This document shows positions 1 to 48,393 of a DNA stretch of 48,393 bases, piece after piece. This stretch comes from Klebsormidium nitens. Taxonomy: Eukaryota; Plantae; Klebsormidiophyceae. Location: positions 1 to 48,393 of the forward strand of contig DF236974.1 in NCBI GenBank assembly GCA_000708835.1, read 5' to 3'. The notes beneath the pieces are model-generated. The model worked only from the letters and a program-made list of their open reading frames with translations, did no database searches and was not told the origin of the DNA. Position 1 is the first letter of the stretch; the number at the start of each line of letters is the position of its first letter. The position numbers were made by a program, and so were the translations under genes.

Positions 1-5
1 GGGCC

Positions 6-25
6 GTAGCCATCAGGAGAGTTTG
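6..25 (+). repeat. Left terminal inverted repeat GTAGCCATCAGGAGAGTTTG
   Basis: Reverse complement of 19794-19813 is GTGGCCATCAGGAGAGTTTG, one mismatch. Confidence 0.9.
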
Positions 26-232
26 AAGTGTACTGTTTTGAAGAGTTTGGACCGGTCGAAACTCCGCTAAAGTTTACCGACCGTCCGCGTACTTTCGGGG
101 AGTTGCCACCGACGTCAGCAGCATGACGTCACTTTAAATAAAGCGAGAATATCAGCGATTTCTAGTAAAATAATAAAATAATAATAATAATAATAATAAC
201 AATAATAAAATAATCAATAATTAAAAAAAAAT
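26..232. repeat. Left subterminal region: AGTTT/AAACTC motifs, TGACGTCA palindrome, AAT-rich tract
   Basis: Repeated GAGTTTG/AAACTC/ACTTTCGGGGAGTT motifs at 26-105, TGACGTCA near 124, and an (AAT)n tract at ~164-232. Confidence 0.65.
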
Positions 233-1157
233 GCAAAGTGCTAGGGAGAGTCACTACTACGTACTTACCGCCCCACCGCCGCGTTTCAAGGAGCCTGTTT
301 GTATTTTAGAACTTGCGTGTGGCCTTCCGACACTCTTCCCATGCACAAATAGTGACGGCTACCTCTCATTATGTTTCAAATGATACCACATGTTCCTTGG
401 TTGACCGATAGGCTGATGTGTTGGCTTATCTGGAGTGCATCATACTTTAGTATGCTCGCTATAGCAATGAAGCATCTTATTGTGGCCTCTCCCCCTCTAT
501 CATGATTACATTCTACTTCCTATTCACACGGAACGAAAGAGGACGAATCATTCCAATCGCCTTTCGCCTAATGCCCTTCTCATCCACTTTTTAGAGCGCG
601 CACTCTCTCCCTGCATTATGATTGTGCTCGCGTGATCCTTCATGTTTCTCAAAAAACTCCTTCAAAGACAGAGGTCAATATCTATCTATCTATTTGTCTT
701 TCATTACCTTCGTTCCAATTAAGGGGCGCCATTGTAGGCCGCTTCGAGACAGGAGCGATACAAAATGAATTGTGCGCCCGTTTTAGCGTCAAACCTTTCT
801 TTCATCGAACCGCTTATACTCAATTGTCCATTCTCGAACAAACGTTGATCACTGCACGTCGCAACTACGTCACGTTGGTTGTCATGTTGCGCAACCCTTC
901 TTCGAAGACCTCTATGCATCCTCTCCCAAGTTATGGGTCACCCACTCTCTCCTTCGTTCCGCCTTGCGCTTCGAACAACTCTTTAATAATTCGAATTTAT
1001 TTAATTGTTCGATTACGAACAACGTTTGACGACCCGCCGCAGTCACGTCACTCGGGCCGCCTTGTCGCACGACCCCTCTTTAGAGACCTCTACGCATCCT
1101 CTCCCAACTAACGGGTCACCCACTCTCTCCTTCGTACCGCACCGCGCTTCGAACAAC

Positions 1158-1929
1158 NNNNNNNNNNNNNNNNNNNNNNNNNNNNNNNNNNNNNNNNNNN
1201 NNNNNNNNNNNNNNNNNNNNNNNNNNNNNNNNNNNNNNNNNNNNNNNNNNNNNNNNNNNNNNNNNNNNNNNNNNNNNNNNNNNNNNNNNNNNNNNNNNNN
1301 NNNNNNNNNNNNNNNNNNNNNNNNNNNNNNNNNNNNNNNNNNNNNNNNNNNNNNNNNNNNNNNNNNNNNNNNNNNNNNNNNNNNNNNNNNNNNNNNNNNN
1401 NNNNNNNNNNNNNNNNNNNNNNNNNNNNNNNNNNNNNNNNNNNNNNNNNNNNNNNNNNNNNNNNNNNNNNNNNNNNNNNNNNNNNNNNNNNNNNNNNNNN
1501 NNNNNNNNNNNNNNNNNNNNNNNNNNNNNNNNNNNNNNNNNNNNNNNNNNNNNNNNNNNNNNNNNNNNNNNNNNNNNNNNNNNNNNNNNNNNNNNNNNNN
1601 NNNNNNNNNNNNNNNNNNNNNNNNNNNNNNNNNNNNNNNNNNNNNNNNNNNNNNNNNNNNNNNNNNNNNNNNNNNNNNNNNNNNNNNNNNNNNNNNNNNN
1701 NNNNNNNNNNNNNNNNNNNNNNNNNNNNNNNNNNNNNNNNNNNNNNNNNNNNNNNNNNNNNNNNNNNNNNNNNNNNNNNNNNNNNNNNNNNNNNNNNNNN
1801 NNNNNNNNNNNNNNNNNNNNNNNNNNNNNNNNNNNNNNNNNNNNNNNNNNNNNNNNNNNNNNNNNNNNNNNNNNNNNNNNNNNNNNNNNNNNNNNNNNNN
1901 NNNNNNNNNNNNNNNNNNNNNNNNNNNNN
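1158..1929. other. Assembly gap (N run)
   Basis: Ns within the satellite array. Confidence 1.
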
Positions 1930-2478
1930 AACAAAGTTTGACGGCATGCCGCAGTCACGTCACTCGGGCCGCCTGTCGCACGACCCCTCTTTCGAGACCT
2001 CTACGCATCCTCTCCCAACTTACGGGTCACCTACTCCCTCCTTCGTACCGCACCGCGCTTCAAACAACTTGGATAAAAAATCGAGTTTATTTAATGTTTG
2101 GGTTTGAGCAAAGTTTGACGGCACGTCGCAACCACGTCACTCGGCCCGCAATGTCGCACGACCCTTCTCTAGAAACCTTTACGCATCATCTCCCAACTTA
2201 CCGGTCACCCAGTGGGCACCCAGTCTCTCCTTCGTACCGCACCGCGCTTCGAACAACCTTTCCTATTAACCGGTTATCTTTCATTGTCCATTCTAGATCA
2301 AAGTTTGACGGCACGCCGCAACCACGTCATTCGGCCCGTCATGTCGCGCAACCCCTCTTTCGAGACCCCTACGTGTCCTCTCCGCCACTGTTCGGTCACC
2401 CACTCTCTCTTTCTTATTGCACTGCGTTCGAACAACTTGGATAATTAATTGGTTATATTTAATTGTCTCATTTGGAAC

Positions 2479-2895
2479 NNNNNNNNNNNNNNNNNNNNNN
2501 NNNNNNNNNNNNNNNNNNNNNNNNNNNNNNNNNNNNNNNNNNNNNNNNNNNNNNNNNNNNNNNNNNNNNNNNNNNNNNNNNNNNNNNNNNNNNNNNNNNN
2601 NNNNNNNNNNNNNNNNNNNNNNNNNNNNNNNNNNNNNNNNNNNNNNNNNNNNNNNNNNNNNNNNNNNNNNNNNNNNNNNNNNNNNNNNNNNNNNNNNNNN
2701 NNNNNNNNNNNNNNNNNNNNNNNNNNNNNNNNNNNNNNNNNNNNNNNNNNNNNNNNNNNNNNNNNNNNNNNNNNNNNNNNNNNNNNNNNNNNNNNNNNNN
2801 NNNNNNNNNNNNNNNNNNNNNNNNNNNNNNNNNNNNNNNNNNNNNNNNNNNNNNNNNNNNNNNNNNNNNNNNNNNNNNNNNNNNNNNNNNNNNNN
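2479..2895. other. Assembly gap (N run)
   Basis: Ns within the satellite array. Confidence 1.
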
Positions 2896-3981
2896 CATTC
2901 TCTCTGAGTGATGGGATCACCCACATCCTCCATGTATACCGCACCGCGCTTCGAACAAACTTTCCAAAAACCGCTCTTATATTATCTCCCTTCTCAAACG
3001 TAGTTTCACGGCACACGACAGCCTCGTCACTCAAGCACTCGTCTTGTGCGGACCGCTCTACGAGACCTCTACGCCTCTTTCAACTTATATGTCGCTCGTT
3101 CAATCCTTCATATAATGGCCCGTCGTTTGAACAAACATATAAACGATCCGCACTTATTTTATTTTCCATTTTGGATCGAAGTTTCTCGGCATGCAACAAC
3201 CACGTCCCTTAGGCCCTATTCTCGTGCGGACGGGCCTTTTACCGTTCCAAACCTCTATGCATCCTCGTCCAACACATGGTCATCAGAAACCTTGATGGAA
3301 AACTGCACTGATCGCTCGAAACGGTATTTTATTTCATCGCCCGCTTCAGAACAAACTTTGACGACACGCCCCAACTTTGTCATTGAAGCTGCCATGTCGC
3401 ACCACCCCTCTTGCGAAAGACTTCTCTTCACCTATCAACGTATGAAACACTCGTTCTCTTTTACTTTTCGTTCGTTGCTTCATTTTGATGAGCAATATAG
3501 TGACGTCGACATGTATCATGCGTGTTAAAATTACTAATATTGCCAACACCGAAAGACACGCCATCAATTGCTTTCTTGTTTCCCTTAGTAACAAACTGTC
3601 CATTCCAAGCATGTTCATCATTGACGCCCAACAAGATAAACGTATTGCATATCATTCCTTTACTACCATCTATACGAAGTTGTTACTACGACCAGCGTAG
3701 AACATATACGGCAAGATCATTGTGTATTCCTCTGAAACAAAAAAAAATGTCTCCCGATCAATGCACACTAACTAGGCATGGAAAATGCGGCATTGTACGC
3801 TTTGTTAAAGTCGCATGACATATTCATATTTACATGGTGCTCTGTTCAACGTGACCCTTGTCGCCGCTATTCCCTAGCTTCAACCTACGATACCTGCTAA
3901 ACTGCGCTCGGTTCTGCTGGGCGTGAACTCATAGCCACGTTGGCCTTAGTCGCTACATCGGCAACGCAGTCTTTCGGTGCA

Positions 3982-4834
3982 CTAACCCGCCAGCGCCGAA
4001 TGTGTCGCCGGCTTTGACGTGATCCGCATCCACTCCGCCTTGTTGAATGCAACGGCCAACAACAGAGGGTCGTGCCTGCCGAATCCCAAGACCTTGATCA
4101 TAATGGCGTAGATGTGCTTGCACCACGCAAACGCCTTCCGATTGTCCGCCATCATTCTCTTGTACCCCGCGCAATCGCATTCGCACACCCTCTTCAAAAC
4201 CACTTCGTAGAGCTTGTCCGTATCTGCCCCCGCCAACCCCGTTGTCTTGATCATGAACTTCCGCGTTGGGTCTCCCGCAGCGTCCACTCCCATGGCCTCC
4301 GCCACAACGATTCCCTTGTACACGCAACCCCTCACCAGGTTGTCCTTCATTTCCTTCGTAGCCTTCGTCCTGTTCCGCACCGGCCTTCCCTTCACCAACC
4401 CGTCCCCCCTATTCAGCATTTGACGCTTCGCCTCCTTATCTGCCTGTTGCTTCGATCGCACTCCCGCCCCAGAGCCTCGCCGATCCTCTACATTCCCCTC
4501 TGCAGGCCCAATTCCGGCGTTCCGAAAAGTCTTCGGCCCGAGCTTCAAGCTCTTACATGGCAACGCCGCACCTGGATCCTTCAGCTTTGGAAGACTCTCG
4601 TCGTACAAAACCCGTTCCTCCCTTAGCTTCGCCCGATCCCTCGCGGTCAACTCCGTTCCCTCGAACAACGGAAACACATGCGTGTCGGGGTTCGGCAAAA
4701 CCTCCTCTGCTGCTACAGAATAATTCAACCCCCAGCACGTCCTGCTCGCGCATTTTTTCAGTCGCCCGCAGTACGCGACCCTTCTTTGCGGCGCACCATC
4801 CACCTCGAGCGTCCGTGCCACGCGAAGACCCACC
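3982..4834 (-). CDS. Transposase last exon with SWIM zinc finger
   Basis: YEVVLKRVCECDCAGY...WCKHIYAI fits CxC-xn-CxH. Acceptor TGTAG at 4835-4839. Confidence 0.85.
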
Positions 4835-7800
4835 CTACAATAGCCAAAAGAAAAGCTAATTCATAAACTAAGTGGTCTCCTCGTGCCTCTGATTGGAATA
4901 CCCAATCACGATCAAAGGAACGAAACAAACAGATCACCAAAAGCAATGACACGCTGCAACAATGATCAATTCGCAAGTGTGGGTTTCAAAATAAAATTGG
5001 TTCCATTCACTTACTTCATGAGCACCACGTTCCCCAACCGCCCGGCTCTGTTCCTCGCGACCAAGGGTGTGCAACACGATGTGTATCCGTAGCCCGAATG
5101 CTTCGAGCCACAGCAAATGGCCGCATCGTAAGTTTTTAACCGCGCTAATCCCCATTGCGTGGAGAACGCCTTGGCGCCCTGAAAATACTCGTCCGGAACT
5201 CGCTGTTGTCTGAGTCTGGCGCCCGCGGCTTCTCTCCCGTCACGAGCCCTCTCATCATCGCTTTCCACCACCTCCTCCTCCTCCTCCTCTTCCTCCTCCC
5301 CGTGCGCTTCCTCCTCGCTTCTTTCTACCTCCTCCCGTCGTCGGTTGTTTTTCAACTCCTCTTCCTCCCTCTCCAACTCCTCATGCAGCCTTGTAATCTC
5401 ATCCAGGTCCTCCTCGTCCTCGTCTACAAACTCGCTCTCCCGCCTGCTGCCACTCCTCTTCCTCCCCTTGTTCCTTTCTCGCAGCCTCTCGAACTCCTCT
5501 GCTTGTCCCGCTATGTCTTCCTCCGTCAAGTCTCCCATCGACTCCAATACATCCTTGTGAAACCCACTACCACCGACGGCTTCCTCTCCCTCTGGACTTG
5601 ACAACCGCCCCTTTTTCCTCCACCTTTCACTCCTAATGGTATCCGCCCTGTGAGTCCCCTCCTCCTCATCGCTGTCCCTTCCTTCCATCTCAGTCCGCCT
5701 CTCTGCCCCCTCCGCTTCCCGTCTCCTCTTGTTCCGCGTCTCGATCCGGTCCGTCCCGACAGGGTCCGTCTCGTACCCCCCCTCCTGCACCCTCCTTGCA
5801 AATTCTCTCTCTCCTTCTTGTACGCTACCCCCACCTCGCAGGGTTTCCCGCATCTCTTCCACACTTCTTCTCCACTCTCCATTTCGGCGGCGGTTGTCCG
5901 ACAAGGTCGGTCCTCTCGCCGGCTTCGCCAACGCTTCCTTCCTTGCCCTCGCGTCAGACATTTGGAGCAGCATGTTTGCGCCATTGACAAGAACCGCCGC
6001 CGCGATATCCAACTGCATCTTCTTCCCCCCAAGCCCCCTTAGGAACGACGCGTGAGCCGACTCCGCGATGTTAGCCCTCGACTCGAACCCCGTCTCCTCC
6101 TCTGGATCATCCAAACATTCCTCGTCCCGATACGCTACCAAGCGAAAGCCCCTGCACAAACGAAGTGTGTACATAAGAGCACAGCGGATTGTAATTTGCT
6201 ACCGAGCCTCGGCAGCTCGACGCGATTTCAAGGCTGCGCAGCATGTAACCCCCTGTGGTATAGGGAACTTATACGAGTCAACTGGGCTTCCCGTCTTTCT
6301 ACCGAGGCTCGGTAGCAATCACGTTTCCAAGGATTAGTGCATGCTACCGAGCCTCGGTAGCATGCACGTTTTTGGGCTCCATAATGCGCGTCACTAAATT
6401 AATATGGGCATTTAGGGTTTCTGGGTTTTTGGTATTTAGGGTTTTAGGGCTTCAAGGGCTTTGGGATTAAGTGATTTAGGGTTTTAGGGTTTCAGTGCCT
6501 TGGTCATCGCAGAAATTAAGAAACGAACTAGCGCAATTGGCAAGCATAATCATCATTTTCCGGCATATCTTCAAAGCTACGCAATGGGTAAGCCATCGAT
6601 GAGATATTTCTCTTATGTTGGACACAATATCGTATCGAAGTCCGAGTCGCACATACGCTTCCTCCTAACTCATGTACACTCAAATCAGCAAAAAGACCCA
6701 CCGTTGCAGCCAATACTGTAGCCACCCCTCCATCAGCAGCGCGTTCTCCCACGTGCTGCACTTGTCGTTGTAAAACGTCATCAGCTCCTCCGCCTCTAGC
6801 TCCACGTCTCGTTGCGACGCAGCCCCCAATAGGAGATTGCACCTCAGCTTGTGTTCCTCCCTCCACGCTTCCGGTACGTTCTCCCTCTCGTGGCGTCTCC
6901 GACACTCGTGGAAGTGGAACGCGCAGGACACCACCTGTCCTCTCCCTTCCGCCCGGAAATTCTTGAAAGCCTCCTCCGTTGCTCTCACTGCCCCTTCCGC
7001 CGAGTCCAGCATCAGTTTCTTCGGGTTTACGATGTGCGTCTCCACCTTCTCGCTTCCGTTCTTTCCCACGTACCCCTGCGATCCGAGCCGCTTCCATGTC
7101 GCCAAGACCTGCGCCACCGCCTCGTACGATTCCGATTGGATGAACGCCGAGAACACCTCCAACAGCTTGCGCGCGGAGTGATCGTAGACCAGCGCTGTCC
7201 ATCGGTACCACGTTTTCGCAACTTTGCTGCCGTCGCAATACACCATGTTGTTCTGCAGGTCCCCCCTCTTCGACAACCTTCTAGATGTGTCCAACCCCGA
7301 TCCAACCCCCTGCGTCGACATACAAAAGATCATCGGCACCGCCCCGTCCGTCATGCGCGTCTGTCCTGGGAGTTGCACTTCTTGGATTTGATCGAACGGC
7401 AGTGTCCGCATCATCTTGATCAGCCCTTCGTCTCCTCCCCTCAACGCGCCCCCGGCTCGTCCCGCCCTAGCTTGCTCGACCCACTCCTTCAGCCTCCTCG
7501 CGTTTTGAAGGGGGAGCAACTTCTCCACCAACCTGCAATATAACATGTGGTGTGTGTATCAACCAAGCGCGTGAGATCCTACTATAGTCTTCGCCCCTAT
7601 CTTTGTCTTTCCACTCCTCTGCTCTAATCCGACATCAACGATACATGCATTCAACACAAGTTGCACTGCGCTATGAAGATTTTACTCTCTAGTTCAATCC
7701 AAAACAATAATCTGCTTAGCGCAAATTCACTTATGTCTAAAGAAAATGCATCCACTTACTTTTCCGCGCAGTCTTTTCCGGGGTTGTCCTCCATCTCATC

Positions 7801-10405
7801 CAGGATCGCCGCCACCGCTACCGCCGTCTTCGCGCGCGACGGCGTCATCGAACGGTCCATCCTCACCATGCTCATCACCTGCAGCTGCCTCTCANNNNNN
7901 NNNNNNNNNNNNNNCATGATTCTTGACTGACTGAACGCAGGCAGAAACAAGACTCTGGAATCTTGAAGGATGTCCTGAGGGACTTGTCCAACAAGAGAAA
8001 AAAAGTTGTCTTGAGCAAAAAGACAGCAATTTTTCTGAGCTGCGCCATCGCTTGAGAACGCCTGCTCTCATGGTTTCCGCACATGTTAGCTGATCGTGTG
8101 TAGTTATCCTGCCAGCTCTCTGCATATAGGTGGCCAACCATCACACCCCGGCTCGTCCCGCCCTAGCTTGCTCGACCCACTCCTTCAGCCTCCTTGCGTT
8201 TTGAAGGGGGAGCAACTTCTCCACCAACCTGCAATATAACATGTGGTGTGTGTATCAACTTAGCGCGTGAGATCCTACTATAGTGTTCGCCCTTATCTTT
8301 GTCTTGCCACTCCTCCAGTCTAATCCGACATCAACAATTCATGCATTCAACACAAGTTGCACTGCGCTATGAAGATTTCATTCTCTAGTTCAATCCTAAC
8401 AAGAATCTGCTTAGCGCGAATTCACTCATGTCTAAGGAAAATGCATGTGACTTACTTTTCCGCGCAGTCTTTTCCGGGGTTGTCCTCCATCTCATCGAGG
8501 ATCGCTGCCACCGCTACCGCCGTCTTCGCGCGCGACGGCGTCATCGATCGGTCCATCCTCACCATGCTCATCACCTGCAGCTGCCTCTCATCCGCATCGC
8601 TCTTGCTCTCCAGCATCCCCAAATCGTGGTTGTGCTTCCCCATGTAGCAAAACGCTACTTCCTTCTTGTTTCTCACCGTCCACTTTACGGCCTGACACGT
8701 GTCCGACGAATGCTTCGCCTCGTGGTCGCAGTGAAAGCAGATCCATTTTCGCAGCGTCCCCCGCATCTCAAACCCCGTCGAGTTCTCTTTTCCGAATTGC
8801 TTCTTGTACCCGCAATCCCCGTTTACACACGTCATCCCCCCAACGCACTTCCAACTCCTAACAGGCTCCCCGTTTACCGTCTTCATCTTTGTCGTTTGGC
8901 CCCCAATCCAATACCTGCCGTCCCTCAACTTTCTTCCCAAACACACCTCCGCATCCCTGACCAACACCCTCTCCCCATCGATCGCCCCTTCCAGACTTTT
9001 CACTCTCTCCGGTTTCGTTCTCTGTAAAAGTAACTTGAGCGCGTTCGTCACTTGGATCTTCCCGCTCAACAACACTGCATCCGTCACTATCTCCAGTTCT
9101 ACCCTCTCGTTTTGTCCCGCCTCCTCCTTTGCCGCACTCTCTCCACCCTCCGCCCCTGTCACGCTCTGTCCTGCCTTCGCCCCGGTATCTCTCTGGCCCC
9201 CGTCTCCCTCCCACGCTTCTCTCATCTCTCTTACCAAATGCTCGTCTACTCTTCCTTCCCTTCTCATCTCATGTTCATCCCTCGTAAAAATGCCTTTCGC
9301 CCACCGATCAATTCTCTCATTATGCTGGTTCTCTCCTCTGTTCTCTGCTCTCTCAGCTCTCTCTTCTCCCTCTCCAGGTCCGCTACCCTTTCCCTTTACC
9401 CCTACCTCGCTCTGCACCTCCTCGTCTTCTTGTTCGTCCCTCAATCCCTGCTTTTGGGACTTTCTCGCCGCACCCAGGCCCGGTGCCTTCCTACTACCCA
9501 CCACGTAGCAGCTTCTTTCGCCGAATACTCCCGTCGCCGTCGGCCTCGCCCTACACACGCCTGGCTTGCCTACGAGCGAGACACTCGGTCTAACAACCGA
9601 CCCGAAAGAAGACGCCGCTGAATGGAAGCCGGTGGGGGCCGTACGAGCTTACCCGTGCATCGCATTCCTCGCAACGCCTCCTGCTACACCCCTCGCTCCC
9701 CCTCTACCTAACCCCAGACCCCCACGCTGTTGCTTCGGCTGCGCCTCCATCACGTACTTTCCCGCTCCCAACCACCATACGTACTCCATCAGGATCCAAC
9801 GACGGCGACAACCTCACAGGGTCGTCACTTGCGCCCGGCTTCAAGATCAAAGTTCCAACCCAACCTTTGGGAAGGAAATGCGTAGTCACCTCTGCCTTGG
9901 AGACGATGCTGTAGCCTTCGGAGTTCACCATAGACATCAACGGCTCCTTGGTAATCGCGGCAGGGTCGGGGAAAGCCACCATAACCGCATTGGGGACCAG
10001 AACTTCATCAGGCGCCCCTAGCTCTTCGCTCACCTCCTGCTCCACTTCCTTTTCTCTCTTCTCTTTGTCCTCCCCTCCGTTGTCCTCCCCTCTCATCGAA
10101 ACCCCATCTCCCGTGTTACCCTTTGCCGCACTGTTGGAAGTAGTTCCTCCTTCAGCTCCATTGCCAGTCCCTGGAGCCGGCTCTTTGGAATCGGCGGGCG
10201 GCGCCTCCGTCTCCACGCCCTTCACATCCTTCTGATTAGTGTCTTCGAGCGTACCCAGAACACCCGTCGGTGCCGAATGCGCTCCATGATCTTTGGTCGC
10301 GCTCGATGCCCCGACAACCGCAGCTACCGCAGCCACGGGAGCCGAAGTCGCAGGCCGATTCCTGCTTGCAGGTGGCCGGACTCCCAAAGGGGCCAAGGAT
10401 GCCAT
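3982..10405 (-). CDS. MULE/Mutator-family transposase, multi-exon; the 5' part has an unresolved frameshift
   Basis: Exons join in frame at GT-AG sites: ...8456 (or the 7760 copy)/7532-6702/6151-5015/4834-3982. Motifs: VYCDG (D1), LMLDSAEGA (D2), SCAFH (CxxH), RANIAESAH (E), C-terminal SWIM, and an N-terminal Cys/His finger. The start at 10405 is tentative. Confidence 0.85.
5015..6151 (-). CDS. Transposase exon with third catalytic Glu and a long acidic/charged region
   Basis: RANIAESAHASF resembles the MULE TN..ES.H motif. It splices in frame from the preceding exon (LQ-R-GFRLVAYR). Confidence 0.8.
6198..6367. repeat. Palindrome cluster (3 copies of CTACCGAG-N-CTCGGTAG) in a transposase intron
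   Basis: Copies at 6198, 6299 and 6343. The last extends to a perfect 15-bp-arm inverted repeat at 6337-6367. Confidence 0.95.
6411..6493 (+). repeat. Degenerate telomere-like (T)TTTAGGG tract in a transposase intron
   Basis: Five exact TTTAGGG (6411, 6435, 6443, 6475, 6483) with degenerate units between them. Confidence 0.85.
6702..7532 (-). CDS. Transposase core exon (MULE DDE domain)
   Basis: YCDG...LLEVFSAFIQSESYEAVAQVL...PKKLMLDSAEGAVRATEEAF...SCAFHF. Confidence 0.9.
7450..8590. repeat. ~445-bp direct duplication (7450-7894 / 8146-8590) of a transposase exon-intron-exon junction
   Basis: The two copies are near-identical with scattered substitutions. They are separated by a 20-N gap and ~230 bp of unrelated sequence (7915-8145). 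Confidence 0.9.
7895..7914. other. Assembly gap (20 N)
   Basis: Ns between two copies of a ~445-bp duplicated segment. Confidence 1.
8456..9589 (-). CDS. Transposase exon with WRKY/GCM1-like Cys/His zinc-finger region
   Basis: WKCVGGMTCVNGDC...WICFHCDHE...CQAVKW...YMGKHNHD. Donor GTAAGT at 8455. Confidence 0.65.
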
Positions 10406-10778
10406 CTGCAGTATTAAAAAGAATTCCCTTTACGCCCCGGGTGGAACGCTTCATGGAAACGTCCTACTATTCAAACAACATAGCAACGGAGCACTCAGAT
10501 GGATGAAAGACAGCGTCCTACCTTTCGACGATAGTTTCAGAGCTAAACTTCTCTGCAAAAATAATCTTAGACCCCACATGTTCCCCCGTGCAAGTGTCAA
10601 GATTACTACTGAGTCTAGTTCTATGTGTGCACGGAAACAACAAGAACAGATTCAAAACTGCTGGCACAATCAATGATGAACTAAGTGTACGATTGAAAAA
10701 TATTCTCAATATGCTATGCTCCCAAGCGCCGGTATGGATAAGCAAGGAGATACTTGGATCAGAATTCCCTATAGCTAA

Positions 10779-12474
10779 CTACCGAGTCTAGGTGGCCAGG
10801 GTCCAACGGCGAACAGTCACGGAACGGATTTGTAAACGATTAAATACGCTACTATGCTACCGAGCCTCGGTACAGCGTGACCCCGCAGGTTATCAAGCAG
10901 CTCCACCATCATTACAAGGTCTTCACATACCGAGCCTCGGTAGCAGAATATTTTTACCGGCTCCAACAGCTGACCATTACCGCTAACGGTTACCGAGCAA
11001 CTAGAGTCTTGTGAAAAGGAACCATTATCGGGACCATTATCGCTAGCTCATATTTCAAAAAACCCCCGGAAAAGTCTGTTTCTACCGAGCCTCGGTAGAA
11101 ACCGACCGCAAGGGACCGGCACAAAATATAGCTACAATGTTAAAAAACGGGACGGGGTTGACCGTTACCGCTTACCGTTACTGCAGGATATCGCCGTTTG
11201 CTTGCGCCCCTTATCCGTCCTCACAATGCCCCTTTACAATTAACTTGGATTATGACGGGACAACCAACGACCACCCGGCGGCGTCGCTTGTGACAAGACC
11301 GCGGGAAATCTAAAAAGATTGACGGGACAAGGATCTGAGTCTATACACTTGGTATTGACTATGATATTTGTATAATCTTTAGGCTTCCTCCAATGTTGGC
11401 CCTCTCCCTGTGGGCGCGGCACAATTTACTGAAAATTACACTCCGATATGGAGCATTCTGATTGGTTGTTTGGATGTGGGCATCCACCACGGCGTTGGAT
11501 ATTAACCATAGGTTTGGATTTGGTAATCATTGGACCATCCCTTAGATCCACCCATTCCCATTATCGTCAATCTGCGTGGCCAACCGATGGCCGTCCGATA
11601 GGGTCGGGTTATCAGATGACACGCCCTACGGCCCACAGAATCGCGATATTTATCGTTACACACGCTTTTAACACTGCTCATATAACAAATACAGTCGGTA
11701 CTTCATGGATACCACTGTAACGCTTTCCCCCGGCCGCATCGTTTCCCGCAATCGGACTGGAAATTGGTATTTGTATTAGTAAAGGTAGTGCCCGGTAGAA
11801 ACGATGGCTACCGAGATCTCGGTAGCATTCGTGCAGAACTTCGGAAGCTTCATTTCTTTTTAGTGAGCAACGGAGCGGATTTTCTTGGGCGCCCAAGAAA
11901 AAAGTCAACGCAAGTCAACGCTGGAGGGACGGTGCGAATCAAGGTAAAAAGGCCTTTTTTTCTTTTGTTTTCTCAGAGTCGAAACACTTCAACTCTGCGA
12001 CGTTTTCTAGAAATCCCTGTGTTTTTCTGGGTTTTTGGTTGCCTGGTGTTGCTACCGAGGCTCGGCAGCTCACGCTTGTTCAAGTCACGCTGATTCGTTG
12101 CTACCGAGCCTCGGCAGCTCACGCTTGTTTGAGTCACGCTGGTTCGTTCCTACCGAGCCTCGGTAGCATTGCCCTGTAGTAGCCTGCAGCGGCCTTTTTC
12201 TTCAGGAAGCTACCGAGCCTCGGTAGCTTCTGCTGTTTTTAGTTGACTATCCTGGTACCTTATTCTTACGCTAGTCGATAGCAACCGAGGCTCGGTACCC
12301 AACGATATCTTGAGTTGTTACTTCTCGCGAGATCCTCCATTGCTGCCGAGCCTCGGTAGCATTGCCCCATTGCAACAGCCGCAGGCAGATTCGCTGATAA
12401 TCTACCGAGCCTCGTCAGCAGACGCTGTTTCTTACCTTGGCCGTACGGTGGCCAGTCGCCACCGAGCCTCGGTA
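10779..12474. repeat. Central palindrome field between the divergent genes (~13 copies)
   Basis: Copies near 10779, 10856, 10928, 11081, 11807, 12051, 12100, 12150, 12209, 12281, 12342, 12402 and 12458. Confidence 0.95.
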
Positions 12475-13920
12475 ATTTTGCTTCGTTGCAGCTGCTGTTG
12501 GTCGTGTTCCGTTGAACTGAACCAAGTGCGATATTTTGCTGCTCCTTGCAGACGATTCTCAGATGATCGGAAGTCTTGGGAAAGCCGTCCTTTCTAAACA
12601 AAGTGGGACGTGGGAGTGGGGCGAAAAGAATAGTCTTGACAGTAGGTCTGAGAGCACCGTCGAAATGGGAGGGGCAAAGGGAGGGGCAAAGGGAGGTGCA
12701 AAGGGAGATGCAAAGGGAAAGGGTGGGCTTAAGAGGGTGGCAACTGCGGAGGCCGAGGGCAGTGGCAAGGCGGCTAAGAAGCAGAAGCCCGAGGCCGCTG
12801 GTGGGGCTGGACCAGTAGTGCCAAAAGCCAAGAGGAGCGGAGCCGTGAAGAAGGACGGGACGCCTTCGAACGGTGGGGAGGAGGAGTTGACGGAAGTGCC
12901 GCCCGCGCACGTCAAGGTCACCACCCCGGGAAAGATGAAGGCGGGTGCAAGCACTCTGGGGATTCGGGCTGCGCAGGGGGTCCTTTCGAAGCTGGAAAAG
13001 ACCTACCTGCAGACCACCCTCCAGGAGCAGATCAAAGATTTCGTCCCGGATGATCTGAGAAAGATCAAGCCTGATGGGATAGTGACCATCCCCATTGGGT
13101 ATCTCTCGACCGAGGACGAGATGATCGGAGGGGAGCTGATGTCCTTCAACCCGCGTCAGCTGAACGCAGACGGAGTGGCGCGGATCCGGCAGAGGTTCCG
13201 TATCAATGGGTTCGACACGACGAGGTCCATCTTGACGGGGGTCGTGTCGGTGAGTAGGTTGGTTTTGTTTGTAGAAGGAATGGTGGAATGAGAGGGTGAT
13301 ATTGTGATGGATATTTTGCAAGACTTTGGTGTTTATTGGCGACCATTGCTTGTAAGGAAAGATGCACAAGTTGCGAGAGTTGTAGGATATGGATGCTTGT
13401 GATTCGAATGACAACGCACCTTCAAACGGAACCAATCTGACTCATCATGGGGATCGAATAATGTTTTTCTGTTAACATTGCAGTACAACGGGATGACCTT
13501 CCCGATGGACAAGAAAATGCGGGATAGCTGGGACGAGGTGGAAAGAGAGAACATCAAGGATTGGAAGGAGTATTTGGAGAAGACGAAGGGGACAAGCCCT
13601 CTGAGTGCGTGGACGCTGAAGCACATCGCAGGAGAGGGGAAGTCGTGGGGGAACAAAGTGAACGTGTCCGACGGCAAGCACAGGTGAGTATAGATTGGAG
13701 ATGATATGAGAGAGTATAATAGGAGTATGTCTGTCCAAAAGGTGGCTCGTTTCTCATTGTAGGTAGTTGCTACGGAGCATATGTAGGAATGCTGAGGAGA
13801 GGATTGGTGGGTTTTGTTGCTTTTGTCACTGCTGATTTTTTATATAGCTGACAGGTTTTGTTAAGGATGATGGACAGCTGTGCTCTGCTGGTAGGCTGAA
13901 TAGCACGCATAGTGGCACGT

Positions 13921-14086
13921 TGCTACCGAGCCTCGGTATAATAGCATAGAGCAAGCAAAATGACGCCGTTGCTACCGAGCCTTGGTAGAATAGCATAGAG
14001 CAAGCAAAATGACGCCGCTGCTACCGAGCCTCGGTAGAATAGCATAGAGCAAGCAAAATGACGCCGTTGCTACAGAGCCCCGGTAG
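13921..14086. repeat. 49-bp tandem repeat (~3.4 units), each unit carrying the palindrome; intronic
   Basis: Palindromes start at 13922, 13971, 14020 and 14069. Confidence 0.95.
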
Positions 14087-14817
14087 GATAGCCTACAACA
14101 GAATACTATATGTAGTATTGGTTATCTTGCGGTGTGGGATTCTCAAATAGTTTGTTCTTTCCCATTTTCAGGGTGGAAGCGGTGAGGGAGGAACAGAGAG
14201 CGAATTTCCACTCCCTGAAGCTGGACCCCCAAGGCAAGAGGCACCCGATGGTAAAGGTGCAACTGCTGGACGCGTCATCGGACATGATGGGGAAGCTGCT
14301 GGCGTCCTGCAACGCAATCAACGAGCAAACCTCGCAGGGCATCCAGAAGCAAACCATCCCGCTCAAGATCATGACTGTCAGGAGCTGTTGAGGAATCTCA
14401 CGGCAGACCAGGTGGACGAGCGGTTCCCGCTCAAGGTGAGTATAATTAGGATAATACAAATGTAGAGACTGTGAAATTGTTGCGCTGAAACTGGTTCACA
14501 GGCAATTTGCGTAGGTGTTGTTGATGCTGCTGCAAGGATGCAAATGCTGGATCCATGGAGAGGCTACGAAGGAGTTCACATTGCGAGGTACTCATAAACT
14601 GGTCTCAAACGTTCTGCTAACATCGAATATGATATAATGCAGACGCTGGAGACGATGTCGACAATGGCGGGCAACAAGCTGAACCTAGAGTACGTTTTCT
14701 ACAAGCCCCGTGGGGTCGGACAAAGTGGAGAAGATCGCCAAGCTCCAAGTAGCCATGATGGTGGACCCCGTCTTCGAGTAAGTTTGCTTCTACTTTTGTG
14801 ACGTTGATTCCGTGCTT

Positions 14818-15166
14818 GCTACCGAGGCTCGGTAGCAAGCAGAAAAGCTCTTCCAAACAGTTGACCATAGTTCAGTCTACTTCTTCAACGACGGCCATTC
14901 TAGACAAGAACCTGCTTGCTACCGAGTCTTGGTAGCGAGCAGATCTTTAAGACCACAGCAAAGCATGTGTAGGGGCTCGTAAAAGGAATGATAGTCTTGG
15001 TTTCTCGATTGCTACCGATCCTCGGTAGCGGGACTCGTTATAAGGGGTATATAGTGCATCCAACCCTTCGAGACAGAGGGGACTCCGCTTCAGATCAGTC
15101 CGTTGTTACCGAGCCTCGGTGGGGTGCATCCAGACAAATAGTACTTTGCTACCGAGGATCGGCAGC
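14818..15166. repeat. Intronic palindrome cluster (5 copies)
   Basis: Copies near 14818, 14918, 15011, 15107 and 15148. Confidence 0.9.
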
Positions 15167-17213
15167 ATGCTGTATTTGAGAATCTCGTGAAGTATCTGAT
15201 AGAGAGATTTGGCAGTAGCTAATGTGATTTTTCTGCGCTTACAGGGACGACGTGGCGGGCTGGCAAACGGCGGACAACCCCCCCGACTCCACGCCCTTCG
15301 CTTCGCTGTGCAACACGAAGCAAAGCGAGATGCGGAGGCTCTGAACGGCAGCCAACCACGTGGCGGGATCGGGGTACGAGAAGGCGCTAGAAGCCATCAC
15401 CCAGGACACGGAGATCGCAGAGGGCTTGGGGAAGGAGGACCTGTACACGCTGGTGGGTACGGGCTTGAGTGAAGAATGGGTGGAGGAAGCGGTGTGGAGA
15501 ATCTTTGTGAAGAAACCGGCGCAAGCGGAAGAAGAGGGGTTCGGGAGGTCGTTGGAGAAGATACGGCAGATGTGCAAGGGGTTGGGGTACGCGTACAAGG
15601 TCATGAGGGAGGGGCTGCAGTGGCTGCGGAGGCTGAAGATCCTGAAGGATGAGCCGGTGTCGAAGGACGGGTCCCCAGACATCTCGTGGAACTTCGCCTC
15701 AGCGGATGTGAAGGCGTTGTTCCGGGTGAAGAAGTCGGTGGAGTACCCGGAATGGGTCATGAGGCTGGCGTTCAGCAAAACGAAGAAGGGGGCGCACTTG
15801 GCGCGGTACATGTTCGGGCAGGGGCAAGAGTGCAAGGAGAAGGCGAGCGCCAAGACAAAAGAAGAGCAAGGACGTGGAGGAGGCGGGCAAGAGGTCGGTC
15901 TGCCAGCACCTACAGTGGCTATTCTCGCCGTCGGAGGGTTGGACGGACGCGCAGAGCCTGTACTCGGGGGTGCCGGAGGCGCTGGACCTGCGTAAAAACG
16001 TGCTAGAGGCGATTGCGACTGGGGCTGTGTTCGGTGGAAACTGGGAGGTTGAATCAGCAGCGGCGACGGTGTACAATCTCGAGGACGAAAAGAAGCTCGG
16101 GGTGCCGTTGGAGAGGGACTGTGGGGGGGAAGTTCCGGAGGGACTGATCGAGCTTGGGAAGGAAACGGGGCGGGAATACATCACGAGGAAGGTCAGAGCG
16201 TACAAATTGAACGTTCAGATTGGAGTGGAGGAGGTCGCAGAGGAGGGTCGGGAGGGAGAGGGGAAGCAAAGCCTGTCCATCAGCTCGACGGAGGTCTACA
16301 ACGTGGTGGAGGAGTCAAACTCCTTCGTTTTGCCGTCGGTAGCGAAGCTGGTGGAGGGATTGGAGTACCTGTGGCTGCTGGACGACGGAGACTGGGAGTC
16401 GAAGAAGAAGGGGGTGGACATGGTGTGGTTCAACGTGCCGCTGCCTCGGTGCGTGCTTACCGACGGGGAGGCGGCAAAGTATGACCCGCGGCAGCAGCGG
16501 CCGTGGGAGACCGACGAGGTGCTGGGGGCGCTGGAGCTAGCGAAGAAGCTCCTAACGCCTGCGGGGGTGCTGGTGGTGGTGGCACCTGTGGGGTTCCCGG
16601 AGTCGGCGTTGGACGGGACGAGTTACACTGGCCTGGTCACCGCCGTGAGATCGACTGTCACGTTGGTGATGGGTTTCAAGAAGTCGAAAGTGAGAATGTC
16701 CTATAGTTGAATAATAGTTAGCCGTTCTTGTTGATCAATTGAGAGTTGGATGTTTGTGGTTAACACCAGAGGACAAATGAGCACAACTTATTCCTAGAGT
16801 AGTGTGTTCTGCTGGTTTCCTACGGCATGGCGAAATAGGGCTATTGGAAAGATAGCAATTGAACGTTGCTTCCGACTTGCTTGCAGGACACGACCAAGCA
16901 CGTGTACGGCTGCCAAGGCAACACGTTCAACGTCTACTACGTGACGCTGGCGGCGTCGGACCTGACGTCCATGGTGAAGGGAAGTGCGTGGAGGGACACT
17001 CTTGAAGGGGTACCTTTCCACGGAATCTTGAAGAAGCACGGCTCGTACAAGGTACGGTCCCGTTTCTGCGTGATACAATGTTTGTCTTCCCTTTTGGAAT
17101 GTAAGTGTCATTGGCCTGAGAGTGTCTTGGGTTTTAGGGTCATTAGTTCGAATCTTGAAGGAGTGACTGTATTTGGGAACGGCATGGTTGTGCGCACTCC
17201 AATAGCGGTCCTC

Positions 17214-17427
17214 CTACCGAGGCCCGGTAGGAAACGGATCTTGTGTAGTCCGTCTGATAGGGATCGTCCTACCAGCTACCGAGGCTCGGTATAAACGGAT
17301 CAGGCGAGACCAAACAGCAGTGCTGGAAGGAGGCTCGAAACTGAGGCATTGCTACCGAGACTCGGTAGCAATCTGCAAAGAATGTTGTTGCTCTCTTTTA
17401 CTCGTCATTGCTACCGAGGCTCGGTAG
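17214..17427. repeat. Intronic palindrome cluster (4 copies)
   Basis: Copies near 17214, 17275, 17351 and 17410. Confidence 0.9.
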
Positions 17428-18552
17428 TTAAGCCTCCTTGGACTGAGCTGTGAATGATGTTGCCTGTTATGCTTTAACCGGAAAGTTGATTATTACCTCT
17501 CTGCCGTGTCATGTTCAGCCCTACTCTTTCCTTGAGTGGGAGGCCTCTGGCAAGGGGCTGTCGACCAAGATGGTGACGAGCCTGCTCGGGGGGGTGCCGC
17601 CGCGCGGTGGGACTGCCGTCGTGCTCAACGCCAAGGGGGGCAGGGAGGTGTCGGCCATATCAAAGGCCGGCTTAAAAGTCCTTGCGACGTACTCCGAAGC
17701 AAAGGAGACGTTCCCTGGAATGCTCGAGGATTCGAAGACGGGGAAGAAGTGGGGGGGTACCGACGGGTCAGCAGCAGAAGACCAGGTGGAGAAGGGGCCG
17801 ATAGAAAAGGCGCCGACGGAGACGGCAGGAGCAGGCCAGTCGAGGGGGAAGGAGAGGACCGCGGAGTATGCGGAGTCGGTTGCCGGAGACGCGGGCAGGG
17901 ATAAGTCTGCGGAGGATGTGGATGAGGAGAGGGCCGAGATCGAGGATGAGCTTGCGGAGGCCGCGGCGGAGGGTGAGGAGGGCGAGTCGGAACCTGCAGA
18001 GGGTGAGGATGAGGAGGGCGGGGAGGAGCCTGCAGAGGGTGAGGAGGGGACAACAAAGGAGAAGGGCGAGGAGGGTGCAGGAGACAAGGAAGGGGAGAAG
18101 GCCGCGGGGACGGCGCAGCCGAAGGCAGCTGGGGGCTCCGGAGAGGCAGGCGAGTCAATCGCCGGCAGCTCGGACCCCTACACTCTAGAATTGAAGCGTT
18201 TGGACGCTGAGAAGGGAGAGTAAGGTTGATTGTAGAATACATGGTTGTGGAGTAGGGCAGATGATGTGCTGGGTAAAGAGGGTGTGATAGGGGATGGATC
18301 AGAAGACATGGAAGGAATAGTTTTTTGGCAGGGCGTCATGAATGTCATGACATGGATGAACGTGGACATTGTTGGAGCTCAAATATTGTGGCTCACGTAA
18401 TTTGAATGAGATACTGTCATTCAGTGTCGCACTCCAAATGCACATATATCGTGCGCTTCTTCACGGTTAGTTAATATAACGGGCCAAATTATGTATGTGC
18501 ATACTTTGAAGCACTAGTATTGAGTGCTTTGTATGGCCTTCGCTTTGTGCAG

Positions 18553-19187
18553 CTCGTACGCACGAGGCCAGCGGCAGGCGCAGCCGGCCGCACCAGGCCA
18601 GCGGCACGCTCAGCCGGCCGATCTTGTTGCGAGATAGTCAGGGATACATCAGGGGAGAATGTATCCAAGCGGTTCTAGACTGGCTACAATCGTGTAAGCC
18701 CGGGTTCCGGTGCCCGGAGTTTTACATCTGTAGCGCGCGAGCGGATGGCCTGGATGTGGAGAAGGTGTGGGACAGTTTGAAGAGGAAGGTACAGTAAGGA
18801 GATGTGGAGTGGCAGTGCGTTGGCACAATGGTGAACCTGGGGAACATCCATTGGGCTGCGCTCGTAATCTACCGGGGAGACAGGGCAGTGGAGTACTACG
18901 ATCCGTTTGGAACTCCGCCAGAGCCCAAGGTCCGAGAATTGCTCGAAGTCCTCGCAAGAAGAGTGGGGAGAAATGTGAGCAACGGAGCGCCGTTCGGGGT
19001 GAGGGTGAACAAGGCGCAACACCAAACCAGCCTAACGGAGTGCGGCCTGCACTTGCTGATCTTCGTGTACAGGAGGTCAACGAACAAGAGGTGGTTTGAT
19101 TGCACGACAGGCACGACGGGGTCAATGAAGGCCTTGAAAGCGTTTTCGAAAGTCATTTTTAGTGGAGAGGCCCTTTTCAATCAGTAG
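18553..19187 (+). pseudogene. Ulp1-like (peptidase C48, clan CE) cysteine protease with a premature stop
   Basis: LLRDSQGYIRGECIQAVLDWL...*...VNLGNIHWAALVI...VEYYDPFG...QHQTSLTECGLHLL gives a His-Asp-(Gln)-Cys set. In-frame TAA at 18795-18797. Confidence 0.8.
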
Positions 19188-19544
19188 AGTCGCCTTGGAA
19201 AATACTAGACAGGGGAATGCGTAACAGAATGTGACAAACATTGTAAGCACACACATTACCGTTTTTGGAATGATGTTCAACCATCAGAAACTATGATCTT
19301 GCTTCATTTGCGATGAATGGAATGCACGGGGTCTATAACCATCATGAAATGGGTGTATGAACATGAACGGGCTAACGGTCAAGTCTCGAACAAGTACATA
19401 CGAGTGAGGAATACCAAGGAAATACCAAGGAAACTGTTTAGCGCGGTACTGAACCGGCTAAACGGCCTTTGTTGAATATTGAAAGGACACTCAACGGTGC
19501 GGTTAACCTTGGGAGCATAGGGAAGCGGGGGCCGGGCCCGAAAG

Positions 19545-19570
19545 CCCTAAAACCCTGAAACCCTAAAAAA
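19545..19570 (-). repeat. Short telomere-like tract CCCTAAAA-CCCTGAAA-CCCTAAAA
   Basis: Three TTTTAGGG-like units on the minus strand next to the right AT-rich tract. Confidence 0.75.
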
Positions 19571-19571
19571 G

Positions 19572-19793
19572 GTAATTAAAACATTAATAATTAATTTTCT
19601 AATAATTATATAAAATAAAATGAATAAATCAAAAAATATTATAATATAATATAAATTAATGCTTTAAATACAATAAATGTCTTAAATTTGCTGAAGTTGC
19701 AAAATAGATGACGTCAGCACGTGCAAAATTTTGGAGAGTTCGCGAACTTTCGGAGAGTTTGCGGGGTTCGCAAACTCCCCAGATCTGGCCTGC
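19572..19793. repeat. Right subterminal region: AT-rich tract, TGACGTCA, GAGAGTT/AAACTC motifs
   Basis: AT-rich ~19572-19680, TGACGTCA near 19709, and GGAGAGTTCGCGAACTTTCGGAGAGTTTG plus CAAACTCC at 19733-19780. These are the same motifs as at the left end. Confidence 0.65.
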
Positions 19794-19813
19794 CAAACTC
19801 TCCTGATGGCCAC
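19794..19813 (-). repeat. Right terminal inverted repeat
   Basis: CAAACTCTCCTGATGGCCAC is the inverted copy of 6-25. Confidence 0.9.
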
Positions 19814-19822
19814 ACTCGGGTC
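19814..19822 (+). repeat. Probable 9-bp target-site duplication (right copy ACTCGGGTC)
   Basis: Its last five bases GGGTC match window positions 1-5 GGGCC at 4/5. The first four bases of the left copy lie outside the window. 9-bp TSDs are typical of MULEs. Confidence 0.6.
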
Positions 19823-20422
19823 GGAGGCTTGACTGAACCGTTGATGTCAGAACTGTATGTACTTCTTTAACCTCAGGCAACCAATCGCAAATAGTAATTG
19901 GAGGCCCCGTGGGGAGAGGAACTGAGGAATGCATGCCGAAATGAAGAACTGAAATGAGAAGGGAGCGCTAAATGTGTAGTAGACACATACTGTGCGACTC
20001 GGGCGGCCACTCAGACTGCCACGACCAAGTTTACGAAGGCCCCTTTACCGCGTTGAGCTCAGGCGTTACCGCCCAACGCCGCGCTGAGAATGACTTATGC
20101 TCATTTCTAGTTGTTGAGTTGGTGCGCTCCGCAAATTATGTGCGCTATTTGAGCAAAGCTGGATTGGAGTTTGGTGACTCTTTAAGTTTGTGCCTTCAAG
20201 TTCGACCATTGGCAGCTCGGCCTCTTGCAAGTTGCAGCCTGTTTTCTTGCCGGGGCCTATGCTAATCAAGACGCATACAGACTCACAGAGCCTGCTTATT
20301 GCGAGGGGTTTGCAGAGTTTGCATCTAGGTGCGGAGTAGAGGAGCAGCAAACTCCATTGTGCTCGAGGAAAATTCGCTTCTAACCAATCCGTGTGGAGCT
20401 AATCGTTGGTGTGAGGTTTCTT

Positions 20423-23400
20423 ATGGCGGAAAGCAAAGAAAAGCACGAGAGCGGCTTGCTCGCCCCTACATCGTACGACAAAGAGCCCCCTAGGGACCCG
20501 TCCCTGATCATAAACTCCAAGGTACGTTTTTGTCTGCCAGTGACCAATTGTGTTTCAAATCTGTTTGAGCTTCGTTGGTGGTGATATGCACCTGATTCTG
20601 CAAGGCCGTTAAGGACAATGCAGTATGAAATCTTCGTGTTCCTTAGAAGCCTGTCAGTGAATCACACAAGATGGAGAAGATGTGGTATTAGGGTTCACTT
20701 GGAACCCTAATGTGGGATCACCTTTGCTGAACGTGTTTGACAAGTTTCTAAAGCTCATGCAGAATGCGGCACGCCAGAGATCCATTTGAACCAGCAAACC
20801 TGGTAGTCCCAAAAACAGATTCTGGTTGCTTGCAGACCCCATTCAATGCAGAGCCGCCCGTGGGGGCCCTGGCGCAGTCATTTATCACACCTACCCCGCA
20901 CTTCTACAAGAGAAACCACGGGCCCATTCCCATCTTGGAAAATGAGGAGGAGTGAGCAGCTGCATGCCTCTTTGGAAACTCCATCGCTGGTCCCATTCTG
21001 CTCTGCCAACTGCCTGCAGCTCGCAGAAGGCCTCGTTGATGCTAAATAATGATGGACGGTTGCCAAGTGCAGCTCAGCTCCCAATGGTCTCACCATGAGC
21101 TGTTTTTCTTGGGGAAGGCAGCGTGTTTGCGCTGGAATCTGACTATTCCACAGCTGGAATCTCAATGCCTGCGGTGCTCGGCGTCACAGCTGGTTCGAAG
21201 CAACACAATGCAGAGCATGGGGATGTTGCCGTCAAGACAGGTGGCCGGCGTGTGGCCCACGAGTCTGCACAAGATAGTCCATCATTCTTGTTGTTAAACC
21301 AACCCCGCTCTACGGCGCAGGTATCGGCTCACGATTGATGGCCTGCTGCCGCACCCAATCAAGCTGACCCTCGCACAGCTCAAAAGCTTGGGGAAGGAAG
21401 TCGTGGTGGCTTCGCTCATGGTAAGTAACTTTTCTGTTGGCGGTATCCGTTGGCTGGCACTCTAAATTGGCTATACTCCCAGTCACAAGATTGCTACCGA
21501 GCATCTCGAAGCTTTGCGGTGGGCAGGCTCGACTGGCAACCCGGACTTGCGGCTTGAATCTGCCGTTGCAAGGCACTTTCGGCCCAGACTAAAAGATTCC
21601 TCACTTGGAACTGCGACATAGGTACCCCTGAACTTACTTGGGCACACTTTGTGAGTCGCATAGATTTGCTGCCGGCTCTCCTGCCCAAATGAAGTTCGAC
21701 TGGAGTCGATATCACCTGTGCTGAACAGGTATCTTTTGTTTTTCCCTCCTGATACAAATCCGTTTCCTGTTACTGCAGTGTGCAGGGAACCGCCGCACCG
21801 AGATGAGCAGACTGAAGGCTGTGCGAGGGGTTGGGTGGGGCCCAGCGGCGGTTGGGAACGCTGTATGGGGTGGAGTGCCTCTGAGCCGGGTCCTGCAGCT
21901 GGCAGGGGTCTCGCAGGGGGCTTGGGAGACGCACTCGGGGGGCCGCCACGTGGAGTTCGTCAGCGTGGACAGGTGTAAAGTGAGGGACTCGTCGACTATC
22001 GCCTCGCTTCATCTGAACCCTTCGGTCCTTTCATCGATGGTTAGTATGGTGTTGGAAAGCAGTCCAACAAATACTTGCGGATGAAACAGCTTGACCACCC
22101 CCGGGCGGCCTGACGTTCTCTGGATTTGGTGAGTAACGACGATGCTAGGCATGCGAGCATTGCAGCGGCACTTAATCAACCTAGGCCTCGGCCCGGTGTT
22201 GCATGACGTCTTTCTTACTGCACCTCTCTCTCCCACTTCTCATCACCCCCCCTCCCCCTTCCTCCGATCCCATCGTTCACCACACCGGAGCTTGTCTTTC
22301 TTTTCTGGTTCCTCCACCCTTCAAGCTCACACTCTCCCCTTCCTTTTCCCCTTTCTCACTTGGGCTCTCCCCCCCTCTTCGCAGGAAGAGAAGGGTGGCC
22401 CGTACCGTGCGTCCATCCCCCTGCACATGGCCACGTGTCCCGACCAGGAGGTGCTGCTCGCTTACGAGATGAACGGGGAGCCTTTGCCTCGCGACCACGG
22501 TTGCCCGCTGCGCGCGGTGGTGCCAGGTGTCATCGGGGCGCGCTCCGTCAAGTGGCTGGACAGGATCAACATCCTGGCGGATGAGTGCCAGGTAGGCAGG
22601 GAAATGTGGCTTGACGCGTTGTGCATTGGGCAAATCCCCCACCAAAAAGGGCTGGTTTTCCGATTTCGCGGTTCACTTAGCGCGGTGTCATGCATCGTTC
22701 CAGCAAGAGGGGTTTGGGAGGCTGTTCTTTTTATGACCCTGCGTAGAGGCAACTTCAGGCTCTGGAGGAACTTTCCAAGAGTCTACGGACTGGGATGCAT
22801 GTTCCAGAGGAGTCTTGCAGACTCTCCTCCTTCCAGTCTACAGCCGCCAGAAAGCGAGCACCCGCCTTCAAGTCCAGTCAATGAACAAACGAATCAGGTA
22901 AAATGGACACAAGCCTCACCGAAATCGTTGCGCATGGCTGGCAGGGCTTCTTCCAGCAGCTCGACTACAAGATGTTCCCGCCCTGGGTCGACTGGGACAA
23001 CGTCAACTGGAGCTCGCGCAGTTCCATCCAGGACTTTCCCGTTCAGGTGCGTCTGCATGTGGTTGTTTGTGCGAAGACTCACGCTGCTGCAAGCTGGTCT
23101 CGGTGTTGTGCTTCTTCTCGACGTGGGTGCTGAGGAGCTCGCTTTCTTAGCGCTGCCACAGCTTGTGAAAGGATTCTTCCGAGGGCATTGCCTTGGTAAG
23201 GTGGTTTTCGGGCTTCGAGTCCCAGTTCCCCGGGTTTGGATGATCCCCGTAGTGATCTATAGGCTCAGTGAGACGCCCGGTGATTTTTGTGGCTTGAGCC
23301 CGCAGTTAAACTCCTGCCACGTGTCTTGTGTACAGCTGGCGGTGTGCTCGCCGACCTCCAAAGACAGCATCGCGCCCGGTAGCAAGGTAAGTTGAAAAAG

Positions 23401-24835
23401 GCGTTCGTGCTATGATCCTTTGCGGATATTATCTGGACCGATATAGTACGATTACAGACGCGGATGTTGGCTTTACCTGTGGCGATTCAACTGGCCTGAT
23501 AGATTACTCTGGCGAAGCTAGATTGATCTGTATCTCTACTTGGCCCCATACCGATGGGGACTGCCATGCGAAAACCCTGATGTTTCAACAATGTTGTGGT
23601 TTCCTTCTGTCAGCATTGAGGAAATGTTTGCACGAACTTTGGGCACTTGATAGAGTTTTGTGTCAGATCGGCCATCGACGCAGCGCACCTTTCTGAGGGC
23701 CGTTTGGAAGGCTGGACGATCAATCGTCCGGACATTCGCCACTCGCAAACTACTCCGACATCCTGATTGACGACGGTGTGCCCACTCTAGTAAGATAGGA
23801 CCAACCGGCCTGCGTGTCATTCAGCTCCTTCATTCAACCTAGACAGGACACCTCTCACAGTCTCACTCATACGCTATCGACTGCTTCAGGTCACTGTGAA
23901 AGGGTATGCCTTGTCGGGGGGCGGTCGGAAGATCGAACGAGTGGACGTGTCGGTCGACGGGGGTGCCACGTGGGCGGAGGCGCAGCGGCTGCCGCAAGAG
24001 GGGACTCACGGACGCTGGGCTTGGACCCTCTGGAGCCTGTCTGCAATCGTAAATCCGCCGTGCCAAATCATCGCGAAATGTGTAAGTGGAACTTCTGATA
24101 ACGGGCCACTGCTTTTCTGAGGACCGTGAGCTGGGTCGGACATCAGCACTGCCAAATGGTTCCAGAATGTTCCTACGACTTCAGCGGTTGGTTTCCGAAA
24201 GTGGAAGCTGGAAGTTGTTCTGCCTTCGTACCCCTGCCTTACCAGATCGTACCCTGCTTTACCAGATCCTCACCAGATCCTCGTGAGATGCGTAAAAGCC
24301 AAGGTTTTGGCGCGATCCTTGAACATCTTTGATGACAAATATTTGCGCGGACGAGTGGTGTTCAGAGTTGGCCTTCCTGAGACTGGTGACTGCTTTCGGG
24401 ACTCTAAGCTACATGGGATTCGTGCTTCGCTGTTGCTCCGATATCTGAGGCAGCACGCGCGAACGGTATTATTGCTACAGAGTCGGCTTATCCCGAGGCA
24501 TTGAACGAAGATGTCAAGTGGTACTTGCGTTGAACGAAGATGTCAAATGGTACTTGTTGAGTTAACGTGCAATGGTTCAGGGTTTGTGTGGATGGATTGC
24601 TGGAGTGCTTGTTTCCTGTCCCGTGTGGTTCGAGCACAAAGGCCAAGGCTGCCGGTGGTTTGACCCTTGAGGTGTCCAGATGCTGTCATTCTCAAAGCAA
24701 CTAATCCTTCGTTTGCAGGTAGACGTAGCTTCCAATACGCAACCAGAACGGGTCGAGACGATCTGGAACTTGAGGGGCGTGCTGAACAACTCGTGGTTTA
24801 GGGTAGACATTGAGCCGCCCAAGGCGCGGCTTTAA
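20423..24835 (+). CDS. SOX: Plant-type sulfite oxidase (Moco domain and dimerisation domain, no heme domain), ~9 exons
   Basis: PFNAEPP...[16 protein letters not shown] (Moco Cys), [68 protein letters not shown]-terminal ARL* resembles a PTS1. Confidence 0.95.
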
Positions 24836-25988
24836 GCAGCATTGCCATTATTAAAACTCCAACACTAAGGATTCCACTGAGCCCTTGAACTTTGAGACTG
24901 AATTCTTGGCCTCCTTCGTCTGTACATACGCTTCCCGGTCCTCCGATGATAATTTTGGAGTTAGTGTATGGAGACTCAAGGAGTGCTTAACAGTCAAATG
25001 TGTAGACTGGTCAGTTATTAAGCTCAGACGGCCTAGACCGTCACTCATCAGCCTTCCGGCCGATAGCGATTAAGAAGGCTTGTTCTTTTGACCGCTTATC
25101 TTAAGAATCGCAAGGACGTACTTCAAGGACTTCCGATCCTGCGAGCAAGGGCAAAGATTGTCATTCGGTGATTAAGAGGGTCTATCGGAGCTTCGTGCGA
25201 TCGGTAGAAGAATCGCCACTATAGGAATCATGCATGCCGTATGCAATCGCATCAATCAATATCAAGGTAGTTTATAAGTCGACCTGCTGCGCCACCATGT
25301 CAGTGTCCGTATAACTTGCAAGTTGCACATACATATGCGCTTTAATTGAGGTCGCCGAAGAACTTGGAAGCTCTTGGATACATAAATTTTTGTTGCAAGA
25401 CCGTCACTGGAGTGCGCATTTAAGAATTTTATGTAGCGCCATCATTGCCTAGCATGCGGGCTGCCGCTGCGGCAACTGCAATGTTAGTAAGACCGTCATG
25501 CGTTGATTCAGCATACGAGTTGATCCATGATTTGCAGAGGAGCTTACGGTGCATAAGTTTAGCAGATCTTTCAACTGCCAACTTGGTACGGTAAAATTTG
25601 CCACTGAGCTTTAATCATGCCGGCATGTGAATTTGTATACGTCTAGCCTAGATCCTGCAAGCGATTCATATGTCACTCGGTGTGCATTAGAATTTGCAAG
25701 TCGTAGCTTGTCACCTACCTGAAAATGAGCAATCAAGCGACAAACCTATACATACGTGCGAATTCAACTTGCAGCACTTTTGAAGACCATGTCTCATGAT
25801 TGCGCGCCATCTTGTCCGCCTAGCTTGTCAACCGGCTAGAATACTTTCGCTAATTTCCACTTCGATCAACAAAACTTAGTCAAATTTGGGGGGGGGGACT
25901 ATCTTATCTCTCCGCTTCATTTCATCTATTTTCATTCCAGACTCTGCTAAGATCACAATAATGGTCAAGAGCACAACGAGCTTGCCGT

Positions 25989-28900
25989 TTACCAGGCCGT
26001 ATCAAATGCTTGAGCATCAACGAGGTTGAGCCCGAAGGCAGCAAAGGTAAGGCTCTGAAGGATCAAGAAGACCGAGTACTGCCAGCGGCTCTCCACAAAG
26101 ATGCCGTAGATCGCGGATCCGAAGATGAAGATGGCAATGCAGATTTCGCGCTTGTACACCCTGCATAGCAAGAGAGAAAACACTTTGGTCTTCCTTGAAT
26201 GTGAGACTTCACAGGGCTGACGGAAGAAGTTGATTCGGCGTGATGCTTCAGACAGGTTGTAGTCCAGCTTTGGGCTGCAAAGCTTTGCATCAACCATGGT
26301 CGCTCGACCGTATATCCGTCAAAAATCTGAGGTTTTAGTCGAAACGTTGAAAGACTCACTTGCGACGTGGTTTCTTGACGGGTGCCTTCGGGAGCGGCTG
26401 GATCTTGTTGCCGGTGTGGCTAATTGCAACAGGGTGAACCAGGGGCAAAGTAGTGGTGACGGTGCCGTTGTGCTGGATCCACAAGGGGTCGCCGGGCTTC
26501 GTCTTCTTGATCAACGGCTTGTCAGCAACCCACTTGCCAAGCTTCGTTGTGACGACCCAACTATGAGAAGATCGAAGGTCCAGAAGGCCGGAGATCATCG
26601 CAGACAGCTTGACGATGGACATGGCGTTCTCGAAGAGGACGAATGGAATTACGTAGTGCCAGGACCTGCCACAGAGATTAGGCGCGAGGGATCTTCGGAT
26701 TGCTTCGGTGTTTGCGCAAAGTCATACCCTTTTCTCACCCTCTATCTCTTGACCAGGGCGGATCAAAGCTTAAGCTGCTTGATTACAAGCACACGTTATT
26801 CCGCAAGGAGACAGCAGGGTGTAATGGTCAAAAGCTCTGAGGCTACGTTGAGCGCTTGCACCTTATGCTGCAAGAGCCTGACCACATACCATGGAGTGAA
26901 GATCACCGTCGAGATCGTCACAAGAACGGGAACGTAAACCAGTGCCCAGAAAGGAATCGATACCTCCGGAGCAAGAATGCAGATGGGAACCTGCAAGCGA
27001 ATAAGATGCATAAGAAGCATTCTTGTGTAGGATGCTCTGTCACCTTCGTGGGACTGTGAGGAGTGTTTCTCAATACACGAGGAAGTGGGCTTTGCTTCGA
27101 CTTCTCTCGACATATCAGACCTTTGAACTTTAACAGTACAACAAGTACATTCAATTCTGGTCCACGTGTCTGTCCTGTACATCCGGCCAGAGCTCGAAAG
27201 CCAAAGAAAGGCTCACCAGTGTGCAGTAGAAGACGAATGAAACAATGTGCGTTGCAAATAGGCGCGTGCCGAAGAAGAAGAAGTTCAGGTAGATCTTTTG
27301 TAGGAGCGGAATCTGCAAAGCAAAGGCCGCTTTGAGGGGTTTGTAAAGCAATTAATGAGACGAACGCAGTAATCCCGAAAAGATTCCGACAAGGCAATGA
27401 TTTGGACCCCGTTCCTGTGATCATTCGAAGGAAACCTGACTTACGTTCGAGGCCCAGACTGCCGCCATCGCTTTTCTCCATAGTTGCATAGGACCACAGC
27501 TCCAACGATGCTGTTGGGAGCGGAACGCAGCGTACGAGGATGGAATCTCGTTCAGGCACTGCAGTGACAAAGGACGATCAGATTGGATAAAATTCAAGCC
27601 TTGCATGAAAATATCTGTATCATACAAGCCTTGTTGCAGCATTAAAAATCGGATTTCCAAATGCTCAGGTAGGTCGAGGAAAGAAAATTCCGAAAAGTTG
27701 TCCCCCTACTTCAGAAGTATTCGTGGATTGACCTAGTAAAATAGAGATGCTCACCACGACATCGTTCAGAAAGATAAATCTCCACCCCCTCAAGTATGCA
27801 CGTAACGATAGGTCCATGTCCTCCACGGTTGTTCTGTTGTTCCAGCCTCCTGCGTCTTCCATGGCTTCGCGGCGCCAAACGCCAGCAGTGCCTTCAGGAA
27901 GCGACATAACAAAACGGGGCCTCAGGTCCAAATATCTAGATGGCTCGAATTATCTATCTTTTCTCATGTTCCACCGATGCAGTATATGCACCAGAGTGTA
28001 ATTCATGGCCAGAATGTCTCAATCAATTCTCGACAATCAATTCTCGACAAACTCACCGTTGAAGTTGAAAAAATTGCCTGTGGAGAACCTTGCAAATTGC
28101 TCGCACTTGATGTGATAGTTCAGGGAGATTTCTTGGATCCTGGTGAGAACGGTCTCAGTTGCATTTGCGAATGTCCAGCGGGCTTGGACGAATGCCACTC
28201 TTGGATTATCCTGTAAAGGAGATGGAAGCTTGAAGGTTTGTGTAAGAAAATTCCAGACGAAGAAAAGTTACATGCTGAAGCGGAGATGAGAAGAATCGTC
28301 TTTTGCCAATCAGCAAGCATCAGCACACACTTGTCGGCTACAAGTAACTCGATGAATTCTCTTGAGCAAGCCTTCAGACTGGTTGCATGAAGCAGCACTC
28401 AGATAGCCAAAAAGTTCTCCCGCCTGATCCATGCTGCAAAATCTTCAAGCAAATAAATGAACTTACCACCAGATACGGGACAGTCTTCCTAAGAAAGTTC
28501 GACTCGGGCTTGAAGTCGGCATCAAAGATAGCGATGAAATCGTGATCCTTGACGGAATCTTCAGCCTGCAGGAAAATTGGCGCGTCATTCTTCGATGAAA
28601 AACCGACCTGATGTGCCCTGCTTCATTTTTCACATCGATCCTGTAAGGATAATCGCATGTGCATTGCTGCTTTGTCCCCAGGTACAAAATAGGTAAGCTG
28701 AATGGGCAAGATTCTAATTCTGCTTTGGACAGTTGAACTTACCTCCATCATAGCCCCTGCTTTGAACCCCTTCCTGTTGGATCTCCATCGGTTCTCGATG
28801 TTGATACCGTTGGCCTTCCATTCATTTACCTTGTTACACACGCGTTGACGTGTGATAGGGCATGTTGAATCATCAAGGATTTGAATCTTGAGCCGGTCGC

Positions 28901-29372
28901 GAGGCCAGTCTAAGTCACAACACGCGTCGATGACTTGCTCACAAACCTCCTTCTCGTTGAACATGGGTATCTGCACAACGACCTTCGGAAAACACTTGCT
29001 GTTCTTCTCGAGATCAGGTAGAGGCGTAGCACTGAATTCATCTTCAGGTTTGGTCCTCAGGATCTTCCAGTACAGAGTGACATAGAAGTGGAAAAGTCGA
29101 TCAGCTGCCACCAAGGACGAAAGGAAGGCGCTCACTCCCACCATGATCTGAAGTACTGGAGATATGAAACTGATTCGGACATCCCTCAGCAACTTTGCCA
29201 GGAATGACAACTCGGATCGAAGGCGTTCCTCCTGTTCGCTTAAAAGAACCTCGTTTCTTGGCCAAAAGGCCAGCATATGCTGCAAAGACGGCTGGAGCTG
29301 GACGCACAAGATCGCGAGACAAACGAACACTATAACAAAGACAGGAGTGGAGAAGCAGCCCCGAAAAGCCAT
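25989..29372 (-). CDS. Cellulose synthase-like GT2 (CSLA/CSLK-like, putative mannan synthase), ~8 exons
   Basis: [64 protein letters not shown], plus C-terminal transmembrane segments. Confidence 0.92.
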
Positions 29373-31388
29373 CCTGCTCAGTGCCTGGAAGTTGGAATTT
29401 CAGCAATCGCAAAGTTGGGAGCAGACTGCTTCGATGTCTTCAGGATTGTCCTCAAGCTGGCACACCTTCCGATATGGCAGCATCTCGGAGCTTCTATTTG
29501 AGAGGATGATCCTAATTGAGGTACGAAAGCAGGATTTTCGAAAAAGCGCTTTGCTGCTAAAGTTGCGCAACAAGACCCGTCGAGGGAGACATTATGAACG
29601 GGAAAAGCTATACGGCATGAGCCAAAGGTGAAGGCCGGCCTGCGGCTCAAGTCTTGCCTTCAGATCTGAGCTTCGAAGATTGGAGCGCAGTACTTCACCT
29701 CTTATCTGTTGCTGTTCACAAGCTGTTGTGAGATTTGAAGCGACAAGTCTTGGAAGGTGAGATTCTAAGATTAAGGTCTCGGCAGGCAGACCCATAGGGA
29801 AATGCATAGTTCGAGCCAAGTTGAAGTGGGGGCTGCACTAATTCTCAGAGGCTTGCAGGTCAAGGCGGCTGGCAAAACTTTGACGACCCGCCGAAAGTTA
29901 GGATCTTAGCTGAACTTAGCTGGACCGTCCGATTCAGAAGTGGATAGGCTGCCTGCCACTTGGACGCATCTAAACCGTTGATTGTGAAGCTGGGGGATCT
30001 ACTGGGATTGAACCGAGGACTTGCACTTTGGATCCAACACGAAAAGGTCAAGAAGCATATCATCATCGAGGTGCATGCGACTGCGCGCGCAGAGTGGAAC
30101 CCGTCTAGGGTCAGAAACTTCAAACATTGTCCAAAAAGGAGAAGCCTGAGCATGCATCCGTACCTGCATACGGTAGATCAGCTGCTAGGCTTCTCAGTGC
30201 TATGCCCGTTGACTTGTCATGATGGAAGACTCGAATTGGCCGTCATCGTTCAGTATATTAAGCTCGAACGACTCCAGAATCTGTACATTACTTCATATCA
30301 ACCTCGCGCAACTGCGCAGCGCGTATCGTTGGAGCACTCATCAGGGGTTGTAGGCGAATGTCCTCCAGTAGAGATCCTACAATCAGATGACATTCCCCAT
30401 GATCGGCTCCTGAGGTCAGTACGCTGGCAGTCTTATATCAATTGTGTATAGACCAATGGGAGCTGGCGTAGGCTCTTTTAGCACTATTTGCAGATTGCAT
30501 CAATCTGGTTTTTGAACCTGCACGTGTCACGGTTTTGTCACGCATATGATGATATGCTGCCAACGTTTACGCATGAGGCCGCATCATCCGTGTAGCAAAG
30601 ATACTCGACACTAATTGTTAAGATAGTTAAGCATGCTTCGATCACTGCACTACGCCCGCCCATGAGTTGTATTCACTCCTGAGCCCTACACGGCCAGCAT
30701 CTGTATAGTTGCATGCTCCGATTCGCGATGACCGTCTCTGACAGAGTGGCAAACCGTCCTGGTTCGCAAGCCCATGAGAGCTCCTGCAGTATATGTTTGT
30801 CGAGATACATCCGATTGAACCGCGATATGAACCGTCTTGACTTCATCTAGAAGTCAGTTTATCTGGCATTGATGCTTATCAGATGCCACATACGCAGCCT
30901 TTCAACGAATCACCCTGCAGATCTGAATGCAGCTAGCCTCAACCACGACGGTGTTCCTGTTGACGTACGCCGTGGATTGTTCTTAGGCCCAATTCATAGC
31001 ATGGGCCGGCCAAGCTGATAGTCAACAGTTGTCCAGAGCTATAGCTAAGGAGGACACCGCCAGTTCGATACTTCCTCTCTACAATGTGTTCCTCTCGATT
31101 ACACTCGTCGACAGGCATCGACCTAGAGTTCTTTGAGGATAAATTAGCAATGTCAAGCAGCGCGCGGGCAATCAGCTATGTGTCCTCGTTTCTATGATAC
31201 GGGTAAGCTACCTTCTCAACACCAGATTGTGCCGTGTCAATCAATGAGCCTAGACTTTCCTAGAGTGTGCAAAACTGTACAGCAGTAACACCTTTTACGA
31301 CCATAGACAATAATAGCGTAATGCTACGATGCTTAAGGCGGATTTTCGCAGTGAGACTGATCGAAGACGTATGCATGCTCATCAAACG

Positions 31389-33572
31389 TCAAGAAGCTTC
31401 AAGGACGTTCGACTCTATGCATTGCCGCTCAAGCTCTTTCAACCTCCGTTGAACTTTCTTTACAAGACTCGAATCCATGGTAGCTGCCTTCCTATACGTG
31501 GCGGCCGCACCCTGGATGTCCCCCAACTTGGTGAGAGCTTCTGCCTGCACAATATGAGACGGCAGTAGATGGTCGAAAACTAACTCTTAGTCTTGGTTAG
31601 ACATGGACTAGGTGCTTCAACCAGCAGCAGCAAACTCCATTGCAAATATCACTTCACGAATCTGTAAGTCAGAACCTAGCACAACAGGTGCGAGCAAGTA
31701 CAGAGCGGTTGCCTCAATCATGCTGAAGACGAGAAGACAGGCAACAAGCAACAAGTCAAGCTACAGCTATTGCTTACCTGTCGCATGACTGCCCCTGCCC
31801 AATCTGGTGCCTCTTTTGCGGCGCTCTGGGCATCTTCTAGCGACCCTTGGAAATTACCAAGGGCGACCCTTGCTGCTGATCTATTAGCGTAGAGGAGGTG
31901 CAAACCTCCAGAAGGTCGCAAACCGATAGCTTCGGTGTATAGCTCCTCCGCTCGCTGTGGATTGCCTCCCTCAAACGCAGAGTTGCCCTGGTATTTGAGC
32001 TGCTCGGCAGAGAAAATAAAGCGTTTGGAAATGATTGAAGGCCAGACGTCGTTCCAATATACTAGTAAAAAAAGATCAGCCGTTCTTGGTAGCCACGACG
32101 AACAATAGCTACTGTTCGATCGTAACGACCCACATGATGTCGCTGGTTGCGGTCACCAACTCAAATACAAAAGAAATGAGAGTCTTCCAGCTTAAGTGCA
32201 GGTTGAGGAGCCTGAGTCAAAGCTTACGTTGAGTGCTTTGAGATTGGTTTCTGGATCAGGGGCACCACACTGCAATGCTAAAAGCCGTGCAACCTGCAAA
32301 AGGGGACAAACGTCAGCTCGTCAAAGATGGTTTTGGGGCTCCATGCACCAAAGAAAGGAAGAGCATCAAAGGAACACGATCTGGACCGTCGCAGGAAAGT
32401 AGGCAGACTAAAAGATGGGGAGAAGATTCTTCTATCGGAGGGGGAACTCACATGACTAGCAGTGTTGCAGTGACTGATGATGAGCTCGCTTGGAAGCATA
32501 ACCAGATTTGGTCCATTTCCACACTTTCCTGCAACCACAGCGACGATGTCAGCCCCTGGACAAGGAAAATCCTAAGCTGTCACGCCCAGTAAGGAGAATA
32601 CTGCACAAACAAGAACTTTGAAGAAGCATGGCAAATATGCCTGAAAACTTTGTTCCACTCACCTATGCATCCTGTGGTGTCGATTTTGACCCCCGGCGGA
32701 GCCAAGTCCCGAAAATATTGAACAGTCTGCACGGGAGCAGAAAACGAGTTGATTTGACATAATGTTCTGTCAGCAACACAGCCAAAACGTCTCCCAAAGC
32801 CCAATCCTTTGACCAGCTTGAGCAATGAATTTGACTGATAAACTCCAACTCAAGAGGAGAATCCAAGCATCTCAATCAGACATCTGATACAAAGTAATCA
32901 ACGCACCTGCCAACAAGATCATCATAGCCCCCCTTCTCTAAAATTGAGGTATCCAAGCAGAGCAGGGAGAACTTTTTCTGACAGGCTTGTCATACTCTGA
33001 CAGGAACTCGGATCACCGCAAGGATGAATTTAAGTACGGTAAGATGATGCCGTTAAGTTTGCAACACAAAGCACCACCTTAGTAAGGCAAACAGATACTT
33101 TCAGAATAATCAGCAAGGGGTGAAGGGGGCTTACCTGCAGGGACCCATCTTTTCTGCAGGTCCTGTTTGTACAGATCAGAATCTCTGTGTTGTTGACCTG
33201 CACACCACCCCCAATCAGACCCAAAGTTATCAGGTGGGCATCAACAGAGAATCCCAGTTCAGCTCTGCTCAATACATATGTTATCATGCTAGGCAGAAGT
33301 TGCGCAACATAGAGAACCGGAGCTGCCATATGTTGCACAACCTTATCCATCATCAGCACCCAGAGTTTGAGGAAGAAGCACACCTCGTCGACTCCATGAC
33401 ATCGGATGCCCGCCCACCCTCTACCTTGGGAACGCCTCAGACCTGAAATCGAGACCCCAGGAAGTCTTCTATAAACGTAGTGATTCTCATGACACCGACG
33501 GTACGAGCCAGCATTGATCCAGCTCTGCGAGAAGCGGGCATTTAAACGCACTGAAGATTTGACCACCTCCAT
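31389..33572 (-). CDS. Thioredoxin-like [2Fe-2S] ferredoxin domain plus TPR protein, probably plastid-targeted
   Basis: Exons give ILICTNRTCRKDGS, GCIGKCGNGPNLVMLP, and TPR-like AEELYTEAIGL...LYANRSAARVALGNFQGSLEDA and AEALTKLGDIQGAAATYRKA. The start codon is tentative. Confidence 0.75.
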
Positions 33573-34220
33573 GCCTATGCCCTGGCCAATCAGTTTCTAA
33601 AGGCGCCTTTCAAGTACTATGTTGTGTTGTCTCTTTTTCTGAGTTCGCCAAGCAGGCAACGCAACGGCTTCTCTTCACAGAAGCTGCTCTTGGCGATCTT
33701 GTTCCTTGTCCCAGCAAGTTTATGCATGCAGCAGCGCTAGCATTCGCCACCATGGCTGGCATGCAGAACCACCAAAGAGTGCGCGCCTGAGTCCTGTGTT
33801 TTAGGGTTTCACTTTTAGGGTTTATCCTGACCTGAGTAGCAGTCCGGCTGAGGCTTTTCTGGTGTCTAACTTCCTCTCGCTCCGAGGCAAGAAAAGGTGC
33901 CAACTCCTACACTGCCATGGTAGACTGCAACTCCAACCGGTGCGAGGTCCTGGATTTGCACCGAAGCAGATTAGACTTTCAGAGACGAGAATCAGCTGAG
34001 TACCTAGCTAGGGCTTTCAAGTTAACTTTCAAGTTATGTACATACCTTTCAGGTACAGCGCTAACTTAAATCGAAAAGGAGGAAAGCTTCAAAATTTTCA
34101 AGTCAGGAACGGGGGGAAGAGGAGGGCCACTACGGTATTTTGCAGCTTAGCGCCCAGTCAAAGACTTTAGACAGTCCAAGGGGCCAGCGCCACATTGCAT
34201 TGAAGTCATCGGTTCTGACC

Positions 34221-37200
34221 ATGGCGTCCCATGCCCTCCGGGCACCGACTTTGCCACGTTGCCATTATGGTGGCACAATGCAGAGAAGTGCGCTTTCCAA
34301 AAGCAAGGTGCCGTCGCACACATACGGTGGCTCACAGCATTTGCGACATGAGTCAAGCTTTCTGGGAGGTCCCCTGTTCGCCGCACAGAGTAAGACCGTG
34401 AGAGGTCCCAAACGGAGTGGCGGGAAATGCAGGGCGGTTGCAGAGAACGGTGTCACCGACCCAATTCTGCTGAGAGTTGCAAGGGGAGAAGGTAAGCAGA
34501 TAAGGGCACACTGCATTGACTTGCGCTTTCCAAATGCAGGGCTTGGGGCAGTGACGTAGATGGGGACTGCAGCCGCGCAAGAGTGCACACGAGTATGGTC
34601 GACCAGTGCAGTCAAGAATCTCATGGACTTTGCCAATGTCCCGCATCAGCACCTTGGTCACATCCCACAAGAAGCTTCCTGCCCTCTTTTTGTTTGTCCC
34701 CCAGTTTTGCGCTCACACCTCAGACCCCAGTAGTATCGTTGGTTTGTTGAAAGGTTTTCTTACTCCAAAAGATCAACGAGTGGCCATAATTTATTGCAGA
34801 AGCCGAAAGGACACCGGTGTGGTTGATGCGGCAGGCGGGCCGCTTTATGGCGGACTTCCGAAAGTGAGTGCTAGATTGATGCTGCATTCAAAGTTGGGTG
34901 CACTGCTATACTTGTCCGAATCTGCCGCTACATCGGCAACCAAAAGCTGTGAAGTTCCACTGATCCTAAGTCTCATCCTTGGCCCACCTGAGCTGGCTGC
35001 CCTGAGCGCTTCACCCTCTGTTCGAGTCTCTTCATGACAACACATTGGCATTGTCTGGTTGCAGATACTCCGATAGGATTGGCTTCAGGGAGCGTTCAGA
35101 AACATCGGAGATTGCTATCGAGCTGTCTCTACAGCCGTGGAGGGCATTCAAGCCGGACGGGGTCATCATGTTCTCTGACATTCTTACCCCCCTGCCCGCA
35201 TTGGGCATTGAATTCGATGTCATCAAGGGGAAAGGCCCCATCATTCCGGTGCCAGTAAGGTCGCTCGACCAAGTAAAAGCATTGCGGTGAGGTTACTTTC
35301 TGTACGACTTCTCGTTATTTCAGATCCAAGTTTTGTAAGCAGACCAGGCTGTTATCTCCAAGTTTGTCTGCACGATCTCATCAGCACAGCTTGATACTAG
35401 CGGTTTTAGTCAACACTTATCATGACTCGTGCTTCATTGAGAGGGATAAACACCAACTACAATCGGTCAGTCAGCGCACAACCTGAACGTGCGGCACGTA
35501 GTGTCTCTAATCCCGGTATTCTTTTATCTGTTTTGCAGGACAATGGACGACCCAGCCAGCACCCTTCCGTTCGTGGCCGAGACCCTCTCTGCCCTCCGGA
35601 AAGAGATCGACGAGCAGGCAACGCTACTGGGTTTTGTAGGCACACCTTGGACACTGGCAGCATATGCGATGGAGGGAAAGGCGGACAAGCACCTATTGAA
35701 GACCAAGACCATCATGTATCATGGTGAGAAACATTCTAGATTCAGGAAAGGCAGCTCCTTTGTTCCTGTTAAGAGTTGAAGATCGTGAATGCTCTCTTGT
35801 CTTTGCAGCATTCGACCTCTGCGGGATTGATCGCTGCTGCTATTGTCATGACCAGTTACTTTTTAGTCCTTATCGTTCGCCACATTCTAGCAAAAGTCAA
35901 TCCTGTTGCCGTTTGTTGCGGGGCAATGTGTGTGCTCCTTCGTTTCTTGTGTTTGAAAGCACGAGTGTTTACCAGATTGGCCTGGAGATCCTGCATGGGT
36001 CACTTCAGACACCTCTAGCTTATCGCTTGTGTTCTTGCAGATCCCGCCACCCTTCACGCATTCCTGGACCACCTCACTGAAGCGTTGATCGCCTACGTCT
36101 GCTTTCAGATTGAGAGCGGGGCTCAGGTAGGTAGAAAAGCTACATTTGTGAGCCTGACGAGTTTTGAGCTACAATTGTGAGCCCGACAGGTCTGGGGCAA
36201 CTTCTCAGTTCCTCATCGATGGTCCTCGTCTTCAGGTTTGTCAAGTTTCGAAGCTCAGACTCATGCTGCCCTGATCCTCTGCTTTTCTTTTGACCTGTGC
36301 CGAGCTTTTTGCTCCTGAGGGCATTGGGAGTCGAAACTGTCTTACGGCTCTTGCCTCGCTCTTCTCCTTCATCGTCAGCAGCAGTTGCTACATCCTGATC
36401 CCATGCCGCACAGGTCGTCCAACTCTTCGATTCCTGGGCGCACCACCTGTCGCCGACCCAGTTTGAGGAGTTCAGCCGGCCGTATGCGGAGCGCGTTCTC
36501 CAGGCAGTGAAGGCGAAGCATCCCAGCGTGCCCCTGATTTTCCACGCGAACGGGGGGACCGGGAAGCTGCTCCAGATGACCCCCCTGAGCAGCGACGTGT
36601 TGGGTCTCGACTGGAACACGGAGATGCGGGAAGCGAGGGCGCTGTACGGGCCGAAACGAGTGTTGCAGGTAAGACCGCAGTTGTAACACTTTGGTAACAC
36701 TTCGTAACACTAACCACTATACCAAAAGGTGTCCGCAGGCCGTTGGACAACCGAATGGTTGTCGTGATGCACCTTATTTGAACTTGTCGATTACAACAGC
36801 GACGAGGATTGCCGTTCTGATGACCTTGCTTGACCTGCCCACTCGAGTGAACTTCGAAATCTGCTGCTTATGAGGGCAGAGGGGTTCACTTACCTTTCTG
36901 AATAACGGGCGGGCATTCGTTGGCCGGCTCGCGTTTCGCAACTTTGGAAGTTGATCGCTGGGGGCCAGGTCTGGTTGATAATGCATTCCTTTTGCCTACA
37001 AGAGCTGGGATCTGCTTGGGCTACTATAATGCGTCCTGCTACTCATGGTGTTGACTTTTTGGTACCAGCTCAGAGTGCGATGATTCATACTCAGCGGAGA
37101 AAAATCGTCGCTCAAGATTGTCCCTTGTTCTTTTCAGGGGAATGTCGATCCGATGATCCTTCTTGCACCCGAGGAGGTAATTCGAGAAGAGGTCAGCCGA

Positions 37201-37347
37201 ACATTGGCCGATGGAGGCGACCAGCACTTGATTCTAAATGTTGGTCACGGGGTTATCCAACAAACACCGGAGGAAGCCGTGGGCCTCTTCTGCCAGCTGG
37301 CACGAGAAAGCCACCGGGCCCGCACGCCTGTGTCCAGCTTAGGATAG
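34221..37347 (+). CDS. hemE: Uroporphyrinogen decarboxylase with a transit-peptide-like N-terminus, ~7 exons
   Basis: [64 protein letters not shown]. Confidence 0.97.
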
Positions 37348-38459
37348 GCTATATATCTGCCTGCCTGCTCAATTGTTGCTGCTATATCCGTGCTCAAAGC
37401 TGGCTAGTCGTGCGAAATTCGTCCCAAACAAGAATACAGATCCGTTGTGTTTGAGCGGCCCATATAGGCTGGTGTGTGTGGAACCCTGGTCAATGCAATC
37501 CAAAAGTAAACAGACCCGTTGTCGTTGGTTTTCTGCACTCGTCCTTCTCGATTCCTTCCATTATCTGGTCGATGAGATCACGACGTGCATGTATATGGGC
37601 CCCTTTTCGGATGGCGACATGCAATCTGTATTTGTAAAAGCTCAAATTAATGCTTGACTCACGTTTTTTAGTAAGTGCCTGTGACCACACCAGCTAGTAC
37701 CGTTCTACTCTCTGTACGGTAGAGGATAAAGTATACATGCTTGCAACTTTGAAGCTTGGATATGGCGGCCATGCAAGTCCAGTGACTGGCCCATTCATCA
37801 AAGACGCATACAGTTGTTCGACTGCTGACCGTCAATCGTGTTGATATTTCGATCAAGTGCCGACTGGACATATACGACCGTTCTGCAATTTATACAATAC
37901 TATATAGGTGTACCGTTATTTAACACATGGACTCCTTTTGAGTAGGTTGTCGAATTGAGTCTGCAAACTTAGACGCGCGGAGATCCGACAAATGTTGTTC
38001 AGCAGGGGGGCTGCATGAAAACACAGTATAGGAGTTGAGCAGGCTGAGACCAACCTTGGCCTGCATGTGAGGGACCAAGCCATATATGCAGCCGGCGGCC
38101 GCACGCCGCGGAATCATGATCCCAATTTTGAAATGCACTCAATCCTCACGCGACCGGACCTAGCCATGGTGACACGCGATAGATTGGAAGTAGCACGAGG
38201 GAATGATGACTAATGAGTGCAGGCCGACTCTGAGCTAGCTCTGCACGCCATTTTTGTAGCACGTGCAGCTTCCATGAATCGTTGCCGATACACTGGATAT
38301 AAACTCTGAACGCATTCAGAACGTATGATAAGCGGCTGTCATGACGGAACTGCAACATTGAAGAGAGCATACACAGGCAATCTTTCCACCAAATGGGTTT
38401 TTGTATTTGTTAGAGATGTGCAATCGACATTAAGGCTCCCTTCTGGCCAGGATGAGACG

Positions 38460-41400
38460 TTATTGACCATTGAGCTTCGCGGCAAGGACCTTCTGCATCA
38501 ATGCGGGGTTTACTCGGCCCCCTGATTTTTTCATCACCTGCACCGCCCGACCAGACGTGACGTCAGGACGGAAAACAGGGACACTCCTCAACATGACCAG
38601 GCCGGATAGCCAAAGAGTAATTTAGAACAGGCTCTGTATCGAATCGCTTCTTAGCCGTCACTCTATATAGCTTCTGGGCAAAAGAGCCGAAGAAGAACAC
38701 GCATGCAAGGAAGCTATTGCTAAAATCCAACTGAGGGCCGAAAACAGATGAAAACTTTACGTCCAGATTATTCTACTCCAAGCTAAGACAAAAAGGGCGA
38801 AAACAGTAGAGACCCATGCAAGCAGCGGCCCTTACCTGACCGGTGAAGAAGCCCTGCAGCTTCTTCTTTCCCCCTCGGAACAACTCCAACTGCGTAAAGG
38901 AGCAGCATGCGTCAGACGACGTCAGCGGCGGATCTCAAAGCAGACGGAAGGCTGCGCCACAGCAGCGCCAACGAAGCCATAACTCCATATACAGGACTCA
39001 TAACACTGAAGATTGCAATGCGAAGCGCATATGACGAAAAAGGTTAATCCAGGCGGCAGCCACTCCGCACTTCATCTCGCTTGTCAACGGTGGGCAACGG
39101 GGAGATGCCTCGGTGCAAGGGACAGGCAGACTTTCGACGATACCGGGCGGAGGACTTTTGGATCTACATGCCGAGGAGCTACGAGAACGTGACGGAAGTT
39201 GGACAAAGGACTATAACGGGGTGTGTACCAGAAGCTGCTACGGAAAGCGGGCGAAAGTCGGGGCCTCACCTCTTTCGGATGGGCCGCGAGCACTTCGTCG
39301 ACCAGAGCCTCTACCGCGCTGTCATCGGAGATCTGCAAAAGAAGCAAACAATGAGAAGATTTCAGGACAGATACGGGGCGGAACCTGATTTCTCGGCGCT
39401 CGCACTTGCCCGTTCACACACGAATCACGACAGAACCAGAGCCTCTCCGGCATCGGGTTCTGTAAAAAGGACGAGCGACGAAATGGACATGGCCGGAACG
39501 GGGAGCGTACACGACACAGCACGCAAATCAGGCTTCCTTGGTAGGCCGGAACGCTCCATTATGGTCATTTATGGTGGCAAAAGTCGACTTGGATAGACAG
39601 GGTCAATACTGCAAGGACTAGCAAAGAGTCGATGACGAAACAAGATGAAGACAAAGCGGGAGAGGGTAACATTTGAAAGACAGACAGGTGCATACCTGTA
39701 GCAGCCCCTTCTTCTCGACCAGCTGTTTAATCCCGCCCCCTTCCTTCAGCAGCTCCAACATAAAAGCAGGTCAAAATAACGCAGGGAAGACATAGCAATT
39801 AGAAACAGACACAGAAGCACACCTGTAGCAGGCCCTTCTTCTCGACGAGCTGCTTGGCGCCCCCCCCTTCCTTGAGCAGGTCCGGCAGGATCTCCTTGCC
39901 GATCTTGCCGCTGATTGTGCCGTCCCCAATGAGCGCGATCAGCTCCGCCAGCGTCTCGGGCGCCATCGCTACGTCCGTAATCAGAATCTTCTCCGCCTGT
40001 TGAGACGGGGGAAAGGGGGTGGACGACGTCAGCGACGGGTCACTAGACGACAACGATGACGTCAGCCACTCCCAGGAAGGAAAGGTCCGCGAGCGGGACG
40101 GCGTCATGCAGTTTAGGAACGGCGCCGAAGGCGGAAGCGCTGGTCCCGGAGTTCGATTCCAAGAGTCCGACTCTCGACCGATACGAGATGCTTCCGTTCG
40201 CTCGGACTCGGCTCCTGCATTTGACACGGGCGGTGGCGACGCAGGGATGGCCAAGCGACGTCGCATCCTCAAGCAATCCACGAAGCTAGAAACGTCGAGT
40301 CTCCGCACCACTCTCGCCGCCCCACCTTGCCGCCCCACCTTGCTTACGTCCATCGTCCACTCCTATGAGTAAGATCTAATCGTCCAGTCCTGGTTCGTTA
40401 ACAACCCAGGAAGCTTGAGACTGCCCCTACCGTATCGATCGCCAGTTTCAACAACCCTCGCCTTGCAGTACCTCACTCATTTGATCGCAAGAATCTCAAG
40501 TACTCAGGAAGCCCAATGGAGCAAGCCTCAACCATCGAAAACCCGCACCTTGCAGTATTTCGTGATGTCCCCCATCATCCAGTTGGCGGCCGCCTTGATG
40601 TCCGCGCCCGCGCCGAGCACGCGCTCGAAATATGCTGCCACGTCACTGTTGTTCGCCAGCACCAGCACATCCTGCATGCTCAGCCCCGCGGCCGCGTATC
40701 GCCGCCGCTTCTCGTCCGGCAGCTCGGGAAGGCTCGCGCGGACGTCCTCTAAGTAGTCCGCAGTCAACTGCACAGCAAATGTTCCTTCCTTTGCTTTTGA
40801 ACGGATACTCTCCGAAAAGGCCAGAGTGCTGAGTAGAGGATAAGCTCCGGGAGGCTCGCGCTGACTTCCGCTAAGTAGTCTGCCGTCAACTGCACAAAAA
40901 TATGTTCGACGGTGTTCTCTTTGCTGTCGAGGCGATAGTGTCAGAAAGTTTAAAGTCCTTTGGCACGTTAGTTGTAGCTCGGGACGGCTCGCCCGGACGT
41001 CCGCAAAGTACTCCGCAGTCAACTGTGCGCAGTGCAAATTAGGCGTCTTATCAAGAGAGTTAGTTCTTTAGAGGTTTAAGTCAAGTCCGACATTCCCGGT
41101 CCAGAGTCCAAGGTCCGTACGCGCAGCTAGTGTAGATCCGGGAGGCTCCCCCGGACGTCCGCTACGTACTCCGCCGTCAACCGGACAGGAAAATCTAGTC
41201 GCTTCAGTGCTTCTTTGCAGTAAAAGGTCCGTGGCATATTGAGTACCTTTTTAGCAGCGGGTTAGGCTAAGAGATGAAATTTCATGCCACCTTTTTCTTC
41301 GACTACGCAGTCTGTGCGGGGCAAGCAGTATTCCTGAATCGCCTGCTGCTGTGTTTTTAAAGTGTCAAGACCATCTTGGACAAACGCCATCGCGTCAGCT

Positions 41401-44400
41401 TTCAACATAAGAAGTGCATCCTAACCTACTTCGAAGAAGGAACCTCACCTCGATTTCTGGAAGATCTGGCTCCGGAAAGTACCGGTAGTCCGCCAGCCCT
41501 TCTTTCACTCTCATGCTGATCTGCAAACCGGAGAGGCGCCCGTCGGTAACGTCGCATTATGCTTGAAAAACCGGATCAAGAAGATATTTGACCAGCTAAC
41601 AGCAGTCTTAGGAGCCGCTTCTAAGATCACAATGAACAGCGAAGCCGCTAGACACGCCCTTCGAGGGATGCGCGTGCGTTAACCCAGGGTTCTGTGCAAC
41701 AGACCTTAATGTTACGCGCGCCCTGGGAGTAACCTACACACCGCCATTGCAGCAGCCGCAGTTGAGTCGCAAAGCTGCCGTGCACCTTTTCATATACGAA
41801 CGTCTCCCCACCAGTGCGGTACCCACGAGCACACACAAACGATAGAAGCAAGCGCATCTCACCGTTCTCTGCGCGCCCTCCTCCCAGAGCCGCGTTTCCA
41901 GAACGATCTCGCCATCCTTTCCCGCTTCTAGCAGCGCGCTCTGGCGGGCAATCTCGAAGTCGATCGCGCGTTGCATCGCTGAAAACGAGTTCATATTTTT
42001 GATCTCCACCTGCGGATAAGCGTACCGCTTGAGCCGGCCCGTTACAAGGAGAGATGTAACAGAATGCAGAGGTGGGAAAAGATCCTCGCTTTCCTGTAAA
42101 CGAGGGAACGCAACGGGGAAACGCGCAGCGTGCTTTTTGCAAAAATGGTCTCATCAGAGGTTCGGAACGGCGCCTTTTTAAAAGACAAAAAGGCTGCAGG
42201 ATTCGTGACGGAATCGCCCATTTTTTCCACGAGATTTCCGAGAGCCAGCCACCAACGAGCTTATCATCCGCACTCGTGTCGAAAACCTCAAACAGATGAT
42301 CGACGGGCTTTTTCCCGGTCTACTGACTGAGCTTTACGAAGTCTGAGCGTGTCTGAGGGGCTCGCGGAGCAATAGCACGAGCTTTGCAGAGCGACGAGCA
42401 GCCTACCTTGGTGCCAAACCTTTCCCTTCCTCTTGGCCGAACAGAGACGTTCACGTCGCAGCGCATCGACCCCTCCTGCAACGACATAGAAGCAGCGGTT
42501 CGCATAAGCTGACAAATTTAGTAGAGCCACGTCAGCGTACTGTACAGGGTGACGAAACCCCATAGCAATCAAGAAAAATAATCGTAAACTTATTTAATAG
42601 TAACTGGGACGGGAAGGGTTAGCTTGGGGGTAAGGATGGGTAGGGATGCGGAGCAGGTAAAATGTTGGCTTAGGGTTTTTAGTTTTAGTCGGCGCTTACT
42701 ATTATCGAGGGCTTACTATTGTTTTGTTGAGAGTTATCGAAACCCCGCCGAGAGGCTCGTTGCCGGTTGGTCGCTCGGATACTCCAATATGTTGTCCCGT
42801 TGGCACACTACAAAGGAAATTTCAAAGGGCTGCAACACCAAGTCTCATGCAAAGAGAGCGTTCAAGGCTCGCAACGCCGACGCAAGGCTTCTCTGCAGAC
42901 TGCGGACTGCGAGAAGTGATGGTCGAATAGTGTTTGGAGTGATCAAACCAACGTGACCAGAGCCAGTCTTTGTTGATTACATTGCCTGCCTTCTTTTACC
43001 TCTCAGCGAAACGTAGGAGAAATACATCTTTGATCATTCCTTTTCTCGAGAAGCCCGTGAGCACCACTCTCCATGCGAGAAGCCAGCGGCAAAGAATGAA
43101 CGAGATCGTACTAGTAAACGATTCACTCACCGCCATGTTCCCGTTGCTGATGCCTAGGTACCTCACGATCCGCTGTATCTCGGCCCCGTACTCCGCAGCT
43201 TCCAGGCCCGTCCGCATGTCCGGGTCCGACACGATCTGAAGACAGGGAGATCGTCCGATGTCGACAGTAACGGAGCAAGCGCACAGGATACTTCGCATCG
43301 GATGAAATGTCGCTCAAGGGCGCACTTCGTTCTTTTGTAGAAGGACAAAAGTGGGACTCACAGAAACTTGGTGTCAGAAGAGACGAGGCCTGAAGGCTTG
43401 TCGATCAAACGGCGGAGATGTCTCAATAGGGCAGTGCCTGCCCCTGTTTATGGTTTCGAGGCACTTTGTACGTTTCTCCGGATCTGGCAATCTACCCGGA
43501 GAAGGCCGAAACACGCAGTGATCCGCTAAACACAAGCTATTAGCAGGGTGCTGGGTCTCGAAGCCGGAAGAGCGACGGTCATAAGAGGTAGTCTGAGGCT
43601 GGTTCAAGAGTACTGCCTGGTGAACGCAAATGTCCTTTGGATGGAGCCTCCAAGCCATGTGCGCACGAAGCCCAGTGGAAAGAAACAATGTATAAAACTG
43701 CTCCGAATATCGAACTCAAATCAGAAACCTCAAATCAGAACGAGCTCGGAGAGCAGACTGAGGTCCTTTTCTCTCCTGGGAAGCATAGAACCTTCAAGGG
43801 AAGAGAGCCAGTTCGTGTCTGAATAGCGAGGCACCCCCTATGTACCTTCGAAAACGTCGGCTGACAAGGGGCATTAGACAATGCGACACTCATCGAGCCC
43901 AAAGGATTGAGCCCCACCTCAATCAACGGTACTCCGGCCCGATTAAGGTCCACCTGAGAGAAGCCCGAGCCGGAAAGCCGCCCTCCGCCCCCATGCACCG
44001 ACTTTCCTGCGTCCTCTTCCAAGTGCGCTCGTGTGACTCCAAATCGTCGGCGGCCACCACCAAACTCAACGGGTAAGTCCACCTCGACCCAACCAGACTG
44101 GGCAACAGGAATGTCGAACTGGGAGATCTGATAGCCTGCGACGGAGGAAAAGGTCATCAGGCTAGTAAGTACTGGAAGCAGCATACGGGAAGGCAGCGGA
44201 AGTTGTTTTTGAGGCTAAAGAGCTGACAGGTTCATAAAAGCGAGATGAGCACGGTTCGATGGGTTCGCTTGAGAGAAACTCAAATGCGATAAAAGCAGTC
44301 TTCTTGAAAGTCTACAGCCAAGAAGACAAAGGTAGGGATCGGAACTACAAGCTCACCTTTTGGAAGGTCTGGGTAGAAGTACTGCTTCCGATCAAACTTG

Positions 44401-45744
44401 GAGCGAGGGGCGATGGTGCAGTGCAGGGCGAGGCCCAGCTTGACCGCAGACTCTAGAACGCGGGCGTTGAGTACAGGAAGCGCCCCCTGAACAAGAAAGC
44501 CACTCTTTGATTCTTTAGTTGTCATCTTCTCTACTCCAATGCAACTTGCATACCCGCACCAGGGGGGATTCTCTAAGAAGTGGGCGTGGAAACTTTCAGA
44601 TCGGACATCAGGCCAAGCATTGGACAGAATGCGACTCTCTCATATAGAATTACGGTATATGGAGTGTCCAATGAAAAGTGCGGCACCTCTGCCTGGATAG
44701 AAGGTTTGGATCGTTTTGGGGCTGAGTTCCTCACCGGAAGCCCCATACATACAGGACAAACATTGGTGTTTGGTTCTGCCCCGTACTGGCTGCGGCATCG
44801 GCAGAAGGCCTTAGTGGCGGTGTTCAGCTGGACGTGCGTTTCAATGCCTATCACAGCCTCATACTGCATAACAAGGAGGCCAACAGGGCAAATGTTTGGT
44901 ACCCCATAATGACCAATCATGCCAGGAAGAAGCTCAAGCACAAACTTTTGAAAGCGGCGAGAGGTCGGGGCTGAGAATAACATCGTCAACATCTTCAGAT
45001 ACTACGTTCTTTCAGATGTTTTGATAACTCTTGAGGCCTTGGTAAACCAGCATGAACATGAATTGTCAGCCTGCGTAAGAGCGTCCGAGTGTAGCGCTGC
45101 ACCGCGCATCTTCAAGATGACCGTCCTGTAGCGTGCAACCTGGTTTGCAAGGAATTGAAGGACACGGGGAGAAAAATAGACCATGTTGAAAAGTGCACAC
45201 CCCAAAGCCTCACATGAGACCGAAAGGACTGCAATGCTTCAGCATTGGCCAACGGACTGCATTGCATTTGTCACAGGTATGGTACCTTTTCTTCAAGACC
45301 TGCACTTGCATCCTGTGCCGTGAGCCCTTCGGCAACAGCCTTGAGTGCCTGGCCTCGCCTCACCCCCTGCGCGTGCATTCCTGGCAGCTTCATGTTATTG
45401 GGGATGTCTGTCCGCGAGCATATTTCTGCAGCAGACAATTTCGCTGCTGTATGACTATATCGAAGTTCTTCATGTGATGGATGGTGGTGCGGAGCTGCGA
45501 CGAAAGGTGCCCTGCTTAGGTTGACCGACAGCAACGAGAAGAGTCTGCTTCCGTCAAAGCTGCTCTTCTTAAGCGCATGTTGGGCTGGGAAGGCAAATAA
45601 ACAGGGAGCCAAGCTGGATCCACATGGAGCTCCGAGTGTATTTGAAACCAATCGTGGTGCCATTCTGCCGCCTTGCTCAGCCAAGCCCATCACAGCCCTC
45701 GGCAGAAACGAACACATGCTTGCAGAGGCCAAGTCGCAGGCCAT
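38460..45744 (-). CDS. gatB: Glu-tRNA(Gln) amidotransferase subunit B, organellar, ~13 exons
   Basis: [103 protein letters not shown], ending [13 protein letters not shown]...LNGQ*. Confidence 0.97.
39696..39752 (-). repeat. Intronic duplicate of a gatB exon 3' end with its own donor site
   Basis: Encodes [19 protein letters not shown] followed by GTATGC. The real exon end (39823-39879) encodes [19 protein letters not shown]. Confidence 0.85.
40720..41200 (-). repeat. Four degenerate tandem copies of a gatB acceptor/exon-start unit
   Basis: [16 protein letters not shown]-like segments begin at 40767 (functional), 40889, 41022 and 41180. Confidence 0.85.
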
Positions 45745-46301
45745 GAGTACGTGTGCTGCTATGGCCAGGAGTCTAGTGGGTCAGTTCTAAGCGGGTAGGG
45801 CAGCGGATACCACGCCACCATTTACTTCCATCTTCCCAGAGCAAACACACCCTTCTGATTTAGCATCACCGAGATGATGGGCCAAGCAATGCCACAAAGT
45901 GTGTTTGGTGCCCGTCTTTGACGCCACCACCACCAGCACTGTCAATGTCAGTTGTGTATTGAATTGTCTTGGAGTTGGACTTTCTGGCAAGGGCGAGCTG
46001 TGCACTAACGGTGAGCAAGTGGAACTCAGCTTTCGAACTTGAAGGTGAAGGCGAAGAGTCGGAAGGGCGTTCAAGCTGACTGCCGCTTCCTCAGTTCGCG
46101 AGTTCGCCTTTGAAAAGATTAAAGCTTGTGCCCTGACAAGCAACCCTGGCCCTGGGCATCCCAGCTCACTCCACATTCTCAGGCTGGACAAACATCTGAT
46201 GCGCCTGGCGACTTTTTGAGCAGGCAGCCAGGGGGACGCTCCAGGAAAACTCAGAGTCAGAGATCACGGAAAATTGGGGCGGGGGAGTGGGCCTTGATCC
46301 A

Positions 46302-46750
46302 ATGAAGCGGGGATTTTTGCTTGGGCAGAAGCAGGACCCACTAAAGCATGCCAGAACTGGCGATGTAGGGGGAGGAGAAGGAGTTGCGTCTGCCAGCGCT
46401 GTTCCTTCAGGCTATTCTCGGAATGCACCTGAAGAAGCATCCGGCACGGATGCTCAAGAAGCTCTTGCCTGCCTCGAGAACCTGTGTAAGAACCCCAGAG
46501 GACATGACAATCCACCCAACATGGACTATATCTGGGAGGACGACTATGAAGAGGAGCTTTTGCAGTGCACAGAAGCTGCTTTATCAGCAAGAGTAGCTCC
46601 GGCGAAGGTGCAGCAAATGATTGCAGAAGCTGCAGACAGGGACTTGCTCGGATATGTGCCTTCAAAGCTGCAGCGAGCCATCAGTGAGAGGCTGAGCCCG
46701 GATGCAATGGTGGGGGGCCAGAGCTTTCTGCACCAGCTTTTCAATCAGGT
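46302..46750 (+). CDS. Possible first exon of an unidentified gene divergent from gatB
   Basis: Open frame from the ATG at 46302 with protein-like composition, ending at a possible CAG|GT donor near 46749. No family recognised. Confidence 0.3.
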
Positions 46751-48393
46751 TCGGTGATCTTCCCTTTCATATTACTCCTGAACAATGACTTGGCTGTTGA
46801 AAGTATCGATATGCTCTGGACGAATGGCCTTTCAGACGCCACATGTTCAGCTCACATTTTGTTGAGTAGAGCAGTATGTTGACAGCACAGGAAGTCACTT
46901 ACAAAGGCTGGCTGTTATATTGGGCTCCCCTAGGTGCTCAGAGTCGTTGGTCAAAATGGTTGCCATGATTGTATACACTGTCAAGAGTCGTTGGAAGTGA
47001 GTCCATGAAAAGCTTTTCTCAGATTGGGCCGAAAACATGGGTATACAGAAGATGACTGCCGCTAGTTTGGCCATGACCTGCGCCCACCTTATTTCCGGTT
47101 GCAGGATTATCCACCACAACCTGAGGCCTGGGGGCAGGAGGGAGAGGACCTGACTCTACCACAGCTATTGAAGAAGGGCCCCACACCCGATAAGCGGGAT
47201 TCAAGGGGAGAAACCATTCTGCATGTTCTGATAAGGTGAGCACCCAAAGAATCTCTTCACGTACTCCATAATATAGATTGTTTGCATTAGGTTGTTGGCG
47301 TTCTCGAAAGTGCAATGGCGGCGCGACTCAAGCATGTACTTCATGGATCTTGACGAGATCAGTGGCCAGAGGTTCTCAATGAAGACCTTCGGTGTGGAGT
47401 TGCATATCCAAATGGATGTACACACTCATTGTGGTGACTTTGTATGCTATAAAATGTCTAGCAAACCGAATCTATGGAGACCTTGCTTCCACGCAGGCGG
47501 ACTATCAACGGGAACTATTTCCCCGATGACTCGACCTCAGGGATGATGTACTCCGGCGATATTGAGAGATGGGCAGATCGAGCGAAACACTTTGAGCCCA
47601 CTTTCAAGATGTTGGTGGATGCCGGTTGGACAATGCATGTTTGCGATGCAAAGGGCGTTTCAGTCTTGAAGAGATTGAGAGCTGCAAAAGCTCAAGCCCA
47701 GAGATTAGTAGGTGACTCTAAGGTTAAGGGTATGTCCGCCACGTTTGCAACCATCCCTTCCTTGCGAGCTGGTGGAGGAAAGGTGGTAGAAAAGCTGCTC
47801 AAGGATAGAAATAGCATGTTACAAGCATTTGCGAATGCACCGGTCTATGTGGAAGAGCGGGGACTTGCTTGAGGAACAACGATGTTTGGTTGGATAAGCG
47901 CAAGGGAGGGCCAATAAGCGGCCCCAAGTGGAAAGATTTATGATGTTGTGTAGTAGATAATGCGCATCAAATGTGTGTGCCACATAGAATTGTGGGCTCT
48001 TGAAGCTAGTTTTAAAAGACGATAGTATACTGTAGAGTCGCGCAGGCCATCTGATTGTAACATCCTGTAAATAAGGAATCTTCTCAGCAATGGCTGGTAG
48101 GTGCATTCAATCAGCAATAGAGTCAAGGTATCATAGCTGTGTTGCGAAATCTTTGTGTGTGAATACAAAGCTCTATCTCTACTATATGCAATCACCCACT
48201 GAAAATCGTCGAACGGGCGGCCATCTGGTAGAAAATCCTCGGTGTCCACTTCCGCAGCAGATCTAATGCATCGAGTCAACTCATTGTATCCTGGTCTCAC
48301 TGGAGTGTTGCCCAATTTGGCTCAGCGTGGCTCATGCAGGGTATCTAACATGGCAAGTGACCATCGAGCTTTGTCATGGCATAGAACATCGTT

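Follow-up and report, generated by a model that had tools for sequence, protein, structure and literature searches.

Two 2025 reports on giant transposons of brown and red algae (PMC12477816; bioRxiv 10.1101/2025.02.11.637652) describe a ParB-like accessory protein encoded opposite the transposase and inverted-repeat arrays, as well as accessory proteins that pair a ParB-like domain with a methyltransferase or an oxygenase. In Sola1-1_Ec32 of Ectocarpus (Dinatale et al.; Petroll et al. 2025), a giant DNA transposon of ~20 kb, the accessory gene is divergent from the transposase gene and encodes a protein of 1104 aa, with a proposed order from a ParB-like N-terminus to a methyltransferase-like C-terminus. 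This protein was proposed to bind and modify its own element. PAG3 of the red-algal Plavaka (EnSpm/CACTA) elements (Petroll et al. 2025, bioRxiv 10.1101/2025.02.11.637652) also has an N-terminal ParB-like domain, in this case combined with a 2OG-dependent oxygenase, and is carried by CACTA, Zisupton or Fanzor elements. Tandem inverted-repeat arrays adjoin its gene across families, self-binding was proposed and a comparison with VANDAL was drawn; the text consulted reports no symmetric co-variation of the repeats between families. The anti-silencing VANC proteins of Arabidopsis VANDAL elements (Hosaka et al. 2017, PMC5735166; Sasaki et al. 2023, PMC10398659) are small proteins, and their short, non-palindromic motifs occur as non-coding tandem repeats that differ between related families (PMC5735166).

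We have analysed a window of 48,393 nucleotides (the whole stretch studied) of Klebsormidium nitens contig DF236974.1, in which positions 6-19813 hold a ~19-kb copy of a Mutator-like (MULE) DNA transposon. An earlier note had presented its combination of ParB-like gene and palindromes as a candidate new system. Such a combination is not undescribed, since giant algal transposons with ParB-like accessory proteins and inverted-repeat arrays were already reported in 2025, and the arrangement has recently been noted for red and brown algal elements.

Compared by description only, the Klebsormidium element resembles Sola1-1_Ec32 in size, in the divergent gene pair, in the length of the accessory protein (~1,200 aa), in the proposed domain order and in the suggested binding and modification of its own element. 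It differs in having a MULE-like instead of a Sola1 superfamily transposase, an extra ~300-residue all-alpha domain and an Ulp1 gene; moreover, the Ectocarpus domains are recognisable by homology, whereas the Klebsormidium ones are negative in library searches and have degenerate catalytic and SAM motifs. The MULE context and the family-specific non-coding repeats are shared with VANDAL elements, related plant MULEs of which have an Ulp1-type gene. However, no ParB or methyltransferase relationship is claimed for VANC, whose hypomethylating effect was shown experimentally. Plant MULEs carrying Ulp1 include KI-MULEs and VANDAL VANB. The C48 protease open reading frame (ORF) likens the present element to them, in the setting of a streptophyte alga.

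Gene content and integrity of the element

The boundaries and coding features were as follows.

6-25, plus strand: left terminal inverted repeat (TIR), GTAGCCATCAGGAGAGTTTG
823-3400, no strand: left subterminal ~178-bp satellite array, non-coding
3985-4860, minus strand: final exon of the transposase, whose translation contains a SWIM-type CxCx16CxH zinc finger
5443-6141, minus strand: acidic, low-complexity middle transposase exon
6701-7537, minus strand: catalytic-core transposase exon with the MULE-type signature YxDG...VYDH...SESxE...MLD...CxFH
7450-8590, no strand: duplicated or rearranged stretch with a 20-N gap (7895-7914) inside the transposase gene
8458-10405, minus strand: N-terminal exon(s) of the transposase; a WRKY/GCM1-like Cys/His zinc-finger motif lies close to the end
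12563-13249, plus strand: accessory exon 1, low-complexity N-terminus followed by the ParB box-I-like ..VTIPIGYL..FNPRQ..
13484-13683, plus strand: accessory exon 2 (labelled E3), with the ParB box-II-like DGKHR at its end
14172-14780, plus strand: accessory exons E4 (about 14172-14435) and E5 (about 14631-14780)
15245-16689, plus strand: large accessory exon E6, predicted all-alpha domain followed by the motif-IV-like ..VWFNVPLP..
16887-17051, plus strand: accessory exon E7, whose junction with E6 is confirmed by K. subtile transcript P0001
17519-18223, plus strand: accessory exon E8, motif-X/I/II-like ..AVVLNAKGGREV..KAGLKVLA..SE, acidic tail and stop codon
18510-19184, plus strand: Ulp1/C48 cysteine protease ORF with His, Asp and Cys present
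19794-19813, minus strand: right TIR, near-perfect inverse of the left one (GTGGCCATCAGGAGAGTTTG on the minus strand)

The TIRs of ~20 bp matched at both ends, in agreement with the TIR-bounded element of the earlier note; the window contains only 5 bases 5' of the left one. Extra GGAGAGTTTG-like copies are subterminal. They follow the left TIR as GAGAGTTTG-like copies reaching about 110, and just inside the right TIR subterminal GGAGAGTTTG copies are found together with (CCCTAAA)n at 19535-19568. Two assembly gaps (1158-1929 and 2479-2895) are harmless, because they lie within the non-coding ~178-bp satellite, which flanks each of them on both sides. At the 20-N gap, positions 8146-8590 repeat 7450-7894 with 94% identity, and 231 unrelated bases (7915-8145) adjoin the gap. 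The continuity of the element is therefore doubtful, and what appears to be a single element may be a scaffold joining two copies, or a rearranged copy. The description of one element carrying genes and palindromes agreed with the TIRs, the gene set and the arrays, with this reservation about the gap.

The transposase displayed MULE-type motifs. Its earlier assignment as DDE-SWIM was not recovered in Pfam, NCBIfam, PADLOC, PHROGs and PDB sequence searches. The SWIM finger of the family-B orthologue gave a weak Pfam match (E 0.0033, below cut-off). The catalytic-core exon has a dN/dS of 0.10. The divergent orientation of the transposase and accessory genes, already pointed out in the earlier note, was repeated in the related contigs L007 and L009.

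In the intact relative L006, the accessory ORF is open over 7 exons with a spliced product of 1,201 aa. All accessory exons are conserved across families, and the Arg codon of DGKHR is split by an intron at the identical place in all of them. Purifying selection acts on the accessory gene (dN/dS 0.14-0.5), which is transcribed and spliced in Klebsormidium subtile. Fold prediction was confident for the central all-alpha domain (~300 residues), for which a structural match was sought and none was found. The Ulp1-like protease proposed previously was recovered by Pfam (PF02902, E 2e-7, above cut-off, region 18798-19184) and is probably the third gene of the element. Families A and C have such a gene (the family C orthologue is at L013 7018-7635), and a search in family B found none.

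The window copy itself is a decayed pseudogene. At 15342-15344 the accessory gene has an in-frame stop in place of the Cys of homologues, and it has frameshifts near 14380, 14710 and 15870. The Ulp1 ORF carries an in-frame stop at 18795-18797. Compared with the 691-aa ORF of L009, the transposase is frameshifted near 9787.

Palindrome arrays within and between families

We have counted the 17-bp palindrome CTACCGAG-S-CTCGGTAG by searching for CTACCGAG-N-CTCGGTAG with at most 2 mismatches. The window contained 28 copies versus 0 expected (100 shuffles), all of them within the central 11 kb of the element (6199 to 17427) and none in the remaining 28 kb of the window. Each of the 28 lies outside the definable exons, in promoter or intron, which matched the ~29 copies confined to non-coding DNA reported before. 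Their distribution was the following.

6199-6360, no strand: 3 palindromes in a transposase intron, adjoining (TTTAGGG)n at 6411-6495
10779-12475, no strand: 12 palindromes in the bidirectional intergenic/promoter region
13923-14086, no strand: 4 palindromes in accessory intron 3, within a 49-bp tandem array
14819-15165, no strand: 5 palindromes in accessory intron 5, before the large exon E6
17214-17427, no strand: 4 palindromes in accessory intron 7, before E8

The promoter palindromes precede both start codons: 4 lie on the transposase side (10779-11098) and 8 on the accessory side (12052-12475), partly in 49-bp tandem units. The leftmost 6 kb and the rightmost 2.4 kb of the element were free of copies.

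The motif recurred at matching positions in independent contigs of this family (8 exact sites in L006; also L009 and L010). In the intron preceding E6, five palindromes common to the window and L006 were 89% identical, versus 41% for the flanking intron. The arrays of other introns have been gained and lost between copies. Across six related families, each has its own symmetric variant at equivalent non-coding positions: besides the one described above, TACCGAC-W-GTCGGTA, TACCGCA-N-TGCGGTA, TGCCGAC-S-GTCGGCA, TGCAGCC-N-GGCTGCA and a weak sixth. The 7+1+7 architecture is kept in the six families, the substitutions are symmetric, and the half-site distance rises with the protein distance between families.

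The palindromes of families A and B differ at the position flanking the 1-nt centre, where hairpin pairing is impossible; this favours a dimer that recognises duplex DNA. The same two families have a conserved TIR core, GGAGAGTTTG, whereas the palindrome differs. Together with the palindrome-free ends, this argues for a role other than transposase docking for cleavage.

Candidate proteins binding the palindromes

The accessory protein had been described as carrying ParB/Srx motifs and a methyltransferase-like fold. Sequence searches of Pfam, NCBIfam, PADLOC, PHROGs and PDB recognised no ParB, HTH or methyltransferase domain in any exon, and the HH probabilities were 1.5-5%. Profile-profile comparison (hhalign) against 108 phage ParB domains gave a score of 24.3 (P 0.007, 0/120 shuffles as high), in an alignment covering box I and DGKHRVEAV with GERRWRAA, the latter after removal of a family-specific insert. 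ParB homology is thus weakly indicated; AlphaFold gave no usable model of the ParB-like segment (pLDDT 43.6). As in bacterial and phage ParB, the box-I-like segment (..NPR..) and the box-II-like one (..G..R..A) occur in the same order, and the clustered palindromes are similar to the ~16-bp sites of bacterial ParB-parS and of phage and plasmid ParB. In contrast to bacterial ParB, the element protein has an insert of ~55 residues between the boxes and neither a detectable box III nor a recognised HTH. Unlike ParB-parS, it has no ParA partner and is eukaryotic, intron-split and transposon-borne.

The comparison with beta-class N6/N4 methyltransferases (score 21.3, P 0.03, above 150/150 shuffles) likewise lent weak support to homology. 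Segments resembling motifs IV, V/VI and X-I-II are collinear with those of the N6A/N4C enzymes of PF01555, such as E. coli YhdJ. Unlike in these enzymes, the catalytic tetrapeptide and the SAM glycine loop are unconserved in all six families: in every family motif IV reads [NTQ]-x-P-[LF]-P instead of (D/N/S)PP(Y/F/W), and the SAM loop is NA[KR]xGxE instead of DPFxGSG. The module therefore looks catalytically degenerate.

We infer that a homodimeric DNA-binding protein encoded by the element would bind the arrays of this 17-19-bp dyad-symmetric motif; it would most likely be the accessory protein (~1,200 residues), acting through its N-terminal ParB-like region. Binding would enable the element to identify its own copies and to control their transcription or chromatin state in a VANC-like manner. 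As families diverge, the binding specificity would drift together with the motif. The methyltransferase-like module would then serve as a scaffold or reader and not as an enzyme. We consider the chances that such a protein binds the arrays and regulates its own copies to be about even. The sequence-specific self-recognition envisaged earlier is strengthened by the family-specific variants, the motif conservation and the selection and expression of the gene, but the ParB-clamp mechanism attached to it was unsupported.

The palindromes could instead be bound by the transposase through its N-terminal WRKY/GCM1-like zinc finger, the arrays being transposase-dependent enhancers of the divergent promoter or internal sites of transpososome assembly. 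Cys/His motifs of this type are used for DNA binding by MULE/FAR1 proteins, the densest arrays are in the bidirectional promoter, and the AtMu1 transposase alone is reported to activate cognate copies sequence-specifically (2026 preprint, bioRxiv 10.64898/2026.08.24.746577). The transposase diverges between families too (55% identity), and because both proteins do so, the present data do not separate them as binders. On the other hand, GGAGAGTTTG, the TIR and subterminal motif to which a transposase has to bind, is unrelated to the palindrome; it is conserved in families A and B, whose palindromes differ. Moreover, the element ends lack palindromes, and Pfam did not recognise the zinc finger. 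We regard binding by the transposase as less probable than binding by the accessory protein, although a serious competitor to it.

It is clearly more improbable that the accessory protein acts as a genuine ParB CTPase clamp on parS-like sites, closing upon CTP binding and sliding along the element, or an active, self-marking DNA methyltransferase. The collinear resemblances to the ParB N-domain and the methyltransferases, the parS-like size and symmetry of the palindrome and the ParB-like and methyltransferase protein of Ectocarpus Sola1 (PMC12477816) would be compatible with it. However, box II is DG[KRQ][HN]R and not GERR, no ENxxR CTP-binding box III was visible and no clamp or spreading features were found, contrary to the clamp loading suggested in the earlier note; the deviating motif IV and SAM loop and the negative library searches also count against it. 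Slightly less probable still is that the palindromes are not sites for an element protein at all, but host-factor sites, structures that form hairpins or generate small RNAs, or tandem repeats spread by slippage. Strictly repeated tandem units of 49 bp or 58-60 bp indeed make up portions of the arrays, whose length varies by expansion and contraction from copy to copy, and a transcript could form a 7-bp stem with a 3-nt loop. Yet a scan of 241 million metagenome records yielded 47 isolated single sites and no arrays, and slippage leaves unexplained both the conservation limited to the 17-bp core between copies and the common architecture of the six families, with symmetric substitutions that include the unpairable position.

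Palindrome arrays and their family-specific variants

Searching for the palindrome CTACCGAG-N-CTCGGTAG with up to two mismatches revealed 28 sites against 0 expected, all located between 6199 and 17427. Twelve of them lie in the promoter region shared by the minus-strand transposase gene and the large, divergent plus-strand gene (the accessory gene), 13 in three introns of the accessory gene and three in one transposase intron, with none in exons, in the left terminal 6 kb or in the right terminal 2.4 kb. This bore out the earlier note, which had claimed about 29 copies restricted to non-coding DNA. The sites form arrays with a spacing of 45-155 bp, partly as 49-bp tandem units. A chance origin was rejected, given the expectation of 0 sites and a metagenome scan that yielded singletons only (no array among 241 million records; 47 contigs with one isolated site each).

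The same palindrome was present at the same kinds of position in L006, L009 and L010, three independent contigs of the window's own family (family A), the first of which carries an intact relative. In the intron preceding accessory exon E6, all five palindromes are common to the window and L006 and are 89% identical, against 41% for the remaining intron, and in other introns arrays were gained or lost between copies. The motif is conserved in diverged copies, and it varies symmetrically by family: each contig with a distant relative of the accessory gene has its own 7+1+7 palindrome, in equivalent kinds of place.

Palindromes beside the accessory gene and its relatives (family; palindrome; sites where counted)
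A; TACCGAG-S-CTCGGTA
B; TACCGAC-W-GTCGGTA; 42 sites
C; TACCGCA-N-TGCGGTA; 11 sites
D; TGCCGAC-S-GTCGGCA; 20 sites
E; TGCAGCC-N-GGCTGCA; 8 sites
Sixth family; TNCCGAC-type; a few sites

Every half-site change between families is mirrored on the opposite arm, and half-site distance rises with protein distance. A symmetric variant of its own is present in each of the six families, and across them clustered palindromes co-evolve with the protein, as in ParB-parS-type systems. A hairpin reading was rejected because the position that distinguishes families A and B lies directly beside the one central base and could not pair in a stem. This is better explained by a symmetric dimer reading duplex DNA than by a stem formed in RNA or DNA.

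The palindrome is also distinct from the terminal motif. As the earlier note had stated, the element is bounded by terminal inverted repeats (TIRs), which we found as 20-bp sequences at 6-25 (GTAGCCATCAGGAGAGTTTG) and 19794-19813 (one mismatch), with GGAGAGTTTG-like subterminal copies at both ends. Family B carries a terminus related to the window TIR, and the core GGAGAGTTTG is kept between families A and B while the palindrome differs, so that the palindrome is unlikely to be the site of end recognition.

The genes of the element and the accessory protein

Genes of the element in the window (coordinates; strand; feature)
10405-8458, 7537-6701, 6141-5443, 4860-3985; minus; ORFs with a match to transposase
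3' of the accessory gene; plus; Ulp1/C48 protease ORF (PF02902, E 2e-7; 31.5 bits, cut-off 20.7)

In related contigs, the N-terminal transposase exon is an uninterrupted 691-aa ORF followed by the core exon. Inspection of the translation showed a Cys/His motif of WRKY/GCM1 type closing the first exon and, by eye, the MULE/FAR1-typical core pattern YxDG...VYDH...SESxE...MLD...CxFH. The window copy also has a visible C-terminal CxCx16CxH (SWIM-type) finger. Pfam returned no match to the MULE-type DDE core (PF10551) in the window, L007, L009 (both related contigs) or P0041-50, and recognised neither the N-terminal motif nor the SWIM finger in the window transposase. The family-B orthologue gave a sub-threshold SWIM match (E 0.0033; 17.4 bits, cut-off 19.6). 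Since the window transposase has no Pfam match, "MULE-like" is a motif-level call, and so is the DDE-SWIM transposase of the earlier note, as a by-eye core signature plus finger. The core evolves under constraint (dN/dS = 0.10). For families C, D and E, no transposase appeared in the retrieved flanks of the accessory gene, which are too short to settle its absence.

The accessory gene is both selected and expressed. In L006, seven exons joined at canonical GT-AG sites gave 1,201 codons in one frame with a terminal stop. A family at 46% identity (L001) retains every exon, and dN/dS across the accessory exons is 0.14-0.5. Among proteins, the large plus-strand exon was closest to a Klebsormidium subtile Trinity transcript (EukProt EP00243, 76% identity), which has exactly the same E6-E7 junction and makes a Klebsormidium-type streptophyte alga the most likely source of the window. 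The ParB-like and methyltransferase-like parts described below are each split by introns in every family. One intron cuts the Arg codon (AG/G) of the DGxxR motif in the window (13682-13684), in L006 (1438-1441) and in the related contig L015 (2600-2605), and is older than the family split because its position is identical in families A, B and E.

The Ulp1-like protease predicted from the sequence was confirmed, its PF02902 match being above the gathering score and its triad readable in the translation as H (NIHW), D (YYDPF) and C (TECG). In family C, too, an Ulp1 ORF follows the accessory gene, whereas in family B it was not found. The family-C contig L013, in which the accessory gene appears 5'-truncated, additionally has genes for a Replitron HUH endonuclease and for a TIR-NB-ARC-TPR protein (8342-9088 and 12850-14372).

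We have searched for homologues of the accessory protein at several levels. When all exon-level ORFs of the two large genes, from the window and from relatives, were scanned against Pfam, PHROGs, NCBIfam and PADLOC, it went unrecognised; just the Ulp1 match and the sub-threshold SWIM match came back. PDB sequence searches with single exons and profiles gave no match. Among 1.84 billion representative proteins, a profile search returned 34 matches, all of them fragments of the same family; neither a known family nor the full-length spliced protein was among them. A search of metagenome loci with the family alignment found no relative, and a homologue search from the ParB-like ORF of L015 returned itself alone. 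Judged by these searches, the protein is rare, lineage-restricted and very divergent.

The earlier note had assigned ParB/Srx motifs and a methyltransferase-like fold to this protein, and local profile comparison, in which a query-anchored alignment of the spliced family was compared with profiles of natural sequences, gave alignments that are consistent but of low HH probability (1.5-5%). Against 108 phage ParB domains, hhalign aligned ..IPIGYL..FNPRQ..GVARIRQRF..NG to ParB box I and, once a family-specific insert of ~55 residues was removed, VSDGKHRVEAV to IVaGERRWRAA (score 24.3, P 0.007, probability 5%). None of 120 column shuffles scored as high (mean 12.9, sd 2.4). Box II is present at the motif level in families A, B and E as [DE]G[KRQA][HN]R followed by x-x-A, and a family-D pseudogene has EGAHR without the subsequent Ala helix. 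No CTP-binding box III (ENxxR) followed box II in the family alignment, the region had no match in Pfam, NCBIfam, PADLOC or PDB searches, and single F-plasmid ParB and SopB sequences did not align significantly in hhalign. The AlphaFold model of this piece had a pLDDT of 43.6 and its Foldseek matches were meaningless.

With hhalign, the second module aligned collinearly over 207 columns with a profile of 42 relatives of YhdJ, a beta-class methyltransferase (score 21.3 with P 0.03 and a probability of 1.5%; above 150/150 shuffles), covering motif IV (GADLVWLNVPLP), motifs V/VI (LLTPAGVLVVVAP) and motifs X-I-II (SAKMV..AVVLNAKGGREV..KAGLKVLA). The catalytic and SAM motifs are degenerate: in all families motif IV reads [NTQ]-[VML]-P-[LF]-P, not (D/N/S)PP(Y/F/W), and the SAM-loop position reads NA[KR]-x-G-x-E, not FxGxG. 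These replacements of the catalytic tetrapeptide and SAM loop are themselves conserved among families, and Pfam found no PF01555-type methyltransferase in the accessory exons. Selection acts on the module, which is probably not a standard methyltransferase. Of 114 phage ParB ORFs surveyed for ParB-methyltransferase fusions, a single one had a downstream [DNS]PP[YFW], and it was uninformative.

AlphaFold modelling of E6+E7 yielded a confident all-alpha domain (pLDDT ~90) in the first ~280 residues of E6, corresponding to 3205-4104 in L006, residues ~20-300 of the K. subtile transcript (P0001) and ~15245-16150 in the window. Foldseek searches of PDB and BFVD returned nothing for this domain, which may be a new fold or the true DNA- or chromatin-binding part of the protein.

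Candidate binders of the arrays and relation to known systems

We consider it probable that the arrays are binding sites for a protein of the element. A homodimeric, element-encoded protein would occupy them; our favoured candidate is the accessory protein, with its ParB-like N-terminal region making the contact. The bound protein would act solely on the element's own copies, either at the divergent promoter or on element-body chromatin, comparable to the anti-silencing VANC proteins of Arabidopsis VANDAL elements. That the accessory protein binds the arrays and acts on the element's own regulation has, in our estimate, an even chance of being correct. The main rival is that the transposase itself binds the palindromes; its N-terminus is zinc-finger-like, and a preprint reports that cognate copies are activated sequence-specifically by a MULE transposase (bioRxiv 10.64898/2026.08.24.746577). 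The core of the earlier note, a self-recognition scheme acting through the palindromes, is strengthened by the conserved, family-specific arrays and the selected, expressed gene. For its CTP-clamp and active-methylase versions, although possible, we found no support, and we regard it as very improbable that the accessory protein works as a CTP clamp of ParB type or is active as a methylase.

Returning to the accessory protein as binder, we tentatively propose, at somewhat less than even likelihood, that MULEs of streptophyte algae carry a self-addressing module in which a fast-evolving, highly divergent ParB-derived dimeric binder is fused to a novel alpha-helical domain and to a methyltransferase scaffold that is dead. 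This module would read family-specific 7+1+7 palindromes in promoters and introns and protect or activate cognate copies only, as an independent or possibly ancestral counterpart of VANC.

To our knowledge, little is known of copy-specific escape from silencing by transposons beyond VANDAL/VANC. The combination that the earlier note offered as a candidate new system is already published in outline. A 21.5-kb Ectocarpus Sola1-1 element encodes a 1104-aa ParB-like plus DNA methyltransferase protein, its gene running opposite the transposase (Dinatale et al. 2025, PMC12477816). In Plavaka elements, PAG3 combines a ParB-like domain with a 2OG oxygenase and is adjoined by tandem inverted-repeat arrays, for which the authors draw the VANDAL analogy (Petroll et al. 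2025, bioRxiv 10.1101/2025.02.11.637652). Iyer et al. (2016, PMC4738411) list Dam-type methylases of chlorophytes with a ParB-type HTH as fusion partner. None of these algal cases is known to have been put to an experimental test. VANC targets are likewise tandem motif repeats in non-coding element DNA that differ among related elements (Hosaka et al. 2017, PMC5735166). The element is an instance of this recently recognised and untested type of transposon self-recognition system. New here are the host lineage (a streptophyte alga), the superfamily (MULE-like with Ulp1), the extreme divergence, apparent catalytic degeneration and unmatched alpha domain of the accessory protein, and the explicit symmetric palindrome series across families.

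At least five families with related accessory proteins and palindromes 1-4 symmetric half-site changes apart constitute a natural specificity-swap set. If the accessory protein binds, ParB-derived self-recognition, hitherto predicted only, in red and brown algae, would reach the streptophyte lineage ancestral to land plants and the MULE superfamily. Such binding would also open a way into the recognition code and could yield compact sequence-specific DNA-targeting modules. If instead the transposase binds, this would back the recent claim of transposases as intrinsic transcription regulators.

State and surroundings of the window copy

The feature is real and no artefact, even if the window copy itself is dead and one gap casts doubt on its assembly. 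The accessory gene has a stop at 15342-15344 and frameshifts near 14380, 14710 and 15870, the Ulp1 ORF is interrupted by a stop at 18795-18797 and the transposase has a frameshift near 9787, from which we conclude that this copy is inactivated.

Further features of the window (coordinates; strand; feature)
823-3400; non-coding; ~178-bp satellite array in the left subterminal region, spanning both long assembly gaps
21725-23392; plus; molybdopterin-binding oxidoreductase exons, host gene (Pfam PF00174, E 3e-24 and 6e-16)
44576-45001; minus; GatB N-terminal exon, host gene (Pfam PF02934, E 5e-14)

Five bases of the window precede the left TIR, fewer than the 8-11 bp of a MULE target-site duplication. 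The long gaps (1158-1929 and 2479-2895) touch no gene, because the satellite runs in register across both; no counterpart of this satellite was seen at the right element end. The 20-N gap at 7895-7914 falls within the transposase gene. The 446 bases leading up to it (7450-7894) are directly duplicated at 8146-8590 with 94% identity, and 231 unrelated bases separate the copies, so continuity across this gap is not to be assumed. The arrangement at 7450-8590 suggests a scaffold join of two element copies or an internal rearrangement.

To the right of the element lie intron-rich host genes of ordinary kind, and the window DNA is eukaryotic. Plant-type telomere-like repeats were observed as (TTTAGGG)n at 6411-6495, in a transposase intron beside three palindromes, and as inverted (CCCTAAA)n at 19535-19568, just inside the right element end; these may be regulatory motifs of telobox type or relics. 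The first 20 kb show strong strand asymmetry, with a GC skew of -0.2 to -0.37 at 1-10 kb and of +0.2 to +0.27 at 12-20 kb, and its flip near 11-12 kb fits the two divergent purine-rich (Glu/Gly/Lys-rich) coding strands.

Follow-up and report, generated by a model that had tools for sequence, protein, structure and literature searches.

An accessory gene with a putative, very divergent ParB-like domain and element-confined palindrome arrays in a candidate Mutator-like element of Klebsormidium

A three-exon stretch within the window, i.e. the whole stretch of 48,393 nucleotides of contig DF236974.1 that was analysed, was found to have a real exon-intron structure, conserved far beyond chance, and to be part of the accessory gene of a multi-copy, decaying element. 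The three exons are under purifying selection and probably encode a very divergent ParB-like domain, for which the evidence is weak. On the reading that we favour, with confidence only a little above even, this is the accessory gene of a Klebsormidium Mutator-like element, and its product, composed of a divergent ParB/Srx-like domain, a helical middle part and a C48 protease end, is a putative palindrome-binding protein.

The splice borders of the three-exon stretch, read directly in the window sequence, are GT-AG (Table 1). The junctions 13249/13484 and 13683/14172 proposed in the first-pass annotation coincide with these borders and recur in related loci, and the peptide proposed there is that of the exon translations (FNPRQLNADGVARIRQRFRINGF.., ..VNVSDGKH, the split R, VEAVREE..VKVQLL..LLASCNAINE). 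Based on homologues P0002 and P0004, the gene start was set at the first in-frame ATG, which would be that at 12563. Exon 1 leads from a K/G-rich N-terminus through a helical stretch into what is putatively the opening half of the ParB-like domain (IVTIPIGYL..FNPRQLNADGVARIRQRFRINGFDTTRSILTGVVS), and every one of the homologues P0001-P0014 ends at the equivalent of its donor. In exon 2, a family-specific insertion of about 50 residues (WDEVE..KDW..) is followed by ..KVNVSDGKH and the first two bases of an Arg codon; exon 3 supplies the third base and continues with VEAVREEQ.., LDP..KRHPMVKVQLL, ..LLASCNAINEQ.. and IMTVR... The arginine codon of DGKHR is, in this way, cut AG/G by intron 2. The earlier statement that no single ORF contains the motif needs correction, because in the read-through ORF 13478-13687 the Arg codon is again completed to AGG, by the leading G of the intron, and the ORF ends ..VSDGKHR, but it is true that no ORF joins DGKHR to its downstream helix.

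Table 1. Features of the element and its accessory gene in the window (slash, splice donor).
Feature	Position	Strand	Remarks
Putative Mutator-like transposase, multi-exon	3985..10429	-	From translations; colinear with related locus L001
SWIM-like CxCxnCxH of putative transposase	3985-4860	-	Pfam SWIM weak, E 0.49
RANIAESAHASFL of putative transposase	5014-6198	-	
DDE-like motifs VYCDGS.., LMLDSAEG.., SCAFHFHE of putative transposase	6683-7558	-	
WRKY/GCM1-like zinc finger of putative transposase	8455-9648	-	
Array of eight 17-nt palindromes	12052..12475	.	Spacing 49-72 nt; shared intergenic region directly upstream of exon 1
Other palindrome clusters	6199-6360, 10857-11098, 13923-14086, 14819-15165, 17214-17427		
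Exon 1	12563..13249	+	ORF and GTGAGT donor (TCG/GTGAGT)
Intron 1	13250..13483	+	GT..AG, acceptor ..TTGCAG; position kept across family
Exon 2	13484..13683	+	Donor CAC AG/GTGAGT; conserved in 10 loci
Intron 2 (phase 2)	13684..14171	+	Acceptor ..TTTTCAG
Exon 3	14172..14435	+	Donor CTCAAG/GTGAGT
Probable further exon	14608..14839	+	blastn 81% identity to L001 7475-7712
Large exon	15252..16689	+	492 codons in intact relative P0015
Probable exon	17447..18220	+	Open frame, acidic low-complexity tail
Last exon	18798..19187	+	Ulp1/SENP-type cysteine protease core and stop codon

Both introns were identified, with phase unchanged, in 10/10 of the related loci that reach them, at protein identities of 26-88%, and each of the ten loci extending that far shows the phase-2 split of the Arg codon. 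The border between exon 1 and intron 1 is found in every family member (11 loci and 11/11 matches of an exhaustive search). The donor at the Arg codon differs depending on the locus (AG/GTGAGT in L002, AG/GTGCGT in L001, AG/GTGGGC in L005, AG/GTATAC in L006, AG/GCAAGT in L008, AG/GTAAGT in L111 and AG/GTGAGC in L110), and the acceptors of related loci contribute either G or A. A family member without intron 2, that is, with a naturally contiguous ORF, was sought among these loci and not found, the intron being retained in all ten that reach it; exhaustive and word searches starting from exon 1 gave exon-sized fragments of the family only, and neither a full-length model nor a family member without intron 1. 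When the window was compared with L001 by blastn, the exons aligned and the introns did not. The dN/dS values between copies were 0.15-0.34 across the three exons, with 0.15-0.24 for exon 2 and 0.16-0.18 for exon 3. The long residence of the introns in eukaryotes, as once proposed from the window alone, is supported by the retention of their positions down to about 26-30% protein identity. In most clades, the motif itself is (D/E)G(K/R/A)HR, with SDELRR in a single clade; as read by eye, the final R of the motif is invariant, is always interrupted by intron 2 and is followed by x-x-A.

Many diverged and decayed copies of the gene are located on unrelated contigs, always head to head with a transposase-like gene, and the gene pair recurs as several diverged clades within single samples. 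This constant partnership agrees with the transposon setting that had been suggested for the stretch. The suggested plant-lineage origin also proved correct: the window copy adjoins an ordinary host gene for sulfite oxidase, whose neighbouring exon matches Klebsormidium nitens (Streptophyta) at 99% identity, and by this sequence match the host is K. nitens or a near relative. Relative to L001, the window copy carries a 1-nt deletion in exon 3 (14382/14383) and, in the large exon, an in-frame TGA (15342-15344) and a 1-nt insertion near 15861. With one nonsense codon and two frameshifts, the window copy is therefore dead, and the L018 copy is likewise decayed by stop codons and frameshifts.

The motifs of the putative transposase, read by eye, follow the order WRKY-like C..C..HNH, D, D, CxxH, N.aES and SWIM-like. 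Pfam searches of the window, L001, L006, L018 and L110 gave no match to MULE, FAR1 or DBD_Tnp_Mut. Because no MULE model is found by Pfam, the assignment to Mutator is by motif order only, and the element is referred to here as putatively Mutator-like. Between the flanks of the two genes, neither TIRs nor target-site duplications of 8-11 bp were detected, the single inverted match of 17 nt being at chance level; on the left side, the TIR search was hampered by runs of N (1158-1929 and 2479-2895). An Rfam scan of the window gave no family.

The three exons are best explained as the 5' part of a gene that runs from about 12.5 to 19.2 kb in the window, with seven exons or more. In the product of the large exon, an all-alpha part precedes VDMVWFNVPLP..LLTPAGVLVVVAP. 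The AF2 model of this product (pTM 0.56) shows residues 50-330 as helical with pLDDT of 70-90, and its C-terminal part is of low confidence. No Pfam match and no PDB fold match were obtained for this exon (best Foldseek E of 0.37, to designed helical repeats), and P0015-P0021 carry no precomputed Pfam domain. The region of 15.8-16.7 kb was considered as an N6/N4 methyltransferase, which was not supported: no Pfam hit was obtained, and hhalign comparison with the phage methyltransferase profile gave P values of 0.1-0.6 (0.1-0.5 for VWFNVPLP..VVVAPVG); the conserved NxPLP differs from the (D/N/S)PP(Y/F) motif, and neither PF01555 nor PF02086 is matched. The open frame upstream of the last exon, to which no Pfam family corresponds, probably belongs to the same gene as judged from strand, GC skew and position. 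The last exon contains the protease core NIHWAALVI..YYDPFG..QHQTSLTECGLH and is a member of Pfam Peptidase_C48 (PF02902; E 2e-7, with 31.5 bits where the gathering score is 20.7), with the C48 residues His, Asp, Gln and Cys in order (NIHW..YYDPF..QHQ..TECG). An HTH was sought downstream of the ParB-like part by Pfam, AF2 and Foldseek, and none was identified.

The assignment of the three exons to ParB/Srx, made in the first-pass annotation, found weak support, statistically from exon 1 only. Two ParB profiles were constructed, one of 13 canonical ParBs and the other of 84 phage ParB_N+N6_N4_Mtase fusions confirmed by Pfam, the reference sets being drawn from single-protein scans and phage tblastn. 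Upon hhalign comparison, exon 1 matched both profiles in the expected register over 21-24 columns with P values of 0.0014-0.002, as against 0.11-0.67 for the controls, and in both cases NPRQ..RFRINGF was aligned on NPRK..SI.EFGY. The exon 1 score was reached by 0/150 and 1/150 column shuffles, the single case being with the canonical ParB profile. The most conserved residues of the family are located on ParB landmarks, IP.G, N(P/S)R and.NG(F/Y), as well as on the last R of (D/E)G.HR or DELRR, which has ..A after it, and on a later hN(D/E). On the other side, no HMM library or PDB profile matched any single exon. Pfam, NCBIfam, PHROGs and PADLOC gave no ParB hit for the separate exons of several members at E values up to 10; PDB profile searches with the exon alignments returned only low-complexity or designed-protein noise; and an exhaustive HMMER profile search of 1.84 billion representative proteins returned 11 exon-like family fragments and no ParB. 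Such exon-by-exon testing handicaps a domain that is divided over three exons. For exons 2 and 3, comparison with the ParB profiles yielded no profile-profile signal (P 0.25-0.9), and AF2 on exon 1 alone was uninformative (pLDDT 49). The DGxHR and downstream Asn of the original proposal stand as a motif reading only; both G and H are replaced in the SDELRR clade.

As read by eye, the predicted domain shares with the N-terminal domain of bacterial and phage ParB (PF02195), including the phage ParB_N+N6_N4_Mtase fusions, the order of landmarks: first a strand with (I/V)P(I/L), next NPR and a helix that closes with ..G(F/Y), then a strand bearing a GxxR-type Arg with ..A behind it, and last a conserved Asn. 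It differs in the motif (DGKHR or DELRR against GERR or GHxR), in falling below all HMM thresholds, in its eukaryotic origin and two conserved introns, and in having neither a recognisable HTH nor a ParA partner. The ParB topology would also need three family-specific insertions, which we assume to be a hairpin separating the IPxG strand from NPR, a stretch of about 50 residues ahead of the DGxHR strand and one of about 15 residues beyond the helix that comes next. The domain may adopt the ParB fold and may bind CTP or another nucleotide.

A total of 27 matches to a 17-nt palindrome, CTACCGAG-S-CTCGGTAG, were identified in the window against 0.01 expected, all within 6199-17427. The palindrome arrays are confined to the element, in which they flank exon 1, fill introns and occupy the centre and not the ends. 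Intron 2 carries 3.6 copies of a 49-nt tandem repeat with one 17-nt palindrome per copy. At equivalent positions in 9/12 loci, clade-specific variants of the palindrome are present; TACCGAC-N-GTCGGTA and TGCCGAC-N-GTCGGCA are among the clade variants. These palindromes could equally be transposase sites.

In bacteria, ParB proteins are CTP-switch clamps on palindromic parS sites, where they mark chromosomes and plasmids; to our knowledge, the eukaryotic uses of the ParB fold beyond sulfiredoxin have barely been explored. The idea of a transposon-borne ParB-like protein is not new: such accessory proteins, together with repeat arrays, are already described for red- and brown-algal transposons. 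PAG3, an accessory protein of red-algal Plavaka/EnSpm transposons and also of Chondrus Mutator and Zisupton transposons, is composed of a ParB-like part and a 2OG oxygenase, and tandem inverted repeats adjoin its gene; its similarity to ParB is weak, with a best HHpred E of 0.29 and nothing by InterPro (Petroll et al. 2025, bioRxiv 10.1101/2025.02.11.637652). PAG3 and the Klebsormidium gene are alike in that each belongs, as accessory gene, to a giant DNA transposon of an alga, encodes a weakly ParB-like N-terminus and adjoins inverted-repeat arrays, and the role proposed for PAG3, the binding of its own element sequence, is that proposed here. The likeness is by description only, and PAG3 carries a 2OG-dependent oxygenase whereas the Klebsormidium protein has a C48 end, a streptophyte host and a Mutator-like transposase candidate.

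In Ectocarpus Sola1-1_Ec32, the accessory protein combines ParB-like and DNA methyltransferase domains, and its gene and that of the transposase lie on opposite strands (Genome Biol 2025, PMC12477816); in a chlorophyte/chytrid family, a ParB-type HTH is joined to Dam (Iyer et al. 2016, PMC4738411). The Sola1 protein resembles that of Klebsormidium in its length, in its ParB-like module and in being encoded, within a giant algal transposon, on the other strand from the transposase. Binding and modification of their own element have been proposed for both systems; no counterpart of their methyltransferase was found in the Klebsormidium protein (no Pfam match; hhalign P 0.1-0.5 for the VWFNVPLP..VVVAPVG region), and the Iyer family is described with the HTH of ParB, not with its N-terminal domain. 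Plant Mutator-like and CACTA elements (Kaonashi/KI-MULEs) also have genes for ULP1-like (C48) proteases. As in the candidate Mutator-like element of Klebsormidium, the Ulp1-type protease of these plant-lineage elements is encoded by a second gene. Unlike Kaonashi/KI-MULEs, the Klebsormidium protease forms the C-terminus of a far longer protein that starts with a ParB-like module, and its host is a charophyte alga.

By analogy with ParB on parS, the accessory protein would recognise the 17-nt palindrome arrays of its own element, its targets being palindromes that adjoin the promoter of the gene, sit in its introns and vary from one element clade to another. Once bound, the protein would bring the C48 protease and the activity of the middle domain to the chromatin of the element, and this recruitment may counter silencing or aid transposition; both the palindrome binding and the biological role are put forward on this analogy. 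A stronger form, which we regard as unlikely, is a transposon-run ParB/parS-like system, in which a ParB-fold protein, perhaps an NTP-dependent clamp, loads on element-specific palindromes that co-diversify with it, spreads across the element and delivers a SUMO protease against SUMO-dependent repressive chromatin. If true, the lineage toward land plants would thereby possess an anti-silencing device that targets itself to its own element.

The alternative to be taken most seriously, a real possibility but one well short of even, is that the exons, real and conserved as they are, encode a lineage-specific fold unrelated to ParB/Srx, with NPR, DGxHR and N in chance resemblance. Such motifs are short and common, and DGKHR varies; every HMM and PDB search was negative and the exhaustive search was without ParB, exons 2 and 3 were without signal, three large insertions are needed, and one of the 150 shuffles of the canonical ParB profile equalled the score. 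Against chance resemblance stand the alignment of exon 1 with two ParB profiles of different construction in one register, beating all controls, the conserved residues that follow the ParB landmarks in order and spacing, and the independent descriptions of ParB-like accessory proteins beside inverted-repeat arrays in other algal transposons. Should the ParB reading fail, there would still be a conserved transposon protein family with a striking cis-repeat system and a fold of another kind.

It appears distinctly improbable that the ParB/Srx-like domain is an enzyme (a nuclease/NTPase or a sulfiredoxin-like phosphotransferase) instead of a site-specific clamp, with the palindromes as transposase or promoter elements. 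The central position of the palindromes in the element, beside the gene start and within introns and not at the termini, argues against it, as does the matching arrangement in red-algal PAG3, even though DGxHR-type ParB domains are often annotated as nucleases in phage proteins, no downstream HTH was detected, and subterminal repeat arrays in DNA transposons are usually transposase-binding sites. A host gene, domesticated or never mobile and merely neighbouring a transposase, could show purifying selection between copies and would lack TIRs and target-site duplications, as observed. This origin is hardly credible in view of the repetition of the gene pair on many unrelated contigs, with several diverged clades per sample, the stop codons and frameshifts in the window and L018 copies, and the position of the window copy beside an ordinary host gene.

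The proposal of the algal genome papers, that ParB-like proteins of giant transposons bind their own repeat arrays, draws on weak hits. To this the Klebsormidium locus adds a streptophyte case with a different effector, a SUMO-type protease, as well as introns kept across deep clades and a candidate ligand in the clade-specific, element-confined palindrome arrays. Since Klebsormidium is culturable, tests of binding and of anti-silencing are practical.

Sequence reading of the region 12900-14600 bore out the splice coordinates proposed in the first-pass annotation for exons 1-3 of the accessory gene, the multi-exon gene on the plus strand of the putative transposon, and the peptide given there equals the exon translations; the observation as a whole was confirmed. 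The arginine codon of DGKHR is indeed split AG/G across a junction, but the accompanying claim that no single ORF shows the motif needs a small correction, because the first base of intron 2 is also G and the unspliced ORF 13478-13687 reads ..VSDGKHR.

Positions of the features discussed in the text
Feature	Position	Strand	Remarks
Transposase-like gene, multi-exon	3985-10429	-	colinear with related locus L001
Palindrome clusters	6199-6360, 10857-11098, 12052-12475, 13923-14086, 14819-15165, 17214-17427		
Exon 1, 3' end	13249	+	GTGAGT donor directly after
Intron 1, 3' end	13483	+	TTGCAG acceptor
Exon 2	13484-13683	+	last bases CAC AG, then GTGAGT
Intron 2, 3' end	14171	+	TTTTCAG acceptor
Exon 3	to 14435	+	first base G completes AGG codon; GTGAGT after 14435
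Large middle exon	15252-16689	+	492 codons in the intact relative P0015
Host sulfite oxidase gene	20752-23392	+	Oxidored_molyb, Pfam 3e-24

A total of five proteins were matched by a word search with exon 1, and 11 by an exhaustive HMMER search of 1.84 billion representatives, for which the conserved segment of this exon was turned into a profile; the matches from both searches are exon-sized fragments, all ending at a common splice donor. Contigs were retrieved for ten of the exon 1 homologues. Introns 1 and 2 lie at the identical codon and phase in every related locus that reaches far enough; the donors vary among these loci, one GC donor included, and the acceptors give either G or A to the arginine codon. 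At the protein level, identity to the window falls from 88% in the closest loci to 26-32% in the most distant. Alignment of the window with L001 by blastn covered the exons and skipped the introns, and dN/dS for four closer copies was 0.23-0.34 in exon 1, 0.15-0.24 in exon 2, and 0.16-0.18 in exon 3. The conserved intron positions and phases, the exon-only alignment and the low dN/dS altogether indicate that the exon model is sound and that the peptide is under purifying selection. The accessory gene copy in the window is dead: relative to L001, it carries a 1-nt deletion in exon 3 (14382/14383), an in-frame TGA (15342-15344), and a 1-nt insertion near 15861. Exon 3 of L018, another related locus, likewise carries a frameshift.

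The interpretation in the first-pass annotation, a ParB/Srx-like domain split over three exons in a plant-lineage transposon, was partly supported, the exon model and the plant-lineage host having stood. In exon-by-exon searches that allowed E values up to 10, no exon of any member matched a ParB model of Pfam, NCBIfam, PHROGs, or PADLOC, PDB profile searches with single exons were empty, and AF2 prediction on exon 1 alone was uninformative. On the other side stands the register found by hhalign, in which a 12-sequence exon 1 profile was compared with two reference profiles, one of 13 canonical ParB N-domains (F plasmid, phages, and viral contigs) and one of 84 phage ParB_N+N6_N4_Mtase fusions (both domains Pfam-confirmed in four seed proteins). 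NPRQ..RFRINGF was aligned to NPRK..SI.EFGY in both (P 0.0014 and 0.002), whereas the controls (reversed ParB profiles, the MTase domain, and unrelated exons) gave P 0.11-0.67, and the observed score was equalled by 0/150 and 1/150 column shuffles. Exons 2 and 3 gave no signal against the ParB profiles. On visual inspection, residues conserved across the family track the landmarks of ParB, namely IP.G, N(P/S)R,.NG(F/Y), (D/E)G.HR then ..A, PM.K...LL, and hN(D/E). In the most divergent clade (L110, 10481-10665), SDELRR before intron 2 and ARAIPKA after it take the place of DGKHR and VEAV, so that the split arginine is the only invariant residue of the DGKHR-type motif; this version is nearer to the bacterial GERRxRAA. 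A ParB-like domain is the more probable, if unproven, product of exons 1-3.

Absent from the first-pass annotation are arrays of a 17-nt palindrome, CTACCGAG-S-CTCGGTAG, present in 27 copies in the window with up to 2 mismatches allowed (0.01 expected). All copies are within 6199-17427, in non-coding parts of the element only, including eight in the 420 nt that immediately precede exon 1 and another four within the intron 2 tandem repeat. Like arrays occur in matching places (ahead of exon 1 and within introns) in L001, L004, L005, L006, L007, L008, L018, L110, and L111, with clade-specific variants TACCGAC-N-GTCGGTA, TGCCGAC-N-GTCGGCA, and ACCGCA-N-TGCGGT. The arrays have the look expected of a set of binding sites for a dimeric, element-encoded protein.

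Between about 12.5 and 19.2 kb, the plus strand shows positive GC skew and a chain of open frames, the last of which encodes a Ulp1/C48 protease domain (Pfam 2e-7, exceeding the gathering score). Neither a methyltransferase nor an oxygenase could be detected in the accessory gene. Its large middle exon forms with the proteins P0015-P0021 a small family of its own, sharing the segment VW(F/L)N.PLP..LLT.AGV.VVV.P. The AF2 model of P0015 is a helical domain of moderate confidence overall, confidently helical in residues 50-330 (pLDDT 70-90), with a low-confidence C-terminal part, and gave no fold match in PDB.

ParB-like proteins have been described in other algal transposons. PAG3, found in red-algal Plavaka, Mutator, and Zisupton elements, combines weak ParB similarity (HHpred E 0.29) with a 2OG oxygenase, its gene is adjoined by tandem inverted repeats, and it was proposed to bind its own transposon (Petroll et al., bioRxiv 10.1101/2025.02.11.637652). 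In Ectocarpus, the gene for a 1104-aa ParB-like and DNA methyltransferase protein runs in the opposite direction to the Sola1 transposase (PMC12477816), and a chlorophyte ParB-HTH and Dam family was listed by Iyer et al. (PMC4738411). In layout and repeats the window gene fits this class, known yet poorly characterised. It differs in effector (a C48 protease), host (a streptophyte), and transposase type of the element.

The translation of the transposase-like gene, the minus-strand partner, contains in order a WRKY/GCM1-like C..C..HNH finger, the acidic, DDE-like motifs CDGS and LMLDSAEG, CxxH, RANIAESAH, and SWIM-like CxCxnCxH, which is the order known from Mutator-like transposases. Pfam gave a SWIM match at E 0.49, and its MULE and transposase models had no match across five loci (the window and four related). 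From the motif order we infer a Mutator-like element, and the gene may represent a very divergent transposase lineage. Since Pfam recognized no transposase and terminal inverted repeats, searched for around the gene pair, were not found, the term transposon rests on a multi-copy, diverged, decaying gene pair, which supports the mobile-element setting first proposed.

The plant-lineage setting was right, because Klebsormidium is by taxonomy a streptophyte; the neighbouring sulfite oxidase exon (ORF 22142-23392) is 99% identical to a Klebsormidium nitens protein, which identifies the host, and land-plant proteins come next at 66-81%. Relatives of the element were found in metagenomes and in sequence data from the leaves of a flowering plant (one run), sources in keeping with an aero-terrestrial alga.

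Within the transposase-like gene, a 696-nt tandem duplication (7450-8590; copies 94-98% identical) encloses a 20-nt N run (7895-7914), and the AT-rich left part of the window has two long N runs (1158-1929 and 2479-2895); the assembly may contain artefacts at these places. The low-GC (28-37%) stretch 839-3436, with direct repeats of 88-123 nt at 178-190-nt spacing, may belong to the element as its subterminal region or may be a repeat in its own right. A degenerate telomere repeat of plant type, (TTTAGGG)n, occupies 6403-6506 in intronic sequence of the transposase-like gene, and a short (CCCTAAA)n-like run of opposite orientation just past the Ulp1 stop codon (19540-19568) gives way to some 120 nt of very AT-rich sequence; these repeats may mark ends of the element or sites of insertion, or may be promoter elements of telo-box-like type. 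Close to related copies, further mobile-element genes (L006 10993-12189, minus strand; L111 9768-10601, minus, and 7148-7783, plus) occur: an rve integrase with PHD finger, a DDE_Tnp_4 (Harbinger-type) transposase, and a SAM-domain ORF. This suggests repeat-rich neighbourhoods or nested insertions.
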